The notes beneath the pieces are model-generated. The model was not told where the DNA came from. It saw only the letters and a list, made by a program, of their open reading frames with translations, and searched no databases. The position numbers and the translations under genes are program-made. A stretch of 64,000 nucleotides of DNA from Isurus oxyrinchus (lineage: Eukaryota). Shown one piece after another: positions 1 to 64,000 of this stretch (within the stretch, counting starts at the first letter, position 1; each line of letters opens with the position of its first letter). The stretch is taken from contig JANJGN010000042.1 of assembly GCA_026770705.1 (NCBI GenBank), positions 992,001-1,056,000 on the forward strand. Direction: 5' to 3'.

Positions 1-735
1 TCTGCCGTGGTTCTGGGAGGGGGAGAAGGGCTGAAAGCAGAATTGTGAACAATGGGACGGACATATCTCTGGGATCTGTCACACACGGTGAGGTGGAGGT
101 ACCGAACTGAAGAGATATGAAGAGATAACAGTCGCGCCAAACTGGTTGTTTGGAACTCCTGAACAGATGCAACAGAAATGGGGTGAAAATAAAACTGGGT
201 GAACTTAATGGATTCATTGCAGAAAAAAGGGGAAAATCAGAATTAAAGTCAAGATAGCTGATTGAGTTAATGGGTTTATAATCAATGTTGGTCGAAAATT
301 TATCCAAAGAAAAGGAACAAATTAAAGTCCAGGAAGGGAATGGAAAACCCAGAGTGGACCAAGCGATGATGTAGGGAGGGTGGAATTTGGAGACAAATGT
401 GATATATTTTCCGGTTCAGAATGTGAGCAGGAACCGGCACTGATACAGTCATCAATATGTCGGGGAAAGAGGTGAGGGTGGTGGCCTGGGTAAGACTGAA
501 ACAAAGAATGTCCCACAGATCACACAAATGGCAAAAATAGCCAAGACCAATTAGCAATCGCTAATATTTGAAAGAAATGATTGGAGTTAAAGAGGTTGTT
601 CAATCAGAGAAGCCGTTCACCCAGGGGGAGGGGTCGAGTGGTGGACGGCGACTGGTTGAGCCTTCATTCAATGAAGCGAGAGGAGAGCCCTCAGATGGTC
701 CTGGTGGGTGATGGGGGTGCAGAGGGTTTGGCTGT
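1..735 (-). mobile_element. Decayed fragment of the Penelope-like retroelement family (RT region), running off the window start
   Basis: Reverse complement aligns by eye with ~15750-16480 of the Penelope-like element, e.g. 1-60 vs the reverse complement of 16420-16480. Minus-strand ORF 300-557 ends 'SIPFLDF', matching 'SLPFLDL' of the intact copy. Confidence 0.75.
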
Positions 736-749
736 ATATTGTGATGGAC

Positions 750-1195
750 GTAACCATGCTGAACGAAACCTGTGTGCACTGAAAGTAACTGGAATTGTAA
801 CCACTTAATACACATTTACCGAACTTGTTCTGTCCACCATATGTATCAGTTTCATAATTGTTGAAGTGGATCTGTCCACACTGACAGTAACCATGCTGAA
901 CTAGACCTTTTGACACTGATAATGAACACCCGGGGCTGTATCTGGATAGGCCAGGACTGAATGTAGCTTTAGTGGATGAGACTTGTCTACGCTGAATTTA
1001 ACCACACTGTAGTGGACCTGATCTAGTCTGTATTCAACCTTTCTGGAGTGAACCGGACTGTTGTGAATGTAAGCCTGCTGTCCTGAACCTGTGCACAGAG
1101 AATGTGACTATGCTGAACTAGACGACTTTATATTAAATTGGAACACCGAAACAGGACCTGTGCTGACCGCATGTAAACGTGTTGAACAATACTTC
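750..1195. repeat. Highly degenerate ~35-bp minisatellite
   Basis: Recurring core gtaaccatgctgaac(tag)acctgtg at ~750, ~887 and ~1104, with weaker copies between. Confidence 0.5.
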
Positions 1196-1617
1196 TTCAC
1201 AATTAATACACCAACAGTTGTGCGACAATGATTATAAAGTCTCAGAGAGGTTTGCAACGACATTGCATGTGACGTGTGATCACATGGGCTGAATGTTGAT
1301 CAGGAGGGAGAAGTTTGCTGCGTTTTCCTTCAGGATTAGAATATTCAGTTTAGTTATAACTTGTTCTGAGACCAATAAATTCATCATAATCGGTTACAAC
1401 TAATCATTCCTCGTGTAGACTGCTCACTTTCGCAGTTGAAACTGTCTGCTGTTTAATTTTTCATTATTTTTACGAGGAATGTAACTGGGACTATACTATA
1501 CTCTCAGTTCTTCCCTGTGGACCTGGGTCTGTGCCCTTGAAAAACATTTCATTCCATCAAAACATAAACAATGTGTTTGTTTCAGTTAGTGTCATTAGTG
1601 AAAAAGATGAACTCGTC

Positions 1618-1652
1618 TAATTGTTTCCCTGGAGCCTGATATCAAGGATAAA
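1618..1652 (+). promoter_or_regulatory. Putative core promoter of GPCR paralog 1: homeodomain site + O/E(Ebf)-like site + degenerate TATA
   Basis: TAATTG 1618-1623, TTTCCCTGGAG 1624-1634, GATAAA 1647-1652 (57 nt before the ATG). The same module with the same spacing occurs in paralog 2. Confidence 0.55.
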
Positions 1653-1703
1653 TGTGACAATCTGTGAGTGCAGTGGAGAGCGCAACCGGAGTTTCTGATA
1701 GAA

Positions 1704-3946
1704 ATGCACTCATCACCAAAAGGTCTGCTGTTTGCCATTTACTATCCCTTCCTTGCAGCTATCGGAGTTCCAGGTAAAGAATTCCGGTTAACTATTAGTT
1801 ATAGAACTCATTGTTTAGCTCTGTGACTGTTATCATTTACAAATAATGCTTCTCCATCGGACCAATATCCTTTCTCCCATTTAAGCCAAATTATTCCAGT
1901 TAAATGATTTCTCCCATTTTGCAGTGCCATTTTTCAACCCTTTACCGTCATAGTATCTATACATTATCCATATAACTTGTCCTCAATAACAGTATATTAC
2001 TTTCACTTGACCAAGTAACATTTCATCCATTTAAGTTTATCCTTATTTACTGCAACCAACTCAAGGTGTAAATTTAATTGTTTTGTTGCTTCTGCTGTCA
2101 CTGTGGCTCCATTATCACACCGGTATCACAGTGAAAATTTGGTTCTATTGTGATTTGCCGCTGTCAAATCGCATGAGTTATCACACTGTAAATGTAGCTC
2201 TGTTGTTTTGTTGAAATGTTTACTGAATTATCACACTTTTACCCTGATGTGCATGTTGTTTCTTTTGCTGCAATATGAGTAATGGCCGTCTGTTAAAATT
2301 GTGTTGATTGTGTTCTACATTTTAATTAGACGGCGCCTCAATATATTTGCATAGCCAGCTTTTGACACACCAGCCACTCCTACAGCGCTTAAGTACTAGA
2401 GTAGAGCTTGAACCACAACCATCTGACTCAGGAGTGAGAATTCTGCTAAGTGAATCATGTTTTAAATATTGCCTGTATGTCCTTCTTTACTCGCAACCGT
2501 CAAGCTTTGTTACAATCTCTTCAATTAACTATCAATCAGCAGTCCCAGACTGTTCACTTTCCATGAAAACCAGCGTCCTTCCTTTAAATTAATAGCCGTT
2601 TCATGTATTGTGCACCCCAAGTGAAGCATTTTGCATTTCTCTGCATTGAATGTCATCTGCTGCCTTTATGACAAATTTCCTTAGTTTTAGTGTTTCTTGG
2701 ATTTGCTAAGGGCATGGTATTATCTTCTCTCATTTATACACGTTGAATGAGAGCATAAATGTTTGCATTTCCTGTAACTGAGTCAGGAAGTAGTGAGATG
2801 AATGCCCAATATAGAACTGAGCCCAGAATTAGCCCACAACTCAATACAGTGTTCTACGGAATGCTGCATTTTAGGAGGGATCTCTCTCTGAAGGAACAGG
2901 AAGGTCATCAACTGGAATTGCCAATTCTGGTCTCACTTCATATCTGCCTCCTGACTTCTGAGTATTTTCAGCTATTTCTCTTATATATTTGCTTCTGTAA
3001 GTTGCTTAATCAATGACTTTTTTGTCTATAATACAGCAAATTTGGCAGTGATTGTCATCCTGGGTCCGAGGAAGATGTGGGCTCTCCAGATGCATTACTT
3101 ACTACTTGGTATCCATGGCAGTGACAGATCTCCTGGTCATTGTAACAGCTGTGATATTAAACAGGATTGCCCGTATTTATTTCCCATTCAGCTTCCTCTC
3201 CATCATTCCAGTCTGTAGTCTCAGTTTTGTGCTAATTTATAGAGTCAGAGATTGCTCTGTCTGGGTAATTGTCGCTTTCACCTTCGATCGGTTTATGGCC
3301 ATTTGTTGCCAGAAGCGGAAAATAAAAAAACTGTACAGAGAAAACGGCGGCGGCGGTGATAGGAACTGTTTGTGTTCTATGCTGTTCTGTAAACACCCCC
3401 TGGTACTTTGTATATGAGCCTTCCTTTATCGTTAACAATACACCTTGGTTTTGTAATGCAAAATCCATATTTTACACATCGCCTATTTGGGCCGGATTTG
3501 ATTGGATTCTCATCATTTTAAGCCCCTGCCTCCCTTTCATTCTGATTTTACTGCTCAACCCTCTGACCGTCAGGCAAATTCTAGCAGCCAATCGATCCCG
3601 CAAGAGATTCCGGACCCACAGCAATGAAGAGAATCAGAGTGACCCGGAGATGGAGAAGTGGAAAAAGTCCATCATTTTGCTCATCTGTGTCTCGGCCAAT
3701 TTCATCCTGTTATATTCCTTATTTTTTATAACTATCTTCTACGTCAGAATTGCGAAGGTAACATATTCCTCAGGTTCTGATTCCAGTAACTCAACATTTA
3801 TTCTCGATGAAAGCGGAAATATGCTTCAGTTTTTGAGTTCCAGCATCAACCCATTTATTTATGCTGGGACCCAGAGTAAATTCAGAGAAGCGTTAAAGAA
3901 TAGGGTGAAATATCCCCTGACACTAATTGGCAAATTTTTTCATTAA
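1704..3946 (+). pseudogene. GPR139/GPR142-like class A GPCR, paralog 1 (exon 1 1704-1773, exon 2 3037-3946), two +1 frameshifts
   Basis: Exon 1 MHSSPKGLLFAIYYPFLAAIGVP, G|gtaaag donor at 1774, tacag acceptor ending 3036 (phase 1, giving ..GVP-ANL..). TM motifs YLVSMAVTDLLV, AFTFDRFMAICC, PCLPFILILLLN, NPFIY. Frameshifts at the G-run 3062-3064 and A7 run 3324-3330; no in-frame stops. Repaired length ~325 aa. Confidence 0.88.
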
Positions 3947-4299
3947 CCAAACCATTAAAGTCCAACATGATTTGGATCTTATAATCAATTCTTTTCTCTC
4001 TTTCTCCATGTCATGTACTGCCTCCCCTCCCAGCACCATTGTTACACGCTTAGAGATACATAGACTCTATATGAGGTAAGAATATGTAAGGAACGCTGCG
4101 CAGTTCAATTGTTCGTAAAATGTTACTTTTAAAATGTAATCAAGTCTGCAATTGGCAGTAAGTGGAAATTACTCTATATGTAGACTCTCTTTCTTGAAAG
4201 TTACACAGCTACTCACACTCCGATGTGAGTTCTGAGTAGTTAATTAGCTACCTTGTTGAATCTGGTAACTCTCACCCTAGTTCATTTGGTTATAAGTAC

Positions 4300-7200
4300 A
4301 GGGTTCCTTAGTGTAGCATTAGGAAACGGAGTGCAACTGTAGCAGTTGAGTGAAAACCTGAGAGCTTGGTGAGTGGGGTAATTCATTGAAGGAAGGGAAG
4401 TGGAGGGGTTCGGTTCCTTTTGTTTTATACCTGTCTGACAATGTAGAAACTCGTTCTCACCCTGTTGCAGGGAAAGGAGCCAGCTATCTTTTGAATATAT
4501 GTTAAATGGTTAAAGTAAATTCTATTCCTGAAGTTTAAAATAGAATACCAATTGGTGATAAACTTGATAACAATTTTTTTTAAAGTTTGAATGAAATAAT
4601 TCGTTAATTAATTTATACACATTATGGATGGCAGAGCAAGTGATGTTTCAAGGCTGCAGCATGTGGAAACTCCTGCATTCGAACTTTGGCTCAGGCTAAT
4701 TGTGCTGGTGGCTGAATTGCAGATGCTGTGAAGCATCGGGCAGGGGGGAATTTACCTGGATGCCTTGTCCCAGGAAGCATTCACATTACGAAGGATAGGG
4801 TCTATTGATTTAGGGTCTATTGATTTAGTCAGTGATCAGGGACAGGAGAGAGTGTTTCAGAGTGAGGAGGAAAGAGAAGCTAGGAGGAAGAAATGCAGGA
4901 GAATCAGCCTCTGTAATTACCCAAGAGGTTTGAGGTTCTCTCATCTTGTTTGGATGAGAAGAGAGTGGATGAGAAAACTGAGCATAGCGCCTTGGTGCAG
5001 GAAGCCATTCAAGTTGCTAGAGAATAAAATAATGTAGTGGTAGTAGGGAACAGTATAGTGAGGGCAATTGACACAGTTCTCTGCAGAAAAGAATGAGAGT
5101 CCAGACGACTGGTGCCAGTGTTTGGCACATCGGCTCAGGACTGGAGATGAACTAGCAGTGGAAGAGGCGTGGGCGTTGGGGGCAAATCCAGTTGACGTGT
5201 TCCATGTAGGTACCGACGACGTAGGTAGAAGCAGGAACAAAATTCTGCATTGAGAGTCTCAGGAGCTAGGCAGTAAATTAAAAAGCAGCAGCTCAAAGGT
5301 CTTAATCTCTGGATTATCCATCAAGGCTGGATGTTGCAAAGATAATAATACAAAACCAAAGGCTTTGCATCTATGTAACATTCGTAACAAGGTAACTGAT
5401 TCATCATGCATATTGAAGTAAATGCATACTATCTGATTGCTATTACAGGCGCGTGGCTGCAGGATGACAAGAATTGGGTCCTGAATATTGACATGCTCAT
5501 GGCATTCAAGAAGAGTGAGAAGTTAGGAAATGGTGGAGGGGTTGCACTGATGATCAAGGATGGCATTGGCGCAATTGTTAGTGATTACCTTGGTTCAGGA
5601 GATCAGGATGTGGAATCGGATTGCGTGGAGATGAAGAATAGTAACAGAAGAAGTCACTAGTGGGAGTGGTCTACAATCTTATAACGGTGACCACAATTTA
5701 AGACAAAATATACAAGAAGAAATGTTGTGTGCTTGTGATAAGGGGACAACAATAATCATGGTGAGTTTAAATAAATATAAATGGGAAAAATCTACCTGGC
5801 AGTAGTAGCTTGGATGAAGAGTTCACAGAATGCTTCTAAGGCAGTTTTTTTAAAGATGCACGTTCTGAAACCGACCAGAGAGCAATTGCATTAGACTGGG
5901 GTACAAGAAAAATACTGCAGAAGCTGGAAATCTGAAATAAATACAGAAAATGCTGGAAAAGCTCAGCAGGCCTGGCAGCATCTGTAGAGAGAGCAAGAGC
6001 GTTAAAGTTTTCAGTTTGTATGACTCTTCTCTGGCTCTGCAGAGGAGTCATTCATATTCGAAACTTTAACTCTTTTTCTAACTCCACAGATTCTGCAAGA
6101 CCTGCTGAGTTTTTCCAGCATTTTCTGCTTTTATTTAATATTAGATTTGATATTATGTAATGTGGCAGGATTAACAAAGGACTTCAGAGTTAAGGAATCC
6201 CTGTGTAGCATTGACCATAATTTGATTGACTTTTACATCCAGTTTGAAACTGAGAAGTTTGGGTCTAAGACTAGCATTTTAAAATGAAGCATGGGCAACG
6301 AGGTGGGCATGAAAGCTGAGCTAGCTGAAGTAAACTGGCATATCAGTATAAGGGATAGACAAGCATTGGAAGACATTTAAGGGGATACTTCAGAATACTC
6401 AGAATAAGTATATTCCTATGATGAAGAAAAATTCTAATGGGAGGACCTACCCATCCGTGGCTAAGTAAAAAAGTTAAGGGAAGCATCAAACTTAAGGAAA
6501 AAACATATCACTGCGCAAAGATGGGCAAATCAGCTGATTTGGTCAGAATATAAAGAATAGCAGAGACTGACTTAATTGTTAGTCAGGAAAAACAAATTAT
6601 AGAATGACAGGAAGCTAGCTAGAAATGTAAAGACGAACACCCCGCACCAAAAGTATTTAAGGTATTTGTGATGGAAAATAGTAAGTAAAGTGAGTGTTGG
6701 TCCTCCAGAGAATGAGGATGGCGAGTTAATAGTAGATAATAAGGAAATGGAGGATGGAATGAACAAATATTTTGCATCTGTCTTGGCTATAGAAGAATAA
6801 GTAAAATCATTGCAGTAAGAGCTGAAATCAGGAGGGAGAAGGGAGTGAGGAACTTGGTGAAATTGCAATCACTAACGAAGCGCTACTGAGCAAATTGGTG
6901 GAGCTGCAGGGTCCTCATGAACTTCATCCTATTGTCTTAAAAGAGATGGCTAATGAGGTACTGGATGCGTTGATGTTAGATTTCCAAAATTTCATAGATT
7001 CTGGAAAGGCTTAATCAGACTGGAAACACACAAATGTAAACCCTCTATTCAAGGGAGGGTTGCAGAAAACAGGAAACTATAGGCCAGTTAGCTTGACCTC
7101 TGTCGTTGGTAAGGCGCTAGAACCATTTATTAAAGGGGTTACAGTTGGGCACTTAGAAGAACTCAAGTTAACAGGGAAGAGTCAGGTTGGTTTTTGAAGG

Positions 7201-8470
7201 GCAGCCATGTTTAACCAATTTGTTATAGTTATTTGATGGACTAACGTGTGCTGTGGATAAAGGGGAACCTGTAGACTTTGTGTACTTGGGTTTCCAGAAG
7301 GCATTTGATAAGTTGCCACATCAAAGATTATTGTGGAAACAAGAAAAGCTCATGGTGTAGGGGGTAAAATATTAATCTGGATCCAAGATTGGCTGGCTGG
7401 CAGAAAACGGAGATTATGCATAAATTGGCCTTGGTCTGATTGGCAGGATGTGACTAGTGGGCCCCGCAAAGTTCTGTACTGTGGCCTTAACTTCGTACAA
7501 TTTACATCAATGACTTGGATTAGGGGAACGAAGGCATAGTATCGAAATGTACAGATGACACAAAGCTAGGCAGGAAACAATTTTGAAAATAAAAGATCAG
7601 CAGTTTGCAGAGGGACATAGGTAAGGTCAGTGAAGGGGCAGAAACCTGGCAGACGGAACATAATATGGGAAAATGTGAAGATGTTCACTTTGGCAGGAAG
7701 AATATGAAATCAAGTTATTACTTAACTAAGATCAGCTGCAGTATTCCAAGGCACAGAGGGATTTAGGTGTTCTAGTGCATGATTCACAGAAAATTAGTAT
7801 TCAGGTACATCAAGTAATTAAGAAAGCTAATAGAATGTTCTCCTTTACTTCAAGAGGAATTGATCATAAAAGTAAGGATGTTATGCTTCAATTATGCAGG
7901 ACATTGGTGACACCACATCTCGGAAACTGTGAAGTTTTGGTCTCCTTATTTATGTAAGGATGTAAATGCATTGGAGGCTGTTTAGATTATGTTTACCAGT
8001 TTGATAACTGGAAGGAGTGGGTTGTCTTATGAGAAGAGGTTGGGCAGGATGGGCTTGATTCCATTGGAGTTTAGAAGAGTGGCGGGTGATTTGATTGAAG
8101 TATACAAGATCCTGAATGAACTTGACAAGCTGGACGTGGAAATAATGTTCCCTCTTGTGCGTGAGTCCAGAACTAGGGGACACTGTTTTAAAATAAGTGT
8201 TCGCCCCTTTAGGACAGAGAAGAGCAGCATTTCCTTCGCTCAGATGGTAGTACAACTTTGGAACTCTGGATTGGAAGGCGATGGAGGTAGGGTCATTGAT
8301 TTTTTTTTAAGTAGGAGGTAGATAGTTTTTTTTAGACAAGAGAATCAAAGATTATCGGGGGCAGATGGGAATCTTGAATTCGAAACACAAACAGATCAGC
8401 CATGACCTTATCGATTGGCGGAGCTGTCTCGAGGGTCTGAATGCCTTCTCCTGCTCTTATTTGATACGTT
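4300..8470 (+). mobile_element. Near full-length decayed CR1 LINE (ORF1 zinc-finger/esterase, ORF2 APE endonuclease + RT)
   Basis: ORF1 remnants: CSMW near 4655 and VVVGNSIVR (GDSIVR-type esterase motif) near 5036. Endonuclease remnant GNGGGVALMIK. RT remnants AHGVGGKILIWIQDWL, LVTPHL, GLIPLEFRRVAGDLIEVYKILN. CR1-type 3' UTR ~8340-8470. Confidence 0.85.
5904..6139. mobile_element. Palindromic short element derived from the Penelope-like element 3' end, inserted in CR1
   Basis: Arm ~5936-6030 is the reverse complement of arm ~6041-6136. The right arm matches 17490-17588. Degenerate TSD attagactggggta (5890-5903) / attagatttgata (6140-6152). Confidence 0.75.
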
Positions 8471-9749
8471 GGCCTTTGGAGAAGGAGAGTCCGAATTGTA
8501 ATCTGCTATGGGGTTAACCGTTTAATAACGTAATACCAATATCCTTCTTGGGTAATATTTGGCCCTTGACGGTAGAATATACTTTGAAATGGAAATAAAT
8601 ATGGTCTTCACTCTTTGTTTCCTGTTCACGAGGCGTCATCCCACAGCCACGTTACTGTTTCAAAATACATGAAACAGGACTAGATAGTGGAGAAAAAATA
8701 AAACATTCGTTCAACTTTTATTCATTCAATTGGCCAATTGTGAGGAAATCCCCAGTGTCATCAACCGTTATCGAACGAATCCAAGAAAAGTTTCTCTTCT
8801 TTGGAAGGTTACAAATAATAAACAATCAAAACATAAAAAAGTTATCAAATGTAATGGTATTATTATCTTCACTGTCGGCTACGCTCTTAATTGTTTTTTT
8901 ATTTTGCAACCCTCATAACTGTGTAATGCAAGATCGATTACATTGCTGACTCGTCATAACAGTCTCCATCAATCATTTTACCCAGGTGCAAGGCAGGGCA
9001 ATTATCCCGAGCTCGAGACGTGTAGGAACCAGGGGCGCAAAATTAATCGGAAGGGTCCATTGGAGGCTGAGCATTGCTTTTACTTGGGCGCGATGAACAG
9101 CCAGCTTTTTCCTGTGTGGCCAGTCCAGCGTTACATGTATAGAAAGCGGAAAGCTGGCGTTCCATCTCCCTGCTCCGGGAGGCTTTGAATCGGTGTTTTC
9201 CTTTCGACACACAGTGATGCCAGCATTTTAAACTTGGACACGAGTGTCCAATTTAGGTTCATCTCTGTCTCTCTGAAATCTATAGGTGCGGAGATATAGA
9301 TTGGCCCCATAATGCGTGTGATGCCTGAATTGCAGGTGATGCAACTTTGTATAGTTTCTGCTTTTGCAAAGTGGCAAAACCTGGAGTATTTTTGGAGCAT
9401 CTGTGATGACTTTAGGAATTTCTCAGCGAGTTTTGTAGCAAACTCATAGGCCGTGCGGTGAGCATAGTGACTTGTCCACAAAGGTTGCAACAGATTTGGA
9501 GCTGAGGTTCCAGTGTATCTGGGTCTTCGGAACGGCAAGTGGGACGGAGAAGGAACTTCGGAGAAGGGAGTTTTGTGTCCAGACCGTTAGAAAATTGGAG
9601 ACAGACTGCTGAGTGACCCTTTACAATGTAAGAACATCAGTCGCTATCTTAGTCAATGAAGCCAATATCTTGGAATGCAAACAGCACTCCCCTATCTTCT
9701 GCTCCATTCCAATTACGACTCAACTGTGAACATTGGAGCAGGACTACAT

Positions 9750-10025
9750 CAGAACATGAGAATTAGGAGCAGGATTCAGCAATTTAGCACCTTGAGCCTG
9801 CCCCACCATGCGATACAATCATGGCTGATCTCATTTTGGCCTCAACTCCAATTTCCCGCCCTCTCCCTGTAAGCCTTCAACCCGTCACTAATTTAAATTT
9901 GTCTATCTCCTACTTAAATTTATTCAGCGTCCAGTCATCCACTGCACTCTGACGTAGTGTATTCTACAGGTTCACGGCCCTTTGAGAAAAATAATTCCAC
10001 TTCATTGCTGATTTAAATCTACCAA
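9750..10025 (-). mobile_element. CR1 3'-end fragment
   Basis: Reverse complement of the CR1 3' tail seen at 8200-8470 and 42105-42360 (e.g. aatcatggctgatctc, ctgtctatctc). Confidence 0.7.
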
Positions 10026-10911
10026 TTCTGGTGGAACACAGAGAGCAGAAAAGTGAATGGAACTTCAATGCCCATCAGCAAGAATGGCTCAATACCAATA
10101 TTGACTGAGCTGGCCAAGTCATGAAGGAGATATCTACCAGACCGGTCCCCCAGAAGGTGTTGAGAGAACACAAGGAGAAAACTTACTTGAGATGGAGCTC
10201 ATTACTCTACCTGGTACAGATCCATCTCCCACGTCAGTATTGGTGGTAGTGTCCACCGCACTTTCCTTTTGGATACAAAGACCTATCTTCAGACTGATGG
10301 CACCACCCATCGCGTTGTGTGGCTTAATCATCGTCCGTGATGAACTCAGAGCTATTAAGGACAATTGGCGATAGTTAGCATCACTTGCAATAACCTCAGT
10401 GTCCAAAATTCATCGGTCTCCGCTTGCAGGAGACAATTTTAACCAAACATGTGCTTTAATTTATGACTGTAAAATGTCTTAAAGTCCTTATCAGACACGT
10501 GAAACCAAGAAAAAAGGCTCATAAAATAAAACTGGCGGTAGAGTCTTCAGAATCTGGTTCTTGATGTCGGCCTGTTTAGAATGGTAGGAACAATATTTTA
10601 AAATTCAACACGCTACACCTACTGGATCTGCACGAACGAAGATGACGAGGTTGAAATAATGATTCTACTTTCATGTATCATTCTACAATGCTATTTAGTC
10701 ATCTGCTGAACCTGCAATTTTTCCTCAAATACTGCCCTTGCATTACACCAGCGAATACAGCTCAGAAGTGTTTCAGTAGTTCTAAAGCGTTTTTGGGGCA
10801 TCCTGGAGCATTGAACAGCGCTTTATAAACGCAAGTGTTTCTTTCTGTGAAAGAACAGAAAGTTGAAATTGTGAAACTTTGCTATAGTTATCAATCACTC
10901 GGAGTTGACGA

Positions 10912-11560
10912 CTGTGTGTGTACAAGTTTTGGTCTGCGCGGTGTGTGTGTTTATGTGTGGGTGTGCGTGTTTGTGTGCATAGGTGTTGTGTGTGCATGTG
11001 TGTCTTTGAGTGTACGTGCATTTCTGTATGTGTTTTGTGTGCTTATGTGTGTGTGTTGGGGGGTCGTAACGTGTCACGTGTGTTTGTGCATGTGCGTTTG
11101 TGTAGACATGTGTATGTTTTCGTGCGTCTGTGAATGTATCTGTTTGTGTGTGTGTGTTTTTGTTGTGTGTGTGTGTTTGTTTGCTTTGTGTGTGTGTGCT
11201 TATGTGTGTTTATTTCTGTGTGTGTGTGTTTGTGTGAGTATGTGTTGTGTGTGTATGGGCCTGCATTTATGTTTGCGTCCGTCTGTGAGTGTGTATGTTT
11301 GTTTGTGTATTTTGTATGTGTATGTGTATGTGTTTACCTGTAAGTGTGTGTCTGTGTATATATGTGCATGCGCGCCCGCACCACCTTTGTGTGTGTGTCT
11401 TGTGTGTGTGTGTATGTAAGCGTCCGTGTTATTTGTGTGCGTTTGTGAATTTGTCTTCTTGATTGTGTTTTGTGTGTGTTTGTTTTTTTGTGTTGTATAT
11501 CTGTATATGTTTCTTTGTGTTTGTGTGTGTGTGTGTTTGTGCGTGTGTGTGCTTCTTTGT
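10912..11560. repeat. Degenerate (GT)n microsatellite / low-complexity tract
   Basis: Directly visible tgtgtg-rich sequence over ~650 bp. Confidence 0.95.
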
Positions 11561-12284
11561 GCGCATCTGATTACGCCTTTCTGCTGTCCACCTCAGTCTC
11601 TCTCTCTCTCTAATGCTTATTCTCTCATTTGCTCTTTGTTTCCCTCCACTCGATCGATCACTCTCATGAAAGATCTACCGCTGTTGATGGTTAATTAACC
11701 CAGGATTGCTCCCTACACCATATTGCTCTGACACACCTCTAATAATTACATAGTCATGTCATGGATTGTTCAGCTTCAGTTCTACAATGGATAATTATTA
11801 GTTGTGATGTTAATTTTCCTGATGAACAAGATTATATTTTAAATAATGTTATAATACATCCGTATCCCTTGGTGTGGCTTCAGATAATCATGAGGAGATA
11901 AAACCAAAGGAGTAAATTTCGAAAAGGAGAATGCATATTTGTGATGTTTTATTTTAATAATCAGTGCAAAGTGCTGGAGAACTAATAAAGACAACTTAAT
12001 AAAGACTGAACTCACATTCCTCTCAAAACAGTAATGGTTTGTATTGCTGTTCAGTCACAAAATGAATAGTAAGTCAATGTTTTCTCAAAACAGTTTACAA
12101 AACAACAGTCTATAACACGCAGGAATGACTGGGGAGATTGACGCTCATGTCTATGGGATATAGAATGCTGACAGACACATAATAAAACCGGGTTATTTCC
12201 AATACAAGTCTGTAACTGGAGATATGTTTACATCCCTGTGTTCCCCTTTATCTGCAACGCATGTTGCTTCTTAAAAGAAAGCCA

Positions 12285-12460
12285 ATAAATTGGTCAGACA
12301 TGATTTCACACTCACAAAAATGCGCTGATTTTATCTAATTACCTTGAATTTGGCTCAGTGCCCTGCTACAACGCCTTTAATAATAGATTCTAACATTTTC
12401 CTATTACAGATGTTACACTAAATGGCCTGTAGATTCGTTTTTTACTGACAACTTTCCTTT
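12285..12460 (-). mobile_element. CR1 RT fragment
   Basis: Reverse complement matches the CR1 'NYRPVSLTSVVGK..SQHGF..SCLTN' region (compare 7075-7220). Confidence 0.6.
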
Positions 12461-14341
12461 TTAACGTTGTGGATCACCCGTGGCTTCACAGGTGAGAGGA
12501 AGTATTTCAATGACTCGTGGGTAGGTGGGGATCGACTCACCTCTCAATTATCTGTGTAACAAGGGAATTCTTACTCAGGAGAAGCAGTTTAGCTGTTCTG
12601 CCCTTGAGAATGGATAACTCAGTTATTCTGCCTGCTGTTACATCGTTGAGTTCACAAAAGACTGATGATCAGCTGTCATTGCTGCTGTTAATCTTCTTCA
12701 CGCCTGAGCCGTACTCATTCTGGCAGTTAGACTGTGCTTCTGCAAATTTTAATGACCCCAATAATTGTTTTCAGATTGTAATGCACAAAACTGTGGGGAT
12801 ATAACGAAAACATATGGCGGGAGGCTGGAGGGTGGGGACACGCTAAAGGTCTAAATGGAGTGTGCCACTCTAAAATAATTGGAAAATGAAATATATGTTT
12901 GCTGATAGACATTGTGATTAGGTGATTCTGGGAATTAGAAGTCAGAAACGATGATTCCAAGAGTAACCCATTTCATCCAGTAGTTCTGCATGTCTCTCAT
13001 TTTACATCTAAAATGTGCATGACATCGTCGGAGAGCAGAATGCTTGAGAACAACTCAGTGGTGCAACACACTTCCCAGTCCACGGATCGAAACCAGCAGC
13101 CCGGCAGCACTGGGGGCATTTTCCAATGGGCAGTGGACAAACTGGTTCTTCGCGGGCATAGGAAAGTCAGGTACTGAGCACACTTAAGCCAACAGAGCTA
13201 TTACAAAGTGTCACCCGCTCTCAGGCAACTTCGGGTTTGACATCGAAGCAACTTCATATCGTAGGGCCTTCAAAAGCTTTCCCCAGCACAGCTGAAACTG
13301 TGATGTATGCGGGGATTTATAATACACATATGTACAAAACTGCCTCTTTTAATTTGCTCTATGAATGTGAGGATTTTACAGGAACACCGTCCAGAATTTA
13401 TTCACAGCAGCCACACCATAAACAGGCATAATAGGACGATAAGGCATATCAATGCGTGGTGAAAAGATGGTGCAGGAGGGAGGGCTTTAGTTTGCTGGGG
13501 CACAAGGACTGGCTCTGGTGGAGTTGGCACCAGGACAAACCGGCTGGTTGCATCTGAAAAGACCGAGAATAGGTTCCTTGGGAGGGTTTGAAACTAACTC
13601 GGCCGGGATGTTGAACCAGGGGAGAGTATTAATGAGGAATATCAGGGTGCACAAAATACTTGGAGACATATATAACGCCATAAAAGTGATTAATAAGTTA
13701 GTAGGTGGGGTTTCTGTGAGGGAGAAAATAACAAATTCTAAATCATGTTTACTATACATGTATGTGAATGCGCGATGTACAGTCAATACAACTGGGGAAT
13801 TACAGACGCAGGTTGCCAGGTGCAAATATGATCTTTTGGCGACAGCAGAAACCTGGCTCAAGGAAGTGCAGAACTGGGTGTTAAACATTTCTGGTACAAG
13901 GTATTCAGAAAAGTTAGGTAAGGAAGGAAAGGAGGAGGTTGGCTTTATTGTTTAAGGAGACCGTTGCAGTGCTGGAGAAAGAGGATGTCCCACAGTGTCC
14001 AAGGACAGAATCAATTTGGCTAGAGCTAAGGAGCAAAAGAGTGCGATTACATTGCTTGGTGTACTCCATAGGCAGCCAGCTAGTGAGGAAGGCGTAGAAT
14101 GACAAATCCTCAGGGATAATATGGAGGTTTGCAAGCATTATAGAGTAGTTTTAATGAGGGACTTCACTCACCCGAATGGAGACTGAGACAGTGGCAGTGT
14201 AAACGTTGGAGAAGGGCAAATGTTGCTAGATTGTGTTCAGGAAAGAATTACTACAGTAGTATGTGTCCAATCCAACAAGAAAAGAAGCAATTTTTTTGTT
14301 TTTATCTCTGTGTTTAATTGACTGCCACTGCTCTTCAAGAA

Positions 14342-17085
14342 ATGCCTACCTCCTTGAAGAAGTTCTGTCCGTCTCTGCGACAAGATTTCTGTATCTCTCT
14401 TTTGCCCTGCTCACATTCATTGCTTTCCATTTCTCTCCTGGTGTTTGACAAGGTGTTTACTAAAAGCCGCTTTCACAGCCATATCTCCTTTCTCAGTGAC
14501 TGTCTCCATCTCCGACTTACCCCACGTGGATTTCAACTGAAATTCCACCCCTCATGTTTCGAACCCACCCAGGATTACAGGTATCTCCGGGACATAAAAC
14601 GTTTCTCGGACTGCTGTCTCCGTCACATTCTGAGATCCACACTCAGTGCCATGCGCCACCATATGAACACACTCGACCTCTCCCTCCAGCAGCACCGCCG
14701 TACCCTTTTTCAAAGCAGCGCATGCCCCCAGTTTCAGTTTACTGTTCGGCTTATCCGACGCCTCAACAAGAAACTTTTTCTCTTTCTCTCAAGTGCTAAG
14801 GAACGCAAGCTCCAACAACTCATCGACACCAACACCCATCTAGGACCCTCCACCCCTGCCTGTCCCTCCGACCCCACCCCATCTTCTAATCCCATCCCCA
14901 GCCGTGTATTCACTATACCCCCTGACCTTCCCCTCTCCGATGCTGAACGTTCAGTGCTCAGCAAAGGACTTAGTTTCATACCCTTACGCCCTCACCTCAA
15001 TGAATTTCGGGCTTGGCATGATGCTGAACTCTTCGTCCGCCGTCTTCGTCTCCGGGCTCACATCTTTGGGCAGAGGTCCTCTCCCAGTTCAATGGATCCT
15101 TTCACCCACCTCCAATATTGTCCCTCCAACTGGACCCCTCCCTTTGGATTCTTACCTTCTCTTGATCTTTTCATTGAGAACTGTCGGTGCGACATGAGTC
15201 ATCTCAATTTCTCTGCTCTTCTCACTCATTCTCATCTCTCTCTCTGAACTGACTGCACTCCGTTCTCTCAGGTCCAACCCTGACATTGTCATCAAACCCG
15301 CTGACTAGGGTGGTGCTGTTGTTGTCTGGTGCACTGACCTCTACCTCGCAGAGGCTGAGCGTCAATTCGCAGATGCTTCCTCCTACCTCTCCCTGCACCA
15401 TGACCCCGCCACTGAACATCAAATCATTGTTTCCAGGACTGTCACTGACCTCATCTCCTCTGGGAATCTTCCACCCACAGCTTGCAACCTGATAATCGCC
15501 CAACCTCGGATGGCCCACTTCTATCTCCTACCCAAAATCCACAAACAGAACTGCCCCGGTAGACTGATCATGTCAGCTTGCTCCTGCCCCACAGAACTCA
15601 TTTCTCGTTATCTTGACTCCCTTCTCTCTCCCCCTGTCCAGTCCCCTCCCACATACATCCGTGATTCCTCTGACACCTTACGTCACATCAACAATTTCCA
15701 GTTCCCTGGCTCCAACTGCTTCCTCTTCACCATGGACCTCCAATCCGTCTACACCTCCATCCCCCACCAGGATGGTCTGAGGGCCCTTAGCTTCTTCTTT
15801 GAACAGAGGCCCAAACAATCCCCATCCACCACTACTCTCCTCCGTCTGGCTGAACTCGTTCTCATGCTGAACAATTTCTCCTTCAACTCCTCTCACTTCT
15901 TCTAAATAAAAGGTGTGGCTATGGGTACCCGCATGGGCCCCAGCTATGCCTGTCTCTTTATGGGGTATGTGGAACATTCCTTGTTCCAGTCCTACTCCAG
16001 CCCCCTTCCACAACTCTTTCTCTGGTACATCGATGATTACTTTGGTGCTGCTTCATGCTCTCGTTGAGACTTGGAAAAAATTATTAATTTTGCTTCCAAT
16101 CTCCATCCCTCCATCATTTTCACGTGGTCCATCTCTGACACTTCCCTTCCCTTCCTTGACCTCTCTGTCTCAATCTCTGGTGATAGACTGTCCACCAATA
16201 TCCATTACAAACCCACCGACTCCCACAGCTACCTCGACTATCGCTCCTCACACCCCGCTTCCTGTTAGGACTCCATACAATTCTCTCAGTTCCTTCACCT
16301 CCGTCGCATCTGTTCTGATGATGCTACCTTCAAAAACAGTTTCTCTGACAAGTCCTCCTTCTTCCTTAACCGACGTTTTGCACCCATGGTCGTTGACAGG
16401 GCCCTCAACCCTGCCCGGCCCATCTCCCACACATCTGCCCTCACGCCTTCTCCTCCCTCCCAGAAACATGATAGGGTCCCCCTTGTCCTCACCTATCACC
16501 CCACCAGCCTCCACATTCAAAGGATCATCCTCTGCCATTTCTACCAACTCCAGCATGATACCACCACCAAACACATCTTCACTTCACCCCCCCATCGGTA
16601 TTCCACATGTATCATTCCCTCCGGGGCACCCTGGTCCACTCCTCCATCACCCCCTACTCCTCATCCCCCTCCTATGGCACCACCCCATGCCCACGCAAAA
16701 GATGTAACACCTGCCCCTTCACTTACTCTCTCCTCACCGTCCAAGGGCCCAAACACTCCTTTCAAGTGAAGCAGCATTTCACTTTCATTTCCCCCAACTT
16801 AGTCGACTGCATTCGTTGCTTCCAATGTGGTCTCCCCTACATTGGAGAGACCAAACGTAAACTGGGCGACCGCTTTGCAGAACACCTGTAGACTGTCAGC
16901 AAGAATGACCCAAACTTCCCTGTCGTAACACTCCACCCTGCTCTCTTGCCCACATGTCTGTCCTTGGCTTGCTGCATTGTTCCAGTGAAGCCCAACGCAA
17001 ACTGGAGGAACAACACCTCATCTTCCGACTAGGCACTTTGCAGCCTTCCGGACTGAACATTGAATTCAACAACTTTAGGTCGTGA
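14342..17085 (+). pseudogene. Disrupted Penelope-like RT/GIY-YIG polyprotein ORF
   Basis: ATG 14342 (MPTSLKK) to TGA 17083-17085 (QPSGLNIEFNNFRS*). Broken by a frameshift near 15240, stops near 15306, 15903, 16266 and 16889, and further frameshifts. Confidence 0.85.
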
Positions 17086-17487
17086 GCTCCCTCCCCCATC
17101 CGCACCCCCTTTCTGTTTCCCCCTTGCTTTTGTTTTTTCCAATAAATTATATAGATTTTTCTTTTCCAACCTATTTCCATTATTTTTAAATATTTTTAAA
17201 TCTTTTATACACCTCCACCCCCACTAGAGCTATACCTTGAGTGCCCTACCATCCTTTCTTAATTAGCACATTCGTTTAGATAATATCACCAACATTAACA
17301 CCTATGTGTTCTTTTGTTCTGTTGTTTGTGACACCTTTTGATGATCTGCTTCTATTACTGCCTGTCTGTCCCTACAACCGCACCAAACAGCTCCACTTCT
17401 CTTTCTCTTCCCCCACCCAATCCACACCCCCCCCCCCCAACACACCTTAAACCAGCTTATATTTCACCCCTTTCGTGGACTCACTCA

Positions 17488-17526
17488 AGTTCTGTCGAAG
17501 GGTCATGAGGACTCGAAACATCAAAT
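17488..17526 (+). ncRNA. Degenerate minimal hammerhead ribozyme motif at the Penelope 3' end
   Basis: agtt-CTGTCGA(17492-17498)-A-GGGTC-atgag-GACTC-GAAA-C-ATC-aaat. The core differs from CUGANGA at one position; stem II is 5 bp. Confidence 0.55.
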
Positions 17527-19742
17527 CTTTTCTTCTCCGCTGATGCTGCCAGACCTGCTGAGTTTTTCCAGGTAATTTTGTTTTTGTTAAGAAAAGAAGC
17601 ACTGTTGGACCTGTTTCCTGGAAATGAGGTGGGCCAAGTAGATCCAGTGTCAGTGGGGGAACACTTAGGATACAGTGATCATTGTATTGTAAATTTTAGG
17701 ATGATGAAAGAAAATGACGACAGACAATCCAGAGTAAGAATATTTAGCCGCCATCGATGGGGCATTTAGGGAGCTGTGCCAGAGAGGCTGGAAGGAAAGA
17801 TTGACGGGGAAAGAAGAAACTGGAGTGGAACAATGATTTAACTTCAAAAAATAATTAGTTCACGCACAGTCAAGGTGTATCCCAATGAAACGGAAAGGTG
17901 AAACGAACAAACCCAGAGCTCCCTAGATGTATAAAGAGATAACATTTACGTTGAAGTAGAAAATATATGCTTATGACAGGTCGAACATACAATTGAGAAA
18001 CAACAGGAATAGAGGAGATTCAGGGGGGAGGTGAAGAAAACAGAGTAGAAAAACGAAGAGGGGTTACCAGAAAAGGCTGGCAGCCAACACAAAGGGGAGT
18101 CACTAAGTCTTCTCTGGGCCTGAACATAGTGAAAGGGTATAAACGGAGGAGTTGGACCGATTTGCGAGTGAAAAAGGAATTTACACATGTCTGAGGTATT
18201 ATGTGAACAATTTGCATTCATCTTGACCCAGTTGTTAGAAGCAATCAAGGCCTTGGTGACAGAAAAGGAAACGCTGCCACTTGAACTGTTCTAATTGATA
18301 AGGGAAGTGCTGCATAGAATGTCGATACTTAAAGCTGTCAAGGTGCCAGGACACAATGAGATGCGTCCAAGGATATTGAACGAAGCGAAATTGGAAACTG
18401 CAGGGGCACTGACCATAAATTTTCAGTCTTCCCTTGAATCAGGGGGTGGGGGGGAGGTCTGTGGTGGTGGGGGGGGGACGGTGTCGGGGGGGGGTGGGGA
18501 GGGGGCGGGCGCGGGGGCTGGTGGTGCCAGAAAGACTGGAGAATTGCAAACATTACGTCCTTATTCAAAAATGGTTGTAAGGGTAAACCCAGCGAATAAA
18601 GGCCAGTCAGATCAACATGGTGGTGGGCAAGATTGTAGAATCAAATATTCGGGGTAGAATTAGCAGCTGCCTGGAAAAGTATGGGTTGATAAGGAAAAGT
18701 CAGCATCGAGTTCTTAAGGGGAAATCGTATTTAACTAACTTGTGGAGTTGTTTGAAGAGGTAGCAGAAAAGGTCGATGGGGGTAATGCTCTTGATGTGGT
18801 GTACATGGACTTTCAAAAATCATTCGATACGCTGCTAAACATCAGAATTGTGAGAAAATTAACTGCTCATATAATAATGGAGACATTGCAAAATGGATAC
18901 AAAATTGGCTGAACAATAAGCAGCAGAGAGTAATGGTCAATGGACATTTTCCGGGCTGGAATGGTCTACAACTGCTCCAATACTCCATTGTTCATGTCTT
19001 CCAATGCAATTAATGCTAAGTTATCTGTAGGCAATATAAAACGTTCTCCTTAAAACATTCAAAGTTAATCAAGAACATGAACATACAATCTCGCAAGGCG
19101 ATTCGGGAGGCCCTGTACAAGTTGGCTGCCGAGATCTCTTTATAAACAATTCTCAAGGCGCAGGTTGGAGCTTAGGGTGTCTTCCCATCCGCATGATTTA
19201 ATGTTTAAAAGCATGCAAACACTTTTCAAAATATTTTGAAATGTGTAAACCAATTGCAAAGTCTTGAAAAATACCTTTATTGTGTTTAGATGTATTTAAG
19301 GTTATAATAAAAGACGCAACAGCTTTTGAGCTGAATAGTGACCGCAAGACAAGTGTCTGGGGTTCGTTACCTCTTAAGAGGGCGCGATTTCGCCATGACT
19401 TCGGCCCTCTGTTGGTCTACGTCAATGTTTTACTCTGTGGGCCCTACAACAACCTAAGGTTGAAATCTTCGTGTCAGCCGATGAAGAAGGCAAATTTGCA
19501 GACAGCGTGGTCATTCGCAAACATGGCTGCTTTGACTCGGATGCAAAATGTCCAGTCCGTTTTTTGTTTAGAAAAACTTGCAGCTGGAATCATGCTGTAG
19601 CCTCTGGGCATTTTAGTTCAGAGCCTAGTCAGATTCCATGAAAAAAAATTGAATTGATCAACACATTAACAGCCGAGAAGCAGCTGCATTAATCTGTTTA
19701 TTACAAAAAAAGGTAATAAATTTTTAGGTAGATCAAACCATT

Positions 19743-19777
19743 TAATTATTTCCCTGGAGACTGAGATTAGGTATAAA
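19743..19777 (+). promoter_or_regulatory. Putative core promoter of GPCR paralog 2: homeodomain site + O/E(Ebf)-like site + TATA box
   Basis: TAATTA 19743-19748, TTTCCCTGGAG 19749-19759, TATAAA 19772-19777 (58 nt before the ATG). The 17-bp module is 16/17 identical to paralog 1. Confidence 0.6.
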
Positions 19778-21059
19778 GGTGAGATTTCTTACAATGTAAG
19801 GTAGAACTTGCTCAGAGTTCCTAATCGGAATGCACGTCTCACCAAAAAGCCTGTTGTTTGCCATTTACTATCCTGTCCTTGCTGCTATCGGGATTCCGGG
19901 TAAAATTTTGTTGTTATTTCGTAGTTTTGTGAATCATTGTTTAGATACATTATTCCTTCAATTTTAACAGTAGGGTGTCTACACGGTCCTGAAATCCGTT
20001 CTCCCATCTAATGGTAAATAATTTTCACATTGACTGATATAAATTCATTACATTAGCTGACACCATTTCTCCACCATTTTTCCTCTACAACTGTATCATT
20101 TCTCCATGTTAACGGTGCGATTTCTTTTATTGACACAGTTACTCGAAATTGATGGTTAAGTATCTCTCTCTTAGCAATGTGATGCTTTCCTCTTTGCTCG
20201 CATCGATCATTCACTTTAAAACTTCTCTTCCTTAATTATATGCTGACTTCCTAAAGCTGGACCCATTTAATCGGTTTAATTATACAGTTCATCCCATTTA
20301 CCACCATCATCTTACGATGTCATTGTACTTTAGCTGTGTTGCTGTCACTATTACTTTACGTGCCTTATCCTAATGTTGTCACGATGTAAAATGTGCTGTT
20401 AATAATGTCATTGTTCTGTTAACAATGCTGTTATGGGTGAATGACCGCAATGTCAAAATGGTGCAAATGCAGTTTTATTGTGTCACTTGGAAGGGTCCCT
20501 GGGTATATTTTCAGTCTGTTAACACAGTGTATATGCACTCCTGTTTTATTCACGCCTTCACTTCGAGAGAATTATCACACTGTTGTCACAATGTCCATGT
20601 TCATCTATTTAATTATTGCCACTGTTAATTTGATTGAATTATCATATTACAGTCACTATGCAACTCGACACATATTGGGATTGACAATGATGGGGGTAAT
20701 TAGCAGAAGTGAGATATTATTGAAATAATTGTCCCATTTAGCAATTTCTGATTGAATTTAATTAATTTATATATTCTGCAATAGCTTATTAGTGTTCGAT
20801 GCATTGATAAATATACATGTAATGTAAAAATAGCACTTTGATGAATGATTGAATTTGTCTCAGTCGCACAAAGCAGTGTTTTTGGTTCTCAGTTTCTGAC
20901 ATTCGCTGCTTCAGCCCTGCACTCTTCTTCCGCATTAGCTCCTGCTAGTGGCTGTACATTTCTGAGTGCTGAATCTGGGACTCCCTTCTGCTCCGAGCAG
21001 CAGGCAATATCCCGGAACATTCCCATCTTCATTTTCACGGCCAGACTGACTTAGGACAC

Positions 21060-21350
21060 AAACTGGTCACATCTTTCTCATCTAAGGCACAGAGATTTGA
21101 TTTCAAGTAGCCACGAAAGCCCAAAAATAATCATTTTTCATCGATGGTCTAGTGCAACCCTCAGGAAGTGCTACATTGTAGGAGTGTCTTTTTGTTGCAA
21201 ATGGGACCTCATTCTCTCGCACTCTCAGTGGTTTGAATCGCACCAGAAGATTCTGGGTGATTATTAGCAGAAAAAGCCATGCTTAGCTCTGTGTATACCC
21301 ATTATTTCCTCTGCAAAGTCAGAGAAACGCTGATTGTTCGGTCTCTCTTC
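21060..21350 (+). mobile_element. Decayed Deu-domain-like SINE fragment in the GPCR intron
   Basis: Resembles the reverse complement of 27170-27585 and 40040-40865. Confidence 0.4.
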
Positions 21351-21596
21351 TGAGGTTGATTTTATTTTTGATCACGTTGCCTGTCTCCTTTTATCCAAAG
21401 GATCAGTTTTAGAGCAATTCATTGGATGTGACAACTGTTGACCATCCGTGAGTTGTGGTTCGATGTATTATTCGTTTCCACAACTGTTGTTGGTTGTCCT
21501 TTTTTGTCCACGTATTTATTTGCCAGTGTGTTATTTTCTTACGCATTCGTTAGTCTTGTACTGGTTTTGTTGTGTTTCGATGATTACTTATTTCTC

Positions 21597-21700
21597 AAAT
21601 AAAATAGAGAATGCTAACAAATCTCAACAGGCCTGGCAGCATCTTTGGAAAGAGAAATAGAGTTAATATTTCGAGGCTGAATGGCTCTTCATCAGAGCAG
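21597..21700 (-). mobile_element. Penelope 3'-end fragment with hammerhead motif (in GPCR paralog 2 intron, antisense)
   Basis: Same sequence as the left arms of 5904-6139 and 56028-56247. Minus strand reads CTGATGA-A-GAGCC-attca-GCCTC-GAAA-T-ATT-aact. Confidence 0.7.
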
Positions 21701-24700
21701 TTGCTTGTTTCTCTAATGGTTCTCATTATATTATTGTGCATTCCATTACAGTCAGCCCACCTATCTGCTTTAACTCGAATGATTATTTCAATTGATTCTA
21801 GTGCAAATAGTACTTTGCAACTCACTATCACACCTCTGATGTATAAATATCACACCAACTCCTGTTACATGGATGTTTTTGTTGGAATCCAAGCAGTAAC
21901 TTTCCAGGTTTATCACTGTCACACACGCACTTTTTTTTCCTCTATATATTACAGCTAACCTGATTGTAATCCTGTCTCGAAGAAGATGTGGTCTCTCTAA
22001 ATGTGTCACCTGCTACCTGGCGTCTATGGCGGTGACAGATCTCATGGTCATGGTCACAGCTATGATATTAAACTGGATTTCTGGGATCTATTTCCCATCC
22101 AGTTTTCTGTCCATCACACCAATATGCAGCCTCCGCATTGTCCTAATTTACATAGCCATAGACAGTGCTGTCTGGTTAACCGTTGCTTTCACCTTTGATC
22201 GATTTATGGCCATTTGTTGCCACAAGCTGAAAATAAAATATTGTACTGAGGAGATAGTGATGTGGGTGATCGGAACTGTGTGCACACTAACCTGCGTAAA
22301 AACACTTTCTTGCATTTTGTGTACGAACCTATGTACATAATTAACAATGTGCCCTGGTTCTGTGTCCTAAAATTAATGTTTTATACGTCATCTGCTTGGG
22401 CTGCATATGATTTAATTCGTTCTATTTTAATGCCCTGTCTTCCATTCATTCTGATTTTACTGCTCAATGCTCTGACAGTCAGACACATTTTACTGTCCAA
22501 TAGAGCCCGCAGGAGACTCTGGGCCCAGAGCAATGGAGAGAATCAGAGTGACCCGGAGATGGAGAATCGGAGAAAGTCAATGGTTTTGCTTTTCGCCATC
22601 TCGGGCAGTTTCATCCTGTTATATTTGTTATTTTTTGTTACGATCCTCTCCGTCCAGATTGCAAAGGTCATTTATTTCTCAGGTTCTGATTTCAATGGAT
22701 CGACATTTAACCTGGAAGAAACTGGATATATGCTTCAGTATTTGAGTTCCAGCATCAACCCGTTCATTTATGCTGGGACCCAGAGTAAATTCAGAGGCAA
22801 GTTTAAGAATGGGGTGAAATATCCACTGAGCCTAGTTGTTAAAATGTTTAATTTTTGAAATGTCGAAAATGCAACATGAATTCTGCATTAAACTCCAACA
22901 TTTAAATTTCTAGTTCGTGGCCCACATGGCCTCCCTTACAAGTTGCACTCGTTTGTAGACCCTTACCAGAACTATTGAAATGTATTAAGAACCTTGAATC
23001 TGCACACAAATCTGCACTGGAAACTGTCTTGCTGGAGTTCCACAAGTTCTTGCCTGTCGGGCCCTGACAGGCATTCCCAGCAACCTTGAGGGCGCCTGAA
23101 GCCAGAATACATTTTGGGCTTAGCACCAAGTGGCTCATGCAAGCACGAAATTTATATTATTCTTCCAAGGGATGCCACCCTCCCTGGAAAGGCCAGCAAA
23201 CATTTGGCATCAGTAAATATCCTTCCCAAGTCAGAGTCCTGGCTCTATGCACAGCCTAGGTATTCCTCCATTGCCCTCGCATTGGAGGGCATAGCGTCTT
23301 GAAGCTGTGCCTGATGATTACGCACCACCCACAGCTGCTTCAGTATCTGCCACCTCGGTGATGTCTCCAGATGTACTTGAGCATGCTGAATCGAAGCAAC
23401 GCCCCGGCCCTAAAATGTCTTCTGGGCATAATTGGCACCTACTCCTTCACACCTCTGATGTGCTTTCCAAACTGTGACACTCTGACTGCTTCTATGCGAT
23501 CATGCACCAACGTGGATCCACCTGCACAGCATACAAAGGAGAAAAGACGTGACTTACACTCTAAGAAAATTCTTTCTTGTCTTCCGATGCGGGATCTTCC
23601 TGCAGACGCCGATCTGGCTGCTGTTGTTCAAAACCTGCAAGAGATAGCAGCAATGAGAAGGCAACAAGTCCGTCTGACTAGTCAAGATCTGGAACCCCTT
23701 CTGACTAATGGGTGACATGTGCACTTCATGTTTTGTTCTCTGCAGAGGATCTCTTGCGCCGATGTTTTCATGCATTCACTCTCTTGGCGATCCACCTCCG
23801 TGTCATCATTAAAGATGTTCCACTCTGCCTTCATGCCTCACATATCCAAAGCCTCTTCATTCACAGGCATGATGCTGGCCATGCGTGTCTGCTACCTCCA
23901 GTTCTTTCCTTTCCCTTGTATTGTATTGGGCCTCAGCCTGCAAGAGAATAATTTACATTGTTGTTCGCCCATCAAAAGCTTGCCTCATGGCTATGGGTGT
24001 GGCAGCAATCTGTAAGTAATTGATCCACAAGCATGGCTTCTGCATGTGGCAATTAAATACCCTTTGTACAGGGGTGGTCACTGCCTCACCATTGTGTTGC
24101 ACAGAGAGGATAGCAGCATTACACAGGCAACAATGATTCTGACCCGATGTGCAGATCCTTCATCTGAATTCTCATTCGAAGCTGCCACCTCAATACTGTA
24201 TGCTGCAGTTTCCTTGCTTCCCATCATTGCCCCTCGTTCAGCACTGCATTACTGCCCACTTCCACACTTATCCCCATGTTTGCCCGCTTGGCCAACCTCC
24301 CGGTAGTGCCGCGAAAGAACAGAAATTGCCTTTGAGGGTCTGCAAACTGGCAGCCATCAATAAGTCGAGGTGGACCCATTTCTCCGCCCTCTGCCAAGTC
24401 TACAGTGTCGCTATCCCTTGCTGTTTCCTCGGAGATGCTGTCTTTGAAAGTAATGCTGGCTGCCCATGCATTTTGTTGGCAATCATATCTCCCCTGGTAC
24501 TTCCTGTCGCACACAACTAGGAATTGAAGGAGCAGAAAGGGTGACATATTAGAGGTCTTACCTGCATGGTGGCCGATCACAGGTTAAACAAAGAACAGGA
24601 AATGCAGTGCATATTTGCAGCTGGCCATTATGATTGGAACAATGTGGGAAATCGCCAGCAAACACAGTTAGCCCTGTAGTACTGCCTGTATGAAGCAGAA

Positions 24701-24734
24701 TACCATGTCACCCTTCTTACGACTTTTTAAAAAT

Positions 24735-25370
24735 TCATTCATGGAATGTAGAATTCGCTGCCTGGGCCAGCATTTATTGCCCATCTATAGTTTCCCTTGA
24801 GAAGGTGATGGTGAGCTGCCTTCTTGAACCGCTGCAGTCCATGTGGTATAGGTACACCCACAGTGCTTTAAGGGAGGGGGTTCCAGGATTCTGACCCATT
24901 GACAGTGAAGGAATAGTGAAATACTCCCAAGTCAAGACGGTGAGTGGCCTGGAGAGGAATTTACAGGTAGTGGTGTTCCCATCTATCTGCTGCCCTTATC
25001 CATCTAGATGGTAGTGGCCGTGAGTTTGGAAGGTACTGTCGAATGAGCCTTGGTGAAGTTCTGCAGTGCATCTTATAGATGGTACACACTGCTGCTACTG
25101 TGCTTTGGTGGTGGAGTGATTGAATGTTTGTGGATGTGGTACCAATCATGCGGTCTGAGTTGTCTTGGATGGTGTCAAGCTTCTTAAGTGTTGTTGGACC
25201 TGCACTCAACCAGGCAAGTGGAGAGCATTCAATCACATTGCCCTGTGCCTCGTAGATGTTTGGCAAGCTTTTTGGGGGGTGGGGTGGAATGGTGGGGGTC
25301 GGGAGCGGTCAGAAGGTGAGTTACTCATCTCACGACTCCTAGGCTCTGACATGATATTGTACCCACAATA
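24735..25370 (-). mobile_element. HER1-like (CR1-group) LINE 3' fragment
   Basis: ORF 24961-25266 YEAQGNVIECSPLAWLSAGPTTLKKLDTIQD is a LINE RT C-terminal region. Its 3' tail is shared with the HE1-like SINE copies in this window. Confidence 0.75.
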
Positions 25371-25556
25371 TCTGATATCAGAAACTATCCCAACCAATGA
25401 ACAGCTCATGTTCTCACACTGAACACGCTGCACCAAACAAATATATCATTAACTTCCCAGTGCCTAGGTCTGATTACAGTTGTCGACTGAATCCATGGCA
25501 TCTCACAGGGAATTCACAAAATTCCCCTTCGGTGGTGTGCCTCAGAATTTGACGAT

Positions 25557-26228
25557 TGTGACAGTTACTAAGAAGGGAATATTTTAAACTGCTTCTTTTA
25601 CCCAGAACCTGCGAAGAATCAAATCAAATGTTTAACACCTTGGCAGGAGAGGACATTTATTAGGCTGGGGGGGCGGGGGGAGGGGTTAAAGTTGTACGTA
25701 CAGCTGAAAGACAAGGAGAGGGAGACTGAAATAGCGGCTGCTGCTGTTCAAGTCCGAGGTCAAGTGTGTTATGGGTCTGCCATTATGCAGGATGCTGGTA
25801 GAGATTCATTCTGCTTTTCGAGGTGATGCCATTTGTGGAGATATAAGGAACAAATAGTTCCCGGTGTGGGTCTCACTGCTGGAATTCGATCCTGGGTAAC
25901 TAAGAACACTGGGAACAAAGGCATTGAAAGGACACCAGAAGACATCCCAGTGAAACGTGAGCCTACTGAAAATATGGGGGCAGTTTGGAATTGAATATTC
26001 ACGGCTATATACAGGTTGGGAGCATGGTAATATTTATTTCGTTGTATTAATCAGTTAATGGCAAAGCAGCTTTGCATTTAGTTACTTGGATTAGTTGGCA
26101 ATTAAGCAGTGCTTAGTAGATGCCTACATTAGCTTGCTTGTCAGGGTAAGTGGTTTGAAATGTGAAACATTATCACTGGGAAATCCATCTCATCTTTAAA
26201 GATATTGGTCTCTATCGGGATCTTAACA
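25557..26228. mobile_element. Possible solo LTR
   Basis: Bounded by TGTGAC (25557) and CTTAACA (26228), i.e. TG..CA termini. No clean TSD found. Confidence 0.3.
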
Positions 26229-27169
26229 TGAATCAGGTGCTGAACACACTTGCTCACATCGCCTCCCACTTCCCCCCGCCCCCTACCCCCGCCCAGACAT
26301 CACAGGCGACACACTCCTGGGTAATTCTCTGCCTCTGACTAATTGTTACCAGAGCTCAACATGTTTTTTCACCTGCTGATGAAGGTCAGTGAACCTGATC
26401 CAGGCTAAACTCCCCATTAACAGCCACAGATTGAAAAGCCAGGCAGAGCAGAAGGGGTCTCCAAAAAATTGCAGGGAAACATTAACACAAAACACAACTC
26501 AGACCCACAGATTTGTGAGACTGGACATTGGGTTTTTCCATGTGTGAGACAACTATTCTCTCACCAAAAGCCTGCCACCCACCTCCCCACCCTCCCCCGC
26601 CACCCCCCACCCCCACCACCCAAGCGAAGTGCGCTGTAATAGAACAGTGAACAGTGCACGTTTATTTTATTGAAGGAGCACCACTTTGCAGAAGTCTTCA
26701 AATCCACCTAACTGCCTTACCAGCGCCTTGAACTCTAGCTCTAGAGACCACCTTGAGGGGCTTCATGGACCACAATACGCAGGCCGCGAGTTGAGCAAGG
26801 CTGAAAGATTACAGATAGTTTGATATATTTCCTTTATATGCTATCATACAAGATGCTTTCTCTCGAGCTGCATAATGTTTTATTTGCAAAACTGTATACT
26901 CCACAATAATTGCTGATGTATGTACTGGTGCTGGCATGTAGAGAAACGGTTCCAGAGGTTGTAGTAAAAGGTGTTTGGTGACTTGCCTAAAATGTACTTT
27001 TGGTGCTATGCGGCATGTGAGGGTTTGGAAGAGATTGCGGCAGTGAAAAGGCAGAATCAATGCCCTGCAGGCCGCTTAGTGCTGGGCCAGCACGGCATTA
27101 ATTTGTTATCGGTTTGTGGGAAAGAAACAATGGAGTATTTCTCTGATATATTATATACACATAAATATT

Positions 27170-27585
27170 CCACAATTCACAACCGTAGGGCGCCTAAAAA
27201 TTGTTTGCACCAATAACGCAATTTGGAAATGTGATCACTGTTGAAATATACCAGGTTACTGGGGAATTCCACACTGTAAACTCTCACAAACAACATTGAG
27301 ATCATGACCTGGTAATTTGATTTTGTGATGTTGATAGGGTGATAAGTTTTGGCAAGGTCACCAGAATAACTCTCTTGCCCTTCTTCAAAATGGCGTTAGG
27401 GCATCTATTCCCGTCAGCGACCATGGGCCATAATTATTGCTTAGGCATCTTATCAGAATGAACGTACCTCCGATAGCACAGTGCTCCCTTAGTTCTCCAG
27501 TGGAGTGACAGACATGGCACTTGTGTTCGTACCCTAGAGTGTGTAGTTTGCCTCAAAAGTGAGAGTGCTGTCAGCTGAGTCACGG
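27170..27585 (-). mobile_element. Deu-domain-like (SacSINE/AmnSINE-type) SINE
   Basis: Homologous by eye to 40040-40865 (cttcttcaaaatgg, acctccgatagcacagtgctccct, gagagtgct..ctgagtc). Family name is from recall of the consensus. Confidence 0.55.
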
Positions 27586-27880
27586 TAAATACTAACGGAT
27601 TGGAACACAATGTTCCAAATGCAGCATTTGCTCAACATATTGGCGGGCGCAGAGGGTTGACAAGGTATGTCACTGTCAAACACAGCACTGATATCCCAAA
27701 TGATATGTTTGTTTCAAATCAACATTACTGGCCTATTGCAAAATATAACGGACGTTTTACTTTACATGTATGTATCTATACAACTATTTATTTATTTTAG
27801 ACCAGCTACCCAATCCTAGGTTACCTCGGATCCAATGCTCGCTTTACTAGCTAACTCTGTACTGACTCCAGTGTAAGTAG

Positions 27881-28915
27881 TTCCTTCCTGAGATGCAGAG
27901 AATAAAACCACACTCAGTATTCCAAGTGCAGACTCACAAACTCCTGTTTTCCATTCTTACAATCAAAGTCACATATCTGCGCATTTGCCAACTTGTACCC
28001 ACTGACTCAACCTCTCCGGATCTCTTTGCAGCCTCTCCACATCCTCATCACAACCTGCATTTCCACCAAATATTCTATCTTCTGAAAAATTCATTACATT
28101 ATTCCATGTCACTGTCTAAGCCATGAAAATGAAGAGTCATAGTTGAGGCCACAGGACCTGTCCTTGCGGGTGCCAAAAAGATACAAGTGGCCAACCTGGA
28201 AGTCTTCACTTAAAGCATCACTTTTCTAGCTGTCTGTAACCGCTCCTCCATTCATGTTAAAATATTACTACTAAGCGAATGAACCCTATTACAGTCTGTT
28301 ATTATTTTGCATGGAACCTTTAAAAAGCACATTTGGAAATCCAGATAAATTGCCTTAAATGTTTTCACATTTAGTTACCTATTAGTTACATTGGTCTCCT
28401 TATGTCAGGAAAAATATAAATGCACTTTTTCAGAGAAAGTTTACTAGATGCTTAACAGGAAAGAGTGGGTTGCCTTCTGAGGCGAGGCTTCTGTCCACTG
28501 TAGTTTAAAAGGTTAAGTGGTGACTTGACTGAAACATATAAAACCCTGAGGGGCCTTGGCAGGGAGGATGTGGAAAGGATGGTTAATTCTGTGGGGGAAT
28601 CAAGATCTCAGATAACTGTTGCAAAATAAGGGGTCACCTATTTAGGACAGAGATGAGGAAAAACTTGATTTTTCTCCCAGGCGGTTATCAGACTTTCGAA
28701 TTCTTTTCCTCAAAAGGTGATTGAGGTAGCGTCCTGGGATACCTTTCAGGTAGAGGTAAATATTTTCTTGATACGCAACGGCGTGAAACATTACCAGGTG
28801 TAGCCTGGAATGTGAAGTTGAAGTTAAAACTAGATCAGCCACAAACTTATTGAATGGTGCAGCAGGGTCCAGGGCCAAGTAGCTTACGGCTGCTCCTAAT
28901 TCGTATGTTCGTATG
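27881..28915. mobile_element. CR1 insertion with inverted 5' segment (27881-28385, minus) joined to the 3' segment (28391-28915, plus)
   Basis: The minus part reads from the YLDFQ region down to HLEY..LRKE. The plus part starts WSPYVRKN and runs to the tcgtatgttcgtatg tail. Confidence 0.65.
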
Positions 28916-29149
28916 CATGTACACTTACTCAAACATTTCCAATAACATTATAGAACATGATTGCTCTTTTATAAATTCATGTTTTACCTGCGTGATCAGA
29001 CAATGAGTTTACAAGTACAGTATTTCAATTCCAGCATTGGGCCAACTGCTGATTCAGGCTAACTGGCAGTTTATCTCTGTTTTCTCTCTCTTTCCTTTCT
29101 GAAAAGCTGTGTTGCATTTGCAAATGCTCATTCTGCCGAGCCCACTTCA

Positions 29150-30550
29150 GAAACTATGGGATGATGGGGGAGACCAGCACATCACGGAAAAAGACACGGT
29201 TGAATTATTTGCAAGCATCTTCATCCAGAGGTGCCAACCGGATGATTCATTTAGGCCTCCTCCTGAGGTCCCCATAATCACAGATGCCACTTTGATCCAA
29301 TGTCAAGAAATGACTGAAGGCGCTGGATACGGAAAAGGCTTTGACGCCCTGAAAACATTCCGGCAAAAAAAATGATGGATTGTAAAGGATAAATTGCAAC
29401 CTGCTCAACTTGCTGCGCCCCAAGCCAAGATTTTTAGTTGCAGCTGCAACATAGGCTTCTACCGGCAATGTGGAAAAGCGCCCAGGTATGCCTTGTCCAC
29501 AAAAAGAAACAGGGTGAGCCCAATCCGGTCAATAATGACCCAAATATTCTGCGCTCGATCATCAGCCGCCTAAAGGCAGGTATCATTGACACTGATATTA
29601 AGCAGCTCATACACTGCAATAACCTGCCAAATGAAGTTCTGCCTGGATTCCACTCTACTCCTGACCTTCCCTCAATCTGGTTTTCAACATGTACAAAAGC
29701 TGAACTCACGGGATAAGGTTCCTGTCACTGCCCTTCACATCAAGGCAATAGTTTACACATGAGTGACATCACGGAGCAGCTGAACAAAGTGTGGAATTAA
29801 GGAGCAGTTGCAAAACAATAATTCAATCGGAATCAAGCACTCTGCTTGGAGCAATTGCTAGAAATAGCTAGCAGAACGGCTGCTGGAAACCAATCAATGA
29901 AGATCTCGAAAAAGGGACAATCTTACCATATAGCCTTGCCAATTAATGTCATTCCCATAGCTGAATTACATCAGGTTTAATATCCCTGGGTTTACCATTG
30001 ATCTGAAACTCAACTGCACCAGCTTTATAAATACTTTGGCTACAAGAGCAGGTCATGGACTGAGAATATTGTAGCGAATAATTCAGTTCCATACTCTCCA
30101 AAGCCTGACAAGTTTCTACAAAGAACAAATCAAGACTATGATGCATTGTTCTACATTTACCTGGATGATTGTGGCTGCAGCAACTTTCAAGAAGCTTGAC
30201 ATCATTCTGGGTAAAGAAACTTTCTTGACTGGTGCTACATCCAGCGATTTAAGCATTCACTCCTCCCAGGGTCGACGTAGAAGTACAGCAGTGTGTATCA
30301 TTTCCAAGATGTACTGCACCTCCTTCTACATGCTCCGTCGAAACCTTCCAACCCTATGATGACCCCGAATGAAAAGGGCAAGATAAGCAAACGCATGGGT
30401 ATGGCATCACTTGCAAATTGCCCTCAAAGCCACACACCTTCCTGACTTTGACCAATATCACCGTCCATTAGCTGCCACGTGATCAAAATCCGACAGCTCC
30501 CTCCCCAACAGCACCTTGGGTGTAGGTTCACCATATAGACTGCAGCGGGT
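29150..30550 (+). mobile_element. HER1-like LINE RT fragment
   Basis: LPAMWKSAQVCLVHKK and WMIVAAATFKKLDII motifs; homologous to 24735-25370 and 41040-41940. Confidence 0.7.
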
Positions 30551-30554
30551 CTTA

Positions 30555-31470
30555 TCATTGCCACAGAGGGAGTGCAACGAAGACTCATTCAACTACTTCA
30601 CGGGATGGAGGGATTGTCCAGTGAGAAAAAATTAAATAGACAAGGCCGTTATTCTCTGGAGTTCAGAAGAATGACAGGTGATCACATGCAAAGGTGCAAA
30701 ATTCTCACACGGCTTCACAGAGTAGATGCAGGCAGCATGTTTCGCTTGGCCAGTTTGTCGAGCACCAGGGAACACAGACTCTGAATGGACCGCCGGCCAA
30801 TGAGGCATGAGATAAGGAGGGATTCCTTTAGCCGGAGGGCTGTGACTCTTTGTAAGCCTTTGCCTGAGAGGTCTGTGGTGCGCAGCCACTGATTATGCGC
30901 AAGACTGAGGTCGATAGATTTCGACACATTAAAAAACATTAAGGACACAGGTATAATGCAGAAAAATCTTTTTTCAAGTAGAAGATCAGCACGAACAAAT
31001 TGAACAGAGGAGCGGGGTCGGACTGCTGAACAGCCTAAGCCTACTCTAATTTCTTATGATCTTACGTTGAAGAAGGGCACTCAGCCTACGCTTTTTCAGT
31101 GAAAATTAGGCATGGGAAAAAAACTGACATTTCCATCGATGCCACATCACATGAAAGGAGAAAATAATACTTAGAACTATGGGGCATAGTCTCAAAGAAA
31201 CTGTTGATCCTGTTTGTCCTGAGAGAATGGGGTTTGACACTCTTTGGAATTCGCTGCCCCATAGAGGTGTGAATTCTCAAATGTTGAATCTAATCAAGGC
31301 AGATGTCGATAGACATTTGGATGCTGCGGGGATTACGGGACATGAGGTACTGAACGACGTTGGACCAGAGATGAAATATCAGCCAAGAGCTTTCGTAATG
31401 GCAGACCTGGCTCAAAAGGCCAAATAGCCTATTGCAGTTCATATTTCTAACTGTTTGAAGGTTCTTATGA
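30555..31470 (+). mobile_element. Two tandem CR1 3'-end fragments (~30555-31065, ~31160-31470)
   Basis: ORF 30572-30784 (VQRRLIQLLHGMEGLSSEKKLNRQGRYSLEFRRM) and LWNSLP motif, each followed by a CR1 3' UTR. Confidence 0.7.
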
Positions 31471-32479
31471 GCGACCACAGTGAGTGGACAGAATGGGAGA
31501 CAAGCCTTTTCGGAGACGAGGGGGATAGGGTAAAAATGTAAATGTAAAATAAAACGCTGAGCCCAGCCAGAAATTGCAACTCTGGGAAAGGGACGCTGGC
31601 CAGTGAATGCAGAACTGTATTCAGTGAGAGACAATAGTTTGATGGAGGAGAGGGAAAGGAGCCAGGGGCTGTAAGTAAAAAAAAAACATAAATACTTCGC
31701 AAAATCGAAGATGAAGCAAAAGTCTGAGCATCCACAGACAAAAAAGAGGAAGCAAAACCAGCCCGTCCTCTCCCATTTCGATAATTCAAATGTTCACGAA
31801 ATTAGCAGTTATAACGTTCTGTGAAGGCCACGTTACCCTCCACACTGAAGGCTTAACCAAATGCATGAAGCCAACAAGAATATGCAAATTCAGGGAGGGG
31901 ACGGGAGGAAACGGATAGAGTGTAGATCTGAATTAAGACAAATTTTGAGTCTGAGGGCCAGGTGATCCCGTGAGGAAGGACATGAATCCAACCAGAATCA
32001 ACACATTCGTGGAGGAGAGGCAACGGAACCAATGATTGTAGAAGTCAATGCAGTCAGATTGAGCAACTTCAGAGGAGCCATAGGTCCTCTCCAGACTGAA
32101 ACGATCTAAAGTTGATTAGTTGCATTGTTTAAGAATGGCTGTGTTAGAATTGGGAGACAGAATATATGTCGTGCTACCTGGAGTGAAGAAATTAATGTTA
32201 AAGATAAAATTTTGGTTTATATTTCGGAGCAGTGTGATTCGAGACTCGATGGGACGGGTACTAAAAGCTACTGTGGGATAAGAAATGAAAGAATGATCAA
32301 TATAAAGTAGAAATTCAAATGTGGAAATCATACCCTTTAGTATCCATCATGTTATTTAATCCCTTTCTTTGATGTCTTAGGCAGTACCTCTGGATAGATG
32401 ATAAATTCCTTCTATTGTGTATTGACGGGTTCTAAGGTGGCCGGTAACCCCAAGGTGTCTTCACAAAACCGTTCCACAT

Positions 32480-32660
32480 TATGTCCAAATGCAGCAAGAC
32501 CTGGAAATATCCAGGCTTGGGCTGACAAGAGGCAAGTAACATTCGTGCCACACAAATGCCAGAAAATGATCATCTGCAACAAGCGAGAATCTAATCATCA
32601 CCTTTTGATGTTCAATGTCATTACCATCACTGAAAACTCCACTATCAACAACTTGGGGGG
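32480..32660 (+). mobile_element. HER1-like LINE RT fragment
   Basis: NIQAWADKRQVTFVPHKCQ motif; homologous to 41050-41220. Confidence 0.65.
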
Positions 32661-33309
32661 CACTCAGGCATTCACCCGTCTTAAATACATTAGTGTTCAC
32701 AAAGGGGCTGCAGGAGACAGATTTGGCAGTTGTTGCTGCTTCTAATCACATCCAAGATTGAGCAGTGTCCATTCCAACGGTTGTGACATGCTTCTGTTGA
32801 TGTTTAAAACACTGAATAGCCGGGCTTGATTTTAATAGTTCATACCCTGGAAATATATCAAATAAAGTAAGAGAGGAAGTGCAATTATTTAAGTAGCTCA
32901 ATTATAACTCGAGTATCTCTATAAATCCACTGGGAGTTAACTTTCATGTTTGTAACGGACATGGTATTGAGGTTACTGTGGCTAATTGCCGGCTGAAAAG
33001 ATGTGCCATGCAGTACTGCCGGCATCCAGCAGATGGAGGTGTCTCGGCTTTAAATTCTAACATGCGTGTAAGTGCTTGCGAGATCAGGATGAGTCCGCGA
33101 AGCTCAGCATCAGAACAAACTTGCCCACTTGTAAATCCGAAACTATCTACTCCCCTTGTGTCACTCAGCGTCAAACACTGGACAAACTGACCCCGCACTG
33201 ACATCACAAACTGCCCCCAACCTGGGGCAATGCAGGATCAGACGGTGAACGCTGAGGGCCACACCCTGTAGTCATAAACTTCCCACTCCCTGAAGAAGCT
33301 CAGGGGAGG

Positions 33310-36300
33310 CACTGAACACACTGCACCTCACAAAGATCCCGCAAACTGCCTCCTCCCTGTGGCAGCACAGTGACCAACACTGAACACACTGCACCTCACA
33401 AAGATCCCGCAAACTGCCTCCTCCCTGTGGCAGCACAGTGACCAACACTGAACACACTGCACCTCACAAAGATTCCGCAAACTGCCTCCTCGCTGTGGCA
33501 GCACAGTGACCAACACTGAACACACTGCACCTCACAAAGATCCCGCAAACTGCCTCCTCCCTGCGGCAGCACAGTGACCAACACTGAACACACTGCACCT
33601 CACAAAGATCCCGCAAACTGCCTCCTCCCTGTGGCAGCACAGTGACCAACACTGAACACACTGCACCTCACAAAGATCCCGCAAACTGCCTCCTCCTTGT
33701 GGCAGCACAGTGACCAACACTGAACACACTGCACCTCACAAAGTTCCCGCAAACTGCCTCCTCCCTGCGGCAGCACAGTGACCAACACTGAACACACTGC
33801 ACCTCACAAAGATCCGCAAACTGCCTCCTCCCTGTGGCAGCACAGTGACCAACACTGAACACACTGCACCTCACAAAAATCCCGCAAACTGCCTCCTCCC
33901 TGTGGCAGCACAGTGACCAACACTGAACACACTGCACCTCACAAAAATCCCGCAAACTGCCTCCTCCCTGTGGCAGCACAGTGACCAACACTGAACACAC
34001 TGCACCTCACAAAGATCCCGCAAACTGCCTCCTCCCTGTGGCAGCACAGTGACCAACACTGAACACACTGCACCTCACAAAGATCCCGCAAACTGCCTCC
34101 TCCTTGTGGCAGCACAGTGACCAACACTGAACACACTGCACCTCACAAAGATCCCGCAAACTGCCTCCTCCCTGCGGCAGCACAGTGACCAACACTGAAC
34201 ACACTGCACCTCACAAAGATCCCGCAAACTGCCTCCTCCCTGTGGCAGCACAGTGACCAACACTGAACACACTGCACCTCACAAAGATCCCGCAAACTGC
34301 CTCCTCCCTGTGGCAGCACAGTGACCAACACTGAACACACTGCACCTCATAAAGATCCCGCAAACTGCCTCCTCCCTGTGGCAGCACAGTGACCAACACT
34401 GAACACACTGCACCTCACAAAGATCCCGCAAACTGCCTCCTCCTTGTGGCAGCACAGTGACCAACACTGAACACACTGCACCTCACAAAGATCCCGCAAA
34501 CTGCCTCCTCCCTGCGGCAGCACAGTGACCAACACTGAACACACTGCACCTCACAAAGATCCGCAAACTGCCTCCTCCCTGTGGCAGCACAGTGACCAAC
34601 ACTGAACACACTGCACCTCACAAAAATCCCGCAAACTGCCTCCTCCCTGTGGCAGCACAGTGACCAACACTGAACACACTGCACCTCACAAAAATCCCGC
34701 AAACTGCCTCCTCCCTGTGGCAGCACAGTGACCAACACTGAACACACTGCACCTCACAAAGATTCCGCAAACTGCCTCCTCCCTGTGGCAGCACAGTGAC
34801 CAACACTGAACACACTGCACCTCACAAAGATCCCGCAAACTGCCTCCTCCCTGCGGCAGTACAGTGACCAACACTGAACACACTGCACGTCACAAAGATC
34901 CCGCAAACTGCCTCCTCCCTGTGGCAGCACAGTGACCAACACTGAACACACTGCACCTCACAAAGATCCCGCAAACTGCCTCCTCCCTGCGGCAGCACAG
35001 TGACCAACACTGAACACACTGCACCTCACAAAGATCCCGCAAACTGCCTCCTCCCTGCGGCAGCACAGTGACCAACACTGAACACACTGCACCTCACAAG
35101 GATCCCGCAAACTGCCTCCTCCCTGTGGCAGCACAGTGACCAACACTGAACACAATGCACCTCACAAAGATTCCGCAAACTGCCTCCTCGCTGTGGCAGC
35201 ACAGTGACCAACACTGAACACACTGCACCTGACAAAGATCCCGCAAGCTGCCTCCTCCCTGTGGCAGCACAGTGACCAACACTGAACACACTGCACCTCA
35301 CAAAGATCCCGCAAACTGCCTCCTCCCTGTGGCAGCACAGTGACCAACACTGAACACACTGCACCTCACAAAGATTCCGCAAACTGCCTCCTCCCTGTGG
35401 CAGCACAGTGACCAACACTGAACACACTGCACCTCACAAAGATCCCGCAAACTGCCTCCTCCCTGCGGCAGTACAGTGACCAACACTGAACACACTGCAC
35501 GTCACAAAGATCCCGCAAACTGCCTCCTCCCTGTGGCAGCACAGTGACCAACACTGAACACACTGCACCTCACAAAGATCCCGCAAACTGCCTCCTCCCT
35601 GCGGCAGCACAGTGACCAACACTGAACACACTGCACCTCACAAAGATCCCGCAAACTGCCTCCTCCCTGCGGCAGCACAGTGACCAACACTGAACACACT
35701 GCACCTCACAAGGATCCCGCAAACTGCCTCCTCCCTGTGGCAGCACAGTGACCAACACTGAACACACTGCACCTCACAAAGATACCGCAAACTGCCTCCT
35801 CGCTGTGGCAGCACAGTGACCAACACTGAACACACTGCACCTGACAAAGATCCCGCAAGCTGCCTCCTCCCTGTGGCAGCACAGTGACCAACACTGAACA
35901 CACTGCACCTCACAAAGATCCCGCAAACTGCCTCCTCCCTGTGGCAGCACAGTGACCAACACTGAACACACTGCACCTCACAAAGATCCCGCAAACTGCC
36001 TCCTCCTTGTGGCAGCACAGTGACCAACACTGAACACACTGCACCTCACAAAGATCCCGCAAACTGCCTCCTCCCTGCGGCAGCACAGTGACCAACACTG
36101 AACACACTGCACCTCACAAAGATCCCGCAAACTGCCTCCTCCCTGTGGCAGCACAGTGACCAACACTGAACACACTGCACCTCACAAAAATCCCGCAAAC
36201 TGCCTCCTCCCTGTGGCAGCACAGTGACCAACACTGAACACACTGCACCTCACAAAAATCCCGCAAACTGCCTCCTCCCTGTGGCAGCACAGTGACCAAC

Positions 36301-37104
36301 ACTGAACACACTGCACCTCACAAAGATTCCGCAAACTGCCTCCTCCCTGTGGCAGCACAGTGACCAACACTGAACACACTGCACCTCACAAAGATCCCGC
36401 AAACTGCCTCCTCCCTGCGGCAGTACAGTGACCAACACTGAACACACTGCACCTCACAAAGATCCCGCAAACTGCCTCCTCCCTGCGGCAGCACAGTGAC
36501 CAACACTGAACACACTGCACCTCACAAAAATCCCGCAAACTGCCTCCTCCCTGCGGCAGCACAGTGACCAACACTGAACACACTGCACCTCACAAAAATC
36601 CCGCAAACTGCCTCCTCCCTGTGGCAGCACAGTGACCAACACTGAACACACTGCACCTCACAAAGATTCCGCAAACTGCCTCCTCCCTGTGGCAGCACAG
36701 TGACCAACACTGAACACACTGCACCTCACAAAAATCCCGCAAACTGCCTCCTCCCTGCGGCAGCACAGTGACCAACACTGAACACACTGCACCTCACAAA
36801 GATCCCGCAAACTGCCTCCTCCCTGTGGCAGCACTGTGACCAACACTGAACACACTGCACTTCACAAAGATCCCGCAAACTGCCTCCTCCCTGTGGCAGC
36901 ACAGTGACCAACACTGAACACACTGCACCTCACAAAGATTCTTCAAACTGCCGCCTCCCTGTGGCAGCACAGTGACCAACACTGAACACACTGCACCCTC
37001 ACAAAAATCCCGCAAACTGCCTCCTCCCTGTGGCAGCACAGTGACCAACACTGAACACACTGCACGTCACAAAGATTCTGCAAACTGCCTCCTCCCTGTG
37101 GCAG
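33310..37104. repeat. 68-bp tandem array (~56 units) carrying an RSS-like heptamer/23-bp/nonamer motif
   Basis: Unit cactgaacacactgcacctcacaaagatcccgcaaactgcctcctccctgtggcagcacagtgaccaa. The ORF track repeats every 68 nt; degenerate units flank both ends. Confidence 0.98.
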
Positions 37105-37280
37105 CTCAGGAACTGGCACTGAACATGTTGCACCTCACGGAGTCATCAGAAAATTACCACAGCCTACGGAATGTCATGTTCACAGTGAACCTCACAGACA
37201 GATCAACAACTGCCTCACAGCCTGTCCTGTACAAGATGAAACCAAACTGCCCCACTTCGCTCGGCCCTTCCCCAGACAGT

Positions 37281-37552
37281 AGTGGCGTCGTGGTTTTCTC
37301 ACTGGACTAGTAAACCAGAGATCTAGGTTTCAAATCCCACCACAGCAGATAGTAAATTCAATAATAACCTTGGAGCAGAAGTCGAAAGATGGCCATGAAA
37401 TCAGTGGCATTGTCATGAACACCTATTCTATTCACTAATGCCCTTGAGGGAAGGAACTGAGCTGCCCTCACTGAACAGAAATGGAGTTGACTCTTAAAAA
37501 TGCCCACTTAACATGGACAATTAGCAACGCCCACATCCCACGAGCAAAAAAT
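37281..37552 (+). mobile_element. HE1-like tRNA-derived SINE
   Basis: Pol III A-box-like tggcgtcgtgg (~37283) and B-box-like ggtttcaaatcc (~37326). 3' tail gcccacatcccacgagcaaaaaa is shared with HER1-like LINE ends (e.g. 41915-41940). Confidence 0.65.
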
Positions 37553-40039
37553 TAATGCCCACCTCAAAGTGCCCCAAGCCTGTGTGATCCCCGCCTCACC
37601 GGTCCTATCTGCCATGTTAACCAAACGGTTGCAGCAGACTGTTCCCTTTCATAGGCTGAACCACACATCAATGTTCCCTTCCCCAGATGTATATCGCCAC
37701 TTCCACAGTCCAATCCACACTGCTGCACCGTCACCAATACTGTACCAAACTGATCCACTGCCCGACCTCACAGGTCCCTCTCCCGACAGAGTAACGCTGC
37801 CCCACCACCCTAACCCGTGCTCCAGACCGCCCCAACTCACCAGTTCCCTGATTCAGGCAGTGCATACTACCCCAGCTTACTCAGCCTCATAACACAAATG
37901 ACACGGCCTTGGCTCACTAATGTCTCTTGTATACTGAAACACAGCCGCACATCAAATGTCTCTGCCCCAGCTTGAACCACCAGGAAGATCTCTGTCCCAG
38001 GCAGCAGATAAGACTCTCTACCTCAGCAGCCCCTGCCCTTGACTGGAGCAGATTTTTTTCACATCACCAGCCCAGACTAGACCGCACTGTATCACCTCAC
38101 CAGTCCCTGTCCCAGGATATCACAAACACTCCATCACATTGGTCACTCTGTTTGACTGAACTCGACTTCCTCAAATCACCAGTTGCTGTCCTAGTGTGAA
38201 CAACATGGCCAAATCTCACGGGCGCCTGCAGTAGATTTGAGCAACTTACCGGTCGATGGGCCAGGAAGTAACATCCACTGCCCAGCTGCCCAAAACGTAA
38301 AGGCAGTTCTGATGTGCTGGAAAGACGACATTTAGCCTCCATCCCCGGTAACCCAGCAAAAAGCGGTGCCGAGGGAAGCGGGATACAATGCTGCGACCCC
38401 ATTCAATAGGACCTAAGATTCAGTTGGATACATTTTATTGGAGACACATAGGGGAGAAACTGAGTAGGGAACATCCTTTCAGATCACTGCAGACAATTGA
38501 CCAACTGACTGTTACTAGTCACAGATGTTTTCCTTTTAAATATTTTACCAGTGCAGAACTACACTTTTCCAGAATAATTTACTTGACCTTTTCAAATGTG
38601 TGTCATATAATTTGTCCTAGCTGTATCCGAATTTTTCTTCCCCGATATTAATAACGTGTACAACACGGATTCTGTTACAATTTAATAGCGTCCTCATTTT
38701 CAAGCGTTAACTGAGTTCACCGCTAATTATCTTCTGTAATGAGGTTGTTGCATTGCTGTGATAGTGCATTGTGAAGGTGCAAATCCGTCACTTTTCAGTT
38801 ATAATGTTTCTCCAAATACTATGATCCTTTGCCCAAACACTATTTTTCAGCCGGTTCTCTCTTTTTTTCAGAACGTTGGCTCCACCAAATTTGAAAGCCC
38901 TGCATGGTTGCTACCGTGAAATGCATTCTTCTCCATTACAGTGTAACTGAGTGTTTAATTGAAGCTTGCCATTCCCAACCCATCGGCACACGCCTCCCTC
39001 ACCTGCCTGTAATATTGAGTAACCTTTGCATGCGTCATTCATGGCTCTAAGTGTAATGTCAGTGAGATTCTGCAGTGGCTCCAACCCTCACACCAGTATC
39101 GCAGTCCCGCTTACTTCCGTTCCTTATGCCTGTTATGGACAGAACGGAAATGTTGTCTTTCTTGGGAAGATCTAATTATTTCCTGAAGATACCTTTCCCT
39201 TATAAGGGTTGTAACTTATAACTGGTAAAACTTCAGCGCCTGATTGAACACACACCCCTTTCTGACATTGGGCTTTTCATCAAAACAGTCACCTGGGAGC
39301 AGCACAAGCAGAGTGCTGTAGTGCCACTTGTCTTTGTGATAATTTGTTAAACTGAGGACTAATGCAATGTGGATCTACAATTCTCCATGGTGGAAGGTTG
39401 GAGGTTAATCTTCCCCACCTAATAGAACAAAACAGGTTATTCCATAGTAATTCTACACCATTGACTCAAGAGAGATAGTAAATATGCTTGAAGAGGTTCC
39501 TTGAAAACGTGCGTGTGGCAAATTCAGTGATACTGGCATCAGTTCGCCCTGAGAACAAAACACTTAGAATATTATCGACAGTGTTTACATCATCTGCAAT
39601 AACTTCATCCTGATCGTACATTTAATTCTTTCTTCCTGACAGCACCACCGACATTGCTGCCCAGAGCCTGAAGATCACAGAGAACTCTACACTTTTCTGG
39701 AATATACTGCCGTTCAGTATGATTTCATTCGAGGTGCACAATAGTTTACGGTGAAATGTGAACCTGATGAACGCATAACGCAGTTAATTAGAGGCAGTGG
39801 TGTTGATGGAGAGTTATACGATTCCAATTGTTGGAGAGAAAGGCGTTCAGTGATGAGTCGAAAGCAGATTCGCAATAATTGGTGGGAAGTGGGGTATGAG
39901 GGGTTGGAACAGAGTGCGGCAGTGATACCGCAAGGTGTATGCCCCACGGGCCACATTGTCTTGGGCTGATGGCATATTTATATGTTCTGGGGGGCTGGGA
40001 AACAAAAAGAAAACAGAGAAATATATGCTTGTTTTGGCA

Positions 40040-40865
40040 TATCGCTTTTCATGACCACCGGACCCCTCAAAGCTCTCTGCAGGCAATGACGCACTTTTGT
40101 AGTGCTATGGATGTTGTAATGTTGGATATGTGATGGCCAATTTGCACATTGCATATGCCCAAAAAAACCCCAGCAGTTTAATAATGACTGTGTAACCTGA
40201 CTTTGTCACGTTTATTGAGGGATAAAAGTGGGCCAGGACAGCGGGGATACCTTACCTCATCTTCTTTAAAATGGTGCCATGCGATCTTTTAACTTCTCCT
40301 GGGATGGCACACGAGGCGGCCTTCATTTAATATTTCATCCTAAATATGGCACCTCGGACAGTACATCCTTTGCTCAGCACTCCAATGGAGTGCCAAGCGT
40401 TATGTTTGGTTTTGTTATTATTTCATGGGATATGGGTGCTGCCGGAAAGGCAATCAATTGCTACCCGCCCCTCACTTCCCTTGAACTGCATGCTTGCTAA
40501 GCCATTGCTGTAGCTCTTGAGTCACATGTAGATCAGGCTGGGAAAAATGCCGGGTTTTCTTTCCTGATGGACCTTTGTGAACCAAATGTGTCTTCATGAC
40601 AATCGATGATATTTGTCATGGTCACCATTCCTGAGTCTAGCTTTCAATTCCTGGTTGTATTAATCGAATTTAAATTCCACTAGTTCCAGGGTGAGATTGC
40701 AACCCATATATCAAGAACATTGGCTTGGGCGTCTGAGTTACTGGTCCAGTGAAATAAACAATATGTCACCATCTCACCATCAAGACCTGTGCTCAAGACA
40801 TGGATTAGGATATGAAAGGGACACCTTGTGATCGAGAGGAGAGAGCGCTCCAAACTGAATCATTG
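40040..40865 (-). mobile_element. Deu-domain-like SINE with a nested HE1-like SINE (~40418-40778, minus)
   Basis: Outer element homologous to 27170-27585; inner element is the reverse complement of the 37281-37552 type. Confidence 0.6.
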
Positions 40866-41039
40866 CCTGTGAACCTTTGGAAAAGAGTGTGGCAGCTCCT
40901 GGCCCTGCTCAGCATCTTGCAAGGCGCTGAGGATTGGGCATGTATGTCTCTGCCAAAACACCACTAACAGCCCGAATACTACTTACCTCAACTCACAACT
41001 ATTGAAACACATGAAATATAAACGGGCGATTTAGCATCC

Positions 41040-41940
41040 GTGTCGAAATACTGCAAGCCCTGGAAAATATCCGGGCTTGGGCTGATAACTGTAATTGTAA
41101 TTGTGCCACACAAGTGTCTGACAATGTTCATCTACAACAAGAGAGAACCTAACCATCGTTCTGTGGCATTTATTGGCATTGCCATCGCTGAATTCCCCAC
41201 TATCAACATTCTGGGGGTTACCATTGACCAGCAACTGAACTGGAGCAGCCATATTAATACACGGGCGGAACGGAGGCTAGGAACCCTGCGTGAGTAACTC
41301 GCCTTCCTGACTCCGAAAGCCCTTACACCACCTACAAGACACAGGCCAGGAGAGTAATGGAATGTTCCCCCCTTGCCTGGAAGAGTTCAGCTTCGACAAC
41401 ACAAAAGAGGCTTGACTCCATGCAGAACGAAGCAGCCCACTTCATTGGCGAACGATCCAAAAACATCCACTCCCTCCAGCAATGACGCACAATAGCAGCA
41501 GGGTGTGCTACCTAGAAGATGCACTGCAGGAACTCACCAAAGCTTCTTCAACAGTACATTCCAAAGCCATTACCATTACCATCATGAAGGGCAAGGGCAG
41601 CAGACACATGGCAACACAATCACCTGGGACTTCCCCGCCAAGTCACTCATCATTCTGACTTGGAAATATATCGCCGTTCCTTCACAGTCAATGGGTTAAA
41701 ATATTGGAACTGCACCCCATACCACCCCCCCAACACCCCACCCCCTCCAACACCCCCCGCACCGCCCCCCCCCCTCCCCGCCGGACCCCTTCATCCCTAA
41801 CAGCACGGTGGTGTTACATGCACCATATGGACTGCACCGGTTCAAGAAAACAGCTCACCGAAACCTTCTCAAGGGCAATTGCTGATGGGCAATAAATGCT
41901 GCCCTACAGAGCGATGCCCACATCTTATGAATGAAAAAAA
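41040..41940 (+). mobile_element. HER1-like LINE 3' portion
   Basis: INILGVTIDQQLNWSSHIN motif; YKTQARRVMECSPLAW region; 3' tail ending gaatgaaaaaaa. Confidence 0.78.
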
Positions 41941-42104
41941 TGCATGTTGCCAGGTAATGTTATAAACAGTACACAGTCAGTCCTGCCGCAGTTGCTGTAA
42001 TACCATTTCACAATGACGAAAACAGGGCTTAAAATCCAACTCCAGAAGCTTCAGCACCTTTTCTAGTCTGACGATCCAGTGCAGTACTGAAGGTTTGCAA
42101 ACTT

Positions 42105-42360
42105 CCCGATCAGAAGGAATCTCTTCTCTCAGAGGGTTGTCAATCTGTGGAATTTTTTACCTCAGAGGGCTGTACAAATTGAGTCGTTAAGTATATTCGA
42201 GGCTGAGATAGACAGATTTCCATTCAGTAAGGGAATCAAGGGCTATGGGGAAAAGGCAGGGAAGTGAATTTGAGGATTATGAAATCAGCCATGATCTCAT
42301 TGAATGACGGAGCAGACTCAATGGACCAAATGGCCTTTATCTGCTGCTACTTCGTATGGA
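42105..42360 (+). mobile_element. CR1 3'-end fragment
   Basis: FSQRVVNLWNFLP motif followed by a CR1 3' UTR. Confidence 0.7.
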
Positions 42361-42419
42361 AGTGATGCAAAGTCCTATTAACCCTCGCTGTTGATTTTTC
42401 AGTCCATTGAGTCTGTGCC

Positions 42420-44380
42420 CACTCTCCATGGAGCAATGCAGTCAGTCCCATTTCTCCCTTTATCCACCTAACCCTAAGCATAAGTTATTTCAAGGCCGCA
42501 TTGAGTTTCCTTTTGAAATCATCATTGGTCTCTGCTTCCAGCACCATTGTGGGCAGTGAGTTCAGGGCCTTGTCACTTGCAGCATTACAAAGACAAGCTG
42601 TTCCTATCATTTCCCCGGCGTCTTTTGCCCAAAATCTTGAACTTGTGCCCGATAGTTCCATTCCCATCAAATAATCTGGGAAAGGCCCTGGCCTGCCTCC
42701 TCCAAACGAGCTACAATTTTTCACAATGTTATCCCACCTCCGCTCAATCTTCTATGTGCAAAGAAGAACAACCCCAGTTTCCCCAAACTAACCTTGTAGC
42801 TAACATCCGCCCCCCCCCCCACCCCGCCACCACGCACTCTCCCCCTCCTGATCCCCAGCCCTAAATCCCTACAATCTTCCTGCTAATCTTCTCTGCACCC
42901 TCTCAAGGACCATGAAATCCTTGCTAAGATGTGAAGGCTAGAACTCGATGCTATACTTTAGTTGTGGCCCAACAAGACCTGTGCAATTTCCTTGTTTTTG
43001 TACACAATGTTTCTCTTTCTGAATGTCAAGATCCCACTGCTTCGCAATTCAGTCTCTCAATAAATTCATGTTACCTGCAAAGGCCAATGCACTTGCACCC
43101 TCAGGACCCTCTGCCCCTGCGCACTATTGAGAACTTCGCCACGGTATTGATATTGCCTTTCCCTACCCCTTCTGCCAAAACACATCCCCCCACATTTCCG
43201 CTTGAAGCTTTTATCAAATGCTGGGCAGCAATAATTTCAGAATCGACAAGTTGCACACTGTTCTCAACATTAATAAACACTGCACTAATCTATCTTTCTT
43301 TTTCTATTCTTTGATGCGATGTGGGCGCCGCTGGTAAGATTAACGTTTGTTAAGCATCCCTAATTGCCCCTGGACTGAAAGTTTCGCTCTGCAATTTCAG
43401 AGGGCAGTTAAAAGTTAGTCCCTTTACTGTGTGTATGGCGTTACAGGGTGGCAGGCTGCTGACTTTCTAGTCACCATTACTGATTTGTTAATTGAATTTA
43501 AAGTGCACCAGCTGCTGAGTTGCAATTTGAACCAATGTCCACAGAGCATAATCCTGAGCCTCTGGTTTATTGGTCAAGTGAGTTTACCATTACTGCAGCG
43601 CCTATTTCCCCGGCCCACCAAAGTCCATTATATTATGCCATCTCAGTGAGAAATAGGAAGGCATTCCATACTAATTATTAAAAATTCCATTCACAGATTT
43701 CCTTATTTATCACATTCACAGAATAATATAATCATGGAGTTGTAAATCCTCCAAACATGCATATGCCAGTTCGCTCTCTCTCTGTCTCTAATAGCTATTC
43801 AAGAATTCCCACTTACTTCTCCTTTACCGACACCACTGCAAATATTATTATCTAATTACTTTCTAATTACATGTCCAGTTTTCATTTGAATCAATGGTGC
43901 ACCTGCTTGCACTACCAGTTCAAGCCAAACCACAGCACATTATGTAACAAAAATAATTTGTTCTCCTGCTCTCTGTTTCTTTACCGTTTATTTTGAATTT
44001 GCATTCCAAGGTTGCAGACCCTCTTACAACTGAAGCGCTTAATCTTTTTCGGGCCCATCCAAAGCTTTAAACATTTTGAGCATCTTGATTATATCTCCTT
44101 GTCACATTTTTTATAGGAAGAACAGGGAAAGATTTCCTAGTCTCCCCACAAAACTGAAGTCCATAATCCTTGTTAAATCTCAGTTTCGAGACTTGGTATT
44201 GTTCCTAAATTGTAGTACCTGGAATGAAATGCAAAACTGCAGCGGATGCATAATCATTGATTTATTTAAAAAAGTGGAAAATCTTCTGTGGTCTATACCT
44301 TTATTAATAAAACCAAAGATCGCTTTTATCCTATAAACAAACTTCTCAACTTGTGACGGTTCTTTAAATATCCCTGCACC
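42420..44380 (-). mobile_element. Decayed CR1 fragments (minus) with an HE1-like SINE remnant at ~43310-43610
   Basis: Minus ORF 42485-42724 contains LNSLPTMVLEAETNDDFKRKLNA (CR1 C-terminus); further degenerate RT sequence follows. Confidence 0.5.
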
Positions 44381-47300
44381 ACTTCTTCCTTTCCCCTCCT
44401 CAAATATTATCCCCGTCCGTTACCCCCTATTCTGTAGCATAACATTCCCCCAAAGCAGCCCCTCAGTAGAAAATAGCAATGTTTGTATCATTAGTCGATT
44501 TTGTCATTATTAGTCACCTTCACCTTCTTGGAGATATCAGGCGTGACATTGTTCCATTGCACCTTTCGGTACTTCCTGTTTGCCGTCCATCTGTGCAAAC
44601 CTGCTCCAAATTTACATGGTTCACAAGAAAGCGGTACAGAAATATGAATGTGATTTGCAGGTGCTAAAACTACTGAACATTGGGCGGTTTCGCCCCCAAT
44701 TTACATATTTTATGTTTTTTTAATACCAGCAGAAAATCACAAATAAATACTCAGTTGTGAGTTCTGCCTTGCCTTAAAAAATGCAAGAATTGTTCGCCGA
44801 TCAACTCAGCTGAATTGAGATAGACAAATAACAATAGTCGTTAATATATGGGTTTACTTGTGTGTCTTTAAGCAAATATAATCATTTATGATCTAACCAT
44901 TAGGTGGAAAACGTCATCAGTATGCTGAAAAATAGTGCTCAGTTCCCAGAATGCAAGGTAACTGAGCACGGATGAGCAGCCATCTGGACTGCTATCGATA
45001 AGAGATTTAAATAAAAGTCTGAGATTCTATTGCGCTCATTTATTGCAAATTCTTTGATCGATTTTCCAGTAACAAATATTTGAACCTTCATTAGTCTGTG
45101 TTTCCTACTAATCCACTTTTGGACGCTCGCTGGCTCAACAGTGAACTCGCTGGTTCAGCTCTGAAATGTGTTGTGCACTATTCTCAAATATTTTTCACGA
45201 ATATACTGCGGAACTGAAAGGTTTACAGTGTTATTTTTAGTTACCTCCCCCATATTTGTCAACCTGCTTTGAGAGCAGTTTCTGGTTGAGAACTTGTGTG
45301 AGGAACTGAATCAATATTCAATATTTGGCTTGCAATGCCGACGTGTCAGCCATAAGCTGAAACGTGCAATAGTTGAGATAACTCCATCCCGGTGATAAGG
45401 ATGTGGCTTAGGACAGTTTGCGATGCATGACATGGTCTTAATCCGTGTCTATTGCAAGTCGACTGTATTTTAATAAGTTGAAAAGTGTTCTGGAGGTTGA
45501 CTGAATTGGGGAACACATTATCATCACTAGTTGGCAATATGGAAGAGAGGATATAATGGTGATCACATGCAAGGAAAGAGTCAGTTCCTTGTTTTAGTTC
45601 CTTATGATACCAGAACTGGAGGTTATTAGTGACATCGGGGCGAACCCCGCCTGTATGTTGCGGTGAACATCAATGATATTGATTGGCTGAACTCAAGCTT
45701 GATTTATTTATTGTGATATATTTATATCTGTGCGTGTGTGTATTACTGTGTGCATTTATAGATGTGTGCGTGTGTGTGGATTAATTAGTAGTATTTACAT
45801 AAAAGAACGTACTATAGCGTCTTTCACCACCGTATGACACGTCAAAACATTTCACGGGCAATGGGAGACTTTTGTAGTCGCTGAAGTATAAGATACACGT
45901 GTATAGATAATGTTCACCCCTAAGCAGTTAATTTAAGCGATTGCATCGCCGTTCATTTGGACTTCTGTTCGTTGATTTGTATTCCTGAAACAACATGCAT
46001 CAATCAAAAGTGCACTGAAATTTGGGCACTGTAAGTTTATCGCCGGGATTAGTGCTAAATTGGGTTGGGTCTGTAGCCGGTTCCTTACTTGATTCATCCA
46101 TAAATGCTGATTATTTGTGACCATGTGACCGCACATGGAAAATGAATCCTATTATAGTGAGCGGATTTTAGAGAACATGAGGAACATATGCTCTGGATTG
46201 ATATGCTTGTTGACGTTGGTGTTCAGATTCCAAGCACGGCACAAATGAATTTTAAATCCCAGGCAGACGTTAAATGGGCTGATGAATCGTTGTCATGCGC
46301 CTTTTTACACAACTATCAATACAACATCCCTCCCCAAAGCGAAACCTGCAAGAGGTGGGCCGAATTATGGTGATAAAGTTGGGAAATTTAGACTTAGTGT
46401 CAATTTGAAAAAAAAGGAGGGTATTCGTTATGTTTGGCATGCCCCTGCCAAGTGTATCAATGTAACTGTTACTCGGGTTAGTAATGGTGAGGCTGAGACC
46501 ATTCAGGCAGACATCAAACATAAGCAAAAATGAAAGAATCATATTCTCTTGATTCAACTGCCAGAAGCCCAGAAGACTCTTGCACCATTTCTAGATTTTA
46601 TTTCCACATCCCTACCAGAATACCCTTCCAGGGATTGCTAATTCTTGGTCTATACAAGTTCTATCAAAAATCAGTCAGAAACGCGCCAGTTACCAGTTTG
46701 TGCCTGCGTTCAATTGATGTGCACTCAATTTAAATTTGATCTCCGGCTTCATTTCTTGTATTAAACTCATAGATTCACCTCATTTATAGGTCAAAGATCT
46801 GCACTTTCCTGAGGCCTTCTAATATTCTGATCCTCTGACTGTAGGAATATTCCTCTGTTAACGCCACCCAGCACCATTGCCAGTGCTTGGGCCTTACTGT
46901 TGTGACACAAGTACCCGAGTTGAAATCTAGTTTCAAGGCTTGACCTGAAATGTTTAAGGTGTCAGGATAAACCAACAGACTTAGAGGGCTACCCTACCAA
47001 GGTGGCGGTATGGATTAGAAATCATTACTTTATCGAACAAGGCTCTGATCTCTATGACATTTTCAGGGATCAGTGTTTGCCTTTAGCACCAACCTGGATA
47101 CAATGGCCTGGGTAACAGAGAGGAGAATCAATCGCTGTTTATCAAAAAAGGTCGGCAAGTCGGAAGGATCTCTCTACCAAACTGCCAATCTACCCTCCCG
47201 ATTTTACACCATTGGCTGGCTGAATTATGCCCCCATAATTTGAAGACATAAACTCGGCCCCTACCCCATCCATTTCAGCTTAACTTTCATCCTCAAGGTA

Positions 47301-48573
47301 GCGCGTTCCACTTCATAATTTCAAGGTTAATTGCTTGCATTGTATTTAATTTGTCGTAGTCCTATCCGGACAGACACCAAATAACTAGCCCCCAGTTTTG
47401 ATTGTGTGCTTAACGAAATTCCAATACATTTCTTCTGCGATCTCGGCCATCTTGCATTTCTTTCTGAATTGGGATCACTTGAATAATGTGGGCAGCTTGA
47501 GCCCCATACTTGGGCAGCCCACCTTTTTAAACACTAAACAAAACCCCTAACTAGAATTGAATACTTAACATTCTTCAGCGAAATGCTACGCCATCTTCAC
47601 CTTTTATCCATACCATTAAACCTTAGGCAGGCGCCTGGCGAATAGTTGTCACCAGCAGTCAATAAAACTTCCTCCCGCAATTTTTTAAACTGCTGCTACA
47701 GCCTTCGATGTGGAACGTTATGGAAAGCTTGTTTTGAAACCAAGTATGCTTCATGACCAGGCCGTCCAAGGTTCATTTTTTTGTGCTATTTATTCACAAA
47801 ATGTGTTTAGTTCAGAAGGTCTGCTATGACGGAGATATCTATTACTAATAACAGTAAAGTGGTGCAAAACAGAGTCGCATTTTGCGTTACCATGTTCTTG
47901 AAAACGGTCATGAAAAGAGATTTTCATTTTTCAATCCCGAGATGTTTCTGCGTTTCAAGGATTCACTCAGTATAGCATCTGCGGTGGGTATCTACATCTA
48001 TTCTTGCACTGAGAGCGATTGTATGTGCAATGGTCCTCCTTAGTTAGTTATTGTTTTGGGTATCTACAGCCACTATAGAGACCCCCATGGAAATGACAAG
48101 TTCATCATGATTGATCTAAGAGGATATGTCGTGACTTGCATAAATTTTGGTGCAGTTCATTTTGTTCTGAGGTTTTGATGAGGAGAAAGAAAGTGTTGGA
48201 AATTTTCAAAATAACACGCTTGCCAGCAATGTTAATGCCATTGTATAAAAGGCAGAGTGGCATGCTAGATCCGAAGATGGATGAGTGACAGATAACAAAG
48301 AGCAGTGATGAATTATGATTTTTTTTCTAACTGGAGGAAGGCATGAAGTAGGGTTCTCCAGCAGCAGGTACTAGGATAACTGTTTTCCTTGTTATATATT
48401 TAGGGCTTGGACTAGGGATTGCAAGGAAACAATTTCAACATTGACGCATTGTTGAAATCGTGGATGTATTGCAAACTTGTTGGATGGATAGCCATCGATT
48501 TGAAGAGGACATGGGCACACTGGTGTAATAGGTGGACAAGTGATAGATGTAACTTTAGACAACGTTGGAGTGA

Positions 48574-49067
48574 AAGAAACAAAAATAGCTGGAAAAACTC
48601 ACCAGGTCTGACAGCAGAGAGGAATATAGTTAACGTTTTGAGTCCATGTTATCTATCGGTTTATCTCTACCTTTTAACCCATTTCGATCCCTTCCCCCCA
48701 ACCCACCCCCACTAGGGCCATCTTTCACTTGGTTGTCCTGCTTTCCACCCTTAATTTCACCATTAGCACATTCCTTAGATAATATCACCACCGTCAACAC
48801 CCCCTCGTCCTTTTGCCTATCACATCTTTAGGAATCTCTTCTTTGTCTTCACCTATCACTGGCCCTTGGTCTAGCTCTATCAGTCCCACGCCCCTCAGGT
48901 AAATTATATTTTACCTCATTTGTATATTTCCTTAATTCTGAAGAAGGGTCAAACGGACTCGAAACGTTAACTGTGTTCCTCTCCGCAGATGCTGTCAGGC
49001 CTGATGAGTTTTTCCAGATATTTTTGCTTTTGTTTCAGTTTTGCAGCATCGGCAGTATTTTGCTTTT
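48574..49067 (+). mobile_element. 5'-truncated Penelope-like insertion: inverted short copy of the 3' end followed by the 3' UTR
   Basis: 48574-48647 is the reverse complement of 48955-49040. 48650-49040 aligns with the Penelope 3' UTR 17190-17588 (cactag, attagcacattc, agataatatcacca). Confidence 0.8.
48934..48972 (+). ncRNA. Minimal type I hammerhead ribozyme motif (best-preserved copy)
   Basis: CTGAAGA 48938-48944, extra A, stem II GGGTC/GACTC around loop AAACG, GAAA 48961-48964, palindromic ACGT stem III, NUH = GTT 48966-48968; stem I aatt/aact has one mismatch. Confidence 0.65.
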
Positions 49068-50404
49068 AATGAAGTGATAAATTTTGGCAGGAAGAACGAG
49101 GCAAGGCAATGAATAAATAAGGGCACTTTCCTCAGGGGAATGGAGGTGCAGAGTGACCTGCAGGGTATATTTGCACAAACCAATTGATGCAACAGAACAA
49201 GTTGAAAACATGGTTAAAAAGTTATAGCTAATCGGGGGCTTCATAATTAGAAGCATATGATGCAAAAACAAGCTGGTTATCACACAAATGCTTGACATTA
49301 AATGGAATATTATGATCAGTTCTGGTGTCTACACATTTGGAAGGATCTGAAGGCATTAATTAGGGTACAGGAGCGAATTTCAAAAACGGTTCCAGGGAAG
49401 AGGTGTTTTCGTTGTACGGGTGGTTTAGAAAAACTGTGGCTGTTCAACTTGGAGAAGAGAAGGGCCAGAGCAGATTTTATAGAAGTAATAAAAATTATGA
49501 TGTGCCTGGACAGAAAACAAAGCGAGAAACTGTTCCATTGGCGGAAGAATCAAGAACGAGGGGAAACTTATTTAAGGTGAAAAATGTCACACAAGGGAAG
49601 GGAATAAAAGTAATGTTGCTTTCACTCAGCAAGTGGATAGGCTCTGGAATGCCCTGGAGGGAGAATCAGTCATGGCTTCAAAAGGGAATTGCATAATTAT
49701 CTGAGAGAGAAACAATGCAGGGCGGAGAATTGGGTCTAGATGAGTGGCTGCTGCAGAGAACGGGCACGGGCATGGCGATCAGAATAGCTTCTTTCTGCGC
49801 TGTTCCCAGTCTCTGATGGTATGGTTGAAATTCATTCCTCTGTCGAATTCCCAGATGACCCGATTATGAAATGAGTGCTGAAAGCCTGGCATGTGGATCA
49901 CTGTTTAATATTCAGGGATTGTGCGACTAACTTTCCCAGACTTTATATTCCAAAGTTTCTTCCCACAGAAACTTAATTATCTGCGGATTTGGCAAGAATA
50001 CCGAACGTCTGATCCTTTGGAATGACTTCAGTTGTTAAAATGATTGGAATGGATTTCGGAAGAGCGTAATGGGTATATTAACATAGCTGCAAGTTGTTGA
50101 TATTTTGGAGCCGTTTCATTGATTGATGGACACACTGAAATCTTTACATGTGGGATCAAACGGCACCTTCCCCCTCCACATCTATCCAACAATCCCTTGA
50201 TTCCATAGTGTAAGATATATATCTTTCCCAAAATTCATATCCTCAGCTTTTATTTATTCGTTCATGGGGTTTTGTTGTTGCTGGCTAGGACATTATTAAT
50301 TACTCATCCATAATTGCCCTTGCCAAAGTGGTGGTGAGCCGCCTTCCTGAACTGTTACAGTCCCTGTGGTATAGGTGCACCCACAGTGCTGTCAGGAAAA
50401 GCTT

Positions 50405-53030
50405 TCTACCCAAATGAAGCTATATGTGTAGAATTTAAAAACAAAACACAAGCACTTTTTGGGAATGTACTATAGGCCCCCAATCAGTCAGAGAGAATTG
50501 GAAGAGCAGATATGTAGGAAAATTTCATATAAGTGTAAAAATAATAGAGTATTAATGGTGGGGTGTTTCAACGTCCCGAACATTGTTTGGATTAATCATA
50601 GTGTTATACGTTTAGAGGGAGCAGAATTTCTTAAAATGCATCCAGAAGAGCTTTTTTAAGCCTGTACGTGGAAGGCCCAACACAACATGGGGCGGTCCTG
50701 GACTTAATTTTAGGGAATGAAGCCGGGAAAGTGGTAGAGGTATCATTGGGGGAGCATTTTGCAGATAGTGATCAAGACTCCATTAGATTCAAGATTGTTA
50801 TGGTAAAGGACAAGGATGAGCCAGAAATCGGAGTTCTAAATTGGGGAAGGCCGATTTTAATGAGAGCAGATACGATTTGGCCAGATTGGACTGAGAGCAG
50901 CGACTTTAAAGTAAATCTGCCTCAGAACAGTGGGGCCGATTCAAGAAGGAAATGTAAAGAGTACAGGGCCAACATATTCCATTAAAGACAAAGGGTGAGA
51001 CCAACAAATTCCGGGGACCCTGGATGTCGAGGGGTAGACAAGATTGGATAAAGAGAAAAGCGGAGGCTTACGAGAGATACCGAAGGCTCAAAACACCGGA
51101 ATCCCTAGAGGAGTATAGAATGTGTAGGAGGAAGTTAAAAAGGAAATTAGGAGAGAAAAAAGGGACATCAAAAAACAGGTAAAATATAGGGAAATGCAAA
51201 GTTATTTTACATGCATCTTAGGAGCAAGAGGATAAGTAGGGAAAGAGTAGGGTCCATTAAGGACCATGTTGGTAATTTGTGGGTGGAGCTGAAAGACGTA
51301 GGTATGTTCAAAATGAATACTTTGTGTCAGTGTTCACTGGTGAAAGGGACAACGTGGGCAAGGAAATCAGACAGAAGTACTGTAATATAATTAAGTAAAT
51401 TAGCATAGAAAGAATGGAGTTCCTAAGTGGCCTGGCAGGCACAAAGGTAGATAAATTTCCAAGTCTGAATGAAATATGTCGCAGGCTGTTGACTGAGACA
51501 TGGGAGGAGATAGCAGGGCCGCTGGCAATAACTTTCAATACCTCTCTTTTCATCGCAGAGTTGCCAGAGGACAGGCAGCAGCCAACGTGGTGTCATTTTT
51601 CAAGAAGGGAGGAAGGGATAAACCAGGGAACTGCAGACCAGTCAGCCTCACCTCAGTGGTGGGGAAGTTATTGGAAGTAATTCTGAGAGACAAAATTAAT
51701 CTACACTTGGAGAGGAAGTGTTCAGTCAAGGACAGTCAGCATAGCTTTGTTAGGAGGAGATCATGTCTGACCAATTTGATTGAATTTTTCGAAATGGTGA
51801 CTACGCATGTAGATGAGGACAATGCATTTGTGGTAGCCTACTTGGACTTCAGCAAGGCATTTGGTAAGGCCCCACATGGAAGACTGATACCGAAGGTAAG
51901 AGCTCATGGGATCCAAGGCAATTTGGAAAATTGGATCCAGAATTGGCTGTGTGGAGGAAGCAGAGTGTGATGGCCGAGGGTTGCTTTTGTGACTGGATGC
52001 CTGTGTCCAGTGAGTTTCCACAGAGATCAGTGTTGCATCCTTCGCTGTTTGTGGTAAATATAAATGATTTAGACTTGAACATAGGAGGGTTGATTAGTAA
52101 ATTCATAAATGACATTGAAATTGGTGGCATGGTAAATTGTGAGGGGCATAGCCTTAGATTGCACGAGTTCATAGACGGTTGGTCAGATGGGCTGATCAGT
52201 GGTAAATGGAGTTTTATTCAGATAATTTTGAGATGATGCACTGGGGCAAGACAAAAAATGTACGGGAACACGTAATAAATGATAGGACCCTGGGAAATAT
52301 TGAGGGTCAGAGGTATCTTGGTGTACATGTCCACCGGTCCCTTAAGGTAGCAGGGCAGGTAGATAAGGTGGTTAAGAAGGTTTATAGGATACTTGCCTTT
52401 ATTAGCCGAGGCATTGAGTATAAGTCAGGCATTTTATGCTGGAACTGAATAAAGCGCTGGTTAGGCCCCTGCTAGAGTATTGTGTACAGTTCTGAAATCC
52501 ACATTATAGGAAGGATGAGATTGCACTAGAGAGAGTGCAGAAGAGATTTACCAGATGTTGCCTGGGCTGGAGAGTTTTAGTTAAGAGGAGAGATTGGATA
52601 GACTGGGGTTACTTTCCTTAGCACCGAGGAGATTGAGGGGGGATAGGATTGAGGTGTATAAAATTATGAGGAGTATAGATAGGGTAGACAGGAATGAACC
52701 TTTCTCCTCGGTGGAGAGATCAATAACTAGTGGCAATAGATTTAATGTAAGGGGCAGGACATTAAGGGGCGATGTGTGGAAGAATTCTTTAACCCTGAGG
52801 GTTGTGAGAATCTGCAACCCACTGCCTGAAAGGGTGGTAGATGCAGAAAACCTCATAACGTTTAAGAAGCATTTGGATATGCACTTGCGATGCCATGGCA
52901 TACAAGGCTATGGGTCTAGTGCTGGAAAATGGGATTAGAATTGTAAGGTACTTGTTTGACCGGCGCAGACTCGAAGGACTGAAGGGCCTTTTTTATGCTG
53001 TAGGCCTCCATGATCCTGTGACTGTATGAT
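50405..53030 (+). mobile_element. CR1 ORF2 (endonuclease to 3' end), inserted in an HER1-like remnant (50255-50405 / 53030-53090, minus)
   Basis: GMYYRPP, AVLDLILGN..GEHFADSD, PGNCRPVSLTSVVGKLLE, YLDFSKAF, LRGDRIEVYKIM, FKKHLDMHL; ctgtgactgtatgat tail. Confidence 0.9.
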
Positions 53031-54499
53031 TTTCACCTACCGACAGTGAAGGATCGGGGATATAGTTCCAGGTCAGGATCTTTATTCTCTTGGTAGAAAA
53101 ATCATAATGTGTTGATCCCTCTAAATGATGATTTTTGTTTTTTAATCATCACGGTTGCAAATGACTGGCCACTTAACAGAGGGAATGAACTCCAATTCTA
53201 GAGCCTCCGAACAGAGGAAACACTTTAGCATTTAGCCTATAAATCTCCCTAAGAGGTTTATTTTTGCCTTACAATGCATTTGTCTCTCATTCCCAAAACT
53301 TCAGAAAGTATAGGCTAAATTTATCGTTATATGAAATTCCTCTCACAACTGAAACAAACTAGCGAGCATTAAATTTACTCCCACTAGGAGAAGTATATCT
53401 TTCCATAAGGCCGGGGACACAAACAGCACACGCTGCTCCAGACCTGGCCTCACCAATTTCCTTGATTAATTCCATCCACGATGGAAATATAGCGACAGGC
53501 GTTGGACGCGTTCAGCAATTTAAAATTCAGAGTGAAGACTGCGGAGTGAATGTACATCGGTTTGTAAATTGGTTCACTTTATGACTTCCGCCCCCATCCG
53601 GGATCACTTCCAGCCATCAAGAGATACTGGCCAATCCAGTGGCTGGCAACTTTCCAATGCCAGCTGCAGAAACTGGAGGGGTGGTGAATACTCCGACCGC
53701 AGCCAATGCCCAATGGAGTGCAGAGCTGGAGCCGGATAAGAGTCCGGATGGGGACAGGTGGGGGGTGGAGGTGGGAGCAGCAGTGTTGCGGGTGGGTAAA
53801 TTGGGCTTCTGTGAGTGTTTGTTGTGAATCGTGATCGGAAGGAAAGGGACATTTCGAATTTAATTCCCTTATTTAAAATGGCTGGAAGAGTTAAAGCAAG
53901 AATCTGTAGGCCTTTGAATTTATAGATAGATAGATATATGTATCAGAGATTATTGGAAATGATGAGAACGCAATTTCCATGCTGCACTTAAACTTACATC
54001 GAAGCTTCCACAACTCAGACATAACGTAGTCCACAGTTTATTCTAGTCGCAAGTAAAATGGTAAGAATGCTATTAAGTAATATTCATTATTCTTGTACCT
54101 GCCCACCTACTTTTAATAAGTCGGTTAGCAGTCCAGTATATTTGCTCATCTACATTTAATTATCTCTGTTGAAATCTAATATGCCCGAGAATTTACCATA
54201 AGCTCTGAATTATTAAGAAGGAGATTGAAAAGCAAATTTGGAGCCATATTACAGAAAGAATATGTGATTACATAGTAGTGACAAACGGGCCTTCAATTAT
54301 CTTAATATATACGGACATAGTGGCAATGTGAAGTGCAAAAAGGGAGAGGAATTCCTGAAATATGTTTAATTTGTGTGTTGTCAACTCAAGAAGAAATGCA
54401 GCAAATTTATAAGGATGTACCCATTTGGCATAGATTGTGTCTTGGATGGGAGGTAGGAGGCAGAGTTTAGAGATTAAACGATATGTATTCAAATTGACA

Positions 54500-54835
54500 G
54501 GAGTTATGGGTTGCTGCCGTGATCATTATGAATGCTATACAGTGCTGGTACTCCGAATTAATGTTTGGTATATTGTTCGGCTTCCTTGTCCAGGATGGCG
54601 CCGAGATTCGTTACGATTGTTGGAAGTGCACTGATCCAGTCGAGAAGAGATATTCCATCACATTTCTTACTCGTATCTCGATGATGTTTTACAGGGTTTT
54701 GGGAGGTTCGGGGTGAGGGGAAGTGGTCAAGAGATGACTTACTCGCCTCATAATTCCCAGTCACTGTTCTGCTTCATTTTGTAGTTACTTTATTTACATA
54801 GTTATTCCAATTCAGTTTCAGATGAATGGTGATCC
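54500..54835 (-). mobile_element. HER1-like LINE fragment
   Basis: Minus ORF 54558-54764 contains LLDWISALPTIVTNLGAILDKEA. Confidence 0.5.
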
Positions 54836-55599
54836 ACAAATTCTATAGCCGATGCTGTTATGATGATTACTGTTTCTGATATATTTTCCCAATGAACAAT
54901 GCTCCGCTAGCAACATTTCCTTTCCTAGAACTAGATCCATTGCTGTCCTTGGTTCTTGAGATGGAAAGACACAATTTGTACGTATTTCATGAATTCCGCT
55001 CTAACTTTGCACGTTATATTGCCACTATCTCAGGCTCTTGGATAATGTTACAAACTGGCAGAAGTTAGCTCATGTAGAGGAGCGAAAACATGACAGCCAA
55101 GCTTACGATTAATTAAAACGTGTAGGCAGGTCGAAAAAGAACAATGTCAGTTGATTAATAGTATGTTTACTGTTTCACATTTGGCTGGAGTAAAAAGGGG
55201 AGCGTGTTATGAGTCAGTTGCACTAACCCTTATAAGTTCAAGCGCACTGGTTTCGAATTGCCATAGTAAGCTTTTTTTTTTGAAAAAATCTTTTTTAAAC
55301 AAATAGATAATTCCATATTACGTATTAAAATCTATGTGCATCTGCAAACTTTGCCCCCACCACGCTCTGTGGTTGAGCGATATAATGTCCAGGGCGGTCA
55401 GTCTTACTATGTTGAAGACAGTGTCTCACTTGCCGCTCATTAGAAATTCTACAGGAGATATGTAGTAAATCATTCAATAATATAGGCGTGGGCAGAAACG
55501 GTGTGCACAAGCCTGTACATGTGAATGAATAAGGCTTCAAAGCATAACGTATGTGCAGAACACTGGGGAGCAATAACACCCACATATATCAAGAACACT

Positions 55600-56027
55600 G
55601 ACGCTCAATAGCTTACCATTGAATACTATTGTGTTGGAAGCATGCATTATCCTGTGCATCTAAATGTATAATACATTTAACACACTCGAGCTCATGGGAC
55701 ATTTAAAGATATCTGGATATGTGAGCATTTTAGAATTCTATTTCTGGTTTTCAAATCCCTTCGTGACCACACTCCTTATTATCTTTATAGTTTTCTTCAG
55801 TCCTACTATCTGTCGAGATAAGTGAACGCCACCAAATCCGGCCTGTTGTGCACCCTCAATTTTAATCACTCCATAATTGTGCCTTCCACGGGCAAGGCCC
55901 TGGGCGCTGTAATTCCGCCCCGACACATCTCCACATTCCTACAACACTTTCCCTCCTTACGACGATTCTTAATAGCACACTGACCAAACATTTTTTTTTT
56001 ACATCTGTCCAAATATCTCCTCATGTG
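55600..56027 (+). mobile_element. L2-like LINE 3' fragment
   Basis: Reverse-complement homologue of 61060-61600 (ttttaatcactcca, gtgccttc, aaatatctcc..atgtg). Confidence 0.5.
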
Positions 56028-56247
56028 AAAGCAAAATACTGCGAATGCTGGAAATCTGAAACAAAAACTGAATACTGGAAAATCTCAACAGGCCTGGCTG
56101 CATCTGTGGAGAGCCAAACAGAATTAATGTTTCGAGTCCGTATGACTCCGAAGAAGGGTCCTACGGACTCGCAGCGTTAATTCTGTTTCTTCCTCCGTAG
56201 CTGCTGCCAGACCTGTTGAGTTTTTTTTTCAACATTTTCAGTTTTTC
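56028..56247. mobile_element. Palindromic Penelope-end-derived short element
   Basis: Arms ~56055-56147 and ~56155-56247 are reverse complements. Centre CCGAAGA-A-GGGTC-ctacg-GACTC-GCAG is a decayed hammerhead. TSD-like tctcctcatgtg / tctcccgttatgtg. Confidence 0.75.
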
Positions 56248-58229
56248 TCCCGTTATGTGGATTGTTTAGGCTCCCCTTAATTAATCCTTTACTATTCGAT
56301 TCAGCTTGTGGTAGCGAGTTCTGAATTTTCATCACTCTTTGCATGAATAAGTTTATTTTGAATTACAGGCCAGATTTGTTGTCTCTCTTTTGATGATAGC
56401 CTCTGGTTATGTTATTTATCAACAAATAAAGTATTTCCTTCGTATAGACTCTATCCAAACCTTGCAAACATAATGGCCTCTATTATGTCACCATGCAGCC
56501 TTCCTTACATCAAGAGAAAAGTGACGCTAGCTGCTAAGCCCTTCCTGATATGTATATCCACGAAATTCTGGTAACATCGGTGTGCATTTTCTTTTCACTC
56601 TTGAGCACCTCTATACCCTCTAATTTTATAATACGTAGAGCATAACTACACATACTAATCCGAGTGTAGTTGAACCAAGGTTCGACACAGGTTAAGCATA
56701 AAGTTCCTGCTTTTCAAATTTAACCCTCTATAAAGAATTCATGGTGGTTTTTTATTGTCTTGCTAACTTGTGACACAACCTTTAGAGAACAACGCACTAA
56801 CACCCCACGATCATGCTAGATTCCACCTTTACCCCATTGTGACTTACATCTTCCAAGTTAAAAGTTACCTCCACATTATTCCCACCAAAATGTGTCCCTT
56901 CGAATTTATGTGTGCTCAACTTCATTTCCCTAATAATTGTCACTTTTTCAAGTTTATTCAGGAAACACAGAAGTTAGCAAAAAATCAGCACTCGTTCTTA
57001 CATGGTGTGGTCGTGACGAATATTAATAATAAATTTAGGAGAAGCTAGAATACATGCTAGTGGAAAGCGTGAACATATTTTGATCTATTGACATGAAGCA
57101 ACTGGAAAGCGGCTTTTGTGGAGTATGAACACCCGTACAGAGCTATTTGTCAAAATAACCAGTAACTGTACTGTAATGTTCTCTTCAATAATGGTCAATA
57201 AAATCAGGGCACATTTGGCCTTTTTTTTTGATTCGCTGTTGCACCTCTGTACAGCTTTAACAAATATGAGTAGTTGGAAATCTCTTTCTTCTTCCTCTGC
57301 AGTATATAGTTGTATCAGAATTTAGAATACATCTTGATATGTTTGTCTTGCATGAAAGCAAAGTGACCTCGCACTTATGCAAATTAATCTCCATCTGCCG
57401 GCTTCAGCCGAACTCCTAATCTGTAGATACCTCTATGCAATGCTGTGCCCCCACCTGCATTATTTTCTAGCGCACATGCTTACAACCCTCTTCAGTCTTA
57501 GACATTTAAATGTATTTTCTTTGATCCAATACATTCAATAAATAAGGCAGATATTTGAAAACCCAGATAACAAACTTGGGGAACCACGACATGTCAGATC
57601 CTATCAATCCGAATGTGTAACATATATCACAACTTTTTGGCTCGTCCTTTTTGCTTCTTTTTGAGTGCATGTCGACCTTTTTCGAGGTTTTCAGTAAATC
57701 TATATGGCTAATGTCTCAAGGTACACTGGTTTCTACTTACTGGTATCGTCCTCAAAAATTCATCTAAATTTGTCGACTCACCATAATCTTAACAATGCAC
57801 TCCGGACACTATGGGAGGAAATCTTGGCCCACCCCGCCAGTGAGATTTTCTGGTCCCACCGGAGTCAATGGAATTTTGAGCGACTCGTCACATTTTAAGG
57901 CCCCGTCCCCGCTGTGCTTGATTAATTTAATGGGAAAGTTCAGTCAACCCAATGCGAAATCTTTGAGAGGAATAAGGAACGGAGTTTGGGATGATCGAGC
58001 ATCAAAGTCAGGAGAAAAGTTCTAGTCTCACGCTATTGAAGACAGAATCGGGAACATGGGCTTTAGTGGAAATGGAGTTAAAGGGGAATGGGGAATGGAG
58101 ATCACACATCGTCATTTTGCTTCTGGCATTTGAGCTAAGATTCAGGTGCCAGTACATTTCATTCAACCAACTCTAGGACACGTCCTACATCGCTGCCCTT
58201 TGTGCGTTTGTACTCGCTAAAACATTCCC

Positions 58230-59047
58230 GATAACCAGTGAGATTATCCATTTTGGTAGCAAAAACAGGAAGGCAGATTATTATCTGAATGGCTATAAAT
58301 TGAGAGAGGGGAATTTGCAACGACACCTGGGGATCCTTCTACACCAGTCGCTGAAGGTAAGGATGCAGGTGCAGCAGGCGGTAAAGAAAGAAAATGGCAT
58401 GTTGGCCTTCATACCGAGAGGATTCGAGTACAGGAGCAGGGATGTATAGCTGCAATTGTACAGAGCCTTGGTGAGACCACATCTCGAATATTGTGTTTAA
58501 TTTTGGTCTCCTTATCTGAGTAAGGATGCACTTACTATAGAAGGAGTGCAGCGAAGATTTGCCCGAATGAATCCTGGTATGGTGAGACTGACATGTGAGG
58601 AGAGGTTGAGTCGATTAGGATTATATTCACTGGAGTTCAGAAGAACGAGGGGAGATCTCATAGAAACTTATAAAATTCTAAGAGGACTAGACAGGGTAGA
58701 TGCAGGAAGAATGTTTCCGATGGTGGGGGAGTCCAGAGCAAGGGACCACAGTCCGAGGATGTGATGTAAACCATTTAGGCCTGAGATGAGGAGAAATTTC
58801 TTCACACAGAGAGTGGTGAGCCTGTGGAATTCGTTACCACAGAAAGTAGTTGAGACCAAAACATTTGTGTGCTTTCATGGAGTTAGATATAGCTCCTGGG
58901 GCAAAAGGGTTCAAAGGGTGTGAGGAGAAAGCAGAAGCAGGCTATTGAGTTGGATAATCAACCATGATCATGATGAAAGGCAGAGCAGTCTCGAAGGACT
59001 GAATGGCCTATTCCAGCTCCTTGCTTCTATGTTTCTATGTTTCTATT
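58230..59047 (+). mobile_element. CR1 3' portion, relatively young, with 8-bp tail repeat
   Basis: VQRRFARMNPGMVRLTCEERLSRLGLYSLEFRRTRGDLIETYKIL; terminal (ttctatgt)n at ~59025-59047. Confidence 0.9.
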
Positions 59048-60419
59048 TATCTTCTGGAAGCTACATTACAATCTCAGTCTGTATGTAGCACGGAATACAC
59101 TCCATGTAACATGTTGTGGTGTCACATGTAAAGCAGATGGTTAATAATTGAAACTGGGCAAGAAGAAAACAGTGTGACGTACTAGGATCCCTTAAATGCC
59201 CATCATTCCATTTCATAATTGGGTTATCATATGCTTAAATTAAACCAATTAAAATCTCTGCGAATGAAAATGGCTTCCCGATGCTCTTAATATTGGTTTC
59301 CTAACGCCATCAACATTAATATGCAAATATTAACGTCAGCTGCAATGCTCATGGTACCAGCAATTAGAAATAGTGCAGTTCACCTATCAGTTATTATCAA
59401 ACCGACGCTGTTTTCATAATATGAACTTCATCCATGCCCATTAACACTATCATATTGCCAGTTTATGTATATGACCAAGTTAAGGACAGCAAACCCCAAG
59501 TACATGAAAACTCGTTGATCATATGGGCATTGCGCTTGCGTGAATCAAATTATAAGGCCCACGTTCTAACAATTATGAATCACAAATGATTGGGATGTTG
59601 ATGGTTCGGGAGATTATTGGCAGGTTTGTATCAAAGTACATCCGGATGGTGATTTACCGCCCGTCGATATTAATGATCTAAAATTATGAGAGGGCGGTTC
59701 AGTTATGATGATTTGAGTTACAAAGCCTTGTGGGAAGGGTACCAGAGGGAAGCACATTCTTTGAAACTTGCACCTTTGATCTTGCAGTTACTCTTCCCGT
59801 GAATGCCGATAGGCTCGACTATTGGAGGGCTAAAAGAGTACTATTCCCTGCTTTAAAGGGATGAGTCCACATGAACATGGCCTTGTGCTTTTTAGGGGGT
59901 AATGCACATTTCTATCTGTCAAAGGCAATGCACCTGGCTCCTTGAGCTCTGTTTACGAGATGAGAAAGTGGCGTCAACTCCAAACGCCTTCCAGACTAAT
60001 CGTACAGGTTCACATAGCTCATGAATCAAACATTATACTTGCTCGTAAATCCTGCAGCCAAACAACTTTCTGTATGAAGACGTTTCACTCGATTACTGCT
60101 TAAAATCCCTCAATTTTAATATTGTCCTCTCCTTGATCACTTAACCATTAATAACGTCCTGCTCCCATCTATCTACCCTGACCAATTCGTTGACGTTTTA
60201 AACAGTTTGCTTTATCTACTCTTAATGAAAGCTTTCTTTAAAAAAATGACAAAGCTTATAGTTTTTTTTATTCCCATTTACATATCGTCATAACTGGCAT
60301 CGTTCTAGTCATCAAGAATAGCAGCAGAGTGATTAAGCTACAGAAGAAATAACCTTCAAGGCTCGCCAAATAGTATAGGAACATGAGTAAAAATACCAAA
60401 ACAGCAGCTTGGGAATTAA

Positions 60420-60720
60420 CATTCAGTAAATTTAATAAATCTGCAAATAAAATGCTACAGTCAGCAATGTTGAGATGAAATTACCGGATTCTTTTAGAGG
60501 ACGGCCCTTTCGTTTTCTAATTCCCATTATGTTCTCACCCGGTCTCACATACACAAAAACCCAAATGCGTAACCATGTAACTGGCTTTTATCTGCTCTCT
60601 AAAATTATCAAGTAAGTCATTCTTGTCAGGAAAGATGCTCACCACCACTTCCAAAGGGCAATTAGGGACAGTAAATAAATATTAGTTTTACCAGAGGCGT
60701 CCTGTGAATGAATGAGGCAA
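60420..60720 (+). mobile_element. HE1-like SINE remnant
   Basis: gggcaattaggga..aataaat..gaatgaat tail shared with the HE1/HER1-like copies. Confidence 0.45.
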
Positions 60721-60999
60721 CAAAAAATGTTTGGCACAACATTTAAAGCCTCAACGTCCATATCATATTGGAGAGCCAAAATTGCATAAACTCTCTGCTC
60801 TTCCACAAAACTGAACTAATTTTCTTTCAGAGTATCATTTCCAGCGCCTTCTTTACAAAGGGAATCATCTCAATGTTATTGGCATTGACTGTCCCCTGCC
60901 ACTTATTAGCACTTCCCCGCATATTACCCAACTCCGTTTGGTTTTCCAAATATTAAGAAGTGTTTCTTATGTTGCGTTCACCATTCGGAAAACTTTCCT

Positions 61000-61800
61000 C
61001 ACGGCTATAACAACAAAACTAATAAAATCAAATGTAGCGCCTTTCATTGGCCTATGGGGTTTCCCTGTGAAAATTATTAAATAAAGAATGACACCAAGGC
61101 ACATAAGGAGATATTGGGTCTGATTGCCAAAAGCTTCGTCAAACAGGTAGTTTAATGAATGCCTTAAATGGAGAAAGCGAGGCAGAGAGGCTGAGAGCTG
61201 TAAGGACTGCATCTCAGAGTTTGTGTTCGAGACAGTTGAAGGCACGGCCACCAGCTGTGGAGCGATTAAAGTTTGGAGTGTACAAGAGGCCAGAAATAAA
61301 GGCATAGATCTCTTGTAGCGTTTTTGTGTTTGGAGCAAATTATAGATATAAAAATGGGCAAGGCTATGGAGGCTTATGAAAACAAGGATTATAATATTAA
61401 AATCAAAGGTTGCTTGCCCAGAAGTAAATGTCAGTCTGTGAGCAAAGAGATTATAGGTGAGTGGGACTTGCTGTGAGATAAAATGAGGGCAGCAGAGTTT
61501 TACAGGACTTCAGGTTTACAGTGGGTAGAATATGGGAGGCAGGAGTGCGTTGGAATAATTGAATCTAGAGGTAACGAAGAAAAGAGCCAAGGGTGAGCTG
61601 AGACAGGGGCGAAGTCAAGTAATGTTATGGGGGTGGAAATAGTGCATCTTAGATATGATGTGATTATGAAGTCGGAAGCTCTTTGCCGCATCGAATATGA
61701 CATCGAGGTTGCAATGAGACTGCCATGAACAGAGCCTGCTGCCGGGGAATTAGTTGGAGTCAGTAGCTAGGAAAGGGATTTTGGAGCGGGGATCACAATA
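61000..61800 (-). mobile_element. L2-like LINE 3' fragment
   Basis: Minus strand near 61540-61580 reads FVTSRFNYSNALL, the typical L2 RT C-terminal motif (LVxSRLDYCNxLL). Confidence 0.6.
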
Positions 61801-62214
61801 ATATCACTGATTTACGGGGTGAACAAACATGCCCAGAGAACAGAATCATGTGCTAGAGTTTTACCCATTTCCAACAACAATGATTATATTGATATCCCTG
61901 TTGGCCTTGCTGTGATGCATTTTAATTGATTTGCGCTCTTTTCCTTAATCTTTCCATAATTCTCCAGTACTGTCCTGTCAAAGGCTTTCTTAAGCTTCGC
62001 GTGCGTAAATGTACATGACCAAAAGTCGAAATATCACAGGAAAAAAAAAGGAAAACAAGGAAGGTTTCTTGCATGAACACAGCTCAAACCAAGCATGCGG
62101 TCTTTGTTTATCACGGGTAGGTCAATAGATTTATCACATTAAAGGCATGACTGTTCCATTAGACGTTATTTTAGTGAGAGCTGTTTATTTCATTCGGTGC
62201 ACAAAGCTGACATT

Positions 62215-62625
62215 TAAACATGGATATCATTATCAATCTAAGACTAATCCATCGCCAATTGTTGAACATGTACGTTTACAATATGCAAGATGAACTACAG
62301 CGATTCACCAAGTCTCCAACGAAAGCACCTTCCAAACATTCCACATCTACCATTTTGAAGACAACAATATACACCAAACGCATGATAACAGTACAACCAG
62401 CAGGTTTCCCTCCAAGCCCCACAGCATCCTGACTTGAAACTATATCGCCATGCATTCACTGTGGCTGAATCAATGTCTTGTAAATTTGTTGCTAACAGCA
62501 GTGTGTGTGTACTTGCATAAGATGGACTGCTGAGATTCAAGGAGCCACCTTCACAAGCACAAATAGTGAATGTTCACAATTGATGGCCTTGCCAGCGAAG
62601 CCCACACCCCATGAAAGTACAATTA
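62215..62625 (+). mobile_element. HER1-like LINE 3' end
   Basis: Homologous to 41500-41940 (tgcaagatgaactacagc, cctgacttgaaactatatcgcc, gccagcgaagcccacaccccatga). Confidence 0.6.
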
Positions 62626-62833
62626 AAACAAACAAAATAGTATGAAAAGCAATCAGCTTGTATGGAAACAAACTGAACATGGTGACCGTGAAGTATCTTC
62701 ATTTTTAGTCAGCCGATCTGTCCACATTAATTGGATGCAGATTCGACTAGTGTGACTGTGACTGTAGACATAGAAGTCATAACCTAACCTATCGCAAACC
62801 CTAAGCTAACCACATTGCTAATGGTCTATCACT

Positions 62834-62873
62834 CCGCCCTATGCAAATCCGCCCATCCTCTTGATGTTTATAA
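62834..62873 (+). promoter_or_regulatory. IgNAR V promoter: GC box - octamer - GC box - TATA
   Basis: CCGCCC 62834-62839, ATGCAAAT 62841-62848, CCGCCC 62849-62854, TTTATAA 62867-62873; about 100-125 nt upstream of the leader ATG. Confidence 0.85.
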
Positions 62874-62966
62874 GGTCGGTGTTCTGCTACACACCGTTAC
62901 ACAGAACAGTTGGTGTTGAGGTCTATAGTTCGTTCTGCTTATGTTTTCCACACTGGTGAAGAAACA

Positions 62967-63423
62967 ATGAATATTTTCTGCCTTTCGCTCCTTTTAACCT
63001 GGTTACCAAGTAAGTGCTGTTCGCTAAAAAAGAGTGTACAGTAACTGGTTAAATTAGTGTGGCTGCGCCCGTATTGTGTAATTTGCCTTTGCCTTTAAAT
63101 GTTTTCATTGTTTCAGACCCGCAAGTTATTTAATATATTTTCTCCATTCAGGTACCTTCAGTATTAGAGTGGACCAAACACCAAGAACGGCAACGAAAGA
63201 GACAGGCGATTCCCTGACAATCAACTGCGTCCTAAAGGATGCTAGCTGTAGCTTGTACTCTACATCATGGTTCCGGAAAAACCCGGGATCAACAAATTGG
63301 GAACGGATAACCATTGGCGGCCGATATGTTGAATCAGTCAACAAGGGAAGCAAATCATTTTCCCTGCGAATCAATGACCTGACAGTTGAAGACAGTGTCA
63401 CGTTTTACTGCAGAGCTGAAACT
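62967..63423 (+). CDS. IgNAR: IgNAR germline V gene segment, type II VNAR (leader exon 62967-63009, intron 63010-63151, V exon 63152-63423)
   Basis: Leader [15 protein letters not shown]|gtaagt; acceptor ttcag ending 63151 (phase 1, giving STFS). Mature [87 protein letters not shown]: VNAR hallmarks (no CDR2 strands, [14 protein letters not shown]), extra Cys in CDR1, no FR2 Cys. Open frame. Confidence 0.96.
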
Positions 63424-63461
63424 CACAGTAATGAGTTTGAACTTCTGCTCATACAAGAACA
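63424..63461 (+). other. V 3' recombination signal sequence (23-type, 22-bp spacer)
   Basis: CACAGTA 63424-63430, 22 nt, ACAAGAACA 63453-63461. Confidence 0.93.
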
Positions 63462-63651
63462 CCCTCGGATCTTCTGGTGATTAAAATAGGAACTGCTTCG
63501 TTTTTTCACTCAAACGTTGCACTCACAGATTCCCATCTGAGACCGGCGGAGTTGTGTAAATAACTGGTGATATTTTCAAGATCAGAAATCTCCGCAGTGA
63601 GAATGAGGATTTGAAGTGCGGTTGTTCAATGTACAGCCCCGCATGTGAACC

Positions 63652-63734
63652 TATTTGTGCGCTGGGCTGTACCACTGTGTACATACTATAGCTGCCACAG
63701 CAATCGAGAAGACGGTTCCTGTAATACACAAACT
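63652..63734 (+). other. IgNAR: IgNAR D1 segment (63680-63695) with 5' 12-RSS and 3' 23-RSS
   Basis: TATTTGTGC 63652-63660, 12 nt, CACTGTG 63673-63679 | TACATACTATAGCTGC | CACAGCA 63696-63702, 23 nt, ACACAAACT 63726-63734. Confidence 0.92.
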
Positions 63735-63922
63735 ACCAGCAGAGATTATGTTTTAAAAGTGAGAACAGAGTCATCATATCTCAACGGGTTTAGCAGCAAG
63801 TTTTCGGTTTCTCAGTGATTTGGATGGGTTTAGTTATAAAAGGCTTAAAAGAACAATGTTGTGTTGTGTATACAGATAGTGTATACATCAAAACTGAGAG
63901 CGTTGCATTACTGCACGTGCGA

Positions 63923-64000
63923 CCTTTTTGCACTGATCCCTATGACTGTGTGGCTGGTGTGACGATGTGCCACAGTGATGAATCCTGGATTCGCATAATA
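63923..64000 (+). other. IgNAR: IgNAR D2 segment (63951-63970) with 5' 12-RSS and 3' RSS (22/23-type; nonamer beyond window end)
   Basis: CCTTTTTGC 63923-63931, 12 nt, GACTGTG 63944-63950 | TGGCTGGTGTGACGATGTGC | CACAGTG 63971-63977; no nonamer at 12 nt downstream. Confidence 0.9.

What the first reader, a model, noticed from the sequence alone, without database searches (positions are those of the whole stretch)
1618..19777. Olfactory-receptor-style HD + O/E(Ebf) + TATA promoter module conserved in both GPR139-like paralogs
Seen: TAATT(G/A)TTTCCCTGGAG (1618-1634; 19743-19759) is 16/17 identical between paralogs, while the surrounding non-coding DNA has visibly diverged. In both it lies exactly 12 nt before a TATA-position motif, which is 57-58 nt before the ATG. 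An extra TAATGA lies on the minus strand at 1592-1597. Established: adjacent homeodomain (Lhx2/Emx2, TAATNN) and O/E (Ebf/Olf-1, TCCCNNG(G/A)G-type) sites are the hallmark of mammalian odorant-receptor promoters and enhancers. Inference: these genes may be driven in olfactory sensory neurons. EBF1 use in B cells is an alternative, given the IgNAR neighbour.
Basis: partly seen in the sequence, partly recalled or inferred. Interest (0 to 1): 0.8.

Follow-up and report, generated by a model that had tools for sequence, protein, structure and literature searches.

The report
Conserved promoter of shark orphan receptors
Two old copies of a receptor gene from a family that has expanded greatly in sharks share a short promoter block that resembles the switches of mammalian smell-receptor genes, but nothing I could test shows that the genes are used in the nose.

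Summary
TAATTGTTTCCCTGGAG (1618-1634) and TAATTATTTCCCTGGAG (19743-19759) lie 12 nt before a TATA-type box, which is 57 or 58 nt before the ATG of two 2-exon class-A GPCR genes.

The block is the core of a 40-nt stretch (33/40 identical). Weaker conserved patches reach about -170. The introns and flanks show no detectable similarity, and the genes are old duplicates (dS about 0.6, dN/dS about 0.3). It is most likely a real, constrained proximal promoter.

Reading it as a homeodomain site plus an O/E (Ebf) site fits, but it is not proven:
- The O/E half matches 7/8 (gene B) and 6/8 (gene A) of the specified positions of TCCCNNGGGA.
- In mouse, directly juxtaposed HD/O-E sites mark OR enhancers, not OR promoters.
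- No RNA run was available. The reads laid were DNA of a relative about 3% diverged.
- Published catshark work reports no ciliated olfactory neurons.

Both window copies carry frameshifts in short homopolymer runs. Other read sets lack the gene B frameshift. Gene A has an intact 94%-identical ortholog in the great white shark.

The parts
1535..1590 (+). Gene A: weaker conserved upstream promoter patches, including the forkhead-like TGTTTGTTT
   Evidence: MAFFT alignment with 19640-19712 of gene B. About 75% identity in patches. No transcription factor was tested.
1592..1597 (-). Gene A: distal TAATGA homeodomain-type core, 20 nt before the proximal one
   Evidence: Sequence. It aligns with TAATAA on the + strand of gene B. 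In AT-rich DNA this is not beyond chance.
1618..1623 (+). Gene A: proximal homeodomain-type core TAATTG
   Evidence: Conserved as TAATTA in gene B.
1626..1634 (+). Gene A: O/E(Ebf)-like element TCCCTGGAG(C). It matches 6/8 specified positions of TCCCNNGGGA.
   Evidence: Identical 9-mer in gene B.
1647..1653 (+). Gene A: degenerate TATA-position motif GATAAAT, 57 nt before the ATG
   Evidence: It aligns base for base with TATAAAG of gene B.
1704..1773 (+). Gene A exon 1 (MHSSPKGLLFAIYYPFLAAIGVP, phase-1 donor GTAAAG)
   Evidence: It matches the N-terminus of intact family members.
3037..3946 (+). Gene A exon 2, with two +1 frameshifts. One is in the G run at 3062-3064; the other is in or beside the A run at 3320-3330.
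   Evidence: The pieces are 94% identical to the intact Carcharodon protein P0080. Pfam 7tm_1.
19640..19712 (+). Gene B: weaker conserved upstream promoter patches, including the forkhead-like TGTTTATT
19714..19719 (+). Gene B: distal TAATAA core, 23 nt before the proximal one
19743..19748 (+). Gene B: proximal homeodomain-type core TAATTA
19751..19759 (+). Gene B: O/E(Ebf)-like element TCCCTGGAG(A). It matches 7/8 specified positions of TCCCNNGGGA.
19772..19777 (+). Gene B: canonical TATAAA, 58 nt before the ATG
19830..19899 (+). Gene B exon 1 (MHVSPKSLLFAIYYPVLAAIGIP, phase-1 donor GTAAAA)
21955..22858 (+). Gene B exon 2, with one frameshift in the A run at 22298-22302 (A5 here). It also has a 6-nt in-frame deletion behind 21960 relative to other read sets.
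   Evidence: Contigs of runs X9 and X11 carry an extra A behind 22297, which restores VKNTFLHFVYEP. Runs X1, X2 and X11 carry TGGCAG behind 21960.

Best explanation
The 17-mer is the core of a truly conserved proximal promoter of a large orphan class-A GPCR family that has expanded in sharks. NCBI names most members 'probable GPR139'.

The layout is rigid: a TAATTR homeodomain-type core, 2 nt, TTTCCCTGGAG (an imperfect COE/Ebf-type site), 12 nt, a TATA box, then roughly 30 nt to an inferred start site and a short leader to the ATG in a 70-nt first exon.

What is shown:
- the sequences and their spacing;
- their conservation across an old duplication, while the introns and flanks show no detectable similarity;
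- purifying selection on the coding sequence.

What is inferred:
- the block binds a homeodomain protein and a second factor that together place and activate TBP-dependent initiation in one cell type;
- the second factor is an Ebf-family protein. This is the best motif-level fit, but I give it only about one chance in three;
- the cell type is an olfactory sensory neuron. I give this about one chance in six.
For: - Exact motifs and spacing.
- blastn between the two loci finds only three regions. They are exon 2 (77%), exon 1 with the proximal leader (83.5%), and the promoter block 1618-1657 / 19743-19782 (33/40). Nothing is found in the 1.3-2.1 kb introns or the flanks.
- None of 3,000 comparisons with unrelated segments reaches 16/17 or even 27/40.
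- The duplication is old and the genes were constrained: dS 0.62, dN/dS 0.29.
- Gene A has an intact 94%-identical ortholog in Carcharodon, so the A/B split predates that speciation.
- The family is very large in sharks: 733 protein clusters at E<1e-5 across at least 11 shark species.
- Its variability sits at the outer ends of TM3-TM7 and in ECL2/ECL3.
- The promoters are AT-rich: 36-38% GC against 43% for the window.
- Earlier notes of this scan report the same HD-2-O/E-11/12-TATA layout at other paralog clusters of this genome. These are leads that I did not verify.
- The motifs fit the literature: COE consensus TCCCNNGGGA (PMC4312928), and O/E + HD + TATA enrichment in mouse OR promoters (PMC3247239).
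Against: - Only two sequences could be compared. Under an indel-free neutral model at 61% identity, the joint chance of 16/17 and 33/40 is about 6%.
- The Ebf half-site is imperfect (GAG in place of GGG).
- The same bases also read as Ikaros/NFAT-like GGGAAA on the other strand or as a STAT-like TTCNNNGRA. These alternatives come from my own knowledge of consensus sites and were not tested.
- There is no transcript evidence for the start site or the tissue.
- Both window copies carry frameshifts, so in this genome the promoters may sit on dead genes.
- Catshark studies found no ciliated OSNs, no OR expression in OSNs, and no GPCR among the top olfactory/brain-specific genes (PMC10116579, PMC11979771).
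Confidence: 0.7

Rival explanations
1. Olfactory reading. Lhx2/Emx2-type and Ebf-type factors bind the block and drive the family in olfactory sensory neurons. The family would then be an unrecognised shark chemoreceptor repertoire.
For: - An HD core and an O/E-like element sit side by side, with a TATA box in an AT-rich promoter. This is the mouse OR cis-vocabulary (PMC3247239, PMC12547500).
- Both 17-mers fit 16 of 17 positions of the composite pattern used in PMC11643329, in the register TAAT(1-4)/TCCC(9-12).
- The family is huge, arranged in tandem, and variable at pocket-facing positions.
- Sharks have few classical olfactory receptors (PMC10869828).
Against: - That composite pattern is uninformative: it has 113 exact and 1,238 one-off matches in this window alone.
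- Composite motifs are depleted from mouse OR promoters (PMC5608512, PMC11643329).
- No RNA evidence was obtainable.
- The catshark nose lacks ciliated OSNs and does not express ORs in OSNs (PMC10116579).
- The top 50 olfactory/brain-specific catshark genes include no GPCR (PMC11979771).
Confidence: 0.17
2. It is a conserved promoter, but for a non-olfactory tissue such as brain, another sensory organ, lymphoid cells or gonad. It would use a homeodomain factor plus some other factor: Ebf1 in B cells, or an Ikaros-, NFAT- or STAT-like factor.
For: - TAATTR cores are bound by dozens of homeodomain proteins.
- The second element is only a partial Ebf site.
- Young et al. note that Ikaros matrices co-score with O/E sites (PMC3247239).
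- Earlier scan notes report that family members lie among Ig/TCR loci in this genome, and IgNAR lies in this window.
- The nearest solved relatives are peptide receptors: TRHR, GPR139, GALR2, PrRPR.
Against: - Lying next to immune loci is not evidence of co-expression.
- Hundreds of rapidly diversifying paralogs are unusual for an endocrine or neuropeptide receptor.
Confidence: 0.45
3. There is no constraint. The block is a chance island of residual similarity, or a product of local gene conversion, in the 5' region of two decaying copies.
For: - Under indel-free drift at 61% identity, 16/17 occurs in 17% of simulations and 33/40 in 10%.
- Both copies have frameshifts.
Against: - The introns and flanks keep no detectable similarity.
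- The block keeps the same distance to the TATA box and the ATG.
- The leader between the TATA box and -16 has diverged while patches on both sides are kept, which is not the pattern gene conversion leaves.
- Other clusters are reported to carry the same layout (unverified).
- The gene B frameshift is absent from other read sets, and gene A has an intact ortholog.
Confidence: 0.08

Closest known systems
Mouse odorant-receptor proximal promoters (O/E + homeodomain sites, often with a TATA box)
   Same: - AT-rich, with no CpG island.
- An HD-type TAAT core and an O/E-like TCCC..G.G element lie within 100 nt of the inferred start site.
- There is a TATA box at about -30.
- It belongs to a large tandem class-A GPCR family.
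   Different: - In mouse the HD and O/E sites are scattered within about 200 bp and are not juxtaposed. Here they are 2 nt apart and at a fixed 12 nt from the TATA box.
- The receptor family is unrelated to ORs.
- Binding and olfactory expression are unknown.
- The coding region is split by an intron after codon 23. The single coding exon of mammalian ORs is stated from my own knowledge.
Greek Island Lhx2/Ebf composite motif of OR enhancers (Monahan 2017; Pulupa 2024)
   Same: - An HD site and an O/E site sit side by side with rigid spacing.
- The shark 17-mers fit 16/17 positions of the published degenerate search pattern.
   Different: - The mouse composite sits in intergenic enhancers and is depleted from promoters. 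Here it lies next to a TATA box.
- Position 7 of the pattern is not met.
- The pattern is far too degenerate to count as a test.
EBF1-dependent B-lineage promoters
   Same: They share a TCCCNNGGGA-type element. In this window the genes have an antibody-gene neighbour.
   Different: - B-cell EBF1 sites are not typically paired with a homeodomain core (my own knowledge).
- No expression data.
- The site here departs from the palindrome.
GPR139/GPR142 receptors
   Same: They are rhodopsin-class receptors. NCBI pipelines name most family members 'probable GPR139'.
   Different: An intact family member (P0002) scores no better against GPR139 (E 2e-8) than against TRHR (E 9.6e-9) or GALR2 (E 7.4e-8). 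The family is a separate, shark-expanded lineage with hundreds of members, not an ortholog.

Membership tests
OR-type promoter (mouse definition) | Homeodomain (TAATNN) site within about 200 bp upstream of the TSS | tested here: met
   TAATTG at 1618-1623 and TAATTA at 19743-19748, about 55-60 nt upstream of the inferred TSS. The TSS itself is inferred from the TATA box, not measured.
OR-type promoter (mouse definition) | O/E (Olf/Ebf) site matching TCCCNNGGGA near the TSS | tested here: inconclusive
   TCCCTGGAGA in gene B (7/8 specified positions) and TCCCTGGAGC in gene A (6/8). Loose TCCCNNGRG sites occur 12 times in the window by chance. With two sequences, the constraint on the NN spacer cannot be judged.
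OR-type promoter (mouse definition) | AT-rich, CpG-island-free promoter, often with a TATA box at -60 to -10 | tested here: met
   GC is 38% (gene A) and 36% (gene B) against 43% for the window. TATAAA at 19772 and GATAAAT at 1647.
OR-type promoter (mouse definition) | Bound by Lhx2/Emx2 and Ebf; drives expression in olfactory sensory neurons | not testable with these tools
   No run on record as RNA holds the locus. The laid runs were DNA contigs.
Greek Island composite Lhx2/Ebf motif | HD and O/E sites juxtaposed at the stereotyped spacing (the Fuzznuc pattern in PMC11643329) | tested here: inconclusive
   Both 17-mers fit 16/17 positions, missing position 7. The pattern has 113 exact and 1,238 one-off matches in this 64-kb window.
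Greek Island composite Lhx2/Ebf motif | Located in intergenic enhancers; depleted from receptor promoters | tested here: not met
   The block lies 12 nt upstream of the TATA box and 86-87 nt upstream of the ATG.
Rhodopsin-class GPCR (Pfam 7tm_1) | Significant match to PF00001 across the seven-helix core | tested here: met
   All four exon-2 pieces match PF00001, with E from 2.8e-11 to 1.9e-6. The pieces were searched separately; the joined spliced model was not searched.
GPR139/GPR142 subfamily | Closest similarity is to GPR139 rather than to other class-A receptors | tested here: not met
   P0002 against PDB sequences gives TRHR 9.6e-9, GPR139 2e-8, GALR2 7.4e-8. For the window pieces the top hits are TAAR13, orexin and TRHR.

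The most novel reading that the evidence does not exclude
The block is a promoter-embedded version of the Lhx2/Ebf composite site. It would drive a shark-specific family of several hundred class-A receptors in olfactory neurons, or in another Ebf-positive sensory neuron type. That would supply the 'missing' chemoreceptor repertoire of elasmobranchs. It would also show that the HD+O/E receptor-choice grammar predates, or arose independently of, bony-vertebrate OR regulation.
Probability: 0.15. Interest if true: 0.85.

Novelty: new variant of a known kind. Interest (0 to 1): 0.45.

Why it matters

A family of hundreds of rapidly diversifying class-A receptors that is absent from the papers I could search is worth attention in its own right. 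If its promoter used the same two-factor vocabulary as mammalian OR genes, the family would be a directly testable candidate for a new chemoreceptor class. It would also inform how receptor-gene choice evolved.

If the genes are expressed elsewhere, the rigid promoter still gives a clean handle for finding the cell type and the regulators of a large orphan receptor family.

Tried and rejected
- **Exon-1-anchored degenerate pattern** (MH..FAIYYP). I scanned metagenome contigs and genome contigs. Both returned only AT-rich microbial chance matches and no shark DNA.
- **Expression.**
  - The look-up of sequencing runs listed no run on record as RNA.
  - Read laying on 18300-23900 with four runs gave contigs over intron and flanks at about 3% difference and no exon1-exon2 joint. 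These are DNA of a relative or divergent individuals, so they carry no information on transcription.
- **Catshark atlas supplements.** None are held as text.
- **Literature on the family.** Searches for GPR139 with shark terms found nothing relevant.
- **Further copies in the window.** tblastn with P0002 finds only the two genes.
- **Published composite-motif pattern as a test.** Rejected as uninformative.
- **Mouse 'extended homeodomain' site.** Gene A resembles AACTTTTTAATGA (PMC7804114) on the minus strand at about 1588-1605. It needs a 3-nt insertion to fit and is not conserved in gene B, so I rejected it.
- **Upstream non-coding exon.** Gene A has TTTCTGATAG just before the ATG, which could be a splice acceptor. 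Gene B has no AG there, so I rejected this.
- **Joined spliced model.** The joined protein model (exon 1 + exon 2) was not searched in any tool; the pieces were searched separately.


Full report
**1. The observation.**

In both, 12 nt separate the block from a TATA-position motif. This is GATAAAT at 1647 in gene A and a canonical TATAAA at 19772 in gene B. The ATG follows 57 and 58 nt after the start of that motif, at 1704 and 19830. The minus-strand TAATGA at 1592-1597 is also real.

The 9-mer TCCCTGGAG occurs nowhere else in the window on either strand. A search for the 17-mer allowing three mismatches finds only these two sites.

**2. The genes.**

Each block precedes a two-exon gene.
- Exon 1 is 70 nt, at 1704-1773 and 19830-19899. 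It encodes MH.SPK.LLFAIYYP.LAAIG.P and ends in a phase-1 GTAAA donor.
- Exon 2 starts at 3037 and 21955 and ends at the stops at 3946 and 22858.

The exon-2 pieces match Pfam 7tm_1. I searched the pieces separately and did not search a joined spliced model.

A protein search with the C-terminal piece of gene B returned 733 protein clusters at E<1e-5.
- Among the 120 best hits listed, nearly all are from sharks: Heterodontus, Rhincodon, Stegostoma, Scyliorhinus, Carcharodon, Heptranchias, Pristiophorus, Mustelus, Hemiscyllium and Chiloscyllium.
- Most are named 'probable G-protein coupled receptor 139' by NCBI.
- Intact members are 325-326 aa and start MHGSPKGLVFAIYYP.

The name is nominal. An intact member scores about equally, and weakly, against TRHR, GPR139 and GALR2.

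Across 81 full-length members, variability is concentrated at the outer ends of TM3, TM4, TM5, TM6 and TM7 and in ECL2/ECL3. The cytoplasmic parts are nearly invariant. This fits diversifying ligand recognition but does not prove it.

I found no paper describing this expansion.

**3. State of the two copies.**

Compared with the family, gene A has two +1 shifts. One is in a G run at 3062-3064. The other is in or beside an A run near 3320-3330. Gene B has one shift in the A run at 22298-22302.

All three lie in short homopolymers.
- Contigs of two independent read sets carry one more A behind 22297. This restores the frame as ...CVKNTFLHFVYEP. These read sets differ from the window by about 3%, so they come from a relative or from divergent individuals.
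- The pieces of gene A are 94% identical to an intact great white shark protein, P0080.

The copies are therefore either very recent pseudogenes or victims of homopolymer assembly errors.

**4. Is the block conserved beyond chance?**

blastn of the two loci finds only three regions:
- exon 2 at 77% identity;
- exon 1 with the last 15 nt of leader, at 83.5%;
- the promoter block 1618-1657 against 19743-19782, at 33/40.

Nothing aligns in the 1.3-kb and 2.1-kb introns or in the flanks. MAFFT adds weaker patches back to about -170, including a forkhead-like TGTTTRTT.

The duplication is old: dS 0.62, 61% identity at four-fold sites, dN/dS 0.29. It predates the split from the white shark lineage.

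Two nulls give different answers.
- Against unrelated window segments, no pair out of 3,000 reaches 16/17 or exceeds 26/40.
- If the promoter had drifted without indels at 61% identity, a 16/17 run somewhere in 250 nt would appear 17% of the time. A 33/40 run would appear 10% of the time, and both together 6%.

The two-sequence evidence is therefore good but not overwhelming. What lifts it is the total loss of detectable similarity in the truly non-coding DNA, the fixed distances to the TATA box and the ATG, and the contrast with the leader. The leader at 1658-1688 has diverged to 1-3 matches per 10 nt.

Earlier notes of this scan report the same HD-2-O/E-11/12-TATA layout at other paralog clusters of this genome. 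I could not read those sequences, so they remain leads.

**5. What the block is.**

Motif-level fits:
- TAATTR is a generic homeodomain core.
- TCCCTGGAG(A/C) matches 7/8 (gene B) and 6/8 (gene A) of the specified positions of the COE/Ebf palindrome TCCCNNGGGA (PMC4312928, PMC2394523).
- Mouse OR promoters are enriched for O/E and HD sites within 200 bp of the start site, and about 39% have a TATA box (PMC3247239).

In mouse, however, the direct juxtaposition of the two sites defines the 'composite' motif of the Greek Island enhancers. It is reported as depleted from OR promoters (PMC5608512, PMC11643329, PMC12547500).

The shark 17-mers fit 16 of 17 positions of the degenerate pattern used to scan for that composite, missing position 7. 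That pattern has 113 exact and 1,238 one-off matches in this window, so the fit carries no weight.

With two sequences I cannot ask the decisive question: whether the two central O/E bases are free while TCCC and G.G are fixed.

**6. Expression.**

No run on record as RNA holds the locus. The four runs I laid gave contigs across intron and flanks and no exon1-exon2 joint. They say nothing about transcription.

Published work lowers the prior somewhat.
- The catshark olfactory epithelium appears to contain only microvillous TRPC2/Go-positive neurons, and ORs are not expressed in them (PMC10116579).
- The 50 most specific 'brain & olfactory epithelium' catshark genes include no GPCR (PMC11979771).

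Sparsely expressed receptors would not be expected in such a list, so this is weak evidence.

**7. Verdict.**

The block is most likely a real, constrained proximal promoter module of an undescribed, shark-expanded orphan GPCR family (confidence about 0.7).

The HD+O/E reading is the best available motif-level label, but it is unproven. The olfactory inference has no direct support (about 0.15-0.2). A non-olfactory use of the same promoter is at least as likely.

The scan had already found this module on other DNA of the same genome, with the same limitation.

Noticed in passing
window 22298-22302 and 21960: Gene B's only frameshift is an A5 run. Contigs of runs X9 and X11 have A6, which restores the reading frame. 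Runs X1, X2 and X11 also carry a 6-nt insertion, TGGCAG, behind 21960. This gives the family-consensus ANLAVIVIL instead of the window's ANLIVIL.
   Followed up: partly
window 3062-3064 and about 3320-3330: Both frameshifts of gene A are +1 changes in or beside homopolymer runs (G3, A7). The flanking pieces are 94% identical to an intact Carcharodon carcharias protein (P0080). A homopolymer assembly error is a live alternative to pseudogenisation.
   Followed up: partly
window 18300-23900 (read sets X1, X2, X9, X11): All public read sets that hold this locus differ from the window by about 3% in the intron (for example 72 differences in 2,261 nt). The promoter/exon-1 piece 19715-19946 shows 4 differences in 232 nt. 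None of the runs looks like the assembled individual.
   Followed up: no
window 18300-19050 and 21479-21670: Contig depths in the thousands and many alternative joints point to interspersed repeats. One lies just upstream of gene B and one inside its intron.
   Followed up: no
window 10835-11419: A 194-aa 'ORF' made almost only of C, V, L and M codons. It is a TG-rich simple repeat, not a gene.
   Followed up: no
window 51500-51970: An ORF with a reverse-transcriptase domain (PF00078, E 8.7e-12): a retroelement fragment. The ORFs at 14318-15247 and 15913-16707 have no Pfam match.
   Followed up: partly
window 1571-1586 / 19690-19705: A forkhead-type TGTTTRTT motif is conserved between the two promoters, about 35-50 nt upstream of the HD/O-E block.
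   Followed up: no

Follow-up and report, generated by a model that had tools for sequence, protein, structure and literature searches.

Receptor gene pair and IgNAR-type cassette

The analyzed window, a stretch of 64,000 nucleotides of an Isurus oxyrinchus contig (JANJGN010000042.1, positions 992,001 to 1,056,000), contains two receptor genes on the plus strand, here called A and B, and an immunoglobulin-type V gene close to its end. Exon 1 of gene A (1704..1773, +) comprises 23 codons and one base encoding the N-terminus and the first half of TM1 (MHSSPKGLLFAIYYPFLAAIGVP), and is separated by a phase-1 GT-AG intron from exon 2 (3037..3946, +), which encodes the remaining 7TM portion. The exons of gene B lie at 19830..19899 and 21955..22858 (both +), with a distance of 18,126 bases between the two start codons. 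The motifs DRF, ENQSDPEME, and NPFIYAGTQSKFR are common to both genes, and all four exon-2 pieces scanned matched Pfam 7tm_1. Helix 1 begins at residue 5 in an AlphaFold model of a family member from the databases, and the N-terminus is therefore very short. Measured on open-frame sister copies, the overall identity between A and B was 70.6%, with 78–82% from the N-terminus through ICL2 and 50, 58, 59, 69, and 71% in TM4, ECL2, TM6, ECL3, and TM5, respectively.

Both genes are frameshifted. Exon 2 of gene A carries two private one-base insertions in homopolymer runs, one in the G run at 3062–3064 and one in the A run at 3324–3330, which are missing in 7/7 sister copies and in the matching contigs (2/2 DNA runs, another organism). 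Five of the seven sisters have an intact exon 2, and gene A is likely a recent pseudogene; its private changes (11 nonsynonymous to 4 synonymous) fit real decay, with assembly error as a possible alternative. In exon 2 of gene B, a six-base in-frame deletion occurs near 21960 and a one-base deletion near 22298. Because the latter is common to four of eight sister copies, gene B is regarded as an inherited pseudogene; one of these eight has an open frame. The preliminary description of a same-strand, two-exon pair 18.1 kb apart with conserved motifs, a very short N-terminus, and frameshifts in both genes was thus accurate, as was the divergence it placed in TM4-ECL2-TM5 and TM6-ECL3, which is clearest for TM4, ECL2, and TM6.

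Toward the end of the window, a germline V gene (62967..63462, +) consists of a leader exon (62967–63009), a V exon matching Pfam V-set (63152–63423), and a recombination signal (63424–63462), and three Ig C1-set exons are found 7–11 kb beyond the window end. We take this gene to be of IgNAR type from VNAR features and from the cluster layout. The preliminary description mentioned neither this cluster nor the family size and the promoter element reported below. The cassette holding genes A, B, and the IgNAR cluster was copied about nine times, and each of the nine near-identical gene B copies is followed, 37–42 kb downstream, by an IgNAR-type V gene of the same orientation. Among recent cassette copies, private codon changes in gene A number 34 nonsynonymous and 10 synonymous (neutral ratio 3.4), and the changes counted in gene B are 45 and 19, respectively (neutral ratio 3.5); these copies evolve near neutrally. 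For the local pair, the favoured reading is passive carriage in the IgNAR cluster duplication rather than adaptive tandem duplication of a receptor.

Size and ancestry of the receptor family

The loose family motif gave 2,447 matches in the assembly against one in the control, and the strict motif 328 against none. DR was present in 98 of 100 loose matches, among the matches listed, and 40/40 fetched loose-motif loci scored as family members. In the assembly search, all 150 scored matches of the first query had at least 62% identity, and a divergent query contributed 124 more, almost all at different places. On these counts, the family comprises roughly 2,400 class A GPCR loci in this assembly. 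Exon 2 was intact in 16 and broken in 24 of 40 sampled loci; 17 passed the open-frame test, one of which was out of frame at its start. Many loci are near-identical, in blocks that recur many times, so the number of distinct receptors would be far below 2,400, and some duplicates may be uncollapsed haplotypes.

A total of 1,200 database proteins matched at E ≤ 1e-5, with all 120 among the matches listed belonging to sharks; members from skates and rays are also present in the databases, which automatically label the family “probable GPR139”. Many diverged subfamilies are retained across sharks, skates, and rays. With 2,447 motif matches and 16/40 intact exons, the loci form a large birth-and-death multigene family. 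The lineage-expanded family envisaged in the preliminary description, along with a copy count as its measure, is borne out by the roughly 2,400 motif-matched loci and their many pseudogenes. No paper describing the family was found in the literature, where loose queries were judged on the best 40 of 2,985 and the best 40 of 86 matches; it may be mentioned, or its expression recorded, in papers under subscription or in the PMC11979771 supplement. The terms GPR and GPR139 had no matches in the accessible parts of PMC10620051, PMC8455134, PMC11979771, PMC11641339, and bioRxiv 2026.08.31.747588, and the ESM Atlas search added only automatic names and Srw/FMRFamide-like look-alikes.

Class A membership was indicated by Pfam 7tm_1 above cut-off in 3/3 intact exon-2 proteins and by the DRF and NPFIY motifs. 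Pfam profiles of olfactory families had no match up to E = 1 in 3/3 proteins, for which only 7tm_1 and one sub-threshold DUF match appeared. A separate GPR139 orthologue is present in the same genome, its motif being found once. In the careful 27-row tree, the closest sister of the family was a salamander orphan receptor (support 100/99), with coelacanth and teleost orphans branching next, and a quick 63-row tree had the same shape. A single clade of the family and GPR139/142 was rejected by an AU test on the 27-row tree (p = 0.00024), run after the first tree had been seen. Identity of the family was 22–24% to GPR139/142 and about 32% to the salamander, coelacanth, and teleost orphans. Rinne et al. 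2019 (PMC6504862) describe GPR210A/B sets that may correspond to these orphans; the available passages of that paper contain no match for shark, milii, or cartilaginous.

Among solved structures, GPR139 was the best fold match and also the best PDB profile match (54.3 bits), with the TRH receptor just 2 bits lower. Single-sequence queries of the PDB did not find GPR139 and returned just TAAR, orexin, and amine receptors at E ≥ 2e-4, with no match at 1e-5. The phase-1 intron lies directly before the TM1 asparagine, at the same codon, in the family genes and in the shark GPR139 locus, a position that supports deeper common ancestry only. Judged on these comparisons, the family is separate from GPR139/142 and shares a distant tie only. 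In the preliminary description, the genes were called GPR139/142-like; the distant tie stands by PDB profile, fold, and intron position, while paralogy does not, given the shark's own GPR139 orthologue and a phylogeny that places the family outside a rejected joint clade.

L-Trp and L-Phe activate GPR139 and GPR142, two orphan class A receptors of vertebrates, and this activation needs the pocket residues F109, H187, W241, and N271 of GPR139, according to PMC5430874. At position 3.33, the family mostly has Tyr, which is a conservative change. With R244 taken as a fifth pocket residue, none of the five was kept in 15, one in 8, and two in 4 of 27 non-redundant copies. The earlier proposal of amino-acid sensors is unsupported because the residues with which GPR139 binds Trp/Phe are not kept, no copy of the 27 retaining more than two, and the mode of ligand binding is probably a different one.

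Promoter element, fold, and selection

Upstream of gene B, a composite element of homeodomain and EBF/O-E-like sites (19743..19759, +) precedes a TATA box (19772..19778, +). The corresponding homeodomain core and EBF/O-E-like site of gene A (1618..1634, +) has one mismatch to the published 17-base pattern and is followed after 12 bases by a TATA-like box (1647..1653, +). The spacer between element and TATA was 12 in 34/34 exact genome matches, and the register of the element is that of the Sfaktiria probe. Nine of 28 TATA-anchored promoters differed from the published composite pattern by at most one base at a single fixed offset, against a background of 1.2% per position, and the strict composite occurred in 7/40 promoters, both window genes among them, against 1 in 172,160 background positions. 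The element is moderately more conserved than the adjoining spacer and is best taken as one inherited feature, not many independent ones.

The composite element, which forms part of a compact promoter, is confined to the subfamily of genes A and B. In a second sample it occurred in 0/5 TATA-anchored promoters of divergent subfamilies, which are thinly sampled because exon 1 was located within the fetched stretch for 8/40 loci. These subfamilies still have a TATA box, and a TGTTT-like element lies upstream.

Modelled with AlphaFold, a family protein from the databases shows seven helices and helix 8 (pLDDT 91.9); a shallow-alignment model (pLDDT 48) was set aside. Selection was analyzed in 27 copies with pairwise identity below 90%, old paralogs with a mean identity of 66%. 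Their dN/dS was 0.35 overall and 0.41, 0.33, and 0.24 in the pocket, outer TM, and inner TM, respectively, where the pocket positions follow a general class A list. The pocket differed from other TM sites (p = 0.0025) and from the outer TM (p = 0.027), and its mean entropy was 1.33 compared with 0.65 in the inner TM; loops and the C-terminus vary about as much as the pocket. At an overall 0.35, the old paralogs are under long-term purifying selection. Positive selection was weak (2dlnL 6.3, in a site model with kappa at the lower edge of its grid), and two of six flagged sites fell in the extracellular pocket or loop. The site-wise dN/dS recommended in the preliminary description shows a more variable pocket and just weak positive selection.

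Function of the family and comparison with known systems

Passages of PMC10116579 give the catshark about 34 V2Rs and just 4–9 genes per family for the remaining three olfactory families, describe its olfactory neurons as microvillous with robust V2R expression, and explain the keen smell of sharks as sensitivity without discrimination. The OR, TAAR, and V1R sets of sharks are very small, and the literature agrees with the few canonical olfactory receptors assumed at the outset. Shark chemoreceptor genes often change tissue, and or1 and or4 are spleen-specific. For the brain and olfactory epithelium sample, the available parts of the catshark atlas (PMC11979771) show no GPCR among the 50 most abundant, specific genes, from which sparse receptors could escape. 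One of 12 sequencing runs listed was RNA (a coral metatranscriptome, 0.08 of words); contigs were short and scattered and are no proof of transcription.

A chemoreceptor role is plausible, and the promoter element adds one indirect line in its favour. Genes A and B are broken copies from a roughly 2,400-locus family, the expansion of which in sharks and rays started from a lineage other than GPR139/142. In the best reading, to which we give about an even chance, the intact members likely serve chemosensation, with olfactory neurons as the most likely site, and the window pair multiplied passively with the IgNAR cluster and is now decaying. Lhx2/Ebf-type factors would bind the candidate element and turn single genes on in sensory neurons, where the receptors would differ in the water-borne ligand that their extracellular pocket binds and act by G-protein signalling, presumably in Go/TRPC2 microvillous neurons in sharks. 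More tentatively, and at somewhat less than even chance, sharks and rays may possess one more olfactory receptor family, which evolved independently and whose many hundreds of genes would make it a rival to the OR repertoires of mammals. It would originate from a GPR139-related orphan unexpanded in bony vertebrates, each gene of the A/B subfamily carrying its own Lhx2/Ebf composite switch beside TATA instead of distant enhancers.

An immune-cell repertoire, in which B cells or other leukocytes sense microbial or host peptides, is unlikely. In its favour, EBF1 is a B-cell regulator and Lhx2 has been reported in pre-B cells, shark or1 and or4 are spleen-specific, the nine gene B copies lie upstream of IgNAR-type V genes, and family loci also occur among the many Ig/TCR-like V genes on contig C26. 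However, most family loci are on contigs without V-gene matches (C2, C7, C9, C17-C21, C32-C35, C44, C59, and others), the decay or drift of IgNAR-linked copies fits hitch-hiking, and a cluster neighbourhood is by itself common for fast-duplicating families.

We consider it less probable again that the receptors are chemosensory outside the nose, in taste buds, solitary chemosensory cells of skin and gills, or the gut. The sequence hallmarks would be identical to those of the olfactory reading, and the frequent tissue changes of shark chemoreceptor genes are in keeping with it. Divergent subfamilies, which lack the composite but keep TATA and the TGTTT-like element, may be expressed elsewhere. 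Against this reading, the element of the A/B subfamily agrees with a motif established in work on olfactory neurons.

Lower still in probability is a mostly non-adaptive expansion of a compact two-exon gene in duplication-prone regions, with a small functional core for one or few ligand classes. Repeated near-identical blocks, near-neutral drift of recent copies, 24/40 broken loci, possible uncollapsed haplotypes, and weak positive selection are in line with it, but old paralogs have a dN/dS of 0.35 at all sites and 0.24 in the inner TM, and neutral copying would not retain diverged subfamilies across sharks, skates, and rays. An expansion of GPR139/142 paralogs as aromatic amino-acid sensors is very improbable, since the profile and fold matches and the common intron are set against a lead of 2 bits over the TRH receptor, 22–24% identity, a true GPR139 locus, the rejected joint clade, and 15/27 copies without any of the five key residues.

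Expression in the nose, for a family in which about a thousand loci of one assembly look intact, would overturn the view of shark smell as sensitivity without discrimination and would add a new example of a GPCR from outside olfaction being taken up for chemosensation. Even with an immune or cutaneous role, the family would stand as a receptor expansion of very large size that is undescribed in vertebrates. Overall, the interpretation in the preliminary description is partly supported.

The family resembles GPR139/142 in its best profile and fold match and in the intron position and phase of the shark's own GPR139. It differs by thousands of loci where GPR139 was found once by motif, by replaced key pocket residues, by cysteines in TM3 and ECL2 together with a longer ECL2, all absent from GPR139, and by lacking the TM6 proline. 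Salamander, coelacanth, teleost, and caecilian orphans are automatically named “probable GPR139” as is the family, while those of salamanders form one cluster of five members from three species, with no expansion sign in the rows examined.

With the OR, TAAR, V1R/ORA, and V2R/OlfC families it shares a large clustered repertoire, many pseudogenes, a short N-terminus, a variable pocket, and homeodomain and O/E-like promoter sites (candidate sites in the shark subfamily), while ancestry, a conserved coding intron, and the lack of a match to their Pfam families set it apart. In mouse, the Lhx2/Ebf composite motif is a mark of enhancers, and OR promoters are depleted of it, according to passages of PMC5608512, PMC11643329, and PMC7804114. 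Homeodomain and EBF half-sites follow each other in the same order and at the same spacing in the Greek Island motif and the shark candidate element, but the former lies in distant enhancers, whereas the latter belongs to the proximal promoter of the gene itself, with TATA 12 bases further on.

Genes A and B and the antibody cassette

Genes A and B, two class A GPCR genes of an elasmobranch receptor family, are two-exon genes on the forward strand. The exons of gene A lie at 1704-1773 and 3037-3946 and those of gene B at 19830-19899 and 21955-22858, and all four exon-2 pieces scanned matched the rhodopsin-family profile. Two homopolymer runs in exon 2 of A are each longer by one inserted base, and exon 2 of B has lost 6 bases in frame and, at another place, a single base. 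The preliminary description of two same-strand, frameshifted, two-exon genes about 18 kb apart was accurate; 18,126 bases separate the start codons. No further family copies were found by translated search in the window and 30 kb of flank. Open-frame sisters (near-identical copies elsewhere in the same assembly) give 70.6% identity between A and B, with most of the divergence in TM4, ECL2, and TM6, much as had been described.

Gene A is intact in 5 of 7 sisters, and its insertions are private; two DNA runs of another organism (~97% identity) lack them as well. The 1-base deletion of B is common to four sisters, while three others carry a stop and one has an open frame. In this sole open-frame sister (L009 / L102, contig C126 of assembly G000), Lys replaces the Asn of NPxxY, a change that may impair this copy as well. 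Counts of private changes were 34 nonsynonymous vs 10 synonymous for A copies, a neutral ratio, and 45 vs 19 for B copies (neutral, 3.5).

At the window end lies a germline V gene, preceded by a leader and followed by a recombination signal (62967-63462, forward strand) and labelled IgNAR-type on VNAR features and cluster layout. Three Ig constant exons lie 7-11 kb beyond the window (2910-7068 of the outside stretch L093). Each of the nine close B copies has a close copy of this V gene 37.4-42.2 kb downstream, and for eight of them a copy of A is listed 18.9-20.1 kb upstream of B. This spacing indicates that the antibody cluster multiplied together with A and B as a single cassette, the A and B copies apparently being carried along as IgNAR duplicated. 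The cluster comprises a leader, V, recombination signal, and three or more constant exons, and other IgNAR-type V genes in the assembly (nine at 78-96% identity, one more at 74%) suggest about ten of its kind, exceeding the three nurse shark loci given in PMC11641339.

Further heptamer-like sequences 3' of the V gene (63673-63971) probably represent D segments and the signals for their recombination, and no J segment turned up when the following 3 kb was scanned with a simple motif. Some 110 V-like genes of lower identity (39-52%; contig C26 at 23-40 Mb and contigs C140, C151, C152, C210, C242, and C301), with family receptor genes among them, probably make up a locus of T-cell receptor or NAR-TCR type. 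The arrangement can be likened to mammalian TCR loci, which are flanked by OR clusters. Repetitive open frames occur in a CA/GT-rich simple repeat between A and B (10830-11600) and in a long tandem array between B and the V gene (33600-37100). Degraded retroelement-like frames lie at 14318-16769, two of which gave no Pfam match at E<=0.001, and LINE-like fragments are dispersed across the window.

Family size and selection

A protein search of the genome returned 150 scored matches, all at >=62% identity, and a divergent query added 124, nearly all at different places. There were 328 matches to a strict 11-codon motif (control, 0) and 2,447 to a looser 10-codon one (control, 1), which supports the proposed lineage expansion. 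DR was read in 98 of 100 listed loose-motif matches, and 40 of these, from the first-listed contigs and distinct from the loci sampled earlier, all scored as family. Of the 40, 17 passed the exon-2 open-frame test, one of them out of frame at its start; the remaining 16 suggest intact-looking loci on the order of a thousand. Many loci are near-identical to one another and may include uncollapsed haplotypes.

Among public proteins, 1,200 clusters match the family (E<=1e-5). Every one of the 120 listed comes from a shark, most of them auto-named "probable GPR139", and named members come also from skate and ray. A literature search aimed at the family found no paper describing it. A coral metatranscriptome (X1) includes short family contigs, one ~97% identical over 247 bases to the outside stretch L015, which are probably stray shark DNA or contamination.

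Selection was analyzed on 27 copies (mean identity 66%), obtained from 75 open-frame sequences by dropping those below 60% identity to the reference and collapsing at 90%. dN/dS was 0.35 over all sites and 0.41 at 37 positions assumed, from the class A list, to face the pocket. Outer and inner TM sites gave 0.33 and 0.24, and extracellular and intracellular loops 0.38 and 0.44, respectively. Pocket sites exceed other TM sites (permutation p=0.0025; p=0.027 vs outer TM alone), but positive selection is weak: a model permitting dN/dS >1 gains only 6.3 in 2dlnL, and two of six flagged sites fall in the extracellular pocket or loops. Judged from these substitution patterns, the old paralogs function as receptors and their pockets vary, short of strong diversifying selection.

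Promoter element and chemosensory reading

Both A and B have a homeodomain core, an EBF-like site 3 bases after it, and, a further 12 bases on, a TATA box ~57 bases 5' of the ATG. The exact layout occurs 34 times in the genome, always with the 12-base spacer and on family contigs, and a looser pattern 47 times vs 2 for the control. In 25 of 40 non-redundant promoters, a TGTTT(G/A)-like element resembling a forkhead site lies 90-190 bases 5' of the ATG (1574-1585 in the window), and it extends to divergent subfamilies without the composite element.

Order and spacing equal those of the mouse Lhx2/Ebf composite, as in the pattern published in PMC11643329, and of the mouse Sfaktiria probe in supplement 7 of PMC5608512. 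At most one mismatch to the published composite at the exact offset was found in 9 of 28 TATA-anchored promoters (background, 1.2% per position). Because that pattern is degenerate, a strict form, defined after the data were seen, was also counted; it occurred in 7 of 40 non-redundant promoters, one belonging to a sister of A, vs 1 in 172,160 background positions. Being inherited, the element counts as one observation, and it was absent from all five promoters sampled from divergent subfamilies.

The likeliest reading, at about even odds, is that intact members serve olfactory neurons as a chemosensory repertoire, where the promoter-proximal homeodomain/EBF element would switch on genes of the A/B subfamily and the receptors would bind diverse ligands. 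In catshark, OR, TAAR, and V1R sets are described as tiny beside about 34 V2Rs, and the olfactory epithelium as all-microvillous with Go/TRPC2 (PMC11979771; PMC10116579). How large the family is, how it folds, how selection acts on it, and what its promoters contain was observed directly; binding of the factors, the cell type, and the G protein and ligands are putative parts of the chemosensory reading.

EBF and Lhx2 are active in B-lineage cells and in other neurons too, which limits what the promoter element can say. An immune-cell receptor repertoire is unlikely; the antibody cassette around A and B speaks for it, and the drift of the copies in that cassette against it. Chemosensation outside the nose is slightly less likely still. 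A largely non-adaptive expansion is more doubtful again, with the neutral ratio among A copies on one side and the constraint on old paralogs on the other.

Ancestry and comparison with known receptors

In a PDB profile search GPR139 ranked top at 54.3 bits, barely over the TRH receptor (52.3). The structure model of the family is confident (pLDDT 91.9), and a fold search with it placed a GPR139 entry first at 22% identity, amid many similar peptide receptors. The shark GPR139 exon and family exon 2 begin at the same codon in the same phase, which points to deep shared ancestry.

A GPR139 motif has a single match in this genome, a separate locus that shares 95% identity with GPR139 of another shark and 86% with a human record, and GPR142 is present in cartilaginous fishes as well. 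In a careful 27-row tree a salamander orphan is sister of the family (100/99), with coelacanth and teleost orphans next, and these may be the GPR210 sets described in PMC6504862. R244 was assumed, by position, to be a fifth GPR139 pocket residue beside F109, H187, W241, and N271; none of the five is kept in 15 of 27 copies, one in 8, and two in 4. The four residues other than R244 are important for GPR139 activation in mutagenesis reported in PMC5430874. Keeping at most two of five residues, the pocket gives the earlier amino-acid-sensor proposal no support, and with the joint grouping of the family and GPR139/142 rejected (p-AU 0.00024), GPR139-type amino-acid sensors are a very remote prospect.

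The shark element lies in the gene's own promoter, whereas the mouse composite, as treated in PMC11643329, marks enhancers and not OR promoters. The family belongs neither to the GPR139/142 clade nor to known olfactory receptor families, and works like the latter in pattern, without membership in any.
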